From a virus (taxonomy: Duplodnaviria; Caudoviricetes), in the IMG/VR virus record IMGVR_UViG_3300005512_002353: DNA of 64,000 bases; one strand, written 5' to 3'. Position numbers and translations under genes: made by a program. This document shows, piece by piece, positions 1 to 64,000 of the stretch (its first letter is position 1; each line of letters opens with the position of its first letter). The notes beneath the pieces were generated by a model. It was not told the DNA's origin. It worked only from the letters and a program-made list of their open reading frames with translations, and made no database searches.

Positions 1-8284: not shown

Positions 8285-11029
8285 ATGGCTTTATCTGAAG
8301 CACAGTTAAAGCAGATTGAAAATGAATCTCTGGCCTTAAAAGCCAGGTCTGATCGTATTACAGCACAGATCAACGACTATGTTTCCACAGTTAACTCAGA
8401 TCTAGATCCAAGTTCACAGTATGTCACTGATGGTAAGGCCCTAGAGGCAGAAGCAGTTGACACCCTGGGGGCGTTAAATGACTTTTACAATTCATCCACA
8501 GTATTAGATGGACGCAGTGATCTAACAAGTCAGACGAGAGTTAACGAAAGTCTTGACACCATCAGAGGCTCAAGAACACAGACTTCATCAGCATTAGAAG
8601 ATGTTCGATCAACACTGGCAACAGTGGGCACTGCAGAACCAGATCCAGAAGTTAGCACTAATTCAGCAGGAGAAATCATTGGCGAAGATGCTGTTAATAG
8701 AACAGAATTTGCTAATACACAGAATCCACCCACCGAACCAGAACAAGGCGGCCTAGCAGTTGAAACACAGTCTAACGCAGAAGAAGATCAATTTAGATCT
8801 ACAGCATTAGACGATGGTGCAACACGAAACGCACAGTCAGAAGATTCGGACGGCGCTGATCAAACCGCAGGCACCACAATACTGTCAACTGGACCAATTC
8901 GAGTTTCTAAGGGATATCTGGCAGAAACTAAGCCTCAAGAAAATGTGTTGAGTCAGTTTGCATCATCAACATATTCAGTGACGATCTACATGCTACGCCC
9001 TGAAGAATATAACACACTGTTAGGACATTCAGCAGATGCCAACACCACCGACATTAACACTGCGGAACTTGCCCAGGACACAAAGAAAGTAGAAGGATTT
9101 AATGCTATATTGGCCAGTGGCGGCTTGCCCAATGGTGGGTTAGATAACTTAACTGGTGATCCATACACCACAGGTGGTGCTATCAGAAATAGATATTTTG
9201 ATCTAGATTACTTCATTGATGATATCCAAATTGACACACTCTTGCCACAACAGGTCCGTGGTGCGTCAAACGCAACTAGTTTAAGTTTTAAAATCACAGA
9301 GCCATATGGTTTTACATTTTTAAATAGATTAAAATTAGCCAGTGAGGATTTAAATGGTAGCCTAGGTGGCAAGGATTGGATCAAACAGCACTATCTCATG
9401 GTCATAAGATTTTATGGTTACAAAGATGATGGAACCCTGTCCACAGATCAGAAAAACGTGCTAAGTGACGAGCCTATAGAATCTAGATTCATTCCATTTA
9501 AGTTTACTAATATTACCACAAGAGCCGCAACGGGTGCTGTGGAATATGATTGTCAAGCGGTGCCAATCAATCATTTCGAAGCAATGAGTCAAAAACGTGC
9601 ATCAATTAAATATCAGGTTGAAATAAACGGACAGACTCTTGAAAACTTATTTAATGGTAAACTAAGTCAAACGGCTGAAGGCAGAGTTGTCAGCACTGGG
9701 CTTGTAGAATCAATCAATAATTATTATAAAAAATTAGTTGAGGACGGAGTAATTGATATAGCAGACCAATACGAAGTTCAATTTGATTCTGAAATAGGCA
9801 AACAAAAAATAATTCCACCGGGTTCAACCAAGAAAAACAGAACGCCAATGGCTGACCCTGGTTCATTTAATCCTGCATTACAATCGGTGCAGAAAAATAG
9901 TCTTACGATGTCAGTTAATGCTGGCACACAGTTTCAACATTTTATTGATCAGGCAGTGAGAACCAGCGAATGGATCACAAAACAACAGACAAAGTATATA
10001 GATCCAAACACTAGAAAGCCTGTGGTCAGGACGTCAAATAATTTATTACAGTGGTATAGGATCACTAGTTCCTCTAAAACCTTGGGCTACGACAACAAGA
10101 GAAAAGATTACGCATACAAGATCACATATTATGTGGCAAGAAGTGGTGTAGGAGATGTTAAATCAGCATTCTTTCCTAAAAAGCCATTCAATGGTTGCCA
10201 AAAAAGATACAAATATTGGTTCACTGGAGAAAATACGGAAATATTAAATTACGAAGTAGACTTCAATGCTCTTTACTATGTGTCATCAAGTCCAGATGTT
10301 GCTCCTGATGTCACAGACGTAGGCACAGTGGGAGAGACCACAAGCCCTGGACCAGCAGACCAAAGCATACAAGGCGGTGCTGATCTGTCTGGGGATCCGG
10401 CGGCTCGTGCGGCATCAGTGTTATATTCACCTACTGACTACGCAACATTAAATTTAAAAATACTGGGTGATCCTTTTTATATACAACAGGGCGATATATT
10501 CTATAGAAGTCTCCGAGGCCCATTGGATAATAATCCAGGATTCCTGCCAGATGGTTCGGCAGATTTTGATTCAGGTGAAGTCCTATTAGAAGTTGATTAC
10601 AACACCATAGAAGACTATAATGAAGTAACAGGTGAGGCTAAACCTAGACCGATTGAATTAAAGTCACCGGAAGAAACAGCAAGAACTGTAACAGACAGTG
10701 GTATACAGTATAAAGGATTAATATATCAAGTAACACAGGTATCCAATAATTTTTCAAAAGGTATATTCACACAAGACATACAGGGTGTCCTAAGACAATA
10801 CCTTAGTGGAGATCCAAAAGGAAAACAAACCACAGAAGAAGTAAAACCATCTACCAGTAATGTTTATGGCAGTGTGGATATGGCAAGCCAGCAAGTGGTA
10901 ATACCACCAATACTAGTCCAACAACAAAAAACTTCTACCACGACCTCTTCCAATATACAGTCAACCCAAACTGCATTTGGCAGTAATCAGGCACCAACTT
11001 TTGTGGCACCGGATGAGGATGCAGGTTAA
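8285..11029 (+). CDS. baseplate hub protein (gp27/gpD-like) with acidic N-terminal extension
   Basis: Position between gp53 and gp5; 'LKILGDP' and 'GLIYQVTQVSNNFSKGIFTQ' hub-like C-terminus. Confidence 0.55.
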   Translation: MALSEAQLKQIENESLALKARSDRITAQINDYVSTVNSDLDPSSQYVTDGKALEAEAVDTLGALNDFYNSSTVLDGRSDLTSQTRVNESLDTIRGSRTQTSSALEDVRSTLATVGTAEPDPEVSTNSAGEIIGEDAVNRTEFANTQNPPTEPEQGGLAVETQSNAEEDQFRSTALDDGATRNAQSEDSDGADQTAGTTILSTGPIRVSKGYLAETKPQENVLSQFASSTYSVTIYMLRPEEYNTLLGHSADANTTDINTAELAQDTKKVEGFNAILASGGLPNGGLDNLTGDPYTTGGAIRNRYFDLDYFIDDIQIDTLLPQQVRGASNATSLSFKITEPYGFTFLNRLKLASEDLNGSLGGKDWIKQHYLMVIRFYGYKDDGTLSTDQKNVLSDEPIESRFIPFKFTNITTRAATGAVEYDCQAVPINHFEAMSQKRASIKYQVEINGQTLENLFNGKLSQTAEGRVVSTGLVESINNYYKKLVEDGVIDIADQYEVQFDSEIGKQKIIPPGSTKKNRTPMADPGSFNPALQSVQKNSLTMSVNAGTQFQHFIDQAVRTSEWITKQQTKYIDPNTRKPVVRTSNNLLQWYRITSSSKTLGYDNKRKDYAYKITYYVARSGVGDVKSAFFPKKPFNGCQKRYKYWFTGENTEILNYEVDFNALYYVSSSPDVAPDVTDVGTVGETTSPGPADQSIQGGADLSGDPAARAASVLYSPTDYATLNLKILGDPFYIQQGDIFYRSLRGPLDNNPGFLPDGSADFDSGEVLLEVDYNTIEDYNEVTGEAKPRPIELKSPEETARTVTDSGIQYKGLIYQVTQVSNNFSKGIFTQDIQGVLRQYLSGDPKGKQTTEEVKPSTSNVYGSVDMASQQVVIPPILVQQQKTSTTTSSNIQSTQTAFGSNQAPTFVAPDEDAG

Positions 11030-11037
11030 ATAGCGAT

Positions 11038-13185
11038 ATGGCAGAAAACGTTAATAGAAATTTAGGTAGAGGCACAGGCTTTCAATTAGACAAGGGCGGT
11101 GCAGTAACCGAATCGGGTCCTTTTATAGGCGTTGTCAAAAACAATATTGACCCTACACGTTCGGGACGCATACAGGTTTTTATTGAAACTTATTCAGGAT
11201 TAAAAGAAGAAGATCAGGACAACTGGAGAACCTTAAACTATCTTAGCCCGTTTATGGGTGTGACCAATCAGAACAATCAAAACTTTGGCACTGATGAAAC
11301 AGGTGATTTCTTTAATAGACAAAGTTACGGTATGTGGTGGTCAGCACCTGATGTTGGCACCAAAGTATTATGTTTCTTTGCCAATGGTGATCCTAACCAA
11401 GGTTACTATATAGGTTCAATTATGGAGCCAGGCATTGGCCACATGCTACCCGCAATTGGCGCTACCAATAACTATGTTAAAACAGGCAATTGGGGCGACT
11501 CATATAGCAAACTACCAGTAACTGAAATTAATGTAAAATCCCTAGACATCAGCGAAGACCCTCAATTTTATAACAGAGCTAAACCTGTTCATGACGTATT
11601 GGCAGGACAACTAGCAGTCCAAGGCTTATTGAGAGACCCTGTCAGGGGTCCTATCAGCACTAGCAGTCAACGTGAAACACCTTCGAAAGTGTTTGGATTC
11701 TCAACACCAGGTCCTGCTATCACTGTTGATGCTAATAAAGTTAACACATTGGCCAGACTGGGCGGACACAGTTTAGTAATGGATGATGGTGATACCGACG
11801 GCAACGATCAATTAGTTCGTATTAGGACATCAGCAGGTCATCAGATCACACTCAGTGACAGTGGCGAGTCAATTTATATTACACATGCCAATGGACACAG
11901 TTGGGTTGAATTAGGTAAGGAAGGAACGCTGGATGTATTTTCTACTAATTCAGTTAACGTGAGAACCAAGGGTGATATTAACCTACACGCCGACAACGAC
12001 ATCAACATGTATGCAGGCAGAAACTTTAATGCGTTCAGTAAGGCTAATATGCGGTTAGAATCTACAATAACAAGTATTCGCAGTGAAGCAGAATTAAAAT
12101 TATATTCAAAATTAAAATTAGTAGCACGTTCAGATAATATTTTGGCCTTAGATGCAGAAGAAATAGGATCATTTGATGGGGGCGACAGTCTAGTATTTTC
12201 AGCAGACTGTATTTCACTTAATTCGGGTGCAGGTGTTCCTGTGTCTGCGGCCACTGCTATAAGAAAAAATAAAGTAGCAGAAACAGATTTCAAATCAGAA
12301 TGGACGGCAGAAGGTGGAAAACTAGAAACTATTGCCACAAGAGTTCCAACGCATGAACCATGGCCATATCACAACAGAGGAATACAAAATTCTGTAGACT
12401 ACACAGGCTCGTTAAACACAGAATTTCCTCAATATACCACAGAGGCTCTACAGACTGCGGCACAATTCTCACCTGATGGTATTGCCATTGATGATTGGAC
12501 CAGTGTGGAAAGAGCAACAGTTGAAATTGGCACACTGAATACTGATCAATTAACAGGCATCAAAGCACAGATTGCTAAAAATACTGCACAAGATTATCTA
12601 GACTTTAGCCTAGCAAAAGGTGCAGGTAAGTTTGGTCTATCAGCAGAGCAACTAGAACGTGCAGGATATCTAACACCAGGCACAGTAGCAAACTATCTCG
12701 GCGACCCTGCAGACACTGAACGACTATTAAACAACACTAACTTCTGGACAGAAAAAGATGGCATCAGTGACTTGCCAGCATTCTTAAATTCAACGTCAGC
12801 CCAAGAGTCAGCAGTGCAGTTGACCATGCAGGACAGTTTCTCAAAATTAAGATCCAATGGTGTGTTAAAAGGCACAGAAGCACCAGGAGACCTAGGCGGT
12901 ATACTCACAGGTTCAGTGGAGTATGGAGTGGACAATGCAGTTAAATGGGCCAAAGGTAGAGATCTAAATTCAGAAACTAAAAATGGAATATCACAGGCTG
13001 TGAGAGATGGACAGTTTGCTGTGGCATTTACAGATGAAAAAATATCTACCACAGTATCAGCATTTAGCTCACCTGGTGGATATTCAAACACGATCAATGA
13101 TCAAGGTGTAAAAGATTCTGTTAATGCAACCATTGACAATCCATTGATTACTGGATCGTCTGGGCCAACAATGACATCTTTCTAG
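11038..13185 (+). CDS. baseplate central spike (gp5/VgrG-like) with C-terminal lysozyme-like extension
   Basis: OB-fold 'GVVKNNIDPTRSGRIQV...PDVGTKVLCFF', beta-helix 'RTSAGHQI...HANGHSWVEL', His-rich tip 'THEPWPYH'. Confidence 0.75.
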   Translation: MAENVNRNLGRGTGFQLDKGGAVTESGPFIGVVKNNIDPTRSGRIQVFIETYSGLKEEDQDNWRTLNYLSPFMGVTNQNNQNFGTDETGDFFNRQSYGMWWSAPDVGTKVLCFFANGDPNQGYYIGSIMEPGIGHMLPAIGATNNYVKTGNWGDSYSKLPVTEINVKSLDISEDPQFYNRAKPVHDVLAGQLAVQGLLRDPVRGPISTSSQRETPSKVFGFSTPGPAITVDANKVNTLARLGGHSLVMDDGDTDGNDQLVRIRTSAGHQITLSDSGESIYITHANGHSWVELGKEGTLDVFSTNSVNVRTKGDINLHADNDINMYAGRNFNAFSKANMRLESTITSIRSEAELKLYSKLKLVARSDNILALDAEEIGSFDGGDSLVFSADCISLNSGAGVPVSAATAIRKNKVAETDFKSEWTAEGGKLETIATRVPTHEPWPYHNRGIQNSVDYTGSLNTEFPQYTTEALQTAAQFSPDGIAIDDWTSVERATVEIGTLNTDQLTGIKAQIAKNTAQDYLDFSLAKGAGKFGLSAEQLERAGYLTPGTVANYLGDPADTERLLNNTNFWTEKDGISDLPAFLNSTSAQESAVQLTMQDSFSKLRSNGVLKGTEAPGDLGGILTGSVEYGVDNAVKWAKGRDLNSETKNGISQAVRDGQFAVAFTDEKISTTVSAFSSPGGYSNTINDQGVKDSVNATIDNPLITGSSGPTMTSF

Positions 13186-13200
13186 GTAATAAATACTACT

Positions 13201-13575
13201 ATGGCAACCTACTACGGATTTAACACAATAGATCAAAATAAGAAATTTCGTTTAGAAGACTATGAATTAGTCAAACGAGATGTGCTTAACAGTCTATTAA
13301 TTAAACAGGGTGAAAAACCTGGTAGACCTGACTACGGCACCAATGTTTGGAATATTATCTTTGAACCCATGACTGATGAAATCATGCGTGAAATTGAAAG
13401 AGAAATTAAAAGAACAGTGGGCCAAGATCCTAGAATTAAAATAGAAAGATTATCAGTATTTCCAAAAGAAAATGGCGTCTTAATTGAGATTGACGTCACA
13501 GTATTATCAACCACAGAAGTGCAACGTTTAACGTTGTTCTTTGATCAAAATCTAAACACAGTTTCAGCACAGTAA
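13201..13575 (+). CDS. gp25: baseplate wedge subunit gp25-like
   Basis: 'GEKPGRPDYGT..IFEP', 'DPRI' motifs; 124 aa. Confidence 0.85.
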   Translation: MATYYGFNTIDQNKKFRLEDYELVKRDVLNSLLIKQGEKPGRPDYGTNVWNIIFEPMTDEIMREIEREIKRTVGQDPRIKIERLSVFPKENGVLIEIDVTVLSTTEVQRLTLFFDQNLNTVSAQ

Positions 13576-13626
13576 TAATATACGCAGTTATCTAAAGTGA
13601 TAAATATTGGATAACAGAGAGATATT

Positions 13627-16600
13627 ATGGCTAAGACTACTAGACAAACATCAATATTTGGAGCGGAAGACTGGAAGAGATTATATCAGACTTTCCGTGA
13701 GGCAGACCTTCAGAGCTATGACTACGAAACACTTCGTAAGTCTATGGTTGACTATCTCAGATTATATTATCCTGAGACATTCAATGACTTTACTGAATCA
13801 AGTGAATTTGTTGCTCTAATGGACTTAATGGCTTTCATGGGCCAAGGTCTTGCTTTCCGTAATGATTTAAATGCACGTGAAAACTTTATTGACACAGCAG
13901 AGCGTAGAGACAGTGTAGTTAAACTAGCAGAGCTAGTAGGATACAAACCTAAACGTAATCAAAACGCACAGGGCTATATTAAAGTCACAGGTGTAACCAC
14001 AACAGAATCAGTCACTGACTACAATGGTAATAACCTTAGTGGTGTAACAGTGCGTTGGAATGATTCAACCAATGCTGACTGGTATGAACAGTTCAATACT
14101 ATAATGAATGCCGCTATGGTATCTAGTCAGCGTTTTGGTCGTCCTGGTCACGGTCAGAGCCTATTAGGTGTGCAGACAGATGAATACGAATTAAATGTAA
14201 CTCCTGGTTACCTACCGGTTGTGCCATTTGAGTCCACAGTGGACGGTGTTGGCATGAGCTTTGAAGTTACTTCAGCAACATCAGCAGACAAGACATATAT
14301 CTATGAACCAGCACCACAACCAGACGGCGCCATGAATGTTCTCTATCGCAATGACAAACTAGGTTATGGTTCAGCAAACACAGGTTACTTCTTTTACTTT
14401 AAACAAGGTTCATTGATTAATCAACAGTTCACACTAGGTGAGCGTATTTCAAATCGTGCTGTTGATATTGCCATTGATGGCGTCAACAATGATGACGTTT
14501 GGTTATTTGAAGTTGAGAACAATACTTTGACAGAATGGTTAAAGGTAGATTCAATTTATGGTGTAGGTGCTACACCTGTGGCAGACGGACAACAAAGAAC
14601 AGTTTACTCAGTAGAAAGTGCGGCCAATGATACAATAACAATTAACTTTGGTGATGGTATATTTGCTAAAATACCAGTAGGCACATATAGAACTTATGTG
14701 AGAACTTCGAATGGTTTAGAATATGTGATTAATCCAAATGAAATTCAATCAGTGACAGTGAGTCTACCATACACATCACGCAATGGTAGAAATGAGCAGA
14801 TCACATTTACACTTGGACTCCAAGAACCAGTAACAAATGCCAAGGCAAGAGAAACTCTAGATGAAATTAAAACCAGAGCTCCTGCCAGATTCTATACACA
14901 GAATAGAATGGTCAACGGTGAAGACTATAACAACTTCCCTTACACACAGTATACATCAATACTAAGATCAAAGGCAGTTGGCAGATCAAGTATTGGTCTT
15001 AATAGATATCTAGATTTGTTAGATCCAACAGGCAAATACTCATCTACTAACGCATTCTGTGCAGATGGCATGCTGTATAGGGACTATCTAGATCCTAACT
15101 ACACATTTACTTTTGTTGATACCAATGACATTTCAGCAAGTATCGCTAATGATCTAGAACCTAAATTATCAGCTCGAGCTATGCGTCATTTTTATAATGA
15201 TAAATTTGCCAGAATTAATCTAACATCAACAGATATATTATGGCAACAGTCAACCACAACAACTAATCAGTCAACTGGTTATTTTAAAACAGCCGCAGGC
15301 GGTGTAATAGCAGTTGGTGATATTGCTTCAGGCAATACAAAATATATTGTCAATGGTGCATTAATTAAATTTGAAGCACCCGCAGGTTATTTCTTTGATA
15401 GTAATAATAAATTAAAAGCAGGCACGCCAACAGGCGCTAACGAAAAATTAGTAGTGTGGGCAACTGTGACAAGCCTGACAGGAGACGGCACTAACTTTGG
15501 TGAAGGTAATCTAGCAGATGGCTCAGGACCTGTAGCATTAAATGATTTCTTACCAACAGGCGCCGACGTAACAGAAGTTATTCCGGTGTTTGTCACAGAC
15601 ATTCCTGCATCAATTGAAACACTGATGATTGAACAGGTTGAACTATATCGTAACTTTGGCATAGGCTTTGACAATCAAACAGGCAACTGGTATATTATTT
15701 CAGCAGATAATTTAAATGAGAATGCTGAATTTAATCTATCATACGCTAAGAACACAGATAGACTACAGCGAGATGCGTCATGGTTAGCACAGTTTACCAC
15801 AGACGGCACGACTTATACAGTAAAATATCGTAATTTAAATTATTATTTTGCTTCAGTGGCTGAAAATAGATTTATTTCAGATTCAAACGACAACATATAT
15901 GATCCTCAAACGGGACAAGTAGTCAATGATTTTGTTAATGTTATTAAAATGAACTCAGGACCTGACTCAAATTCAGCACTGTCAACAGATATTAAATTAG
16001 ATGTTGTTGGACAGGAAGTTGAAACAGACGGATTCATTGACAATTTTAAAATTCTAGTAAGTTATGCAGACTCAGATGCAGATGGTGTAGCAGATAATCC
16101 AGATATATTTAATGATATCGTGGCACCCAGCACCAATGCCGCAACTAAAAAAATATTCTTACAGAAAATCACTGATTTTGATAATCTAGAAAGATATACT
16201 CCGGTAGCGTCTGGTGTGATCAATACACTGTATGCTGACCTAGATGCCATGGAGTTGGCCAAGTCAGAATATCTAGACGGACAAGTGTTTTATGGAACAA
16301 CATCAGGCTTGTTCTATACATTAACAGTGTCCGGAACAACATATACACTGACACAAACAACAGATTATCTAGCAAAAACAGGACGCCAGGACTTATACTT
16401 CCACTATAGACACAATTCAAGTGACAGTAAACGTATTGATCCTGCTATCACAAACATTATTGATTTATATTTGGTCACTAATGCTTACTACACAGCATAT
16501 CAAAACTGGATCAATGATACAACAGGCAAGGTCACAGAGCCAGCACAGCCAACCATTGATGAATTAACGATTGCATACTCAGGATTGAATGATTATAAGA

Positions 16601-17025
16601 TGTTGAGTGACAACATGATCATGAATTCCGTAACATTTAAACCATTATTTGGTGCAAAGGCCGCAACAGAACTACAGGCTAAAATTAAAGTAATCAAATA
16701 TCAAGGTGTTATCACTTCAACCAGTGAAATTAAATCACGTGTCGTAGAAGCAATGAATGAATATTTTACAATTGATAAATGGGACTTTGGTGATACATTC
16801 TATTTCTCAGAATTATCAGCATACCTACATGAACAACTAGGTGATATCGTATCAAGTGTTGTGCTTGTTCCAAATGATCCAACTAAATCATTTGGTGATT
16901 TATACGAAGTCAGATCAGCACCTGACGAGATTTTTGTAAATGCGGCCACAGTTAATGACATTGACGTAGTTGATGCACTAACTTCAAGCGTATTAAGAAC
17001 AGCAACTAACAGTGGGATTGTTTAA
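13627..17025 (+). CDS. baseplate wedge protein gp6 / baseplate J-like
   Basis: 'FIDTAERRDSVVKLAELVGYKP', 'FGDGIF', 'QNRMVNGEDY' motifs; follows gp25. Confidence 0.8.
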   Translation: MAKTTRQTSIFGAEDWKRLYQTFREADLQSYDYETLRKSMVDYLRLYYPETFNDFTESSEFVALMDLMAFMGQGLAFRNDLNARENFIDTAERRDSVVKLAELVGYKPKRNQNAQGYIKVTGVTTTESVTDYNGNNLSGVTVRWNDSTNADWYEQFNTIMNAAMVSSQRFGRPGHGQSLLGVQTDEYELNVTPGYLPVVPFESTVDGVGMSFEVTSATSADKTYIYEPAPQPDGAMNVLYRNDKLGYGSANTGYFFYFKQGSLINQQFTLGERISNRAVDIAIDGVNNDDVWLFEVENNTLTEWLKVDSIYGVGATPVADGQQRTVYSVESAANDTITINFGDGIFAKIPVGTYRTYVRTSNGLEYVINPNEIQSVTVSLPYTSRNGRNEQITFTLGLQEPVTNAKARETLDEIKTRAPARFYTQNRMVNGEDYNNFPYTQYTSILRSKAVGRSSIGLNRYLDLLDPTGKYSSTNAFCADGMLYRDYLDPNYTFTFVDTNDISASIANDLEPKLSARAMRHFYNDKFARINLTSTDILWQQSTTTTNQSTGYFKTAAGGVIAVGDIASGNTKYIVNGALIKFEAPAGYFFDSNNKLKAGTPTGANEKLVVWATVTSLTGDGTNFGEGNLADGSGPVALNDFLPTGADVTEVIPVFVTDIPASIETLMIEQVELYRNFGIGFDNQTGNWYIISADNLNENAEFNLSYAKNTDRLQRDASWLAQFTTDGTTYTVKYRNLNYYFASVAENRFISDSNDNIYDPQTGQVVNDFVNVIKMNSGPDSNSALSTDIKLDVVGQEVETDGFIDNFKILVSYADSDADGVADNPDIFNDIVAPSTNAATKKIFLQKITDFDNLERYTPVASGVINTLYADLDAMELAKSEYLDGQVFYGTTSGLFYTLTVSGTTYTLTQTTDYLAKTGRQDLYFHYRHNSSDSKRIDPAITNIIDLYLVTNAYYTAYQNWINDTTGKVTEPAQPTIDELTIAYSGLNDYKMLSDNMIMNSVTFKPLFGAKAATELQAKIKVIKYQGVITSTSEIKSRVVEAMNEYFTIDKWDFGDTFYFSELSAYLHEQLGDIVSSVVLVPNDPTKSFGDLYEVRSAPDEIFVNAATVNDIDVVDALTSSVLRTATNSGIV

Positions 17026-20000
17026 TGGCAACAACTAGAATAAGATCGGTAGATCTACTACCTGAGATATTTAGAACTGAAACCAACAAAAAGTTCTTAG
17101 CATCTACCCTAGATCAAATGATCCAACCATCACGCCTACAGCGTGTTGAAGGATATGTTGGTCGTGGCTACGGTCTGGGTGTTAACCCAGCAGACAATTA
17201 TGTTCTAGAGCCAAACAAAGAAAGAACAGACTATCAGTTAGAACCTGCAATCACATATAAAGTTGCTAATACCGATAAAACACGTGATCTAATCACATAT
17301 CCTGAACTGCTTGATGCTATCCAGGTGCACGGTGGCGATGTATCTAGACACGATAGATTATTTTCAAGTGAATTCTATTCATGGGATCCTTTTGTTGATT
17401 ATGATAAGTTTGTTAACTTTGGACAATACTATTGGTTAAGCAGTGGACCTGATCCTGTTGATGTTCAAGCAACTGAAATAGCAACATCAGACTCATACGC
17501 TGTAACACGTCTAGACGATGGATATAATTTAGAAGGACAGGCAGGCGACAATCCAACTATTACGTTGGTCAGGGGCGGCAACTACACATTTGAAGTAGAA
17601 CAAACAGGTAATCCATTCTGGATACAAGCATCACCAGGCACCGACGGAACACTGACACAAACACCAAATATATCAGCAAGAACTATTTTAGGTGTTACCA
17701 ACAACGGTGAGGATAATGGCACAGTAACTTTTAACGTTCCTGACTCGACAGCACAGAATTTTTACTATAATTTAAATGATCTGGGTGATGTAGATCTAGC
17801 AACTGATCTTAAGTTTGATCAAATTAATAATCGTTATGTTGATGAATTCTTAGCAGACACAGATGGAATTGATCAAATTAGAGACCTAGACGGTAGAACC
17901 CTGATCTTTTTAAGTCGCAACACTGAAACAGATCCAGAATTATCAGGATGGCGCATAACAGATCAATTTGACAACGCTAACTTTGATACTACTAATTACG
18001 CACAGGAAACAGCGATATCAACATCAGCACAGCGTTATTCAGTGTGGCGTATTGAATATGTTGCAGGCCCTGATGGCAGAAACTATATTAAATTAAATTC
18101 CACATTATCAGTTCCACAAAATTCAAAGGTAGAAATACAATACGGTTCAGTAAATTCGTCAAGAACATTCTGGAAAAATGCTGAAGGGTTCTTTGAGGAA
18201 CAACCATTACTGACAGCCACAATGGATCAACTATGGTATCAGGATGGTAACGATGCTACTAAGTTTGGTGTAATTAAAATTGTTGACCAAGCAGATCAAT
18301 TAACTCTAGATGTTGAAGATGACATTGTAGGCAAGACAGGATACACATCACCCAATGGTGTTGCGTTTACCAACGGATTAAAAGTTAAATTTCGTGGCAC
18401 CACAGAGCCAGCAGATTATCAGGATAAAGAATATTACGTCGAAGGCGTGGGCACTGCAATTAAATTATTAGCAGTAGCAGATTTTAAAACACCAGAAGAG
18501 TTTACTAATTCAGAAACACTACCGTTTGATTCAACAGCCTATGACGCTTCACCGTGGGATGAGTCATTGAACGCTCCCAAAGATGCAGACTACTACACAA
18601 TTAATCGAGCAAGTTTAGATAAAAATGCTTGGACAAGATCAAATCGTTGGTTCCATGTTGACGTAATTAACAAAACTGCTGAATATAATAATTCAGTGGC
18701 CATACTAGATCAGAATCTGAGAGCGAAAAGACCTGTTGTTGAATTTAAAGCAGGCCTGAGATTATACAACTACGGCACACTGGGCAAAGAAGAAATTGAT
18801 ATTATTGATTTAAATCAAACAGATGCATTGTCAAATGTCAACGGCAAGGTAGGATATTCAACAAACGGCTATGCACTGGTTGACGGTTCTAGAGTTATTT
18901 TTGCCAACGATCTGGATCCAGAAGTAAGAAATAAAATATATCAAGTTGAATTAATTGATGAGGACGGTGTCTCATCAACAGATAAGATTATTAATCTAAC
19001 AGTGGCCAGCGATGGTGTTGTGGCAACAGACGATGTTGTTTATCTATCCAGTGGTGCTACTCTTCAAGGCAAGACATATAGATACAATGGCACTAGTTGG
19101 GTAGAAGCACAGCAGAAAACAACAGTTAATCAGGCACCTTTGTTTGATATTTTTGATGTAAATGGACGTAGCCTAGGTGACAATACATATTACCCATCAA
19201 CAAACTTTAAAGGCACTAAACTATTTTCTTATGCAGAAGGTTCGGGTGCAGTTGATCCGATATTAAATCAAAGATTAAAATACTTAAACATTGACAATGT
19301 GGGCGACATTGTGTTTGATAATAATCTAGAAAAAGACACATTTACCTACACTGTTGATTCAACATCTACTACTAAATCAATTAACTTTGGTTTTGTTCAT
19401 AACTATTCATCAAGAACTGCTTATGATCAAGAAATAGGTTGGAAGAAACATAATAATAAATCAATACAGTATCAAGCTCTAACATTTACTTGGGCTGGTG
19501 TTGATCTGGTATGTGATGTCCCCGCCAAAACATCAGTGGAAAATCCAGTGATTGTTTATGTAAACAATGTTTATCAGGAGCCAAGTAGATATTCTTACAC
19601 AGTGAGTTCAACACAGACCACTGTGACATTTGCTACAAACTACATACCTAAGACAGGTGACAACATTGTTATTCAGATACAAAGTGACGTAGCAAGTTCA
19701 GCAGGCTTTTATGAAGTTCCAGATAATCTAGCAAACAATTCACCTAACGGTTCTTTCAATGACATCACACTAGGAACAATTAGAAATCACTATATTGATC
19801 TTGCACAGCATATCACTAAATTATCAGGACAAGTGCTAGGTAAAAATAATATTAGAGACCTAGGCGATGTTGTTCCTTACGGTAATAAAATTGTTCAACA
19901 AGGCTCGCCACTACAACTAGCGGCCACATTTACTCGTGATTCAAACATTAATTTCTTTGAAGCATTAAACTATGCTAGTCGTGAATATGAAAAATATAAA

Positions 20001-23000
20001 TGGAAATTAATTGAAAGTTATAGTAAAAATGATTTCCAAGGAACGATCAGAGATCAATTAGATCAGGCTATCCAATATGTCAATGAGGGCAAAGAAAATT
20101 CAATGCCGTTTTATTGGTCAGACACAATACCATGTGGTGATGTCTATACAGAAACAAAGTATACAGTAACAGCAATTGATGATGCAATATTTGATCTTAC
20201 TCAAACCTATGACTTTACTAAAGCAAACTACCGAGGTCTATTAGTTTACTTAAATGATGTTCAATTGTTAAAAGATACAGACTACACAGTTCCTGCTAAC
20301 GCGGCTCGAATTAATATATCGGCAACACTAAACACAGGTGATGTGCTGGTAATCAGAGAATATGAAACAACAGCAGGGTCATACTTACCAGCAACACCAA
20401 CAACATTGGGCATGTATGGTCGTTGGGATCCGGAGATTGTCACAGACAACACCTACATAGAACCACAGACTGTTGTTATTGGCCATGACGGTTCTAGAAC
20501 TGTTGGCTTTGGTGATACCAGAGATGACTTATTGTTAGAATTTGAAAAACGCATCTACAATAACATTAAAGTGTCAAAAGATGATGAGCTACCATTGAAA
20601 TATGAAGACGTAGCACCAGGTAAGTTTAGAACAACAGATTACACACAAACTGAAATTACTGAGATACTAGGCACTGACTTCCTGTCATGGGTAGCATGGA
20701 ATAGATTAGACTATAAAGCACAGACATATGACGCAAATGATCAAAAAACATGGAACTATTCATCGGCAGAAGATACAGTTGACGGTGAATTACTACTAGG
20801 ACACTGGAGAGGTATTTTTAACGAGTTTTATGATACTGATACTCCGCACACGCATCCATGGGAAATGATTGGGTTTACAGAAAAACCTGAATGGTGGAAT
20901 ACAAAATATGGTCCTGCACCTTATACGTCAGGCAACGAAGTTCTATGGGATGATTTTGAAGCAGGTCGTGTCTGGGATGGTGTTGATACCTACACTGTAG
21001 ACACGAGATACAAACGTCCAGGACTAACATCAGTTATACCTGTTGACGATGAAGGTAACCTAAGAACAGCATTTGACACAATGACTGGCAAGTATGACAG
21101 CCTAAGTCTTAAGAAGTCTTGGGTAGTTGGCGATCACGGTCCTGTAGAAACAGTATGGCGTAGATCTAGTTCTTGGGCATTCAGTGTAATGCGTTTACTA
21201 GCACTGACCAAACCAGCAGAGTTCTTTGCCCTATACGCAGATAGAGACTTATACAAACGTAACACTGCATTAGATCAAATTGTTTGGAACGGACGTTCTA
21301 GAATTAGAGCAGAAGATATTACAATCTACGGTGCCAGCACACCTAAACATTCTTATATCAACTGGTCAGTAGACTATGCTCGTAAACAAGGTATTGATAC
21401 TAACACAGAAATTAAACAAGTATTAGAAAACATGGATGTTCAACTTGTCTATAGAATGGCAAGTTATTCAGACAAAGAATACTTGAAAGTGTTTACTGAA
21501 AAAACATCGCCTAATTCAAACAATACAAGTTTATTATTACCTGATGAAAGTTATGAAATATTCTTACACAATAACGAAGTGTTTGACACAGCAGAATATT
21601 CATCAGTTATTATACAAAAAACAGATGATGGTTGGGCAGTGTATGGTAATTCAAAATTAAATCCATACTTTGAAATATTCACAAGTATTCCAAACGGTAA
21701 TTATAAAACAGTTCAAGTAGGCTCAGAATCAGTAAGGGTGTCCAGCGACTTTGAAACTACTACAAGTAAAGTTCCATACGGTTATGTGTTTACTAATCGT
21801 TCAACTATGTGTGACTTCTTAATAAGTTACGGACGTGCCCTAGAAGCAAAAGGTATGGTGTTTGATGACACAGACAACAATTACCTGCTTGATTGGACAC
21901 AAATGATCCGTGAGTTCCTCTACTGGAGTCAACAAGGCTGGACCACAGGTTCGTTAATCAACATTAATCCTAATGCTAACAAACTTTATTTAGAAAGAAG
22001 TCAAGCAGTGGTTGCTCCAATTATTGGTCAGACAGCAGATGACTTTATATTAAATCAAAATCTGAGAGCAATTTCGAACAGTGATCTGGTGTTTAATAGA
22101 CAAGAAAATCAATTCGAAGTTAAGACCACAAACGAAAATGCCATATCATATGCCAGGATGAAGATGACCAGTTACGAACACGTTCTGGTGTTCGATAACA
22201 AATCTATCTTTAATGATCTAATATATGATCCAATCACAGGCTCAAGACAAAATAGATTAAAATTAGTTGGTTACAACACAGGCGACTGGAACGGTAACAT
22301 CGAAGCACAAGGGTTCATATTCAACTTTGACAATGTTGTTGAGTGGTCAGGTGTTAACAGATACAGCAAAGGCGACATAGTTCTTTATAAAAATGTTTAC
22401 TACACAGCTGGTGAATCAGTTCCGCCTAGCGATAAATTTGATTATTCAAAATGGTTAGAAACAGAATACGATCGAATCAAGAAAGGTCTACTACCTAACC
22501 TTAGCCTTAAAGCAGATCAATTACGTGACTACTACGATCATAACATAGCAAACTTAGAAGCAGATGCTGATCAGTTAGGTTTCCACTTAGTGGGCTTCAC
22601 AGAAAGAGATTACTTGGCCAACATGGGGCTGAGTGATATCAGTCAGGTCAGAGTCTATGAAAACTTTATTGGTAACAAAGGAACAAGACGTGCAGTTGAT
22701 CTATTTAAATCAGCAAGATTGCCTAAAGAACTGGCAACATATAATGTCTCAGAGAACTGGGCGGTCAAGCAAGGCACATATGGTGCGTCAGCAAACAGAA
22801 GTTTCTATGAACTACGCTTAGACGAAACTAAGATGAGTTCTAACCCATCAACAATAGCACTGTCAGCCAGTGAGCAGTTAGATGTTGATCAGACTGTGGT
22901 GTTATCAGACATTTATAAACAGAGTTATAAAATAGCATCTGCAAACGTATTACCAACCACAGACTATGTGTCAAGTGAGAACAATTTACCAACAGCAGGT

Positions 23001-26000
23001 TACGTCAACACAGATGATGTTGACATTCAAACTTGGAATTTAGATAACCTAGGCTTAATTGCTCCATTTCTAGAAACACTGGGAGAAGGCACAACAATAT
23101 GGGTCGCCAAAGATAATACATATGATTGGAATATCTATAGAGCATCAATAGTTGAGCCAAACTTATTAACAGTAACAGATAACCTAGACGGCACATCCAC
23201 CCTGGCATTCCGTGACAGTCATGGTCTAGCAAAAAATGATATCATTGTAGTTAGATTCTTTGATGCCGCAATTAACTTTGCCTATAGAGTCCAGTCAGTT
23301 CCAGCTCTGCACAAAGTGGTGATTAATCAATCATTGCCAACGGACATTACATTCATTGAAAGCTCAGGCATTGTGTTTAAACTTAACTCAGTGAGAGTAG
23401 CACAACCAAGTGATGTTGCTAATCTACCTTTTGTCAATGAATTAGATCCAGGTAATAGAGTTTGGGTCAACGACAACGGTTACGACGGCTGGCAAGTTTT
23501 AGAAAAAACAAATCCATTTACAAAAGAAAACTCATTTGAACCATATGGTGTTACAGAAAATTCGTTAACTGACGAAACACTGGTCAATACTAACTTTGGA
23601 GCAAGTGTGGCACAGAATGCAGAGAACTTGACTGCTTTAGTGGGTGCTGACAATTATGATTCAGGCACAGGTGCTGTGTTTACCTTTGTTGAAACTGCTA
23701 ATAATGAATTTGCACAGAACTCAATATTAACAGGTGGCACTATCACTAACTTAGAAGGCTATGGTAATGATATTGCTATGGCAGATGAAACATGGGCAGT
23801 GGTAGGTGCTAGTGAATCTAACAATGGCGAAGGTTATGTAATGATTCTCAAACAAGAGAACACAAATTTAATTACAGAACATCAATTAATTGTTAATCCA
23901 AGTGACGCCAACGATGAAGCGGCCTTTGGACATGCTGTGGCTATCAGTGATGATGGTCGTTGGATGTATGCTAGTGCCCCTGGCAAAGATTCAGTGTATG
24001 CTTTCCAAAGAGTAGATAGACAACTACAAAGATTTACAACCACCGGTAACGGGTCAACAACACAATATGATCTCAGTGATTTCATCCTGGCAGATGAACC
24101 AGATCAAATAGCAGTTGTTGTCAATAACGTTGAGTTAGCGGCCAACGCATATACATTTACTAGCTCAGTGTCCTCGACAGGTATATTGACATTAGACACC
24201 GCGGCCGAAGATGGCAAGTCAATAGCAGTAACTAGGAAAGAAAGTGTAAACCTTGAAGGTGATGGTTCAACAACTGAATTTGATATTTCAGGATTATACA
24301 CAGCAGATGGTGAGTATTCAATCACTGTGTTTGTGAACGGTGTGCTACAAAGATTAAACATTGACTATGATTTTGCCTATGATTCATCTGACACGTTTGC
24401 ATTTGCCACTGCACCTGCAGATGGTGCTACAATAGTTGTTCGTTCGAGCGATTACTTTGAATATGTTTCAACGATCGTAGGCACCAAGGGTGAAGACTTT
24501 GGCTATAGTATCGCAACCACAACAGATGGTAGACAGGTGTTAGTTGGTGCCAGACAGGCAAACGGTCAAGGTAAAGTATATGTCTATGACAGAGATGTCG
24601 AAAGATTTGTAGTAACAGATGATACAGATAAGACATACCAAACAGATAAATCACCATTGGGCAGAGCTACTGTTTCTATTAATGGCGAATACATATCAGA
24701 CTCATCAAGATACTTTGGTGGTGCATATACTATCTCAGGTAGCACAGTTACACTAGCAACAGCACCAAACATAGGTGACTTTGTAGAAGTTGAAACTAAT
24801 AACTTCTTATTATTAGATACAATAGAAAAAATTGATTCATTTGCTGATGCAGAGTTTGGTTACGATGTAACAATATGTCCAACTAACTGTTCAGTATATG
24901 CGTCAGCACCAAGTGATGGCTTAGTTGGTCCTTATCAGGGCTCAGTGCAACGTTCAGTAAATCAATCGAGACTGTATGGCACTATCACAGGCACTACAAC
25001 GAACCCAACAGTTACACAAGGCGACAAGATTAGAATTAATAATGTTGTTGTAGAATTTACAGGAACGACTTTAGATCAGGTTGTAACAGATATTAACAAT
25101 GCTATAATACCAAACGTTACAGCATCAAAAACCAATAACAAATTAACAATCAGCCTGACAAACATTAATGCAGGTGAGATTGCTAACAAACTGTATGTTT
25201 ATCCTGCAGGTGATTCAGCAGATGCACTAGATGATCTAGGTTTAGAAATATTTAAAAATGTTCAGACCATCACAAGCCCAGAGCCAGTTAATAATGCTTA
25301 CTTTGGTCAGAGTTTATCTGTAAGTTCAGATGCACTTACTTTAGTAGTTGGTTCACCAAGAGGTGTAAGCAAATTACCAACAACATTTGATTCAGGCACA
25401 ACAGAGTTTGACGGCAATGCTACAGAGTTTAAACAGATAAGAGTTCAGAGCGGTTCAGTTTATACATTTGACTATCTAGGGTCTGCTCCAGAAACAATTA
25501 CTAACCCGGGTAAGTTTGCATTTGGTCAACAGATTGCTGATATCAGTGTTGGCGAACTAAGCGAGTTTGGACATGCTGTTGATTACAGATCAGGTTCAGT
25601 TATTGTTACAAGTCCAGGACACGAGGCAAACGACAACTCAAGTGTTGTAGGTAGAATTGCTATTTGGAATAATCTAGATAGAGCATTTGCTTGGAAAGTG
25701 ATCAGAGAAGAAGCATCAGTGGTAGATATAGAAAAAATTAACGCAGGTTTCATCTACGATAGACTAGACAAAGAAATTAAAACCACACTAGATCATTTTG
25801 ATCCATTACAGGGTAAGATACTTGGTGCTGTTAGACAAAACATTGACATCATAACAGCAACAGATCCAGCTCAATATAATCAAGGTGCTGTTAAAAACTC
25901 AGGACAAACCTGGGGTAAAGAGCATGTTGGTAAGATATGGTGGGACATAGAAAACATTAGATTCATTAATTACTATCAAGGTGATCCAGAATACAGAGCT

Positions 26001-29000
26001 AAACGTTGGGGTCAAGTTTTCCCTGGCTCTACAGCAGAGTTGTATGAGTGGACAGAAAGTTCACAACCACCTGCTAACTATGCTGGTGCAGGAACAGTGT
26101 TGTCTCAAACATCTTACAGTGTGAGGACTAATGTAGCACCAAATGGAACAATAGAAACCAAATACTACTTCTGGGTCAAAGACAATCCAGCATTAGCCAA
26201 AGGTAAAACACTAAGTTCTGCTACAATGAAAGCATACATTGAAGATCCTAAGTCAAGTGGTATTGCATATTTTGCTCCACTGTCAGGGTCAACAGTTGCG
26301 TTATACAACACAGCAAGTTATCTAAGTGCCAGAGATAGAATCATGCACATTGAGTTTGATAAGGTTAAAACAGATAACAATGTTCACGTTGAATATGAAT
26401 TAATTAAAACAAATGACCCAACTGAGTTCTTAAGCACACAGTTATACAAAAAGTTTGTTGACAGTTATGCAGGTTCCGACTCGATTGGTAACAAAGTTCC
26501 TGATCCATTCTTAAGTGAAGCAGATGCATATGGTGTAGAATTCCGTCCTAGACAGTCAATGTTTGAAGACAGATTCAAAGCACTTAAAAATTATATCACT
26601 AGAGCAAACGCAGTGTTTGTAGATCATCCTATTACAGAAATGAGAACACTTGAAATACTATCAAGTGAAGAACAATTACCTGCCGCAGGTAATGGTGCGT
26701 GGGATAAAAAATTAAACACATATGATGAATTAACATATCAAGATTTAAGACTAGTGGCAACTGGTTACAAGTATCTTGTTGTTAATGATTCAACAAATGG
26801 CAATTTATGGACTATCTATGAAGTTCAGGCAGACGATTCTTTACTGTTAACCAGAGTTCAGAACTACAAAACATCAAACTACTGGTCATATGTTGATTGG
26901 TATGCTACAGGCTACTCGAACTTAGATAAACCTAAAGAAGAAGTAGCAACATATTCTAGACTAGCAACAGTTGAATCAAAAGTGTCAACAAGTGACATTG
27001 TTAAAGTTACTGCTAATGCTGACGGTAAGTTTGAGTTGTATGAAAGAACAACAACAGGATGGGATCGTATTGGTCTAGAAGATGGCACGATTGCAATAGA
27101 CTCAAGCATTTATGACTATAGTCTAGGTAGAAATGGGTTTGATGTTGAGGTATTTGATGCACAGTATTTTGATGCTGAGCCCGTGTTAGAAACTAGACAG
27201 ATCATTAAATCAATCAATGATGAAATACTGATTGACGATCTAGCAGATCATAGAATTGATTTAATTAATTTAACATTTGAATATATCAAGAGTGAACAAA
27301 CTGCTGTTAACTGGTTAATGAAAACTTCATTAGTTGACATACAGCATACTCTAAGAGATTTAATACCATACGATATTCTACAAACAGATAACCAAGAGTT
27401 CGTTGAGAAATATATTGAAGAAGTTAAACCTTACCATGTTCAGATCAAAGAGTTTACTTTAAAATATAATGGTGACGAACTATTCCAAGGTGATGCAACT
27501 GACTTTGACTTACCTGCACAGTATGACGCAGTTGAAGAAACATTTATCAGCCCAAGACTGTCGAGTGACGGTGCTGTCGGATCATACTTAGGTAACTCGG
27601 CAATATGGTTATCAGGCCCATACACATCATGGTATAACAACTATTCTCTAAGTATTGATTCTGTTACAATTACAGAAGGTGGTTCAGGATACTTAACAGC
27701 ACCTGCTGTGACCGTAACAGGCACAGCAACAACCACAGCAGTTCTTAAAGCAAGACTTAATACAGCCGGCGAAGTGGTTGAGATTGAAGTTGTTAACGCA
27801 GGCGAAGGATACACAGAACCACCAACAATTACAATATCAGGTGGATCAGGTTCTGGTGCAACAGCAGTTGCTATTACTAGCCCAGGCGCAGTGCGTTCAT
27901 ATAAAACCACAATCAAATATGATAGATATGAATATCAATCAGAGATTGTTGACTGGACAGCAGGAACCACATATGATGCAGGTGATCTTGTAAGATATAA
28001 TAATAAAGTTTACAGAGCTAAAAATGAAGATGACTCAACTCTAGTTGTGTCAGGTGCAACATTTGATCCAGATGATTTTGAAGTAGTCACAGCAGACGAA
28101 CTAACAGGTGTCAACAGAACCAGAGGTTTTTATGCACCAGCAATCAATGAACCAGGTATTGATCTAGGTTTATTAATAAATGGCATCGATTACCCAGGTG
28201 TCCAAGTTGAAGGTCCAACATATAGCCAGAACACAGGGTTTGATGTTGGTAACTATGATATTAATCCATGGGATAACTTAGACTTTGGTGATGAAGGACG
28301 TCCAAGTTATTCAGAAACTATACTTGATACAAAATATGCTCCAGGTGACTATACTGACACATATCTAGGAACACTAGCAACAGACATTAATGTTGATGGT
28401 GGTGCTTATATTGATACTTACTCAAGTCATTCACCAGAAGAACTAGTTCCAAGTTCAATCTTTGACACATTAAACATCAAAGTGTTTACACGTCCAGGTT
28501 TTGACTATGATGGTGATGGACATGGTGCTCCATACAAATCAGAAATGTTTGAGTATGCTGGCACTGAAACAACATTTAGTTTTGCTAACTTAATTGAAAA
28601 CCCGTTTGCTGTTAGAGCATTTAATGTAACCACAGGTTTAACATTGAGATTTGAATATGTTGATCCAGCAGTTAACACAGTTGACTACACAGTAGATTGG
28701 AAAAACAAAACAATTACATTCAACGGCAACGGCATTTCAGTTGGTGATGTTTTAAGAATTGAATCATACGGCATTGGCGGCGGCGATCAACTATGGGTTG
28801 ACAACTATAACGTTGCTGACTACTTGATAGATGATTCGAGTGAAGGTTTATACATTGATGTTCCTGTTAAGTTTGAAGAAATATATGAAGCGATGATCAA
28901 ATGTAATGGTTCACGTATTACAAACTATACATTCTCATCCATAGACGACTATACAACAAGGATTACATTTGGCACACAAGATATGGATGGTGACGGTAAC

Positions 29001-30419
29001 CCAGATCCAGACAAAGTAAAATACTTTGGCACACAACCATTGACAGAAGATGACTACTTACACGTTGCTATCTTTGGTTACGATGGTGATGATTCAACAG
29101 TTCCAGGATATATTACACACGACGAATCCTTAGTTCATACTTCAAGTCATCCAACATCACAGATCATCTATGCTGACGGAACATCAACTGACTATGAACT
29201 AGAAAATGATATTCAGGGACATAACGCATTTACAGCAGTAGTAGAAGTAGACGGCAAACGTTTAACACCTGCAGAAGGCATTGAATACACAGCAGACGGT
29301 TCGAGTGAAGGCCCATTCTACTTAAATGTAAGGAACTGGAAAACAACAGAAGATCTGTTCCAAACATTAATTGCTGACAATGAGGTCCATGTGTTTGTTG
29401 GTTATACTAAACTTAAACTATATGAAGACTACACAGTATCAGCAGTAGACGGAAGTTCCGTTAGATATGTTGTATTAAATGAAGCACCAGCGGCTGGAAC
29501 TGCGATTAAGATCTTTGTTGAAACAGCGGCCGACTACAAGATATCATTCAGTGGCGAACCAGAGTCATGGCGCAATAGATTAATATTCAATACCGCTCCT
29601 ATCAATGGGGCAAGGGTATTAGTCACAACAGACAACAATACAAGTGAACTTGATCTATTGAATAAATGCTTCAATGGCCCGACAGCAATTGGACAAACAT
29701 CGTCAATTGGTTATGATCAACTTGGGTTTGATTCAGACACGTTTGATGAAACAACAGGTTCAGTTGTTGATCTTGCACAATATGATCTAGATAGAACAAT
29801 CACACGTCCTGATAGACTGCGTGTAACAGTTAACGGTCTACGCAAATATCTTGGTCGTGACTGGAGAATAAACGCCGACGGTCAAACACTAGAGTTCCTG
29901 TCAACAACAATCAGTGATAATGACATAGTTGTGGTAACTCTACAGACTGAGAAACAGGTTCCAGATACATTAGACTTCTCAATCTTTAAAGACATGAGAG
30001 ATAACAATGCTATCTATAGAATCAACAATGACTATAGAACAACATTGACACAGGCATTGGCCGCAGATGATGACACAATTTATGTGTTAGACGCAAGTAA
30101 ATTGTCAGAACCAGACTTAGCAAACAATGTATTTGGTCAGGTCATAATCGATGGCGAGCGTATAACTTACCGTGAGCGTGATGTGACTAATAACACACTA
30201 AGCGGACTACGCAGAGGTGTTGCAGGAACAGGTGCAGATAGCCATGCAGTTACAGCAACAGTATATGATCATTCTGCAGGAACATATTTAGATTACTCAT
30301 ACAGCAAAACAATGTATGAACTACCTACAGTAGATGATGGATCAACTGTAAGAACCGGTAAGAGTTTACAGGATGCAAACACAGTTCCTGCTAAGTTCTT
30401 AAGGGGTGAAAATTCATAG
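17025..30419 (+). CDS. giant (4464 aa) baseplate wedge / virion structural protein (gp7 position) with FG-GAP propeller, CBM5/12-like and repeat modules
   Basis: Uninterrupted 13.4-kb ORF after gp6; N-terminal 'LLPEIFRT...FL' gp7-like; internal FG-GAP-type and GGSGY repeats. Confidence 0.7.
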   Translation: MATTRIRSVDLLPEIFRTETNKKFLASTLDQMIQPSRLQRVEGYVGRGYGLGVNPADNYVLEPNKERTDYQLEPAITYKVANTDKTRDLITYPELLDAIQVHGGDVSRHDRLFSSEFYSWDPFVDYDKFVNFGQYYWLSSGPDPVDVQATEIATSDSYAVTRLDDGYNLEGQAGDNPTITLVRGGNYTFEVEQTGNPFWIQASPGTDGTLTQTPNISARTILGVTNNGEDNGTVTFNVPDSTAQNFYYNLNDLGDVDLATDLKFDQINNRYVDEFLADTDGIDQIRDLDGRTLIFLSRNTETDPELSGWRITDQFDNANFDTTNYAQETAISTSAQRYSVWRIEYVAGPDGRNYIKLNSTLSVPQNSKVEIQYGSVNSSRTFWKNAEGFFEEQPLLTATMDQLWYQDGNDATKFGVIKIVDQADQLTLDVEDDIVGKTGYTSPNGVAFTNGLKVKFRGTTEPADYQDKEYYVEGVGTAIKLLAVADFKTPEEFTNSETLPFDSTAYDASPWDESLNAPKDADYYTINRASLDKNAWTRSNRWFHVDVINKTAEYNNSVAILDQNLRAKRPVVEFKAGLRLYNYGTLGKEEIDIIDLNQTDALSNVNGKVGYSTNGYALVDGSRVIFANDLDPEVRNKIYQVELIDEDGVSSTDKIINLTVASDGVVATDDVVYLSSGATLQGKTYRYNGTSWVEAQQKTTVNQAPLFDIFDVNGRSLGDNTYYPSTNFKGTKLFSYAEGSGAVDPILNQRLKYLNIDNVGDIVFDNNLEKDTFTYTVDSTSTTKSINFGFVHNYSSRTAYDQEIGWKKHNNKSIQYQALTFTWAGVDLVCDVPAKTSVENPVIVYVNNVYQEPSRYSYTVSSTQTTVTFATNYIPKTGDNIVIQIQSDVASSAGFYEVPDNLANNSPNGSFNDITLGTIRNHYIDLAQHITKLSGQVLGKNNIRDLGDVVPYGNKIVQQGSPLQLAATFTRDSNINFFEALNYASREYEKYKWKLIESYSKNDFQGTIRDQLDQAIQYVNEGKENSMPFYWSDTIPCGDVYTETKYTVTAIDDAIFDLTQTYDFTKANYRGLLVYLNDVQLLKDTDYTVPANAARINISATLNTGDVLVIREYETTAGSYLPATPTTLGMYGRWDPEIVTDNTYIEPQTVVIGHDGSRTVGFGDTRDDLLLEFEKRIYNNIKVSKDDELPLKYEDVAPGKFRTTDYTQTEITEILGTDFLSWVAWNRLDYKAQTYDANDQKTWNYSSAEDTVDGELLLGHWRGIFNEFYDTDTPHTHPWEMIGFTEKPEWWNTKYGPAPYTSGNEVLWDDFEAGRVWDGVDTYTVDTRYKRPGLTSVIPVDDEGNLRTAFDTMTGKYDSLSLKKSWVVGDHGPVETVWRRSSSWAFSVMRLLALTKPAEFFALYADRDLYKRNTALDQIVWNGRSRIRAEDITIYGASTPKHSYINWSVDYARKQGIDTNTEIKQVLENMDVQLVYRMASYSDKEYLKVFTEKTSPNSNNTSLLLPDESYEIFLHNNEVFDTAEYSSVIIQKTDDGWAVYGNSKLNPYFEIFTSIPNGNYKTVQVGSESVRVSSDFETTTSKVPYGYVFTNRSTMCDFLISYGRALEAKGMVFDDTDNNYLLDWTQMIREFLYWSQQGWTTGSLININPNANKLYLERSQAVVAPIIGQTADDFILNQNLRAISNSDLVFNRQENQFEVKTTNENAISYARMKMTSYEHVLVFDNKSIFNDLIYDPITGSRQNRLKLVGYNTGDWNGNIEAQGFIFNFDNVVEWSGVNRYSKGDIVLYKNVYYTAGESVPPSDKFDYSKWLETEYDRIKKGLLPNLSLKADQLRDYYDHNIANLEADADQLGFHLVGFTERDYLANMGLSDISQVRVYENFIGNKGTRRAVDLFKSARLPKELATYNVSENWAVKQGTYGASANRSFYELRLDETKMSSNPSTIALSASEQLDVDQTVVLSDIYKQSYKIASANVLPTTDYVSSENNLPTAGYVNTDDVDIQTWNLDNLGLIAPFLETLGEGTTIWVAKDNTYDWNIYRASIVEPNLLTVTDNLDGTSTLAFRDSHGLAKNDIIVVRFFDAAINFAYRVQSVPALHKVVINQSLPTDITFIESSGIVFKLNSVRVAQPSDVANLPFVNELDPGNRVWVNDNGYDGWQVLEKTNPFTKENSFEPYGVTENSLTDETLVNTNFGASVAQNAENLTALVGADNYDSGTGAVFTFVETANNEFAQNSILTGGTITNLEGYGNDIAMADETWAVVGASESNNGEGYVMILKQENTNLITEHQLIVNPSDANDEAAFGHAVAISDDGRWMYASAPGKDSVYAFQRVDRQLQRFTTTGNGSTTQYDLSDFILADEPDQIAVVVNNVELAANAYTFTSSVSSTGILTLDTAAEDGKSIAVTRKESVNLEGDGSTTEFDISGLYTADGEYSITVFVNGVLQRLNIDYDFAYDSSDTFAFATAPADGATIVVRSSDYFEYVSTIVGTKGEDFGYSIATTTDGRQVLVGARQANGQGKVYVYDRDVERFVVTDDTDKTYQTDKSPLGRATVSINGEYISDSSRYFGGAYTISGSTVTLATAPNIGDFVEVETNNFLLLDTIEKIDSFADAEFGYDVTICPTNCSVYASAPSDGLVGPYQGSVQRSVNQSRLYGTITGTTTNPTVTQGDKIRINNVVVEFTGTTLDQVVTDINNAIIPNVTASKTNNKLTISLTNINAGEIANKLYVYPAGDSADALDDLGLEIFKNVQTITSPEPVNNAYFGQSLSVSSDALTLVVGSPRGVSKLPTTFDSGTTEFDGNATEFKQIRVQSGSVYTFDYLGSAPETITNPGKFAFGQQIADISVGELSEFGHAVDYRSGSVIVTSPGHEANDNSSVVGRIAIWNNLDRAFAWKVIREEASVVDIEKINAGFIYDRLDKEIKTTLDHFDPLQGKILGAVRQNIDIITATDPAQYNQGAVKNSGQTWGKEHVGKIWWDIENIRFINYYQGDPEYRAKRWGQVFPGSTAELYEWTESSQPPANYAGAGTVLSQTSYSVRTNVAPNGTIETKYYFWVKDNPALAKGKTLSSATMKAYIEDPKSSGIAYFAPLSGSTVALYNTASYLSARDRIMHIEFDKVKTDNNVHVEYELIKTNDPTEFLSTQLYKKFVDSYAGSDSIGNKVPDPFLSEADAYGVEFRPRQSMFEDRFKALKNYITRANAVFVDHPITEMRTLEILSSEEQLPAAGNGAWDKKLNTYDELTYQDLRLVATGYKYLVVNDSTNGNLWTIYEVQADDSLLLTRVQNYKTSNYWSYVDWYATGYSNLDKPKEEVATYSRLATVESKVSTSDIVKVTANADGKFELYERTTTGWDRIGLEDGTIAIDSSIYDYSLGRNGFDVEVFDAQYFDAEPVLETRQIIKSINDEILIDDLADHRIDLINLTFEYIKSEQTAVNWLMKTSLVDIQHTLRDLIPYDILQTDNQEFVEKYIEEVKPYHVQIKEFTLKYNGDELFQGDATDFDLPAQYDAVEETFISPRLSSDGAVGSYLGNSAIWLSGPYTSWYNNYSLSIDSVTITEGGSGYLTAPAVTVTGTATTTAVLKARLNTAGEVVEIEVVNAGEGYTEPPTITISGGSGSGATAVAITSPGAVRSYKTTIKYDRYEYQSEIVDWTAGTTYDAGDLVRYNNKVYRAKNEDDSTLVVSGATFDPDDFEVVTADELTGVNRTRGFYAPAINEPGIDLGLLINGIDYPGVQVEGPTYSQNTGFDVGNYDINPWDNLDFGDEGRPSYSETILDTKYAPGDYTDTYLGTLATDINVDGGAYIDTYSSHSPEELVPSSIFDTLNIKVFTRPGFDYDGDGHGAPYKSEMFEYAGTETTFSFANLIENPFAVRAFNVTTGLTLRFEYVDPAVNTVDYTVDWKNKTITFNGNGISVGDVLRIESYGIGGGDQLWVDNYNVADYLIDDSSEGLYIDVPVKFEEIYEAMIKCNGSRITNYTFSSIDDYTTRITFGTQDMDGDGNPDPDKVKYFGTQPLTEDDYLHVAIFGYDGDDSTVPGYITHDESLVHTSSHPTSQIIYADGTSTDYELENDIQGHNAFTAVVEVDGKRLTPAEGIEYTADGSSEGPFYLNVRNWKTTEDLFQTLIADNEVHVFVGYTKLKLYEDYTVSAVDGSSVRYVVLNEAPAAGTAIKIFVETAADYKISFSGEPESWRNRLIFNTAPINGARVLVTTDNNTSELDLLNKCFNGPTAIGQTSSIGYDQLGFDSDTFDETTGSVVDLAQYDLDRTITRPDRLRVTVNGLRKYLGRDWRINADGQTLEFLSTTISDNDIVVVTLQTEKQVPDTLDFSIFKDMRDNNAIYRINNDYRTTLTQALAADDDTIYVLDASKLSEPDLANNVFGQVIIDGERITYRERDVTNNTLSGLRRGVAGTGADSHAVTATVYDHSAGTYLDYSYSKTMYELPTVDDGSTVRTGKSLQDANTVPAKFLRGENS

Positions 30420-30433
30420 TGGATAAATATAGT

Positions 30434-31084
30434 ATGGAACAAACACAAGAAACTAAAATGACAGACGAAAATAAACGACCAGACGAAAACAGTGGTATCC
30501 TCATCCAAGGACACTTAAAGATATTTGATCCTAACTCTAAAGAAGTTATGGTAGACAAGCGTAATGCTATCCACTATGAAAACTTTTCTAATAGCCTAGC
30601 ACAGTCAATGGCTAACAAGGACAAAGGATACATTTATCAAATGGCATTTGGCAATGGCGGATCAAGTGTAGACACTACCGGTGTTATCACATATCTACCA
30701 CCAAACGTTACAGGACAAAATGCTGACTTGTATAATCAAACTTATCAAAAAGTTGTTGACGATACATCATCAGCAAACACTGATTCAACTAGAAACAAGT
30801 TAACAGTGCTACACACTTCTGGTAAAGTTTACACAGACATTTTAGTAAGTTGCTTACTAGACTATGGCGAGCCTAGCGGACAGCAGGCTTTTGATAATTC
30901 AACAAACCTAGATGGCGATTATGTGTTTGATGAATTAGGATTAAAAACATGGCAAGGATCAACATCAGACCTTGACTTGGTAACACACGTGGTATTCCAC
31001 CCTGTTCAGAAGTCATTGAACAGACAGATTCAGATAGATTATACGGTGAGAATACAAACATTGACCAATTTGAGCACCACTTAA
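30434..31084 (+). CDS. baseplate / tail-collar structural protein
   Basis: 'MAFGNGG', 'FDELGL', 'HPVQKSLNR.IQIDYTVRI'; TAAATA at 30424-30429 upstream; start could be 30419, 30434 or 30458. Confidence 0.5.
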   Translation: MEQTQETKMTDENKRPDENSGILIQGHLKIFDPNSKEVMVDKRNAIHYENFSNSLAQSMANKDKGYIYQMAFGNGGSSVDTTGVITYLPPNVTGQNADLYNQTYQKVVDDTSSANTDSTRNKLTVLHTSGKVYTDILVSCLLDYGEPSGQQAFDNSTNLDGDYVFDELGLKTWQGSTSDLDLVTHVVFHPVQKSLNRQIQIDYTVRIQTLTNLSTT

Positions 31085-31141
31085 ATGTGCTTAGTTAATA
31101 GGTCTGATAAATAATACAATAAGGATACGGAGTAATAAGAG

Positions 31142-32494
31142 ATGGCTTATACAATTAATTTAACAGATGGAACGATCTTTGCCACAGTCGCAGACGGAAC
31201 CATCAACACTGATAGTTCGCTTACGCTAGTAGGTAAGAACTACGCTGGTTACGGCGAGTTCTTAAACGAAAACGTGGTGAAACTACTTGAAAGCGGTGCT
31301 AATACAACTGCACCTAGCGACCCACTAACAGGCCAATTATGGTTTGATAAAACAGCAGGGGTCTTAAAAGTTTATAACGGAACAACATTTAAAAACTTAG
31401 GTTCTGCTACAAGTTCGACTAGTGCACCAACATCAGTTGTGGCAGGTGACTTATGGTTTGACTCAACTAACGCACAGTTAAAAGTGTATGATGGTAGTTC
31501 TTTCATTACAGTAGGTCCATCATTTACAGCAGGCACAGGCACATCAGGTGCTATTGTTGACACTGTAGAAGATAACGTAGCAGTTGACCACGTTGTTGTT
31601 AAATTGTTTGTTGAGGATGATATTGTAGCAACAGTATCTAAAGACGCAACATTTACACCAGGAGCGGCCATCACTGGTTTTGCAACAATTGGCCCAGGTG
31701 TTCAATTAAGCACATCAGTTTCGAATGCTGTTTTTAAAGGCTCAGCTACAAACGCACAATTATTAGATAACTTAGATTCAACAGACTTCCTAAGTGCTAT
31801 CGCAAACGATACAACATCAGGCACACTAGGCGTATTAAATGATACAGGTCTTTCAGTTGGTGTAGACAGTGACTTCAGAGTAAGCGTATCCGGCACTGAT
31901 ATCTCTATTGCAAACCAAACACAAGACGGTGACATCTCAATCAAGGTCAATGACGGTGGGTCAACAACAACTGTTGTTAACTTTGACGGTGCTACATCAG
32001 CGATGAACCCAGGTGCTAACGCAACCATCGACTTGGGAACATCAAGTTTACAGTATAACAACGTGTATGCTGTTAACTTTAACGGAACGGCATCGGCCGC
32101 TGAATACTCTGACTTGGCTGAGAGATTTGAAGCAGACACAGCATATCCAGCAGGCACAGTTGTAGAACTAGGCGGTGCAAAAGAAATTACAATGGCACAA
32201 GATGCATTAAGTGATCAAGTTTTTGGTGTTATATCAACAGCGGCGGCATACTTAATGAACTCAGGTGCAGGTAATAACGAAACTCACCCACCAATCGCTA
32301 TGAATGGTCGAGTTCCTGTGAGAGTTATTGGCACAGTGAACAAGGGTGATAGACTGGTATCAGCAGGTAACGGTAAAGCAAAGGCGGCTTCGGCAGATGA
32401 AGTTACTCCATTTAACGTTATTGGTAGAGCACTGGAAACTAAAACATCAAGTGAAGAGGGAACTGTGTTAGCAGTTGTCACAGTATCGCATTAA
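31142..32494 (+). CDS. tail fibre-like protein with C-terminal intramolecular chaperone (peptidase G2-like) domain
   Basis: Repeated 'GQLWFD/GDLWFD' N-terminal motifs; 'AEYSDLAERF...GTVV...GVIST...GRVPV...GDRLVS...IGRALE' tail. Confidence 0.65.
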   Translation: MAYTINLTDGTIFATVADGTINTDSSLTLVGKNYAGYGEFLNENVVKLLESGANTTAPSDPLTGQLWFDKTAGVLKVYNGTTFKNLGSATSSTSAPTSVVAGDLWFDSTNAQLKVYDGSSFITVGPSFTAGTGTSGAIVDTVEDNVAVDHVVVKLFVEDDIVATVSKDATFTPGAAITGFATIGPGVQLSTSVSNAVFKGSATNAQLLDNLDSTDFLSAIANDTTSGTLGVLNDTGLSVGVDSDFRVSVSGTDISIANQTQDGDISIKVNDGGSTTTVVNFDGATSAMNPGANATIDLGTSSLQYNNVYAVNFNGTASAAEYSDLAERFEADTAYPAGTVVELGGAKEITMAQDALSDQVFGVISTAAAYLMNSGAGNNETHPPIAMNGRVPVRVIGTVNKGDRLVSAGNGKAKAASADEVTPFNVIGRALETKTSSEEGTVLAVVTVSH

Positions 32495-32518
32495 AAAATA
32501 TAAAGAGGAAAAAGCAAC

Positions 32519-33529
32519 ATGGCATATACAGCAGGCGACACCATACTAGATGACGAGTATAATACCTTTGTCACTGGTAACGCGGCAGGCACCGGAGACA
32601 ACGGCGTAAACAATGTCAACACCCTCTGGGGTGCGGGCACGTTAGACAAGGGCTACGGTGAGACAGGTTCTACATTATCGTCAGTATCAGCGGGGTCAAC
32701 GATCACAGCGACACAATGGAATAACTTCCTGAGTCGTATCGAGACGATCGCGGCACACCAAGGTTCAACAGTAACAAATTATTCAACACTATCAGCGGGT
32801 AACACCATTGAGGCATTAGCCACAGTGGCAACTGACCTAGCAACGATCACAACAAATAGACTTGATGCGGCAGGTTCAGGTTCAACAGTGACCACCAGTG
32901 GTGCGATTAACAGGACCGGCACATGGTCAGGTTCGATCGATGCGATCCACAGGATCACGTTCGCATCAGCCAACGCATTCAGATACTTCTTTAATGCGGG
33001 TGGGTTGATCACGTTCACATTCTCTTTAACAGGCGGCACAGCAGATGGCAAATACAATGAATGGGTTGATTTGGTATCTAAGATGGGAACCATCACATTC
33101 TCAGGATCATCGTCACACACTGTTAATGGCACAGCATACACAGGCACAACACAGACAGGTGGTGGCGCGGGTGGTGCAGGCTCAGCGAAGGGAACAATTG
33201 ACGCTTTCGCACTGACCACAACAAACCAACAGTTGATCATCAAGTATGCTGACACAGCACCATATACAGCAAACTACATCCAGATCCAAGGCAAGACTAA
33301 CGCGGCGGCTGGTTCGGCCACATACATCGACTTCACTATCACAGCGAACGATGCGGCGGCTGACACGGGTAACCCGGCTCACCCAGCACCAGGCACAAAC
33401 CCAGCGGCGTTGGACGTGATCAACGGCACATTTACATCAACGATGAACTACATCCTTCCAAGTGCAACTTACTTGACAAGTTCAGCATGGGGATCACCAA
33501 CGATGTCAAATCAAAACGATTACGATTAA
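32519..33529 (+). CDS. Thr/Gly/Ala-rich virion (fibre or decoration) protein
   Basis: Composition, position after fibre gene, 'RYFFNAGG' motif; SD GAGGA. Confidence 0.55.
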   Translation: MAYTAGDTILDDEYNTFVTGNAAGTGDNGVNNVNTLWGAGTLDKGYGETGSTLSSVSAGSTITATQWNNFLSRIETIAAHQGSTVTNYSTLSAGNTIEALATVATDLATITTNRLDAAGSGSTVTTSGAINRTGTWSGSIDAIHRITFASANAFRYFFNAGGLITFTFSLTGGTADGKYNEWVDLVSKMGTITFSGSSSHTVNGTAYTGTTQTGGGAGGAGSAKGTIDAFALTTTNQQLIIKYADTAPYTANYIQIQGKTNAAAGSATYIDFTITANDAAADTGNPAHPAPGTNPAALDVINGTFTSTMNYILPSATYLTSSAWGSPTMSNQNDYD

Positions 33530-33551
33530 TTGTAGAGTTTTTGGTAATATC

Positions 33552-33582
33552 GAAAGGCACTTTTTTAGGTGCCTTTCTTTTT
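33552..33582 (+). terminator. Rho-independent terminator ending the structural operon
   Basis: GAAAGGCAC-loop-GTGCCTTTC followed by TTTTT. Confidence 0.75.
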
Positions 33583-33588
33583 GCCTGG

Positions 33589-33594
33589 TAAATA
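33589..33594 (+). promoter_or_regulatory. late promoter (TAAATA) for the glycosyltransferase / radical SAM operon
   Basis: TAAATA immediately after the terminator, 16 nt before ATG 33611. Confidence 0.5.
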
Positions 33595-33610
33595 TGTGTT
33601 ATAATAAGGT

Positions 33611-33910
33611 ATGGATAATTTAACACAAAAGATCAAAGCTCGTTTTGATCACGAAGCGGCCAAACAGGTTCTTAGTGAGAAATACGAGGGAAAACTACTA
33701 TTCGCACATCAGGGCGGAATGTTCCGTGCCGGACCTGAACTTATCGTGCTACTGAATTCATATGACACAGGCGAAATGGTCATCTTAGATGAATTTGAAA
33801 ATCCCACAAAAGTCACTAGACTTGCCCTATTAGATGAGGCCAAGCAACGTTATCAAGAACAGTTAAATGCTTGGATGGTTGAACTAGCAGAACAATCGAG
33901 ACAACGATGA
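33611..33910 (+). CDS. hypothetical protein
   Basis: 99-aa ORF, SD AAGGT, ATGA-coupled to next gene. Confidence 0.6.
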   Translation: MDNLTQKIKARFDHEAAKQVLSEKYEGKLLFAHQGGMFRAGPELIVLLNSYDTGEMVILDEFENPTKVTRLALLDEAKQRYQEQLNAWMVELAEQSRQR

Positions 33911-34674
33911 TCCGAGGAGTATTGCTCTACGCATTTAACAATGGCACCACGGATTATCTCTCTATGGCCAAATGGTCAGCCAAACGTATTGAAAGATTCC
34001 TAGGTCTGCCCACAACTATAATATCTGATCAAGATGATGCTGAGCTAGGCGGAACCCGTGTATTTAATGCTACCCGAGGTGGTGAGTTATGGTATAATGC
34101 CAGTCGCAATCGTGCCTGGGACCATAGCCCTTATGATGAAACTATAGTGTTAGACGTTGATTACATTGTCAACAGTGAGATATTGAATCTGTTGTTTGAA
34201 GTTGACAAACCATTTATGATACATCAACATGCTTCAGACATCACAAGAAGATCTAGTTTTTTAGAGTTAGATCGATTTGGTGAGCATAGATTTCCTAGCC
34301 GTTGGGCAACTGTAATGTATTTTAACAGACACGAAACTGCGAAAGAAGTGTTTGATACAGTTGAAATGATCAAACGGGATTGGAAACACTATGGAGATCT
34401 TTATAAATTTAGATCAGACACATTTAGAAATGATTGGGCATTTTCAATAGCACTTGGTCTACTAGGTGGACACGTAGAATCTAACAAATGTTTGATACCT
34501 TGGCCGCTAGTTACAGCCAGCACTGATGTTGATGTTAGAGCCGGAGAGAAAGAAGATACATTTGTGTTATCCTACATAACAGCACAGCAAAAAGCAGTGA
34601 TACAAAATGTTAAAGGTCTAGATTTACACATAATGAATAAACAATCAATGGAGAAGATCTGTGCAGGCAGTTAA
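33907..34674 (+). CDS. GT-A fold glycosyltransferase (GT8-like)
   Basis: 'SPYDETIVLDVD' DxD motif, 'WATVMYF', 'RND', late His 'HIMNK'. Confidence 0.65.
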   Translation: MIRGVLLYAFNNGTTDYLSMAKWSAKRIERFLGLPTTIISDQDDAELGGTRVFNATRGGELWYNASRNRAWDHSPYDETIVLDVDYIVNSEILNLLFEVDKPFMIHQHASDITRRSSFLELDRFGEHRFPSRWATVMYFNRHETAKEVFDTVEMIKRDWKHYGDLYKFRSDTFRNDWAFSIALGLLGGHVESNKCLIPWPLVTASTDVDVRAGEKEDTFVLSYITAQQKAVIQNVKGLDLHIMNKQSMEKICAGS

Positions 34675-35452
34675 GGCAGAACAGGGATATCTAATTGTAG
34701 CTCAGGGCGACATATACCACCCGTGTGCCAGGGCACTAGCAAAGTCAATAAAGTATTTTATGCCCTTGGCTAAGGTAGCAGTAGTAGGTGATTGTAAGGA
34801 TGAAATATTTGATTATGAGATAGCATTACCCCATGGTGATCAAGGTGGACTTAAGAATGATTGGCAGATATTTGAAGCCTCACCTTTCCGTCAGACTATT
34901 AAACTAGAAGCAGACATGGTCCTAAATGGTTCAATAGAGCATTGGTGGGCCATGGTAGAAAAGCGTGATGTGTTCGTAGCACAGGGCACCAGAAACTTTT
35001 ACGGACACAAGACCACGGATAGAACTTATAGACGTCACTTAGATGACAATAAGTTACCTGACGTATACAATGCTGTAACCTATTGGAGACGATCAGAATT
35101 AGCCGCTAAATTCTTTGTGACCTGTAGAGAGATTTTTGATAATTGGGATCAAGTCAAACTGCGTAATTGGGATCAACCTGAACCAGACACTGACACTGTA
35201 TACGCATTAGCAACAGTGTTATTAGGTAGAGAAAACTTCTTACTGCCTAGCACACATCCACAGTTTGCACACATGAAAGGTAAGATAAACTTTTGTCATG
35301 GTGAGGATTGGACCAAAGAACTAGTATGGGAGTTAACAGATCGTGGGCTTCGCATACAGACCATACAACAACAAATACCTACACACTATCAAGTCAAACA
35401 ATTTGCTATTGTGTTAGAGGAACACTATGACAGCCTTTTGGGAAGTAATTAA
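34661..35452 (+). CDS. GT-A fold glycosyltransferase (GT8-like paralog)
   Basis: 'SPFRQTIKLEAD', 'PDVYNAVTYW', 'DTD', 'AHMK'; paralog of the preceding gene. Confidence 0.6.
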   Translation: MQAVKAEQGYLIVAQGDIYHPCARALAKSIKYFMPLAKVAVVGDCKDEIFDYEIALPHGDQGGLKNDWQIFEASPFRQTIKLEADMVLNGSIEHWWAMVEKRDVFVAQGTRNFYGHKTTDRTYRRHLDDNKLPDVYNAVTYWRRSELAAKFFVTCREIFDNWDQVKLRNWDQPEPDTDTVYALATVLLGRENFLLPSTHPQFAHMKGKINFCHGEDWTKELVWELTDRGLRIQTIQQQIPTHYQVKQFAIVLEEHYDSLLGSN

Positions 35453-35753
35453 AAATAGGAAACCTGTTCAACAACAGAAGTTTCTAGATGAATATCGTTT
35501 ATATTACAATGATGATGGAACTCCTCGTGAATATGCAAGGCAGGAAAAAGAAGGCAACTACATTGTCATAAGCAAACAGGTGTTTGATGAAAAGAGATAC
35601 GATGTTTATGTTAAAGATAGAAAACTAATCAATCCTAATCGCATCACACAGTATCGTAAACTTGTGCCCAGTGACGAAGGAACAGAAACATTAGCAGATG
35701 ACATTACTATTATAGGTCAAGGACAACGTTGGAAAGTAAAATATTATGACTGA
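35427..35753 (+). CDS. hypothetical protein
   Basis: 108-aa ORF overlapping both neighbours in the operon. Confidence 0.55.
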   Translation: MTAFWEVIKNRKPVQQQKFLDEYRLYYNDDGTPREYARQEKEGNYIVISKQVFDEKRYDVYVKDRKLINPNRITQYRKLVPSDEGTETLADDITIIGQGQRWKVKYYD

Positions 35754-36654
35754 GATTGATGTAGCAGATTTAGACTGTGTATACCTAAGTTATGATGAAC
35801 CTCAAAAGGAAGAGTTTTGGGTTCAGATTAAAAATATGATTCCATGGGCAACTCGTGTTGACGGTGTCAAAGGGTCAGATGCCGCACACAAAGCCGCGGC
35901 CGATGCTAGTAATACAGATAGATTTATCTTAATCGACGGTGACAACATGCCTAGTCCGGACTTCTTTGATCTAACACTAAAACTCAAAGATGAAGACTAT
36001 GAACGTGCAACATTCCGTTGGAGAGCTCGTAATCACGTTAATGGTTTAATGTATGGCAACGGTGGACTTAGTTCATGGACCAAAGACTTTGTTTATAATA
36101 TGAAGACACATGAAAACTCACAAGGTGATGATGAAACTAATGTAGAGTTCTGCTTTGATCCATTGTATTGGGCCATGCACGATTGTTATTCAACTACATA
36201 TCCTAATGCCACACCCTTCCAGGCATGGCGAGCAGGATTCCGTGAAGGTGTCAAGATGTGTTTAGATCGAGGACACAAACCAACTATAAATGAATTTAAA
36301 GATAGAGCCCATAAACGCAACTTAGATAATCTCAACATATGGCACACAGTAGGTCGTGATGTTGAGAATGGTATATGGGCCATGGCAGGTGCTAGACAGG
36401 GAACACTAATGACCATGTTAACAGATTGGGATCACACTGAAGTCCAATGGTTTGATAACTTGGAACGGCTATGGAAAGACATGGAATCACAGGATCCAGA
36501 CGACATAGCAAGAGAGAACGCTAAAGAACTTGGTAGACTAGATCTAGATGTTGTAGAACTAGACCAGGAACAGAGTAAATTTTTTAAACGACACTATAGA
36601 TCAAATTGGCGCAACCAAGGACCCATGGTGAGAGAGATAGACATACTAAAATGA
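35746..36654 (+). CDS. GT-A-like glycosyltransferase
   Basis: 'LSYDEP', 'RVDGVKGSDAAHKAAA', 'LIDGD' DxD motif, 'AWRAGFREGVK'. Confidence 0.6.
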   Translation: MTEIDVADLDCVYLSYDEPQKEEFWVQIKNMIPWATRVDGVKGSDAAHKAAADASNTDRFILIDGDNMPSPDFFDLTLKLKDEDYERATFRWRARNHVNGLMYGNGGLSSWTKDFVYNMKTHENSQGDDETNVEFCFDPLYWAMHDCYSTTYPNATPFQAWRAGFREGVKMCLDRGHKPTINEFKDRAHKRNLDNLNIWHTVGRDVENGIWAMAGARQGTLMTMLTDWDHTEVQWFDNLERLWKDMESQDPDDIARENAKELGRLDLDVVELDQEQSKFFKRHYRSNWRNQGPMVREIDILK

Positions 36655-37721
36655 TTGATGTCAGTAAGTTAGAAGAAAAATATATTTACAAATTAAAGAG
36701 CCTGGTAAGAGGTTCGGATATTAGTAATCAAATTCCTTTTTCTTGTAATGCTCCTTGGAAGAACGTGATAATTGATACTGATTCAAATTGTTTTATCTGT
36801 AGATGTGATGGGTGGTTGCCGATACCAGTTGGACAAGTTCAAGATTTTGACTCAATGGATGATGTGATTAACAGTCCTGTGGCAAAAGAATTACAGCAAG
36901 ACATATCGGATAAAAAATTTACACACTGTGCTGTTGACACGTGTGGAATTACGAGCGGTGATTTAAATTGGGAGACGATGTGGCTACAAATAAGTTTGGA
37001 TGAGAGTTGTAACCTTGCATGTCCAAGTTGTAGGCGAGATACCATCACACTTAGCCAAGGTCCTGAATTTGACAAGAAATCCAAGGACATGGAGAAAATA
37101 CTACAATGGATGGAAAGATATGAAGAGCCCTTACATGTTACGCTGTCGAGCAACGGTGATCCATTGGCCAGCAGAATCATACGTCCGTTGGTTAAAAATT
37201 ATATACCTAAGGATAATCAGACCTTTGAATTCAAGACCAATGGACTGCTAATGAAGAAACATCTCGCTGATAGCCCTTTATTCGACAACATCACTGTCTT
37301 TTCTATCAGTGTGGACGCAGGTTCTAAAGAGGTGTATGAGGATGTTCGTCGCCCAGGCAAATGGGAAGCACTAATAGATAATTTAGAATTTTTAAAAAAA
37401 CACGGTAAGAATAAATTAATCTGGATACAATTTGTAATTCAACAAAAAAACTATAATGATCTAGATAATCTAGTAAGTTTGGTCGAGCAATTTGATTGTA
37501 TGGCTACGATATTCGAGCTCCAAGATTGGGGGACATGGAATTATGAAGATGTTAAATATCCTGACACCTGGACCATTGCCAATGGAACTTATCTAGAACA
37601 AGACGTTTTGAGAAAACAACATCCTAATTATCTTGATGCTATTCAGAATTTAAGAAAAATAGCTAACAATAAAAGAATAAGTTTTTCTCCTATAATAAAG
37701 AATTTAATAAATGCAAAATAA
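36651..37721 (+). CDS. radical SAM enzyme 1 (N-terminal twitch-like Cys domain)
   Basis: CNAPW...CFIC.C, CNLACPSC (CX3CX2C), 'SNGDP' in place of GGEP; ATG at 36651 overlaps upstream stop. Confidence 0.8.
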   Translation: MIDVSKLEEKYIYKLKSLVRGSDISNQIPFSCNAPWKNVIIDTDSNCFICRCDGWLPIPVGQVQDFDSMDDVINSPVAKELQQDISDKKFTHCAVDTCGITSGDLNWETMWLQISLDESCNLACPSCRRDTITLSQGPEFDKKSKDMEKILQWMERYEEPLHVTLSSNGDPLASRIIRPLVKNYIPKDNQTFEFKTNGLLMKKHLADSPLFDNITVFSISVDAGSKEVYEDVRRPGKWEALIDNLEFLKKHGKNKLIWIQFVIQQKNYNDLDNLVSLVEQFDCMATIFELQDWGTWNYEDVKYPDTWTIANGTYLEQDVLRKQHPNYLDAIQNLRKIANNKRISFSPIIKNLINAK

Positions 37722-39135
37722 AGGCGATGAAGTAAACAAGGACTTTAAGTCAAAGTTCTTAAGTGATGCAGAAGTCATGAAAGAACAATTAGACACAGTA
37801 AGTCCTAGCATGTGTTTGGCTAAATGGAAACAGGTTAGCCTACACCTCACCACGGGCATGACTAACTCATGCTACCATCCACCTTTACACCAAATAGATG
37901 TTAAACCATTGGAGTTCCATCCCAGTGCCCTACATAACACAGCACAAAAGAAAACTGCACGTAAGCAGATGTTAGAAGGGCAACGTCCTGAAGAATGTAG
38001 TTACTGTTGGACCATGGAAGACAATGGTAAACTCAGTGACAGACATTATCGCTCAGGTGAACCTTGGGCCGCAGAATCATTTAAAGAAATAGTAGATGCA
38101 TCTTGGGACCAAGATGTTACACCAAGTTATGTAGAAGTTAATTTTAATCACAACTGTAATTTAAGATGCTCTTACTGCTCACCACAATACTCTACGGCGT
38201 GGGAGAAAGAGTCAAACGAATTGGGTGCGTGGCCAACATCAACGCCACACAATGACCCTAAATATTTTCAGGGTAGGAGAAAGCCTATACCCTTCCGAGA
38301 ACACAATCCATACCTAACTGCGTTCTGGGAATGGTGGCCTGATCTTTACCCTGAACTTAAACATTTCCGCATGACAGGCGGAGAACCCTTGATGGATAAG
38401 AATACCTACAAGGTATTTGATTACGTCCTAGCAAATCCTAAACCAGATCTACACTTAAATGTGACTTCAAACTTTTCAGTAGATGAAAAACTATGGACAA
38501 AGTATTTAGATTATGTTAAGAAGATATGTGCGGACGACAATGTGGAACATTTCATGCAATATGTGTCAGTGGACGGGTTTGGTGAACAAGCAGAATACAT
38601 CAGGAATGGCCTGGACTTTAAATTGTTATGGGAACGAGTCAATCAGTTCCTGTTTGAGGTGCCAGAGCGTTCAAGCATAACATTCATCATAACAATGAAC
38701 AATTTAAATGTTACATCAGTTGAGAATCTGTTCGCAGGCATACACGGACTTAGGCAAGTGCATTCAAACACATATCAGCGTGTGTGGTTTGACACACCCA
38801 TACTGAGAACACCTGAGTGGATGCGTATGGACTTACTACCAGAACCATATGTTGACAAACTAGAAAGACTATGGGCTTGGATGGTTAAGTGGCACGAAAC
38901 AGAAGAGACCCGTTTCAAAGGATTCAAGGACTACGAAATAAAGAGACTTGATAGAGATATTGCCTGGATGAGGTCAGGGCAACAATTAGATGTCGAATAT
39001 AAGAATAAACAGAAAGCAGATTTCTATAGATACTTTAGTGAACATGATCGTAGGAGAGGCACTGACTTCTTAAAGACATTTCCAGAGATGTCTGCATGGT
39101 GGAAGGAGTGTGAGCAACATGCGAGAACTCAATAA
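37711..39135 (+). CDS. radical SAM enzyme 2 (N-terminal twitch)
   Basis: CLAKW, SCYH, CSYC; CNLRCSYC; TGGEP. Confidence 0.88.
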   Translation: MQNKGDEVNKDFKSKFLSDAEVMKEQLDTVSPSMCLAKWKQVSLHLTTGMTNSCYHPPLHQIDVKPLEFHPSALHNTAQKKTARKQMLEGQRPEECSYCWTMEDNGKLSDRHYRSGEPWAAESFKEIVDASWDQDVTPSYVEVNFNHNCNLRCSYCSPQYSTAWEKESNELGAWPTSTPHNDPKYFQGRRKPIPFREHNPYLTAFWEWWPDLYPELKHFRMTGGEPLMDKNTYKVFDYVLANPKPDLHLNVTSNFSVDEKLWTKYLDYVKKICADDNVEHFMQYVSVDGFGEQAEYIRNGLDFKLLWERVNQFLFEVPERSSITFIITMNNLNVTSVENLFAGIHGLRQVHSNTYQRVWFDTPILRTPEWMRMDLLPEPYVDKLERLWAWMVKWHETEETRFKGFKDYEIKRLDRDIAWMRSGQQLDVEYKNKQKADFYRYFSEHDRRRGTDFLKTFPEMSAWWKECEQHARTQ

Positions 39136-40267
39136 ACGATTTTGCATAGCGCCATGGACGTCAGTAGTCCTAAAGACCACCGGACAGCTAGGTCCTTGCT
39201 GTGCTTATCCCACACAGAACAAGATTATTGACATGTCGATCAAGGAATATTACAACAGCGATTTTAACAAAGAATTAAAACAAAAGATGTTAAATGGCGA
39301 GAAGATCGCTGGCTGTCAAGATTGCTACAGGTCCGACGAGTTATATGGCAGTAGTTTAAGAACGAAGACCAATGATTTGGCACAAGGAACCATGCAAGAT
39401 TATGAGAACTTAGATTTTCCGCTTGACCTCGAATTGCAGATCAGCAATATATGTAATATAAAATGTCTCACATGTCGTCCTGAGGACAGTAGTTCTTTCT
39501 TGACGGAAAATAAGATATTGAAGATCAGTGATCATTCAAACGGAGATTTCCAGTTAGGTAATGAGAGATTAGATCAGCTGTTTGAACAAATCGGAGAAAA
39601 CAGTATTAATATGCTAGATCTCCGGGGCGGGGAAAGCATGTTGGTTCCGAACATTAAACAACGTTTGAGAGCATTGTCGGATGTCAACGACATCGAGCTA
39701 CGCATACAGACAAACGGAACCATCTGGGATGATGAATGGGTTGGCATATTTCAAAAGTTTAGAGAGGTAAATGTAATGATCAGTATTGATGCTTATGGCA
39801 CAGATAATCATTATGTGAGATTTCCAGCAGTCTGGTCAGATATAGAGAACACGGTTGATAAGATGAGAGAGGTCACTAATCTGAGGCTTAGTGGAAACTG
39901 CACGGTCAGCAATCTGAACCTTCCGGTCCTTCCACGGCTGTTAGATTGGATCATTGAGAAGGACATAGAGTTTGGTTTTACGGGGTTATCATATCCTAAC
40001 TACTTTGAAATGACCAATCTACCATTGTCCATCATTGATGATACCAAACAAAAACTTAACAAATATCGTAATAGGTTTAATCATGGGTATACAAATGATC
40101 AATTTGAATCTATAATATTGAGATTAGAGTCATTATCTGAGTTTAATAAGGAAACATGGAAGATATTTTGTAGAGTCATATCAATGAGAGATCAACATAG
40201 AAAGAACTCCGTATTTGACATCCAGCCAGAATTAAGGGAATATTGGACAAGTGCCGATGAAACATAA
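39110..40267 (+). CDS. radical SAM enzyme 3 (N-terminal twitch)
   Basis: CIAPW, PCC, CQDC; CNIKCLTC; GGES; start may be ATG 39119. Confidence 0.85.
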   Translation: MSNMRELNKRFCIAPWTSVVLKTTGQLGPCCAYPTQNKIIDMSIKEYYNSDFNKELKQKMLNGEKIAGCQDCYRSDELYGSSLRTKTNDLAQGTMQDYENLDFPLDLELQISNICNIKCLTCRPEDSSSFLTENKILKISDHSNGDFQLGNERLDQLFEQIGENSINMLDLRGGESMLVPNIKQRLRALSDVNDIELRIQTNGTIWDDEWVGIFQKFREVNVMISIDAYGTDNHYVRFPAVWSDIENTVDKMREVTNLRLSGNCTVSNLNLPVLPRLLDWIIEKDIEFGFTGLSYPNYFEMTNLPLSIIDDTKQKLNKYRNRFNHGYTNDQFESIILRLESLSEFNKETWKIFCRVISMRDQHRKNSVFDIQPELREYWTSADET

Positions 40268-41735
40268 GATACTTTGCATAGGTAACAACACACAAGACAC
40301 TGACGCCAGATGTCAACAAGTTGCTGAGCGATATGATGTGCCGTATCGTGGATTGATCGATTCAGCGCCAGAGTCTATCAGACCAGGATGTTATCACTCA
40401 AGTTATTATGATCTAGATTATTATGATCTAGAGAATCTTACATGCAGTATGGATCTCGTGATATTATTGGATCAAGACATATCCACTTACCCTGATGAGC
40501 ATGGCTTCCATAAGTCGTTAGATCTGGTCAAGTCACTCTCTGTTGACACGATCATTGAGAACACTAACTTGGCCAAACCCCTCGTCTCTGATCTGGTCAA
40601 CACCAATCCAAGTTTTTGCATTTATCCATTTATACAGAAGATGACCTTTGATGAGAGACTACCATGTTGTTTCAGTGTGGGCCACTTGGATTCAAAGACT
40701 AGAAACTTCCCCTCGCTGGACCAGTTGAGAGAACAAATGTTGCGTGGGGAAAAGAACGCTACTGTGTGTTCCTATTGTTACGAGCAAGAGGAAATGGGTT
40801 ATGTTAGTGAGCGTATGATCGGCACCAAGGATTGGTCCTTAAAATATAAGATATACACTATTGAGGATCTAGAAAGAGCGACAGAGAATTATCCGATGAT
40901 GTATTCAGCTGAGATCGGAAATACCTGTAACTTAATGTGTAGGACATGCTCGCCAGAAATCAGCTCATTGATAGAGAAAGAGAATCGAACAATTAAACTA
41001 TACGACTACGATCCTAGATTTATACCACCCAATGGACTAAATCAAATTGACATCAATAAGGCAAGACGGGTCTACATCAGCGGAGGTGAACCAATGGCTG
41101 TTGACGACACTGTTGAGTTCTTGGAGAAGCTGGTCAACAACGGCAAGACAGATATCGAACTACACTTCAACACGAATGCCACGATACTCACGGAAAGATT
41201 TAAGAAATTGATCAAGAACTTCAAGGACGTTAAGTTCACTGTGAGCATAGATTCTTTTGATCAAAAGAACACATATATCAGATGGCCCAGCAGTTGGACC
41301 AAGATCGTTAAGAATCTAGAATATCTGCTAGAGCAAGGTTATTTCGTCATGGTTAACACTGTGATGTCGGTGTATAACATATCCGATCTATCAGAACTGT
41401 TTATCTGGCTGGATCAATATAAAAACATAGCACTGGACGTCTCTGACGCTAAACCCAGAGACGGGATACTGAGTGCATTTATACGACCCGACGCAGAAGT
41501 AATCTTGGAAGATCTTACTAAGATAACTAAGTTAGGGCTCTATAATAACAACAAGGACATACGCAGTGCCATAGATGGATACATCGAATATTTCCGAAAT
41601 CCTAGATCTGATTTGGAAAGACTGCAGGAATTTTTTAATTACAACGATCAACTTGACAAAGCGAGGGGATCTAAATTAGGGGACTACTTCCCTAAATTGG
41701 AACAATGCCGAAAAAGACTAACGAAACAGATTTAG
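40251..41735 (+). CDS. radical SAM enzyme 4 (N-terminal twitch, extra ~115-aa N-terminal domain)
   Basis: CIYPF, PCC, CSYC; CNLMCRTC; SGGEP. Confidence 0.85.
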   Translation: MPMKHKILCIGNNTQDTDARCQQVAERYDVPYRGLIDSAPESIRPGCYHSSYYDLDYYDLENLTCSMDLVILLDQDISTYPDEHGFHKSLDLVKSLSVDTIIENTNLAKPLVSDLVNTNPSFCIYPFIQKMTFDERLPCCFSVGHLDSKTRNFPSLDQLREQMLRGEKNATVCSYCYEQEEMGYVSERMIGTKDWSLKYKIYTIEDLERATENYPMMYSAEIGNTCNLMCRTCSPEISSLIEKENRTIKLYDYDPRFIPPNGLNQIDINKARRVYISGGEPMAVDDTVEFLEKLVNNGKTDIELHFNTNATILTERFKKLIKNFKDVKFTVSIDSFDQKNTYIRWPSSWTKIVKNLEYLLEQGYFVMVNTVMSVYNISDLSELFIWLDQYKNIALDVSDAKPRDGILSAFIRPDAEVILEDLTKITKLGLYNNNKDIRSAIDGYIEYFRNPRSDLERLQEFFNYNDQLDKARGSKLGDYFPKLEQCRKRLTKQI

Positions 41736-43051
41736 AATACAAACGCAGAGTGATTGACATCAAGAGTGACTCATTCTGTGCGGCCAAATGGTATAACGCT
41801 ACCATATGGTTGGGGTCAGGCATGACCACAAGTTGCCATCATCCTTTACCACACAAGATCACTACCACGGAAGTGGAACGTAATCCCAAGGCACTACACA
41901 ATACAGAACAAAAGAAAAAAGAACGTGCCATGATGCAGGCAGGTGAGAGACCTAAAGGGTGTGAATACTGCTGGAAGATCGAGGACATGGGCAAGGATGC
42001 CATATCAGATAGGGTTTATAAGACAGTCATATATGAGGACAAGGAGTTAGACGATGCCTACAATACTAAATGGACACAAGATGTTGAACTTAGAACTTTG
42101 GAAATTGCTTTTGATAGGACTTGCCAGTTGGCTTGTAGTTATTGCAATCCCGCTTTTAGCAGTAGTTGGGTTAGGGACATTAAGTTTAAAGGCAGTTATA
42201 CCAACTTGGTTAGTGACGGCCGCAATCATTTTACTCATACTCACGACAGCAGTCAGTTGTATACTTATGGTCAGCATAATCCTTACATTGAGGCCTTCTT
42301 CAAGTGGTGGGAATCCGATCTACACAAGACACTCCAAGAACTAAGGATAACCGGAGGTGAGCCACTGATGTCGGGCTACACCTGGCAACTGTTAGAATGG
42401 TTCCAGAAGAATAGAGGACAGAGTCAAACACGTCTCGCCATCAATTCAAACTTATCATTTGACAAGGAAAAGATAGATAGACTGATAGAAGGAGCTAAGG
42501 AAGTTGAGCTTGATCTATATACCAGTAATGAGGCATGTAGCACGAAGGCAGAATATATCAGAGATGGGTTAGATTACCAAGTATGGCAAAACAATGTGGA
42601 ATACTTGTTAGACAGTCGCAGACTTAGGGGACTACATGTAATGTGCACCATTAATGCACTATGTTTAACTACGTTGGATAAGTTTTTGAAACAGATAATG
42701 AAATGGAAAGCAGAGTATGGCAAGGACAGCATTAACTTTACCTTAAACATCCTACGCTTTCCTAGTTTCCAATCACCGTTAGTGTTACCAAAAGACATAA
42801 GACTTGGTTATGCCAATAGATTAAAATTATTCCAGGTTGGATATAAGGAATCAATGCACGAGTTTGAGAACAATCAATTAACCAGACTGATAGAATACCT
42901 GGATGTGGTGGAAGTTCCACACTCAGAAGCATTCGAGATGCCCAAGTTATTAAATGATTTTAAACAATTTTATACACAGTATGATGAACGCAGAGGAAAA
43001 GACTTTATAAAAACATTTCCGGATTTAAAGGATTGGTATAATGGCCTATAA
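41705..43051 (+). CDS. radical SAM enzyme 5 (N-terminal twitch; paralog of enzyme 2)
   Basis: CAAKW, SCHH, CEYC; CQLACSYC; TGGEP. Confidence 0.88.
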   Translation: MPKKTNETDLEYKRRVIDIKSDSFCAAKWYNATIWLGSGMTTSCHHPLPHKITTTEVERNPKALHNTEQKKKERAMMQAGERPKGCEYCWKIEDMGKDAISDRVYKTVIYEDKELDDAYNTKWTQDVELRTLEIAFDRTCQLACSYCNPAFSSSWVRDIKFKGSYTNLVSDGRNHFTHTHDSSQLYTYGQHNPYIEAFFKWWESDLHKTLQELRITGGEPLMSGYTWQLLEWFQKNRGQSQTRLAINSNLSFDKEKIDRLIEGAKEVELDLYTSNEACSTKAEYIRDGLDYQVWQNNVEYLLDSRRLRGLHVMCTINALCLTTLDKFLKQIMKWKAEYGKDSINFTLNILRFPSFQSPLVLPKDIRLGYANRLKLFQVGYKESMHEFENNQLTRLIEYLDVVEVPHSEAFEMPKLLNDFKQFYTQYDERRGKDFIKTFPDLKDWYNGL

Positions 43052-44306
43052 TTATAATTCATCAGAACCTGTAAAAATAAGTTTGGATCAATTAACTGAA
43101 CGTGAAAAGTTTTTGTTAACAGAGTCTAAAACGTTTTGCATGTATCCCTGGATACATCTGCACAGTTATCCAACAGGTGATGCTTATCCTTGTTGTCATG
43201 CCGAGATGCCTGAGAAACTAGGCAATTGTCAACAGCAAAGTATGAAAGAGATATGGTCTAATGATAAGACTATTAAGTTACGTGATGACATGTTAAACGA
43301 AAGAGAAAATCCTGCCTGCACTAGATGCTATGAACAAGAGAAGTCAGGATTCTTTTCAGGTCGTAAGTCAGCCAATAAACATCACGGACATCATATTAAA
43401 AAAGGTGTAGAACTAGATCCTCCTTTTGAAATGTCATATTGGGACATACGTTTTAGTAATCTATGTAATCTAAGTTGTCGCAGTTGTGGTCATATCTTTA
43501 GTAGTTCGTGGTATCAGGATCAAGTTAAACTTGCTGGCGAAGGTTGGGGTAAAAGTAATAAGCCTCTCTTCTGGGCAGGCCGTCATGAAACAGATATGCT
43601 AGAACAACTAATGGAACACCTTGACTATGTAGAGCAAATATACTTTGCAGGTGGCGAACCATTAATGATGGATGAACACTATGCTATCTTAGAAGAACTA
43701 GAAAAGCGTAAGAAGTTTGATGTTAGGCTGATCTACAACACAAACTTTACTAAAACAAAACTAAAAGATCGTTATGTGTTTGACTACTGGCGCAAATTTG
43801 ATTCAGTGGCAGTGGGTGCTAGTTTAGATGCTATGGGACCACGTGCTGAATATATTAGAGCAGGAACAGACTGGGCAGAGGTAGAACAGAATAGACAGTT
43901 AATGATGGAACAATGTCCTCGTGTTGACTTTTATATTAGTCCTACGCTGTCAATACAAAACGCCCTGCACTTGCCAGACTTCCATCGTGATTGGGTGGAG
44001 AAAGGTTACATACGACCACAGGACTTAAACGTTAACATATTACAAGACCCTGCGTGGTTACGCATAGATATCGCACCTGAATCGTATAAAGAAAAGATAC
44101 GTAGTAAGTATCAACAACATTTAGAATGGTTACGTCCACTAGACAAATTAAACAGAGCAACAGTGGGATTTGAAAGTGCATTAAACTTTTTAGAAACAGA
44201 TAACACTAAGTTACTTCCTAAGTTCTGGGAGCGTATGACAGAATTAGATCGCATTAGAAACGAAAATATATTAATAGCAATACCTGAATTAAATGAAATT
44301 GCCTAA
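43041..44306 (+). CDS. radical SAM enzyme 6 (N-terminal twitch)
   Basis: CMYPW, PCC, CTRC; CNLSCRSC; AGGEP. Confidence 0.88.
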   Translation: MAYNYNSSEPVKISLDQLTEREKFLLTESKTFCMYPWIHLHSYPTGDAYPCCHAEMPEKLGNCQQQSMKEIWSNDKTIKLRDDMLNERENPACTRCYEQEKSGFFSGRKSANKHHGHHIKKGVELDPPFEMSYWDIRFSNLCNLSCRSCGHIFSSSWYQDQVKLAGEGWGKSNKPLFWAGRHETDMLEQLMEHLDYVEQIYFAGGEPLMMDEHYAILEELEKRKKFDVRLIYNTNFTKTKLKDRYVFDYWRKFDSVAVGASLDAMGPRAEYIRAGTDWAEVEQNRQLMMEQCPRVDFYISPTLSIQNALHLPDFHRDWVEKGYIRPQDLNVNILQDPAWLRIDIAPESYKEKIRSKYQQHLEWLRPLDKLNRATVGFESALNFLETDNTKLLPKFWERMTELDRIRNENILIAIPELNEIA

Positions 44307-45498
44307 CAAGACATTTTGCGTGTTACCCTGGGTCAGTGTTGAGACAAGTCCCATTGGCACCATGCGACCATGTTGCCTGGCGGAAGATGAGCTGATCAAT
44401 GATCAGGGTGAGAAATTACGCATAGGTATAGACACTGTGGAACAAGCACAGGAATCCATGCGTGGTCTGCGTAGTCAGTTTCTAAACGGAGAAAAGCCAG
44501 AGACCTGTAAGAAGTGTTGGGCAGTTGAAGCATCAGGTGGCAAATCAAAACGAGAATATACCTTAGAACGTTTAGAGTCAATGATTGATGATACTGAATG
44601 GACACAAGATGCAAAACCATTGATGTTTATAGACTTTAAACTGGGCAATATCTGTAACTTAAAATGTCGTATATGTGGTAGTTGGAGTTCTAGCAGTTAT
44701 GCCACAGAAGAACTACAAGAGTTTCCAAAGGAACAACAAAAGTCTAGTTTCCCTTATAAGATGATTGAACAAGGCCGTTGGCCAAGGGAAGCAGATAGTT
44801 TTTGGCAGGAGATGTCAGACAACGTGGACAACATACGTTACCTAGAGTTCACTGGTGGCGAACCTTTCATGATCAAAGAACACTTTGACTTCCTAAAAAC
44901 ACTAGTGGACAAAGGTGTTGCTAAGAATATCGAAATACATTATAATACCAACGGCACACAGTATCCAGAGAAGAACTTGGCAGTATGGCAGGAATTTAAG
45001 TTAGTTGAGATAGCATTTTCAATAGATGACGTTAGTGAACGTTTTGAATATCAACGTAAGAATGCGTCATGGAAAGAAGTAAATGAGAACATACAGAAAT
45101 TTAAACAACTCAAACAGGAATTTGGCAACATAGTCCTACAGTGTTGTTCCACTGTAAATGTTTTTAATGTAATGTATCTAGAAAAACTAAGTTACTGGAT
45201 TGATCAACAGGATTTTGATTTTGTCTACTGGAATATCTTGCATGAGATATGGTATAATTCTGTTGCTAATCTACATCCGTTTGCTAAACTCAAAGCACAG
45301 GCAAGACTAAGTTTTGTGCATAACAATAATAGACATTACAACGATTTCCAGCGTATAATAAAGTTTATGGAACAGGGCCAGGGAAACGGCACAGAAGAAC
45401 TAATCAAACAAGTCACAAGATTCGATCGACTGCGTGGGGAATCATTATGGTCCCATCATCCAGAACTAGCAGAGGCAATAGGTTATGAACGAACCTAA
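44293..45498 (+). CDS. radical SAM enzyme 7 (N-terminal twitch)
   Basis: CVLPW, PCC, CKKC; CNLKCRIC; TGGEP. Confidence 0.88.
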   Translation: MKLPNKTFCVLPWVSVETSPIGTMRPCCLAEDELINDQGEKLRIGIDTVEQAQESMRGLRSQFLNGEKPETCKKCWAVEASGGKSKREYTLERLESMIDDTEWTQDAKPLMFIDFKLGNICNLKCRICGSWSSSSYATEELQEFPKEQQKSSFPYKMIEQGRWPREADSFWQEMSDNVDNIRYLEFTGGEPFMIKEHFDFLKTLVDKGVAKNIEIHYNTNGTQYPEKNLAVWQEFKLVEIAFSIDDVSERFEYQRKNASWKEVNENIQKFKQLKQEFGNIVLQCCSTVNVFNVMYLEKLSYWIDQQDFDFVYWNILHEIWYNSVANLHPFAKLKAQARLSFVHNNNRHYNDFQRIIKFMEQGQGNGTEELIKQVTRFDRLRGESLWSHHPELAEAIGYERT

Positions 45499-46792
45499 CA
45501 ACAGACCTGCTACCTTGTGTATGGCTCCCTGGACTCATACTTACCTAAGCCCACAGACTGAGCGTAGGATGTGCTGTGCATCAAGAGAACCTGCACAGAA
45601 CTTTGAACAGTATATAGATACCAAGGCAGGCACAGGCAAGTATATCCCCCTCACACTAGATGAGCATTGGAACAGTGAGCACATGAAGTCAGTGCGTCGA
45701 CGCATGATGGCGGGCGAAACCCTGCCGGAATGTGACGTGTGTAATAGCAAGTTATTGAATACTGACGTTTACCGAACATATTTTGATCACCTATTCTCCA
45801 GTAAATACTATAGTAAGATTTGGGACACAACGGACGAGACAGGTTACACCACAATGAAGCCTGTTAGTTGGGATTACAGGTTCACCAATTTATGTAATTT
45901 CAAATGCCGTATGTGTGGGGATATGTTATCCAGTGCTTGGGAATCAGAACAACGTAAGCATGGGATGATAGATTTTAAAAATCCCAAAAATAATTGGATG
46001 GTGCCTGCAGTGCGTGATGAAATATCTAAGTTTCAAGACACGCAAATAGAGCAGGAGTTCGCAGACGCAGTCGAAGACCATAGAGTCGAAGAGATATACT
46101 GGGTAGGCGGAGAACCGTTGATGTATGAGCAACACTGGCGATACATGCAACGCATCATTGAATTAGGAGATGGACCAAATGTTTATGCTCGATACAATAC
46201 CAACCTCAGCCGTGTTGATTATAGAGGCTGTAATCTTTATACTGATATCCTTAGCAACCTACGCGATTGGCAGATATGTGCGTCAATCGACGGAACAGGA
46301 GCGATTGGAGAATATATTAGGACGGGTCTCAACTACAATTCTTGGCTTGAGAATCTCGATCAGGGAATTGAGAACGCAGTTCATAGAAGACAGATTCGAC
46401 TGGACTTCACGCTCACACTCCCTGGATTATTCGAAGTTGAAAATATCCAAGAACTTGCGAGAGAAAAAGGAGTAGACATCCTGGCCAAAGTGGTGTTTGG
46501 GTTTACCCCAGACATCATCATGAGCCCACTCGCACTTCCAAGATCCATATTACATCCATGGCTCGATGAACTAATACCTCGCAGTCAAGGAGCCATGCGT
46601 GATATATTACTGCAACTAAAAACAAGACCTACATTTGAAGAACAGTTTCCTGACACATGGCAACAGGCTCTGATTGACGGTAAGAATCGTATGCTACAGT
46701 TAGAGGTCATAAGAAAAGATACATATACCATGCGTGACATATTAAGTAATAGAACAGACGCATTAGAATGGTGGGATGACATTGGAAGTTAA
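45485..46792 (+). CDS. radical SAM enzyme 8 (N-terminal twitch)
   Basis: CMAPW, MCC, CDVC; CNFKCRMC; VGGEP. Confidence 0.88.
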   Translation: MNEPNNRPATLCMAPWTHTYLSPQTERRMCCASREPAQNFEQYIDTKAGTGKYIPLTLDEHWNSEHMKSVRRRMMAGETLPECDVCNSKLLNTDVYRTYFDHLFSSKYYSKIWDTTDETGYTTMKPVSWDYRFTNLCNFKCRMCGDMLSSAWESEQRKHGMIDFKNPKNNWMVPAVRDEISKFQDTQIEQEFADAVEDHRVEEIYWVGGEPLMYEQHWRYMQRIIELGDGPNVYARYNTNLSRVDYRGCNLYTDILSNLRDWQICASIDGTGAIGEYIRTGLNYNSWLENLDQGIENAVHRRQIRLDFTLTLPGLFEVENIQELAREKGVDILAKVVFGFTPDIIMSPLALPRSILHPWLDELIPRSQGAMRDILLQLKTRPTFEEQFPDTWQQALIDGKNRMLQLEVIRKDTYTMRDILSNRTDALEWWDDIGS

Positions 46793-47879
46793 AGTTACTC
46801 TACGTGATCCATTGGATAAACAAGATACTTTAGATTACTATATAGTTTCTAACGACACACAGTTAGCCAAGGACTGGATTCAGGCATTAAAAGAAATACT
46901 ATCAAGTAATTTAACTTTACAAAAAGATTTTTGCTTTTTAGGTTTTCCTAATTCAGCAAGAACAATAGAATATATTTGTAACGAATTAAATCATGCTGTA
47001 AAAACTATTAACAGTTATGACTTTACTCAGCACGGGTTAAATCCTTATATCATTGAAGAATATTTTACACCCGATTCGGTAAGATTTAGTGAAGACTTAT
47101 ATCCAGTAGGTCCCACTGGCAACGATGCAGTTGATAGTCCAAATGATCTTGGATTAAGAATAAAACATTCTATAATGAATCAACTACACAATCATTTTGA
47201 GGTATTAGAAGGCACAGTAGAACACCCAAGCCCATACGGACAGAATGCACCTGCTGATGTTAGACGAGCAATTGGACAATTGAACTATAACTGTCATGAA
47301 TTAGAAAGTCTGATACTAAGCCAACGAAAATACAAAGTAACACCAGAGTGGGTTAGGCCAAGTCAGATAACAACGTTTGAATCTTGTAAACGATATGATT
47401 TAACAGATGAACATAGACAAGGGTTTATTGATAATAATTATGATAGACAGTTTGGCCATGTCTACATGCACTGGACACAGATAGGCAAAACTTTATTTGA
47501 AGTGTTCCGTGATGAAGGCGCACCAGACTTAGATGAAGCAACCTGTGAAGCAATAACACATCTTAGATATTACTCTGGCGAATTTGATGTGGAATGGGCA
47601 AAGTCTGTTACCAAAGACAGTAATTATAGTTGGCACAACGATGAGCAGTTGCGTTTTGAAAATTGGTTATTGAAACATGGATTGGATCCTCGAGACCCTA
47701 AACTTAGTTTAGGCTATCTACACTTGGGTAAAGTAGACCTATTACGTAGTTTTGGCACAGAGGATATGTTTGAAGTTTGGAATCAGGTAGGATCACACTT
47801 AGATATATACAGTATCGAAGTTGATGGTATTAAACAAGTATTTGATTATTGTTGGAGTGATAAAAATGAAATGGATTAA
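46776..47879 (+). CDS. hypothetical protein (His-containing 'NQLHNHFE' and 'CHELE' motifs, possibly metal-binding)
   Basis: 367-aa ORF coupled to the radical SAM array. Confidence 0.6.
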   Translation: MTLEVKVTLRDPLDKQDTLDYYIVSNDTQLAKDWIQALKEILSSNLTLQKDFCFLGFPNSARTIEYICNELNHAVKTINSYDFTQHGLNPYIIEEYFTPDSVRFSEDLYPVGPTGNDAVDSPNDLGLRIKHSIMNQLHNHFEVLEGTVEHPSPYGQNAPADVRRAIGQLNYNCHELESLILSQRKYKVTPEWVRPSQITTFESCKRYDLTDEHRQGFIDNNYDRQFGHVYMHWTQIGKTLFEVFRDEGAPDLDEATCEAITHLRYYSGEFDVEWAKSVTKDSNYSWHNDEQLRFENWLLKHGLDPRDPKLSLGYLHLGKVDLLRSFGTEDMFEVWNQVGSHLDIYSIEVDGIKQVFDYCWSDKNEMD

Positions 47880-47967
47880 AAATTTAATTAATAAGATTAA
47901 ATTAGAGATACGGTATCGAAAAAAATTAAAAGAACTCAAAAAGCGTGATCCGTTTATATATAAATGA
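47866..47967 (+). CDS. 33-aa basic peptide ending in DPFIYK
   Basis: Not in ORF track; MKWIKNLINKIKLEIRYRKKLKELKKRDPFIYK*, fills the gap exactly and is ATGA-coupled to 47964. Confidence 0.7.
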   Translation: MKWIKNLINKIKLEIRYRKKLKELKKRDPFIYK

Positions 47968-48146
47968 GTAACAATATAGAAAGTCCTTGTATAGGAGTTT
48001 GCTCAGTAAATCCCAACACAGGGTATTGTCATGGGTGTTCACGGACACAAGAAGAAATGGACAGTTGGTCGACAATGTCTGATAAAGAAAAAATAAAATT
48101 AATTAACGAATTAGAAAAAAGACAAGATGAGTTATTTGGGGATTAG
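47964..48146 (+). CDS. DUF1289-like small Cys-rich (putative Fe-S/Zn) protein
   Basis: 'SPCIGVC...CHGCSRT.EE...W' pattern. Confidence 0.75.
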   Translation: MSNNIESPCIGVCSVNPNTGYCHGCSRTQEEMDSWSTMSDKEKIKLINELEKRQDELFGD

Positions 48147-49620
48147 TGCAGGCTTCCATGACGCTAGTATAAGTGTTGTAGACTACGACGGTTCGATTAA
48201 ATTTGCTGGACATGCAGAACGTTATTCAAAACAAAAGAATGATCGTAGCCTAAACACTGATATATTTTATGATGCCTACAACTACACGAATAAGATTACT
48301 CATATTGCCTACTACGAAAAACCTCTACTAAAACAGTTACGTAATTGGCGTTCAGGTATGAAGTTTGATTGGCGCCGTGTAACAACAATGCAGGCCATTG
48401 ATCGAGAAATTCCTCCACGTGCTAGAAGACTAATAGGCACAGGCATACCTTTTTCAAGTTATCATCATCACAAAAGTCATGCGGCCGCTGGCTTTCAAAC
48501 ATCACCATATGATGATGCTACAGTTGTAGTCGTTGATGCTATAGGTGAGTTTGATACTATATCAATTTGGTCAGCACACTATGACCGCAAAGGCTGTGCC
48601 CAATATACGAAACTATGGAGTCAAAAATATCCACACTCGGTAGGATTGTTTTATTCAGCAATGACTCAACGTGCAGGACTTAAACCAAATGAGGATGAAT
48701 ATATCTTAATGGGCATGGCCGCATACGCAAGACCAGACTACAACATGTATGCTGAATTTCTTAGAGATAGAGACGACATAGAATTCTACGATAATCTACA
48801 CGTGGGCTGTGAAGACTACAGACCAGAAATGACAGAGTTTCAAATTGCGGCTTCGGCTCAATACACCGTAGAACAATGTGTTTATAGGATAATGGAGAAA
48901 GCACGTAAACTTGGACAGAGTAAAAATTTAGTTTACATGGGGGGAGTTGCCCTCAACTGCTCAGCAAACGAGCAACTAGGTAACTATTTTGAAAATATCT
49001 GGATCATGCCCAATCCAGGTGATGCAGGTTCAAGTCTAGGAGCCGCGGCGTTAGCATACGGTAAACAAGTAGAATGGTCACATCCATACTTAGGCACTAA
49101 CATAGAAGGATCATATCCTGTTAATCAGCTACTAGATGAATTGCTTGGTAATAAGATAGTTGGAGTGGCCAGTGGACGTGCAGAGTTTGGACCTAGAGCC
49201 TTAGGCAATAGATCATTACTAGCAGATCCTAGAGGGCCTGAGATAAAGGACAAAGTAAACGAAATCAAACGTAGGCAGAAGTTCCGTCCATTTGCTCCTG
49301 TAATAATGGAGGAGTATGTTGATCAATATTTTATGATGCCAAAAGGATTTCCAACATCACCATATATGCAGACTACTGCTACTTGTAAGAAACCAAGTGA
49401 ATTTCCTGCAGTCATACATCAAGATGGGACCAGCCGTGTGCAGACTGTGAGTAAGGATTGTGGTAGCGGCATTAGACAACTATTAGAAAAATGGTTTGTG
49501 TTAACAGGCTGTCCTATGTTATTAAATACTAGCCTTAATATCAAAGGTGAGCCGATGGTTAATGATAGAGTAGATGCTGATCGTTTTGAAAAATATTATG
49601 GCGTTAAAGTAATATCATGA
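48127..49620 (+). CDS. carbamoyltransferase (NodU/CmcH/TobZ family)
   Basis: 'GFHDAS', 'ERYSK.K', 'HHKSHAA', 'DAIGE', 'GGVALNC', 'EFGPRALGNRS', 'FRPFAP', 'DGTSRVQTV', 'LNTSLN.KGEP'. Confidence 0.93.
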   Translation: MSYLGISAGFHDASISVVDYDGSIKFAGHAERYSKQKNDRSLNTDIFYDAYNYTNKITHIAYYEKPLLKQLRNWRSGMKFDWRRVTTMQAIDREIPPRARRLIGTGIPFSSYHHHKSHAAAGFQTSPYDDATVVVVDAIGEFDTISIWSAHYDRKGCAQYTKLWSQKYPHSVGLFYSAMTQRAGLKPNEDEYILMGMAAYARPDYNMYAEFLRDRDDIEFYDNLHVGCEDYRPEMTEFQIAASAQYTVEQCVYRIMEKARKLGQSKNLVYMGGVALNCSANEQLGNYFENIWIMPNPGDAGSSLGAAALAYGKQVEWSHPYLGTNIEGSYPVNQLLDELLGNKIVGVASGRAEFGPRALGNRSLLADPRGPEIKDKVNEIKRRQKFRPFAPVIMEEYVDQYFMMPKGFPTSPYMQTTATCKKPSEFPAVIHQDGTSRVQTVSKDCGSGIRQLLEKWFVLTGCPMLLNTSLNIKGEPMVNDRVDADRFEKYYGVKVIS

Positions 49621-50294
49621 AAAATATAGTCATCGCCGGCGATAGTTATTGTGCTAGTATAGGTTGGCCAGAACTTCTCGCAGATAAGCTCGGACTAAAT
49701 TTATCTAAACACGGATTTGGGGGTGCCAGTTGGTGGATCACGAGACTATCCCTCATGGATCTTCCAAATGAGACAGTCGACAATACCAACGTGTTAGTTT
49801 TGTGCCATACCAGTGCAGAACGCATTCCGGTGACTGACCCAGAAATATTACAAACAGATTGGCAAAACATAGATCCTAATAATCCCAAACAACTGGCAGT
49901 AAAATTATATTGGTCTGAATTGTTTAGTCCAGAATTTAGCCAGTTCTTCTACTGGGCGAGAGACCTTTGGATCAAAGAAATATCTGAAAAATTTAAACAC
50001 TGCAAGATCATACATCTGCATTGTTTTCCGTGGTCATTGGGTTCAACTGAAGATGTTAATGGTTTAACGGTGACTCCAAATCTTACATCAATATCATTAA
50101 ATGAGATAAATGCCAAAAAAGAAATTGACCATGTGATATGCGATAGACCTAATCACCTTAACGAGCATAATAATCAAGCATTAGCTGATGAGATAGAACG
50201 GCTCATTAAAAATTATCACGATGGCACTGCTGAACTAGATCTATCAAAGTTTGATTTAAAAACCAACAAGTGGGATAGGTGGGGACTTGACTAA
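49617..50294 (+). CDS. SGNH-like protein
   Basis: 'AGDSY', 'GGAS', C-terminal 'DRPNH'. Confidence 0.5.
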   Translation: MKNIVIAGDSYCASIGWPELLADKLGLNLSKHGFGGASWWITRLSLMDLPNETVDNTNVLVLCHTSAERIPVTDPEILQTDWQNIDPNNPKQLAVKLYWSELFSPEFSQFFYWARDLWIKEISEKFKHCKIIHLHCFPWSLGSTEDVNGLTVTPNLTSISLNEINAKKEIDHVICDRPNHLNEHNNQALADEIERLIKNYHDGTAELDLSKFDLKTNKWDRWGLD

Positions 50295-50303
50295 GGTGGC
50301 ATC

Positions 50304-50939
50304 ATGAAACTCATAGCGTCTGGCTGTTCAGTCACACATGGTGCAGAGTTAGAGCACCCATTCATGAGCCAAGAGAATGCTCAACAGAGTTATCCGGCAC
50401 TGCTGGCTAAGAAGTTAAATCTTGAATGTGTTAATGTGGCTCTCAGTGGTGCCAGTAATGATCACATATTTCATTTAGCAGTTGAAGAACTTGAAAAACA
50501 CAACGATATATCAGTGCTATTGGTTTGTTGGACACACTCGCCTAGACTCACATGGCGTGCTTTTGATAGGACATATATCATACACCCTACATTCGCTACA
50601 GCACTAAAAGATGTTTATCAAGACCCAAGGCATAGGAAAGACGTTGGCAGAATCCATATTTCCAGTGATGCTAACATTCTGAATGAGCTCGAACAGGGAG
50701 TTAAGTTTGCGGTTACCCACATGATTGATTGTGATGAACTAGATCGTAAGCGTGATAATCATAGCCTTGCTCTAAGAGCGATATGTGAGCAAAGACAAAT
50801 ACAATTCATTGAATTAGATGTTATGGATTTTAAAAATGTTGGAAAGTATGACGAAGAGGAAAGACATCCTAATCATGTCGAACATGCTTTAATAGCAGAT
50901 CATTTAATGTCCACTTATTTTCTCAATGGCCTTAATTAG
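50304..50939 (+). CDS. SGNH-like protein
   Basis: 'SGCSVT', 'SGASN', C-terminal 'RHP'. Confidence 0.55.
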   Translation: MKLIASGCSVTHGAELEHPFMSQENAQQSYPALLAKKLNLECVNVALSGASNDHIFHLAVEELEKHNDISVLLVCWTHSPRLTWRAFDRTYIIHPTFATALKDVYQDPRHRKDVGRIHISSDANILNELEQGVKFAVTHMIDCDELDRKRDNHSLALRAICEQRQIQFIELDVMDFKNVGKYDEEERHPNHVEHALIADHLMSTYFLNGLN

Positions 50940-52077
50940 TTCTTCTCGTTTATTTCTTTTAAACCAAGCCTGATTGTGTAAAATGATCGAAGTCATTTCT
51001 ATATGCTGTTTATGTAGATCTTCTAAACTTGTGTCTGCTATTCGTTTAACGGTATCCCAAATAGCTAGCCAACGAAAACGAATATCCTGTTCCTGATCAT
51101 AACTTTCATCTATCCAGGGACTAAATGTTTTATATCCTTGTTCTTGGAGGTATTGTAAACTATTTGTTGTGCCCAGTATAACAAAGGGTTGGCCATATTT
51201 GATTGGCTTAAATGTTTTTTCCGTAAGGAACACGCCGCCGGTAGCATCAAGATAAGTTTCCATAACTACGTTCCAGTAACTATCAGTGAACAAATAATCC
51301 ACACTCAGAGAATGATCATTGTGGTTGTCTGTGTTAAGGTTATCTGCACTCAGAGGTAGCACAGATTCAAACTTAGGTTGAACGAAATCCATGTTTCTTT
51401 TATATCCCAGACACCATAAAAATTTACCATTGGTAACATTATAATCTTCTCTAGTGTCCTTATTAATAACATTACCATAACTCACATAAGCATCTTTTGT
51501 TAAATCGTTGCGCCATAGATTGTAAACAAATTCTTTCCTATACTGTTTGTGAACTCTATTTAAACAAGTGTATTTTTTAGTCTTGCGTTCAAATATACTT
51601 GGTTCGGGTATAACCGTGTTTTGTATTTCAAACAAGTATTCGCTTTCGCAGACATAGGCCATGCCATCTATTTCATTAGCTTTGGTGTTACCACTGACGA
51701 AAAATATTGATTCTCTGTCTATATCGTGTGCTTCACATAGGTCACGTAGTCTCTCGTCTATGGCGAAAGGATCGTCGGGTTCACCATAGGTAAACAATAA
51801 ACGTAATTGTTTGTGTCGAATTTTGTCAAGCACCCTGGGATTCAAGTAAGTAAAGTAGTCACAGTTGAAATCAAAGAAGTATAAGTTGACGTTATACCAA
51901 GCTGAATGATCAGCATCCTCGATATCAACTATGTCATAATTGATACCGTGATTATCTAAGAACTTGTGTAGAGTCATGGGCATCACATAGGGAGCACCAT
52001 ATGCTTGACTTTCGTGTTCTTTTAAGTTAAAATAATTATTATTTTCTATACAAAATTTAATGTTTGACATATTCATA
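50904..52077 (-). CDS. putative glycosyltransferase (GT-B, GT10/exostosin-like C-terminus)
   Basis: 'CLNR...YR', 'VVMET...FLTEKTFKPI...PF' resembles the GT10 TEK motif; start uncertain. Confidence 0.45.
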
Positions 52078-53376
52078 ATGGACATGGGTGGCCATAACGG
52101 TAACCTACAGTATTTAATAAAACGCTTTCCGCATGCCAAGGTTTTGCGTTGGACTACGCATCTTAATTGTATGCGTAAGGCCGCAAAACAATCAAGGACT
52201 AGATCATTTTGGTTAATTGCTAGTTGCTGTGTCTATGATGATTTTGATTTCTTGTGGGAGCCAGTTCCATGGGAACAATATCAAATACACTGTTGGGCCA
52301 GTAAAGATCAAAAACTAGGTGATACATTCTTAGTGCCTACTAGTAAGTTTTTGGAACAAGATCCAGAACGCATAGACCTATATCAGGATGTAAATTGGCA
52401 CGCGGATGGTGTTATTAGAGTGGATCCAGAAGTCGTAAGATACGACGGAGATGACATAATAGAGGCATCTAAGACGCACATAAACACGCCTTACGCCGTA
52501 GTTTGTAAACATTGGACACACGATTACCAAGAACCTCAATTATGGCAAGATCCTTGCATAGTTAACTTAAATGCTAGTAAATCAGCATCAATAGTGCCTA
52601 GGACTGCTACTAGTTATATAGATCAACAGATGTATGACTATCCACATCTATCATCAGACATTATATTACCTGATGAACCTTTGGATGTGGTGTTTATTGA
52701 AAATGGTGAGGTGAATGCAGAAGAAAACTTTGAACATTTACAGCAATTATTACAAGAAAAACCCAATAATTTGCACCGTGTAAGCAACGTAAAGGGTCGT
52801 GTCGCCGCTTATCAGGCCGCGGCTAAGGTCAGTAGCACCCCGTGGTTCTTTTCAGTGTTTGCTAAGTTAAAAATAGATGAGAATTTTGATTTTTCATGGC
52901 AACCAGATTACTGGCAAGGACCAAAACATTACATATTCCATGCCCGTAATCCCATAAATGATCTAGAATATGGACACATGGCCATGATAGCATACAATAA
53001 GAATTTGGTATTGTTAAACACTGCTCGAGGATTAGACTTTACCCTTGATCAAGCACACGAAGTGGTGCCAATATTGAGTGGTGTTGCTAACTATGCAGAT
53101 GATCCACAAATGGCTTGGCGTAGTGCTTTCCGTGAAGTGTTAAAACTTAAATGGATGTTGGAACAACGTGCTGACGTTGAAGCAGAATATAGACTCAAGA
53201 TGTGGCTAATGAAAGGTGAGGGTGAAAAGGGTCAGTGGTCAATGCAAGGTGCTGTTGATGCTGTTGAGTATTATGAAGAAACCAACGGTGACTTTGATAA
53301 GTTGAAACTGAGTTATGACTGGGCGTGGCTTAATGATTACTACAACGACCGGTATGTAGTATCACATAGTCACTGA
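52060..53376 (+). CDS. duplicated GT-A-like protein, paralog of 35746..36654
   Basis: 'RVSNVKGRVAAYQAAA', 'AWRSAFREVLK', 'GQWSMQGA' shared with the 35746 protein; no DxD at the equivalent site. Confidence 0.55.
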   Translation: MFDIFIMDMGGHNGNLQYLIKRFPHAKVLRWTTHLNCMRKAAKQSRTRSFWLIASCCVYDDFDFLWEPVPWEQYQIHCWASKDQKLGDTFLVPTSKFLEQDPERIDLYQDVNWHADGVIRVDPEVVRYDGDDIIEASKTHINTPYAVVCKHWTHDYQEPQLWQDPCIVNLNASKSASIVPRTATSYIDQQMYDYPHLSSDIILPDEPLDVVFIENGEVNAEENFEHLQQLLQEKPNNLHRVSNVKGRVAAYQAAAKVSSTPWFFSVFAKLKIDENFDFSWQPDYWQGPKHYIFHARNPINDLEYGHMAMIAYNKNLVLLNTARGLDFTLDQAHEVVPILSGVANYADDPQMAWRSAFREVLKLKWMLEQRADVEAEYRLKMWLMKGEGEKGQWSMQGAVDAVEYYEETNGDFDKLKLSYDWAWLNDYYNDRYVVSHSH

Positions 53377-54436
53377 TATATTCAACTTCTGTGTCAGTCA
53401 GTTCAGGATAGAAAGGTAAACTCAGAACTCTCCTACTTAGGCTACTGGCCACACTGAGCAATCCAGGATTCTCATAGTGTTGATATGGTTCCATTTCGTG
53501 TAGAGCTCTCTCATAATGTATCTTACATTCAATGCCGTCGTTGTATAGTTTTTCTTTTACGGTGTTCCTGCCGTTGATGTCGATCACAAACTTTTGGAAT
53601 GCGTGATAATTAAAATACTCTTTCCTGATCACTGGACGTATTTCTTCTACGTGTTCAAATGTGTCCATCCACCAAGCGGCGATCTTACGCCTGCGATCCT
53701 GCCATTCGTCAATGTATTTTAGTTTGACCAACAGTTGGGCGGCATCTGCTTCACTCATGCGTGAGTTTGTTCCAACTATGGCCCAATCAGGTTTACCGTT
53801 GTCTCTATACTTGCGGAACCAATTGGCGGCGTCTGGGTCATGAGTAACAATAGCACCACCATTGCCATAGTTGCCTAGATTCTTCATTGGATCAAATGAT
53901 ATCGCTTTCATGACAGGGTTGCTACCGAATGGTTCACTTAGCCAATGCTGGGCGGCATCCTCTACCAGTATCTTCCAATGTGTCTTGCTACCATTGTCCT
54001 TGAACAGTTCTTCCCACACAGGTGAACCATACAGCCCAACGGTGCAGATAGCATGATAACTGTCGTAGTCGGGCAGTTTCTCCATGTCCATAACACCATA
54101 ACTGTCAGTGTCAACTATGATGGGTTCCCATCCTGCCTTGACCCAACTGTTGATGGTCGCAGGATATGTCATCGCAGGCAAACAAACACGTGGAGTCACA
54201 TCCTCGCCAATACCAAAACTATATCTATGATACTCAGCGATCATCTGCAGGGCCTGTGTGCCTGAGTGGACGCATATGACGTGTTCCATGCCTATGCGTT
54301 TGGCCACTTGTTCTTCCAATGCTTGAGTGTAGGGACCGTTCATGTGTATGCCTGAACGATATACCATGTCGGTGGCGTCCAGGATCTCATCTCTGATTGA
54401 GTCGTATTGTTTTCTAAGATTTATAAACGGTATCAT
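53330..54436 (-). CDS. DegT/DnrJ/EryC1/StrS PLP-dependent sugar aminotransferase
   Basis: 'SGTQAL', 'EDAAQ', 'SFDPMKNLG..G.GG' (PLP Lys), 'NSRM', 'LSLPFYP'. Confidence 0.92.
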   Translation of the reverse strand: MIPFINLRKQYDSIRDEILDATDMVYRSGIHMNGPYTQALEEQVAKRIGMEHVICVHSGTQALQMIAEYHRYSFGIGEDVTPRVCLPAMTYPATINSWVKAGWEPIIVDTDSYGVMDMEKLPDYDSYHAICTVGLYGSPVWEELFKDNGSKTHWKILVEDAAQHWLSEPFGSNPVMKAISFDPMKNLGNYGNGGAIVTHDPDAANWFRKYRDNGKPDWAIVGTNSRMSEADAAQLLVKLKYIDEWQDRRRKIAAWWMDTFEHVEEIRPVIRKEYFNYHAFQKFVIDINGRNTVKEKLYNDGIECKIHYERALHEMEPYQHYENPGLLSVASSLSRRVLSLPFYPELTDTEVEYISDYVILHTGRCSNH

Positions 54437-55370
54437 ATACTGACTTCATCCATTCAACATACAGTTGACATCCTTCTGCAAAGTCCACTCCGGGATTGTA
54501 ATCTAGATCGTTACGAGCTCTAGCAATATCTAACCTGCCTCGACTAGGAAAGTTCTCATCTCTGTCCACTAGCTCTATATCCCCCTTGCCCAATAGTTCA
54601 ACTACCTGTTCAGCGGCAAATTTAAGTGTTACGGGACTGTCCTGGCAACGTGTGATGTTATAGATATCATGTTTACAAGTTTTGGTAGCGGCCAATGCTA
54701 TTCCCTGTGCCGTGTCTGTGACGAAGGTAAAGTCCAATATCTCATTGGCACCTCTAACTTCTATGGTCTTACCTCTGAGTGCGTTTAGAACAAACTTTGA
54801 CAATACTCTGTCCTCAACATCACGAGGACCATATACAGCACTGGGACGTATGATGGTATAATCAAAATACTTCTTGTAGTCTTCTACAAATTTCTCGCCC
54901 ATGTATTTCATTATAGCATACTGTCCTCTTGGTTGGCATTCCTGTGTTTCAGGAACACGATCCTTGAAGTCACCATAGACCATGCTTGATGAGATGTAGA
55001 CAAACTTGTCAGCGATACCCTTACTTGCTTCTAGTAGGTTAATTAATCCTGTAGACATAACTTCACTTGCTATGCTAGGATTTTCCTGAACCACTTTCTG
55101 TCTAGGAAAACTTGCTAGGTGTATGACTACCTCTGGTTGGAAGTCCATTAAACATTTTTGGACAGTTGAACGATCTCTAATATCTATTCTTCTGGTAGGA
55201 ACTTGGTTGCGTAGATCACCCTGGCGCATTTGGAACAACTTCATCATTTGGTCCAATGGTATGAAGTCATAGTTAGTCATGGAGTCAATGACCATGATGT
55301 CATGTCCCTGTAGTTGTCGAACAACCTCGTGTCCGATAAAACCTAATCCACCGCTAACCAGTATTCGCAT
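54414..55370 (-). CDS. NAD-dependent nucleotide-sugar epimerase/dehydratase (extended SDR)
   Basis: GGLGFIG, 'SSSMVYG', YxxxK (YAIMK), 'VYGP', 'DFTFVTD'. Confidence 0.92.
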   Translation of the reverse strand: MRILVSGGLGFIGHEVVRQLQGHDIMVIDSMTNYDFIPLDQMMKLFQMRQGDLRNQVPTRRIDIRDRSTVQKCLMDFQPEVVIHLASFPRQKVVQENPSIASEVMSTGLINLLEASKGIADKFVYISSSMVYGDFKDRVPETQECQPRGQYAIMKYMGEKFVEDYKKYFDYTIIRPSAVYGPRDVEDRVLSKFVLNALRGKTIEVRGANEILDFTFVTDTAQGIALAATKTCKHDIYNITRCQDSPVTLKFAAEQVVELLGKGDIELVDRDENFPSRGRLDIARARNDLDYNPGVDFAEGCQLYVEWMKSVYDTVYKS

Positions 55371-55629
55371 TCTTAACTAACTTCCAATAAGTCTCTTGTT
55401 TGTCTGTCATGTTACAATAAAGATGAGCAACAAACCCCATCTGATATTCGTTGTCAATGCCAACGGTATACCACATGAGCTCTCCATCTCCGCCACATTC
55501 TTCGTATACCCACTTGCCTGCAGGAGTATCTAAGTATTCTGCAATAGCACCTGAGGCATATAAGTCTGGATCCTCACAGTCTCCTAGGTGTGCCTCAAAC
55601 ACACAGACCCTATTTCCATTCTTCTTCAA
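55354..55629 (-). CDS. hypothetical small phage protein
   Basis: 91-aa ORF overlapping neighbours; C-terminal 'TYWKL' motif. Confidence 0.6.
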   Translation of the reverse strand: MKKNGNRVCVFEAHLGDCEDPDLYASGAIAEYLDTPAGKWVYEECGGDGELMWYTVGIDNEYQMGFVAHLYCNMTDKQETYWKLVKNANTG

Positions 55630-55891
55630 ACTTAAAAAACCTCAGAGCGTATTCAGTGTATTGTTTCTCATCTAGGTCTCCGTAGATGATATATTGTTTA
55701 CCATACCCAACATAGACTTCATCTTCATGCCATTGTAGTTCTATGTCATTGTTTTCTACCCAACTGTATTGGGGAGTTTCCTTAAACAGTTCAGCAACGT
55801 CCCAAAACTGCTTTTGTTTTGACTTTGTTACAATGTTAGAATAGTCGTTTTCTTGATGTGTAAAGAATCTAACTCTGTGTTTTACTTTCAA
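55610..55891 (-). CDS. hypothetical small phage protein
   Basis: 93-aa ORF, TTG start overlapping upstream stop; C-terminal 'TEYALRF' motif. Confidence 0.55.
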   Translation of the reverse strand: MKVKHRVRFFTHQENDYSNIVTKSKQKQFWDVAELFKETPQYSWVENNDIELQWHEDEVYVGYGKQYIIYGDLDEKQYTEYALRFFKFEEEWK

Positions 55892-56325
55892 GGGGTTATC
55901 CTTCCTGTAATAGATATTCTAATATTGTTAACATCGGTAACTTCATGCGACACTGACGTTTTTAAAATATACCATTCGTTTGTTTTAAGAATTTTATTTT
56001 CTATTTCTTGTCCATCGTCATCATAAAAGTGTGTCACAGCATCGCCGCCTGCTATTATATAATTAAATTTTGATTCTGTGCCAACATCTTTATGCTTTGG
56101 TAAATCTTTATTAATAACCTGTATGGCCCAATACACATCCTCACTGATGTTTTCTTTACACCAATTTTGTATTTTATCATTAGCTGGAATCCATTCATAG
56201 ATATCTTTAAGACTTTCAATACCAGGAAATTCTGTTCCTTTATTTTCTTTTATACTGGCATGAACTTCTGCTACAAGATGTTCAGGTAGTTTTGGTAATC
56301 CTTTAATGTGTTTAGCATTGGTCAT
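55888..56325 (-). CDS. cupin / 2OG-Fe(II)-like double-stranded beta-helix protein
   Basis: HxD ('HKD') ... 'HEV' ... 'RISI' pattern. Confidence 0.5.
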   Translation of the reverse strand: MTNAKHIKGLPKLPEHLVAEVHASIKENKGTEFPGIESLKDIYEWIPANDKIQNWCKENISEDVYWAIQVINKDLPKHKDVGTESKFNYIIAGGDAVTHFYDDDGQEIENKILKTNEWYILKTSVSHEVTDVNNIRISITGRITP

Positions 56326-56333
56326 AGACTGTA

Positions 56334-56362
56334 ATTATATAGTCTAAAAACTTCAGTGTCAA
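56334..56362 (-). promoter_or_regulatory. sigma70 consensus promoter
   Basis: TTGACA - 17 nt - TATAAT, 8 nt before ATG 56325. Confidence 0.8.
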
Positions 56363-57019
56363 CTAGATAGATTCCATTAACGGAAAGATTTCTGCAATAA
56401 CTTTAGCACAGGCCTGGGCGATCTCCATGTGTTCTTTCTGTGTGCCATTTGCAGAGCGTAGATCGATATAATGAACCCACGAACGTAGTGTTCCGTTCAT
56501 ATATAATCTGGTTTTGGTATTACCTTCAGGTAGAACTGCACGAGCTTGTTCTTTGGCAATACCATTATCAATAGCCCATTCATATGTTTCTTTGGCTAAG
56601 TTGATAACCTGTTGTTGTCTGTCAGTCCATTCATTATGTAGTATTTCATCATCTACATCAATTGAGTTTTGTCTGTTTTGTGTGTCTTGTAGTCTTGCTT
56701 CACGCAGGACAAATTGATTACCAAACTCTGCTGGATCAGCATAACGTTGGCTAAACTCTTGGAAACTAAATGAGCGATGTCTCACTATTTGATGTGCTAT
56801 GTCTCGAGTGGTATTGATCTCTAAACAAGCATTAACCATTTCCAAAGGTGACCAGTGTTTGTGTTTAATCAAATATTTGATCAGTTTGTCACTGGTCTCT
56901 TTGTTCATCTGATTACTAGGATTTGATACTCTAGCACAGAAAGCGATTAGTTCTTGGCAGTCATCTAACCCTGTGCCTTCTGGTGCTGTTGAGTAAGATA
57001 TCAATTTGACCTGTGTCAT
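56363..57019 (-). CDS. thyX: flavin-dependent thymidylate synthase
   Basis: RHRx7S motif 'RHRSFSFQEFSQRY', 'HWSPLE', 'AKEQARAVLP', 'TQKEH'. Confidence 0.95.
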   Translation of the reverse strand: MTQVKLISYSTAPEGTGLDDCQELIAFCARVSNPSNQMNKETSDKLIKYLIKHKHWSPLEMVNACLEINTTRDIAHQIVRHRSFSFQEFSQRYADPAEFGNQFVLREARLQDTQNRQNSIDVDDEILHNEWTDRQQQVINLAKETYEWAIDNGIAKEQARAVLPEGNTKTRLYMNGTLRSWVHYIDLRSANGTQKEHMEIAQACAKVIAEIFPLMESI

Positions 57020-57321
57020 AGATTTCCCAGTATAGTATCAGTTTCTTTTTGAACTAGTTCTGCAACTGCTTCAACATCAACAAAGAAGTCAATGTTTTCG
57101 ATCATACCATCATATTCTGACAGTTTGTCGTTTAGAACCTGTTCAAGTTCTTCAGGATAATATCCCTTCTTGCGTAGTGTGGCGATGTTTAAATATCTGC
57201 GTTTACCGTCTGTGAGTTTGATCACTAATCTCTTGATACACTCTACCGGAACATCAGTTTTTTCAACGTTGTCAACCAAGTCTTCCCACTTTGCGAGGAA
57301 GTCGTCGCTGAATCTCGCCAT
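57016..57321 (-). CDS. hypothetical protein
   Basis: 101-aa ORF, ATGA-coupled to thyX. Confidence 0.65.
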   Translation of the reverse strand: MARFSDDFLAKWEDLVDNVEKTDVPVECIKRLVIKLTDGKRRYLNIATLRKKGYYPEELEQVLNDKLSEYDGMIENIDFFVDVEAVAELVQKETDTILGNL

Positions 57322-57324
57322 GTC

Positions 57325-57837
57325 TTACGCCGTTTCTTTCTTTGGGCGGCCTCTCTTTTTAGGGGCTTCACTGGGTGCAACATCTTCAGCAACTGCTGGT
57401 GCTGGTCTTAGGCTTGGATCAAGTCTGTATGCTTCTTCAAGCATCTTGTTAGCTCTGCTAATTAAATCCTGAGCCTGATCCTTAATACCAGTTGTTGACA
57501 TCTCGCCTAACATCTTGTTAAGCTCATCAAGCCTAACTCCTGACTTTTTATTGGCTTCTACAACAACATGACGTGTTTCAACTTTGGTTAGATATCCGTC
57601 TGCATGTAGCGCCTGTAGGATGTTCCTACCATCAGCAGTGGTATGTTTATCTAATTCTTCTGCCAGTTCATTAGCCGCCTGTCCGTTCTTGGATTCTAAA
57701 ACACTCATCAATCCATCGTGTAAGAAACTTGGTAATGTGTCTGAATATACTACCAATGCGTGATTAGTGTCATTTGGCAACGTTTTAAATACGATCGCTA
57801 CCTTCTGTTCATTGTGTCTTCCGACGTGTTTAATCAT
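57325..57837 (-). CDS. hypothetical protein with C-terminal AT-hook-like KKRGRPKK
   Basis: 170-aa ORF with GGAG SD. Confidence 0.65.
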   Translation of the reverse strand: MIKHVGRHNEQKVAIVFKTLPNDTNHALVVYSDTLPSFLHDGLMSVLESKNGQAANELAEELDKHTTADGRNILQALHADGYLTKVETRHVVVEANKKSGVRLDELNKMLGEMSTTGIKDQAQDLISRANKMLEEAYRLDPSLRPAPAVAEDVAPSEAPKKRGRPKKETA

Positions 57838-57841
57838 ATGA

Positions 57842-58105
57842 TTATTCTCCTTTTTCCGCAGGTGCGTCCACCTTTGGTTCTTCTTTTGGTAACAGGCTTG
57901 CTACGAAAAGACTGAGTCTTTCATAGACTGTGCCAACTGCTGTTAACTCGTTAGCTCGCCATGCACCTCTCTGTGAGCCAAGTTCGATAGCACTCTTTAA
58001 CGTAATTAGGTCTTGCACCGTTAAAGGCTGTGCCTGTTGCTCTTGGGCTTGTTCAGGTTGTGATTCCTGTTTTACTTCTTCTGTTTTCTTATTATCTTTG
58101 GCCAT
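57842..58105 (-). CDS. hypothetical protein
   Basis: 87-aa ORF with AAGGAG SD; TAAATA upstream on minus strand near 58125-58130. Confidence 0.65.
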   Translation of the reverse strand: MAKDNKKTEEVKQESQPEQAQEQQAQPLTVQDLITLKSAIELGSQRGAWRANELTAVGTVYERLSLFVASLLPKEEPKVDAPAEKGE

Positions 58106-58158
58106 GTAATATTCTCCTTGCTAATATTTAACGGCCCTACGATGGTGGGTCCAAATTT

Positions 58159-59466
58159 TTAGGACTTGTTTTCCTCGTATAAGGCCCAGGTTCCAAATGG
58201 TGGGTTAGGATTGTCGTCACCGTGTATGATCCACACTGTGTCACAGTAGTTTGGATCTCCCCATGTGCCAAATGGCCAACCGTCTGTGAATACAACAAAC
58301 CTTGCTGGATTGATGTCATGTTCTTTCATGTAGTTGAACATACAAGCGAAATCAGTTCCGCCACCGCCCTCAGGTTCATAATCCAGTATATCATCTAAGT
58401 TCTCACTTGTAAAGTCTTTTGGATTATAAACTTCAGTGTCAAAACTGAATATGTGAATCTTATAGTTGTTGAATTCTTCCGTGATGCCCTTGAGCTCACT
58501 TAGGAAGTCTCTGGCCTGACTGTCTGATATACTACCTGACATATCAAGTGCTACCACAATGTCAATCATTTCCTCATGATCTGTGCCTGGTAATATAGCA
58601 TCCATGTGCCATGCACGTCTACTAGGACGTTGCCATGTGTAGTCTGACTTCTGTGTAGACTCTAACTGCTGACGTAGTAGTTCACGCCAGTTCATTTTAG
58701 GATCAGTGATCTCTTGTATAATACGTTTTACGTTGTTAGGTAAATTACCAGCACCTGTTTGTTTTGCGGCATTGACCACTGCTTCTTTAAGTTCGTCTTT
58801 TATCTCCTGAAGCTCTTCTTTCGAAAGTTTGGGTTTGCCCTTACCGTCCTTTTCATTACCGTCACCGTCTTTGCTTTCTGGTCCGTCTGATGTTGTTGAA
58901 TCTTCGTTCTCCAGATGCTCATCAAGAAGTTGTTTAACCAAGTCATCAACGTCAATTTTTTCTGCGTTTTCATATAAATCCTCATATACCTTTTCATAGT
59001 TCCAGCCATAGTATTTTGTTTCGTGTAAACAAGGAACAGTTGTAATCATTTCGCCTATCTTGTGTTGAACTAGGTCACCATTGACACAGTAGTCAGCGGC
59101 GATGTTTGAAAGTTGTGCCTGATGATCGTTGTCTACTCTACGACCAATATGTTCATAGACACAGTGTAGCACTTCATGTCCAAACAAGAACTCTACCTCT
59201 TTTTCGTTTTTCAACATCATGATAAAACGTGAATTGTAATAAAACTTACGACCGTCTGTGGCGGCAGTTGGGCACCATTCGTCTGCATTAGTAAGTTGTA
59301 AACGAGTTGCTAGGTTGCCAAAGAAAGGCTGTTTAAGTAGTAGACCAATTCTAGCAGTTACTAAGCGTTCTCTTGCTTCTGCATCAACTCTAGGATCTGT
59401 AGGACCTAGTATGTCTTTGAATTGATCTTTTACGTCTTTTGTGTTTGCTGTGGTCGCTGTAGTCAT
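58159..59466 (-). CDS. DUF2201-like metallopeptidase + VWA domain protein
   Basis: 'TAATDG', HExxH (HEVLH), MIDAS 'DMSGS', 'GGGGTDF', 'FTDG'. Confidence 0.85.
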   Translation of the reverse strand: MTTATTANTKDVKDQFKDILGPTDPRVDAEARERLVTARIGLLLKQPFFGNLATRLQLTNADEWCPTAATDGRKFYYNSRFIMMLKNEKEVEFLFGHEVLHCVYEHIGRRVDNDHQAQLSNIAADYCVNGDLVQHKIGEMITTVPCLHETKYYGWNYEKVYEDLYENAEKIDVDDLVKQLLDEHLENEDSTTSDGPESKDGDGNEKDGKGKPKLSKEELQEIKDELKEAVVNAAKQTGAGNLPNNVKRIIQEITDPKMNWRELLRQQLESTQKSDYTWQRPSRRAWHMDAILPGTDHEEMIDIVVALDMSGSISDSQARDFLSELKGITEEFNNYKIHIFSFDTEVYNPKDFTSENLDDILDYEPEGGGGTDFACMFNYMKEHDINPARFVVFTDGWPFGTWGDPNYCDTVWIIHGDDNPNPPFGTWALYEENKS

Positions 59467-59472
59467 ATTAGT

Positions 59473-59501
59473 ATTATATGATCAAGTGAATTATTTGTCA
59501 A
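59473..59501 (-). promoter_or_regulatory. sigma70 consensus promoter (leaderless transcript likely)
   Basis: TTGACA - 17 nt - TATAAT, 6 nt before ATG 59466. Confidence 0.8.
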
Positions 59502-59504
59502 GTA

Positions 59505-60161
59505 TTACTTGATATATGTTTCTAAGTGTTTAGCCCATAGATCGTGTGCATCTTGTCCATAGTGCATTCGGTGATCAGCATAATTACAACCATGTTCCAT
59601 ACTATATCTACTAAAACTTTCAGCAGTCCAATCCGGCTTAACATAAGGATCATGCACCCAGCAATCTCCCCAGTCAAACTTGAATGCCATCTCTTGTTCT
59701 GGTTCACGGTCAAAGAAGTGTGTTAAGCATCCTTGATAGAATAAGTGTTTGAATCCTTGTTGTTCTAATAGTTTGTGAAACACATAGATCTGATTATGTT
59801 GTTCGGCGTGTTTGTCAAAATTTCTACCATCTACAAACGCTTCAACACGCTCCCGCCTTACGTTATCAAGTTCAGGATCAACCTTGTATTCAAAGTCTCC
59901 ACAGATCTGATGCCATTGATCTTTGTAGTAATATTCTGTCCTCTCAAAACTAGACCAACCTATTATGATCAGTGTATCTTTTGGATCTAGGTCAGGGAGT
60001 CTTTCCTGTGTGGTTCTTATGATGCGTTGATTGCTACCGCCGGGTAGTGCTATGTTCTCATAATCCCACCCAAACTTTTTGGCTAACTGTTCTGTAGCAG
60101 TTATACCACCACTGGGATAGACTTGTGCTGTATGGCTGTCACCGTTTACAAATAATTTCAT
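59505..60161 (-). CDS. SGNH-like protein
   Basis: 'NGDSH', 'PGGSNQRI', C-terminal 'DHRMHYG..AH'. Confidence 0.55.
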   Translation of the reverse strand: MKLFVNGDSHTAQVYPSGGITATEQLAKKFGWDYENIALPGGSNQRIIRTTQERLPDLDPKDTLIIIGWSSFERTEYYYKDQWHQICGDFEYKVDPELDNVRRERVEAFVDGRNFDKHAEQHNQIYVFHKLLEQQGFKHLFYQGCLTHFFDREPEQEMAFKFDWGDCWVHDPYVKPDWTAESFSRYSMEHGCNYADHRMHYGQDAHDLWAKHLETYIK

Positions 60162-60391
60162 AATCCAAATTTTAACCTACACATTGTTACACATCGAGGA
60201 TCTTTAAATCTAAGAACCATGCCGTCTGTATGCACATCTGCTGACCAATCATGACCAGGTAATCCAAACTCCTCTGTTACCCAGGCCATGTATTCATTCC
60301 ACATCACTATAGTGTCGCCTCGTTTCCATTCAACTAGTATTTCGTATACTGCGTCTTCAACTACAGGGTATGACATTAGATGTCTATCCAT
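60158..60391 (-). CDS. hypothetical small phage protein
   Basis: Start likely ATG 60391 or 60376; 'W..EEFGLPG', C-terminal 'TMCRLKF'. Confidence 0.55.
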   Translation of the reverse strand: MDRHLMSYPVVEDAVYEILVEWKRGDTIVMWNEYMAWVTEEFGLPGHDWSADVHTDGMVLRFKDPRCVTMCRLKFGL

Positions 60392-60611
60392 CGCTTTCTC
60401 CAAACACCAGAACAAAATATTCTGCTTCACGTTCTGTGTTAAAAACAAAGTAGAGATGCTTTCTACCTCTGATGACTGCTCCGTATTGTTCTGCTAGCCA
60501 CAGTGCCATCTCATTGGACACATTCTCTGACTCCATAGCCCATTGATCTCTTCTTTTCATAAACGTGGTTTGAACCTGCGTCCAATATGGATCAATTGGT
60601 AGTTTTATCAT
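60384..60611 (-). CDS. hypothetical small phage protein
   Basis: 75 aa; C-terminal 'FNTEREAEYFVLVF'. Confidence 0.55.
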   Translation of the reverse strand: MIKLPIDPYWTQVQTTFMKRRDQWAMESENVSNEMALWLAEQYGAVIRGRKHLYFVFNTEREAEYFVLVFGESDG

Positions 60612-61143
60612 CGCTTAAAAATGTCAGTATAGCATACTGATTGTTTTTTGTCACTGGTTGACTCTCAAATTGGTAAGAAAAGTCACTAGGAAAAACAATC
60701 ATCATACCTGGTTTAAATTTGATGTAGACGTTTTGTGTGGGGAAGATTAGTTCTAGTCCACCGTTGATACTCAATAGTGCAGTCAATGCTTGATTGCGAT
60801 TATAGCCTCTTGGTAGACTCTGATCTTTTTTGAACCTAAGCAATTGATAGGGACTATTGCTCTGCATATCTTCTGCTATATTGTATCTAGGAATATACTC
60901 TCTTACCGTTTCGGCAAGTATGTCACGGAAGTCTTCATAAATTTTATGTATAATTGGATTAGGTGATTTTCTCACAGTCCGTGATAAGTTGAGTGCATCA
61001 CAGTAACCTGCAGACTCCCAATTGACCAGGTCTCTTTCTGGATCTTGACACTGACTTTCTAATAGCTCAATGGTATTCTTAGGATACTCCCAACAGTCCT
61101 CAAATACGTCTATGGCTCCGCCCAATGTCTTGATGTGCTTCAT
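60592..61143 (-). CDS. 2OG-Fe(II) oxygenase-like protein lacking metal ligands
   Basis: Prolyl-hydroxylase-like scaffold 'YQLLRF...GGLELIF...KPGMMIVFPS...PV...YAILTF' but no HxD or distal His. Confidence 0.55.
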   Translation of the reverse strand: MKHIKTLGGAIDVFEDCWEYPKNTIELLESQCQDPERDLVNWESAGYCDALNLSRTVRKSPNPIIHKIYEDFRDILAETVREYIPRYNIAEDMQSNSPYQLLRFKKDQSLPRGYNRNQALTALLSINGGLELIFPTQNVYIKFKPGMMIVFPSDFSYQFESQPVTKNNQYAILTFLSDDKTTN

Positions 61144-61385
61144 TATGATCGTTCGTTGTCGTGGTCTAATACAAATCTAAGACATAGATCTCGTGCCCTG
61201 TCTTTGTCCTGCTCAGTGTATATATGCCACGTGGAGATGCCATCCGCAGAACTTGGATTGTATGATAGGCTGGCTACTTCTGGAAAATAATTAAGAAATT
61301 CCTCGCCATATCTGGCCTTAGGATTGACTAGAACCTGTGCTGTGAACCAGCGATCAAATTCGTCAAAGTCTTCCCTGTTTATCAT
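61143..61385 (-). CDS. hypothetical protein
   Basis: 80-aa ORF in tightly overlapping series. Confidence 0.55.
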   Translation of the reverse strand: MINREDFDEFDRWFTAQVLVNPKARYGEEFLNYFPEVASLSYNPSSADGISTWHIYTEQDKDRARDLCLRFVLDHDNERS

Positions 61386-61620
61386 CTACAAACCTTAAGT
61401 GGTAATACGTTAACCATCTGTTTAATTCATGTTCGCTGGTCCATAACCACTTTCCGTATGCTTTCTTTTGGACGAAAGGAAGGTCTGCTAATTCACCGTC
61501 AACAAGTTGGACATGATCATTCCACTCAATTATGTCCTCTGTGTTATACAAAGGTTCTTTTAATTTAAGTTTCATCAATGTCTTGTTCTGAAACTTTTCT
61601 ATGTCAAATGTTAGTTCCAT
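61363..61620 (-). CDS. hypothetical small phage protein
   Basis: 85 aa; C-terminal 'LTYYHLRF'. Confidence 0.55.
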   Translation of the reverse strand: MELTFDIEKFQNKTLMKLKLKEPLYNTEDIIEWNDHVQLVDGELADLPFVQKKAYGKWLWTSEHELNRWLTYYHLRFVDDKQGRL

Positions 61621-61913
61621 CTCAATAAAAAAGCATCCACTTCACGACTTGTTGCCAGATAAATCCTATTAGCATGGACAGAAGTTTGATTCTCCCAGCA
61701 CCATACTGTATTTACGTCTGTAGATTTCATTAGGGCTTTCCAACTCTGTAGGTCAATGCTGGCGCCAAGATTTTCCCAGCACCAGGTCATTGCCGTATTA
61801 AAATCCTCTACTGCCTGTTGATAACTGATACGATCAAACTCAATGCAGTAGAGGAAGTGGGGGTTTGCGTTCCATTGGACTGAGGTCTTCTTGACCTTAA
61901 AGGACCGCCTCAT
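61611..61913 (-). CDS. hypothetical small phage protein
   Basis: 100 aa; 'WCWENLG', C-terminal 'IYL...EVDAFLLRWN'. Confidence 0.6.
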   Translation of the reverse strand: MRRSFKVKKTSVQWNANPHFLYCIEFDRISYQQAVEDFNTAMTWCWENLGASIDLQSWKALMKSTDVNTVWCWENQTSVHANRIYLATSREVDAFLLRWN

Positions 61914-62998
61914 TACTGAGCGGCCTTCAAGATGTATTTGCCATACTTGTCGTGGAACTTGTCAAACGATTTAAGTTTAGTAGGACTAAATTTTAAATCA
62001 TATGTGGTAAGTGCTGTTCTAGCACCCATGACCGTGATCTCTGTCTCAAAGTTCTTCATCATGTAGTCAAAGAAGTTGTCTAGTGATTTATACCATTCTT
62101 TCTCTTCGACCTTCTTCTCTTGCCTGTCCGCCAGTTCATAGCACATGGATACCACCAATGAATACATAGCTGAAATATCTTTGATCTCAAGATCTTTAAC
62201 TTTCCCATCTAAGATATCTGTTGGATTAGGCATTTGACTGGCCACTTTTCTATGTGCCATGAACTTGACAGCAAGTCCTTCTCCAACTGCCCCCGCTATA
62301 AGGTTGAGTAGGGCATTCTTGTCGGTGTCGTTATCTTCTAATAGCTCTGATACAAACGACCACGAACGGGGGGTAGCGAAAGCCCTACTCGAACTCTTGG
62401 GATCGAAATCGTATAAGTCTTGTTTTGAATAAGCAAGATAACCAATCACGTCCTTGTGTATTTTATTTTTAACTGCCCACTGCTCCCATGACTCAAAGTC
62501 CACACGCATCTCTTGGTGTATGAATCTATTGGCCAATGGAGTAGGCATTCTGTATACAACACCCTTGTCTGACTCTCTGTTACCAGCGGCCACCATAACA
62601 ACGTTATCAGGAAGTTTATACTTGCCCACACGTCTGTTAAGGATTAATTGATATGCCGCGGCCTGCACAGCAGGTGCTGATGAATTCATTTCGTCTAAGA
62701 ATAATACCACTACTGGATAGTCTTTGGCAGTGGCCTCGTCAGGTAAATCAATTGGAGGAGCCCAATCCATTAAGCCTGAGTCTTTATTGTAAAAAGGAAT
62801 ACCACGAATGTCTGTAGGATCCATTTGACCTAGACGTAGATCAATCATAAGACCCTTCATATCGTTGGTAATGTCTGCTACTAGTTCTGATTTACCAATG
62901 CCTGGAGGACCCCAAAGGAACACTGGTCTTTGTTTTTCAAAGCACTTCTTCAGCGTGACTCTTGCTTCTTGTGCTGTTATCGTTCTATTTTCTGACAT
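61913..62998 (-). CDS. MoxR-like AAA+ ATPase
   Basis: Walker A GPPGIGKS, Walker B LFLDE, 'AAGN', 'LANRF', 'TPRSW'. Confidence 0.88.
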   Translation of the reverse strand: MSENRTITAQEARVTLKKCFEKQRPVFLWGPPGIGKSELVADITNDMKGLMIDLRLGQMDPTDIRGIPFYNKDSGLMDWAPPIDLPDEATAKDYPVVVLFLDEMNSSAPAVQAAAYQLILNRRVGKYKLPDNVVMVAAGNRESDKGVVYRMPTPLANRFIHQEMRVDFESWEQWAVKNKIHKDVIGYLAYSKQDLYDFDPKSSSRAFATPRSWSFVSELLEDNDTDKNALLNLIAGAVGEGLAVKFMAHRKVASQMPNPTDILDGKVKDLEIKDISAMYSLVVSMCYELADRQEKKVEEKEWYKSLDNFFDYMMKNFETEITVMGARTALTTYDLKFSPTKLKSFDKFHDKYGKYILKAAQ

Positions 62999-63030
62999 CT
63001 AAAACCCCCGTTTCATTTAATAACAATACT

Positions 63031-63059
63031 AGTATATGATCATTCTATTTCTGTGTCAA
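63031..63059 (-). promoter_or_regulatory. sigma70-type promoter
   Basis: TTGACA - 17 nt - TATACT upstream of the AAA gene. Confidence 0.72.
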
Positions 63060-63330
63060 GCTCTTTTTCTGATTCTTCACCGTGCTTGTGTAACTCGTAT
63101 GGACCTAAGAATCTACGCACACCGTCCTCATCAGGTGCTGGCTGTATACTACTTTCCCAATCTCTCAGTCCTTGGAACTCCAGACTGCCGTCGTGCTGTT
63201 TTGGTTTTTCTTCTGGTTTAAGATTTAAAGGATTTAACCAACGTAGATATTCTATGTATGCCATGATCGGAATACAAACGATTATCGTGACGTAGAATAT
63301 ACATCTATATAGATCCGCTCTGTTTATCAT
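63040..63330 (-). CDS. hypothetical single-TM membrane protein
   Basis: 96 aa with N-terminal hydrophobic segment. Confidence 0.55.
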   Translation of the reverse strand: MINRADLYRCIFYVTIIVCIPIMAYIEYLRWLNPLNLKPEEKPKQHDGSLEFQGLRDWESSIQPAPDEDGVRRFLGPYELHKHGEESEKELDTEIE

Positions 63331-63481
63331 CTTGTTTATATTTTGCTTTTAAAAACCATTTCCATTTATTAAAATAGTCTTGTGGACTACCTGTAACTTG
63401 TCTTCTCTCCCATTGTTCAACTTCGTCTTTATATTCATACCACTTTTCATAACAGTAAGTTCTAAAGGGAGAACGATTCAT
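63305..63481 (-). CDS. hypothetical protein
   Basis: MNRSPFRTYC...; ATG 63481 overlaps upstream TGA (ATGA). Confidence 0.55.
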   Translation of the reverse strand: MNRSPFRTYCYEKWYEYKDEVEQWERRQVTGSPQDYFNKWKWFLKAKYKQDDKQSGSI

Positions 63482-63615
63482 AGTTTCTTGGCCTTCCATA
63501 GTTTAATTTTTAATTGGATGTTCTGTATAAAATATTCAGCAACGCCTGTCTTCCATGCCCACAGCAGATCCATTACGATCGCACCTGCCAGCATTCCTAA
63601 TAAAAAGTTAAGCAT
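63478..63615 (-). CDS. 45-aa small membrane protein
   Basis: Not in ORF track; MLNFLLGMLAGAIVMDLLWAWKTGVAEYFIQNIQLKIKLWKAKKL*, SD AAGGAG. Confidence 0.6.
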   Translation of the reverse strand: MLNFLLGMLAGAIVMDLLWAWKTGVAEYFIQNIQLKIKLWKAKKL

Positions 63616-63624
63616 ATTTACTCC

Positions 63625-63975
63625 TTACCACCATGAATTGTAATAAACTTTGCGACCGCCAGCAATATCACCTCTGGCTTCCTCAACAAAGGCCAAGTCT
63701 TGATCTCTGTAGTATTCATCTGCAGGACCTCCAAAAAAGAAGCCCTGTGTTTCTGGAAGATCTCTCATTAGTATAACATTTTCTAATACGTTAAGATCTT
63801 CAAGTGTTAGTTCAACTTCAACACAATTAAACTGATCTTCTGTGTTACCAGTTTTATCTCTCCATAACTTTTCCATGAAGCCATGTAAGTTAGGATGTTT
63901 TCTCCAGGCACTAAGCTCTCTGGTGTTTTTACTAGTTGCTCTTGCCTTGCTGTATGCCATCATGTCTAAACCCAT
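63625..63975 (-). CDS. conserved phage hypothetical protein (MGLD...WRKH...GFFFG...SWW type)
   Basis: 116 aa; GGGG SD; motif pattern common in phage early regions. Confidence 0.65.
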   Translation of the reverse strand: MGLDMMAYSKARATSKNTRELSAWRKHPNLHGFMEKLWRDKTGNTEDQFNCVEVELTLEDLNVLENVILMRDLPETQGFFFGGPADEYYRDQDLAFVEEARGDIAGGRKVYYNSWW

Positions 63976-64000
63976 AATTTCTACCCCTAAAAATTAACTA

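Follow-up and report, generated by a model that had tools for sequence, protein, structure and literature searches.

Mycobacteriophage glycosyltransferases encoded beside structural genes glycosylate capsid or tail proteins in the cytoplasm (reflected in PMC11256854). The clusters for the fibril glycans of Mimivirus and the Megavirinae and for the capsid glycans of chlorovirus PBCV-1 are virus-encoded and cytoplasmic as well, and vary between clades (PMC10117803, PMC9614988). For the radical SAM (rSAM) family N_Twi_rSAM (NF033640), a literature search returned nothing on function or substrate. We analysed a locus of an uncultured giant phage within a window of 64,000 nucleotides (the whole stretch of DNA under study), in which eight Fe-S rSAM enzymes of this catalogued family, one of them divergent, are combined with sugar enzymes in one operon. 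Its five-enzyme rSAM core recurs across a large clade of environmental phages. The 5' side of the cluster is organised as follows:

17025..33529, + strand: upstream fibre block with a 4464-aa giant structural protein, p221, p450 and p336
33552..33577, + strand: intrinsic terminator at the end of the structural (fibre) operon, with a T-run behind an 11-bp stem that has 5 GC pairs
33588..33605, + strand: promoter region with GTAAATA (33588-33594, an imperfect late box) and an extended -10 box TGnTATAAT (33597-33605)
33611..33910, + strand: p99, gene 1 of the operon, conserved, no family match
35427..35753, + strand: p108, small protein found in most relatives, no family match

Behind this strong terminator, 19 genes (33611-50939, + strand) form a single overlapping operon, with overlaps of 4-31 nt at 17 of the 18 junctions. 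A preliminary description of this DNA had proposed both a translationally coupled run and a structural-operon terminator in front of it, and both are borne out. Many relatives carry an equivalent hairpin 5' of their first cluster gene, and p99 is found in all 31 loci with a visible upstream flank. No transmembrane-like segment was found in any cluster protein.

The fibre block carries T7 tail-fibre N-terminal, FG-GAP and CBM_5_12 domains and also matches tail-fibre PHROGs and Peptidase_G2/IMC; p450 is a fibre with a C-terminal chaperone domain, and p336 is Thr-rich (Ser+Thr 26%). The cultured Ralstonia phage RsoM2USA has a reduced version of the cluster after a virion protein, and the RsoM2USA homolog ORF361 was detected in virions by MS (PMC8504454). 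Together with the synteny check, in which fibre genes lie 5' of the cluster in 31/31 informative relatives, this confirms the claimed attachment to tail-fibre genes; the adjacency as such could be mere conserved module order.

The claim of late expression from a TAAATA promoter is not supported. The GTAAATA before the operon is one base off the ATAAATA late box of this phage (5 copies against 19.7 expected, 4 of them just 5' of structural genes), and a perfect TGnTATAAT directly abuts it, ending 5 nt before the ATG at 33611. TAAATA precedes the first cluster gene in only 4/49 relatives, where instead a sigma70-type (host-type) -10 box is enriched just ahead of the start codon. Given this rarity, the late promoter, which had been the main argument for a virion target, does not support one. 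Because the commonest promoter among relatives is sigma70-like and not late-type, co-expression with the fibres is unsupported.

The core of the operon opens with transferase-like genes and closes with p367:

33907-34674, + strand: gtA1, putative glycosyltransferase, paralog of gtA2
34661-35452, + strand: gtA2, putative glycosyltransferase, paralog of gtA1, matching phrog_1903 (function not assigned)
35746..36654, + strand: gtA3, GT-A-like (GT2-like) domain with invariant DGD and a helical C-terminal domain
46776..47879, + strand: p367, core protein in which C-H-E-x-E and further polar residues are invariant

The description of three GT-A-like glycosyltransferases holds for gtA3, by its fold and its DGD. 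This is the best-conserved cluster gene outside the rSAMs, and its fold matches include PBCV-1 A64R and Mimivirus R655. For gtA1 and gtA2, Pfam, PDB and GT8 comparisons gave no support; the two families match each other (hhalign 98.8%), and their DxD/ExD residues (D83/D85 and E83/D85) are invariant. Directly 3' of rSAM #8 in 62/63 loci lies p367, for which Pfam, NCBIfam, PDB and Atlas searches gave no match and a longer fused form was not found.

Between these genes, eight consecutive rSAM genes occupy 36651-46792 as had been described, with CX3CX2C intact in each:

36651..37721, + strand: rSAM #1, N-terminal Cys domain (Radical_SAM E 2e-13; SPASM 19.3 bits, below cut-off)
37711..39135, + strand: rSAM #2, core orthogroup (NF033640 324 bits; clade support 1.0; median identity 68%)
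39110-40267, + strand: rSAM #3, accessory (NF033640 273 bits)
40251-41735, + strand: rSAM #4, accessory, with ~115 extra N-terminal residues (NF033640 236 bits)
41705..46792, + strand: rSAM #5, #6, #7 and #8, core, in fixed order (NF033640 298, 386, 335 and 282 bits)

Pfam Radical_SAM matches 8/8 (three slightly under the Pfam cut-off), and seven exceed the NF033640 cut-off of 170 bits (236-386 bits) with the model covered over its full length. The assignment to the N-terminal twitch family can therefore be kept for these seven and fails for rSAM #1 (55.6 bits), which by its sequence is a divergent relative of N_Twi_rSAM; it is accessory and forms a small orthogroup of its own, present in some relatives only. 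The N-terminal SPASM/twitch domain of Pfam scores above cut-off in #3 and #6 and near threshold in #1 and #8. The auxiliary-cluster subtype of #2 is CxxKW...SC(H/Y), the extra N-terminal domain of #4 gave no match in Pfam, and the predicted structure of #6 has a pLDDT of 90.6. Clade support for the orthogroups of #5, #6, #7 and #8 is 0.999, 1.0, 0.91 and 1.0, respectively.

Our comparison set consists of 80 related viral contigs (56-95% identity), in which the order p99-gtA1-gtA2-gtA3-rS2-rS5-rS6-rS7-rS8-p367 is conserved. Gene families, operon structure, synteny and the split into core and accessory genes are direct observations. The five rSAMs #2, #5, #6, #7 and #8 are old orthogroups, each conserved on its own, and their order is fixed. 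No orthologs of #3 and #4 were found in the 80 loci; the slot between #2 and #5 that they occupy here holds inserts in 57/80 loci, and the #5-#6 junction is without insert in 77/80. Three fixed slots vary in content (p411-like, SDR-like, SGNH-like or extra rSAM genes), and those where this phage has #1, #3 and #4 usually hold other tailoring genes in relatives. The eight rSAMs are thus not one equivalent set but five core and three accessory enzymes. Slot-wise variation of this kind is typical of surface-glycan loci that diversify. Complete relative genomes contain 7-21 NF033640 matches each. In 5/7 cellular loci examined, N_Twi_rSAM genes lie near GT2/GT-C or DegT+SDR; two Firmicutes homologs adjoin genes for ACP, ketosynthase and acyl ligase, so that parts of the family might act on lipid or acyl substrates.

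The 3' end of the operon encodes a carbamoyltransferase among smaller proteins:

47866..47967, + strand: pep33, 33 residues (22/33 positions invariant), Lys/Arg-rich, ending in DPFIYK
47964..48146, + strand: DUF1289 four-Cys mini-protein, putative small Fe-S protein (PF06945 E 1.9e-18)
48127..49620, + strand: carbamoyltransferase, NodU/CmcH/TobZ-type (Carbam_trans_N E 1.3e-37, Carbam_trans_C E 8.6e-50)
49617-50294, + strand: SGNH-like protein 1, accessory, GDS motif at the N-terminus
50304-50939, + strand: SGNH-like protein 2, accessory, GDSL_2/DUF6071 matches below threshold only

With both Pfam domains matched (E 1e-37, 9e-50), the carbamoyltransferase is upheld. NodU itself was rejected as its identity (143.6 bits with the NodU equivalog model, against a cut-off of 1000). 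The small pep33 gave no match in Pfam, lacks Cys, Ser and Thr altogether, and is present in 40/43 loci with the carbamoyltransferase against 1/11 without it. Because it follows the carbamoyltransferase and not the rSAMs across loci, pep33 is, judged by this distribution, a partner of that enzyme and not a RiPP-type precursor. The DUF1289 mini-protein occurs in 3/80 relatives only. The two SGNH proteins of the preliminary description are supported by the motif in the first, but family matches are weak and below threshold; both genes are weak, distant paralogs of a DUF6071 gene (59505-60161) and are rare among relatives.

Beyond the operon lie four further genes on both strands:

50904..52139, - strand: p411, multi-copy phage family, possible GT10-like transferase
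52060..53376, + strand: p438, C-terminal half gtA3-like (hhalign 96.5%, E 9e-10, residues 206-401), DxD absent
53330-54436, - strand: DegT aminotransferase (PF01041 E 3.4e-55)
54414-55370, - strand: NAD-dependent SDR epimerase/dehydratase (PF01370 E 7.5e-38; GDP_Man_Dehyd E 7.8e-31)

The p411 family is the commonest slot insert (107 distinct copies in 80 loci). It matches nothing in Pfam or PDB, and its closest named Atlas clusters are Glyco_transf_10 (0.79-0.80), which provides a lead only towards a GT10-like enzyme. In relatives, p438 is kept beside DegT/SDR. What had been called a GT-like pair is thus a weak GT10 lead in p411 and, in p438, a gtA3-like domain that lacks DxD. The identities of the aminotransferase and the epimerase hold (3e-55, 8e-38) and the two probably form an NDP-amino-sugar pair, but they are a separate unit on the opposite strand, 3' of a sigma70-type TTGACA-N17-TATAAT promoter that adjoins the 5' side of the gene starting at 56325.

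Gene content and the conserved synteny with GT-like genes in 80 relatives are best explained by a sugar-centred tailoring cluster. This earlier reading is retained for its gene content, synteny and fibre linkage, and loses the late promoter. We give roughly even chances to cytoplasmic glycan assembly with radical editing, for which the fibre proteins are the probable target; which sugar is modified, by what kind of radical chemistry and on which acceptor is what we infer. The operon would be a soluble cytoplasmic line for glycan assembly and tailoring in a jumbo myophage. The GT-A-like gtA1-3 and slot-borne transferases would attach sugars; the SDR/DegT pair may supply one of these, an NDP-4-amino-deoxyhexose. 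The five core and three accessory rSAMs would each abstract an H atom at a different sugar position, by means of a [4Fe-4S] cluster that binds SAM and a single auxiliary cluster, and the sugar would end up oxidised, epimerised, deoxygenated or cross-linked. The carbamoyltransferase with its pep33 partner would O-carbamoylate the product, and the SGNH-like proteins may put on or take off acyl groups. The likeliest acceptor would be the Ser/Thr-rich fibre proteins encoded directly upstream, and TM-free cluster proteins would fit direct cytoplasmic glycosylation.

Alternatively, the rSAMs might act on a polypeptide (an adjacent fibre protein or another virion protein) in a RiPP- or anSME-like manner, where they would epimerise residues, introduce cross-links or oxidise side chains, with the GT-like enzymes glycosylating separately. 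We consider this unlikely: BlsE, DesII, viperin and MoaA tie with peptide enzymes as fold neighbours, the slots place transferase-like genes between the rSAMs, Pfam and NCBIfam report no RRE-type domain, and a leader-type precursor is absent (the one short peptide goes with the carbamoyltransferase and contains neither Cys nor Ser nor Thr). Twitch rSAMs, a TobZ/NodU carbamoyltransferase, DegT, SDR and transferases together are the enzyme mix of aminoglycoside and nucleoside antibiotic pathways. A soluble small-molecule glycoside of that kind, made during infection for instance against competing phages or bacteria and not as a modification of the virion, would agree with this mix in the cluster, with BlsE and DesII among the top fold neighbours, with the solubility of all cluster proteins and with the host-type promoter. 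Exporter and self-resistance genes were, however, not found in the cluster, the fibre-gene linkage is universal (31/31), and surface-antigen loci typically vary slot by slot in this way, making such a product quite improbable.

DNA hypermodification, in which glycans and carbamoyl groups would be built on bases such as hydroxymethyl-pyrimidines and the rSAMs would tailor the attached sugar, draws on the known occurrence of carbamoylated 5hmC, on the host-type promoter and on thyX nearby on the other strand. In addition, phage GT-A/GT-B enzymes are known to glycosylate 5hmC (bioRxiv 10.1101/2023.12.21.572611). This alternative of the preliminary description is nevertheless weakened to the point of being very unlikely: no ThyA-family (hydroxymethylase) gene was found in the core carriers G001 (91% complete), G002 and G003 (100%), the cluster holds no hydroxymethylase/DNA-enzyme gene in 80 loci, and Tet/JBP gave 0/5 matches in relatives in a search whose control was likewise silent. 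Its other alternative is that LPS, capsule or glycolipid of the host envelope is remodelled during infection, which might block superinfection or keep progeny from re-adsorbing to debris. The host-type, possibly early, promoter would suit it, as would cellular homologs adjoining GT2, GT-C, UbiA, ACP and ketosynthase genes, which suggest membrane-linked glycoconjugates. Here the lack of TM-like segments in the cluster proteins counts against it, as does a cluster without polyprenyl-phosphate transferase, flippase, polymerase or ligase. Seroconversion, moreover, is typical of temperate phages, and this phage clade looks lytic and jumbo; we find envelope remodelling hardly credible.

Compared with known systems, the phage genes share the N-terminal Cys domain and CX3CX2C barrel of NF033640 N_Twi_rSAM, but this phage operon has them as five fixed orthogroups with additional accessory copies, and #1 fails the cut-off. 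In solved twitch/SPASM rSAMs (BtrN, SpeY, anSME, BlsE, DesII, MoaA, viperin, CteB, SkfB) the auxiliary domain is C-terminal, whereas here it is N-terminal; no single neighbour stands out among these structures, so that substrate class and reaction are not transferable. We presume that pep33 resembles the PFIY-tailed SxtK/DUF5989-like partners of NodU/CmcH/TobZ O-carbamoyltransferases: tiny and extremely conserved, it ends in PFIY(K) and is strictly inherited together with its enzyme, although the DUF5989-like partners are presumably hydrophobic and pep33 is cationic and soluble, with no Pfam match. Like the giant-virus clusters, which decorate surface fibrils or capsids, the locus combines NDP-amino-sugar synthesis with GT-A transferases (PMC10117803, PMC9614988); theirs lack rSAM arrays and serve in eukaryotic hosts, and the phage glycan and its acceptor are predicted. 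As in mycobacteriophage virion glycosylation, GT-type genes of the phage lie beside structural genes, but the mycobacteriophage systems, found in small temperate siphophages, comprise between one and a few GTs and lack genes for rSAMs, a carbamoyltransferase or amino sugars.

The preliminary description had placed eight tandem radical SAM (rSAM) genes with N-terminal twitch domains at 36651-46792. The array itself is confirmed: the CX3CX2C motif is intact in 8/8 proteins and all eight match the Pfam Radical_SAM family (PF04055, E-values from 1e-4 to 1e-15). Three score narrowly below the PF04055 gathering score, yet above the cut-off of NF033640 (N_Twi_rSAM, "twitch domain-containing radical SAM protein"; curated at 170 bits, full-length score). 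Membership of this N-terminal-twitch family applies to seven of the eight: rSAM #2 to #8 obtain 324, 273, 236, 298, 386, 335 and 282 bits in that order, against 55.6 bits for #1, which fails. Four or five N-terminal Cys are conserved in the alignment, and Pfam SPASM matches residues 33-97 of #6 (46 bits against a cut-off of 21.5) and residues 12-73 of #3 (22.2 bits), with scores close to threshold for #1 and #8. An auxiliary Cys-rich twitch/SPASM domain, predicted to bind an Fe-S cluster, can thus be recognized N-terminal to the barrel. The AlphaFold model of #6 (39 input sequences) is confident (pLDDT 90.6); Foldseek and VIA searches with it returned generic rSAM cores only, and because no structural neighbour was specific enough, no function was transferred to #6. 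Literature searches on the NF033640 family, on the N-terminal twitch arrangement and on the combination of rSAM, jumbo phage and glycosyltransferase retrieved nothing relevant. We infer the type of the radical steps by analogy only, from auxiliary-cluster rSAM dehydrogenases and epimerases. Protein #4 additionally has an N-terminal extension of about 115 residues (40251-40598, + strand) with no Pfam match.

Viral contigs were searched with the #6 orthogroup, which yielded 94 stretches with orthologs of 56-95% identity, of which 80 were kept; contigs assigned to several MAGs are plainly the same phages. The gene order is conserved: p450fib (a 450-residue fibre), p336, p99 (the first operon gene), the putative glycosyltransferase genes gtA1 and gtA2, p108, a third such gene (gtA3), the rSAM orthogroups rS2, rS5, rS6, rS7 and rS8, p367, in part pep33 and the carbamoyltransferase, then p411 (-), p438, DegT (-) and SDR (-). 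In a tree of 247 non-redundant sequences rS2, rS5, rS6, rS7 and rS8 form separate clades (supports 1.0, 0.999, 1.0, 0.91 and 1.0), rS2 and rS5 being sisters. Protein #1 falls in a small accessory group, and orthologs of #3 and #4 are absent from the 80 loci. Insertions were counted per junction:

gtA3 to rS2, variable slot: inserts in 43/76 loci
rS2 to rS5, variable slot: inserts in 57/80 loci
rS7 to rS8, variable slot: inserts in 33/69 loci
rS5 to rS6, tight junction: inserts in 3/80 loci
rS8 to p367, tight junction: inserts in 1/63 loci

The slots are filled with p411-like, SDR-like, SGNH-like or additional rSAM genes, and #3 and #4 occupy the one that usually holds p411-like genes. Given this concentration of insertions in three slots, the window's phage has an enlarged variant of a five-rSAM core.

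The linkage to tail-fibre genes proposed earlier also stands, as p99, p336 and p450fib are found upstream at all 31 loci with a visible flank. The phage to which the window belongs is a jumbo T4-like myophage, whose baseplate wedge protein (13627-17025) shares 31-35% identity with the counterparts of Atu_ph07, CBB, PA5oct, SCTP-2 and Phosso, and further phage families (baseplate hub, SbcCD-like and others) are present; a megablast search of 50,697 phage records gave no near-identical DNA for the window or the rSAM array. The main features around the array are:

17025-30419: 4464-residue ORF with T7 tail-fibre N-terminal, FG-GAP and CBM_5_12 domains
33552-33577: terminator hairpin closing the fibre block (11-bp stem and T-run)
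33611-50939, + strand: operon of nineteen ORFs, including 33-codon and 60-codon genes
47866-47967, + strand: pep33, 33 residues, 22/33 invariant, ending in RDPFIYK
47964-48146, + strand: DUF1289 four-Cys protein, 60 residues, E 1.9e-18
53330-54436, - strand: DegT aminotransferase, PF01041, 188 bits, positions 2-358 of 360
54414-55370, - strand: SDR, PF01370, 131 bits

The giant ORF is followed 3' by p221, the 450-residue fibre with a C-terminal chaperone-type domain, and the 336-residue p336, of which 26% is Ser+Thr. Neighbouring genes of the operon overlap by 4-31 nt at 17 of 18 junctions; at the last one they are 9 nt apart.

Five relatives with genomes of 316-347 kb (four bearing terminal repeats and rated complete by CheckV, one 91% complete) each contain 7-21 NF033640 matches. 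Those of G002, G003 and G004 (13-21) are scattered genome-wide; G003 (346,856 bp, terminal repeats, the record of locus L028) has about 18 above the cut-off. To our knowledge, the rSAM gene number of these three is far above that of any other virus. Each of two cultured phages, RsoM2USA and Vibrio phage K566, has two matches above the cut-off. In RsoM2USA, p99-gtA1-gtA2-gtA3-rSAM lies 3' of giant-protein and fibre homologs, and its giant protein ORF361 was detected in virions by mass spectrometry (PMC8504454). In public metagenomes the gtA3 protein falls into at least 8000 sequence clusters, none of which has a name. The full phage cluster is also present on two contigs of the MAG 'Haliscomenobacter sp.' (NZ_JBBAKG010000001.1 and ...003.1; loci L083 and L084; 183 and 148 kb; rS6 67-69% identity), which hints either at mis-binned phage contigs or at a Saprospiraceae/Bacteroidota host. 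Bacteroidota also account for the majority of the cellular N_Twi_rSAM homologs recovered.

The enzyme labels originally given to the remaining genes differ in how well they hold. The DegT aminotransferase and SDR are unambiguous, with full-length Pfam matches and adjacent genes overlapping by 23 nt; neither attains an NCBIfam equivalog cut-off. The carbamoyltransferase (48127-49620) is likewise confirmed as NodU/CmcH/TobZ type (Carbam_trans_N 130.5 against 24 bits, Carbam_trans_C 169 against 27 bits), at 143.6 bits against the 1000 of the NodU equivalog. The three GT-A-like proteins, the two SGNH proteins, p367, p411 and p438 give nothing above any curated threshold, and profiles of gtA1, gtA2, gtA3, p367 and p411 obtained no genuine match among PDB sequences. 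Of the transferase candidates, gtA1/gtA2, p411 and p438 are the weaker ones. An acidic x-D pair is kept in both gtA1 and gtA2, and p438 has a gtA3-type domain. By hhalign gtA1 and gtA2 are mutually paralogous (98.8%) and gtA3 is unrelated to gtA1; against the E. coli GT8 enzymes WaaJ/WaaO the probabilities for gtA1/gtA2 are 3.8% and 0.2%, with the DxD strand alone aligned. The gtA3-type domain of p438 forms its C-terminal half (96.5%) and has no DxD, which suggests that p438 is an apparent gtA3-type duplicate, a non-catalytic or altered paralog that might partner an active transferase.

The p411 family is multi-copy in these phages (107 distinct copies across the 80 loci); Pfam is empty for 25 members and PDB gives no real match. 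Atlas features lead to GT10 fucosyltransferases (Glyco_transf_10) at 0.79-0.80, a score that chance alone often produces, and TAL-effector matches were rejected as repeat artefacts. For p367 Atlas holds no usable match, and a longer fused version was not found. The first SGNH-like protein (49617-50294) has a GDS motif and no GDSL/SGNH profile match, while the second (50304-50939) remains below the cut-offs of Lipase_GDSL_2 (18.2 against 32.9 bits) and DUF6071 (18.9 against 27). Neither has a PDB match; both are remote paralogs of the DUF6071 gene at 59505-60161.

In conservation pep33 exceeds every other gene of the cluster, the enzymes included. It is present in 40/43 loci with a carbamoyltransferase against 1/11 without, and contains zero Cys, Ser or Thr; for both reasons we read it as a putative carbamoyltransferase partner. 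A role as rSAM substrate was rejected, as its distribution follows the carbamoyltransferase and not the rSAM core. Its tail may resemble that of the small PFIY-tailed proteins encoded beside bacterial carbamoyltransferases. The DUF1289 gene, positioned between pep33 and the carbamoyltransferase and overlapping both, is found in only 3/80 related loci and may encode a small Fe-S or electron-transfer accessory.

The cluster was previously described as late-expressed, which the promoter elements do not bear out. ATAAATA occurs five times in the window against 19.7 expected (four-fold depleted):

7114-7120: ATAAATA
13189-13195: ATAAATA
13600-13606: ATAAATA
30423-30429: ATAAATA
31107-31113: ATAAATA

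Four of these sites are directly 5' of + strand structural genes; by this pattern ATAAATA is evidently the late-promoter box of the window's phage, avoided elsewhere. GTAAATA at 33588, the element before the operon, differs from this box at one position. It is abutted by a perfect extended -10, TGnTATAAT (33597-33605), which ends 5 nt 5' of the ATG. Only 4/49 relatives have TAAATA upstream of p99, and a single one has ATAAATA. As a candidate T4-type late promoter (TATAAATA, read by a phage late sigma), the operon's element thus departs by one base from the phage's own ATAAATA and is not conserved in relatives. Other elements recur 5' of p99:

-10-like box in the last 26 nt: 25/48 loci
TGn-extended -10: 10/48 loci
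TTGAC[AT] at -35 distance: 10/48 loci

The TGn-extended box is nearly absent before internal genes (except p367, 5/54), and TTGAC[AT] and the unextended -10-like box occur there at clearly lower frequency than 5' of p99. The most distant relatives have TTGACA-N17-TATAAT before the cluster, as do the - strand early genes of the window. Since sigma70-type elements and not TAAATA recur in relatives, late expression is unsupported; timing in the window's phage may be early or dual. A late promoter was also rejected as argument for a virion target, because it is unconserved among relatives.

DegT and SDR, on the - strand, are downstream of a TTGACA-N17-TATAAT promoter near 56330-56360. At four - strand starts (56325-56370, 59466-59510, 62998-63040 and 7014-7060) this promoter type lies only 6-8 nt 5' of the ATG and a Shine-Dalgarno is absent, which suggests that the early mRNAs are leaderless. 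The first gene of the cluster has the same promoter-close-to-ATG layout in the window and in distant relatives. ThyX (56363-57019, - strand; PF02511, E 1e-46) is transcriptionally just upstream of the sigma70-type promoter heading the small-ORF/SDR/DegT unit.

Regarding function, the reading we favour, at about even chances, is that a glycan is assembled in the cytoplasm and tailored by radical chemistry, its probable carriers being the neighbouring Ser/Thr-rich fibre proteins. An amino-deoxy sugar would come from the DegT/SDR pair, and carbamoyl groups would be added by the carbamoyltransferase together with pep33. More tentatively, the five core rSAMs might act after glycosyl transfer as an ordered radical editing line on the fibre-bound oligosaccharide, each performing a different C-H functionalization; candidates are epimerization to rare sugars, keto-sugar formation, deoxygenation and C-C/C-O cross-linking. 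With the three variable slots, phages would be able to change their glycan coat rapidly. No cluster protein has a TM-like segment (maximum 19-residue hydropathy 1.48) and the cluster encodes no polyprenyl-phosphate transferase, flippase or ligase, which points to cytoplasmic assembly and a soluble acceptor. The same absences argue against remodelling of the host envelope, which we consider very improbable; a soluble glycoside as the product is given a small chance. Cellular homologs (27-39% identity to #6) lie beside GT2, GT-C or DegT+SDR+UbiA genes in 5/7 loci examined. A Paenibacillus sp. locus (L095, 9551-17772) combines N_Twi_rSAM with ACP, a FabG-like reductase, two ketosynthases, an acyl-AMP ligase and GT2; one of Eubacterium sp. 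(L094, 5197-14784) combines it with GT2, a PIG-L deacetylase, a second rSAM/SPASM, an ACP protein and an acyltransferase. Both loci are from Firmicutes isolates and look like a glycolipid-type pathway. Glycoconjugates form the common theme of the cellular neighbourhoods, possibly with a lipid moiety in these two.

The rSAMs might instead modify peptides of the fibre proteins themselves, which we judge unlikely. A leaderless protein substrate, as in anSME, is possible; a RiPP-type maturase is opposed by the fact that the sole short peptide tracks the carbamoyltransferase, and neither Pfam nor NCBIfam reports an RRE-type family for the cluster proteins. DNA hypermodification appears very improbable. 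Phage clusters that glycosylate DNA are defined by ThyA/Tet/JBP-type neighbours (10.1101/2023.12.21.572611), but a ThyA-family gene is absent from G001-G003 (two complete genomes, one of 91%); Tet/JBP was found in 0/5 relatives, which is weak evidence as the control was silent too.

NF033640 is a large family without an assigned reaction. It is massively expanded in phages, complete genomes of 316-347 kb having 7-21 matches each; this expansion and the number of gtA3 clusters indicate an element of environmental phage biology that is both abundant and strongly conserved. The system is made testable by its fixed core of five genes, its defined variable slots and its reduced version in cultured RsoM2USA. 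Its study would likely reveal new radical chemistry on carbohydrates (or proteins), and a further level of variation at the phage surface that bears on how hosts are recognized. Giant viruses and a few phages are known to encode glycosylation machinery; we know of none that includes radical SAM chemistry. If true, the radical glycan-editing line would represent a post-glycosylation chemistry undescribed in virus or cell.
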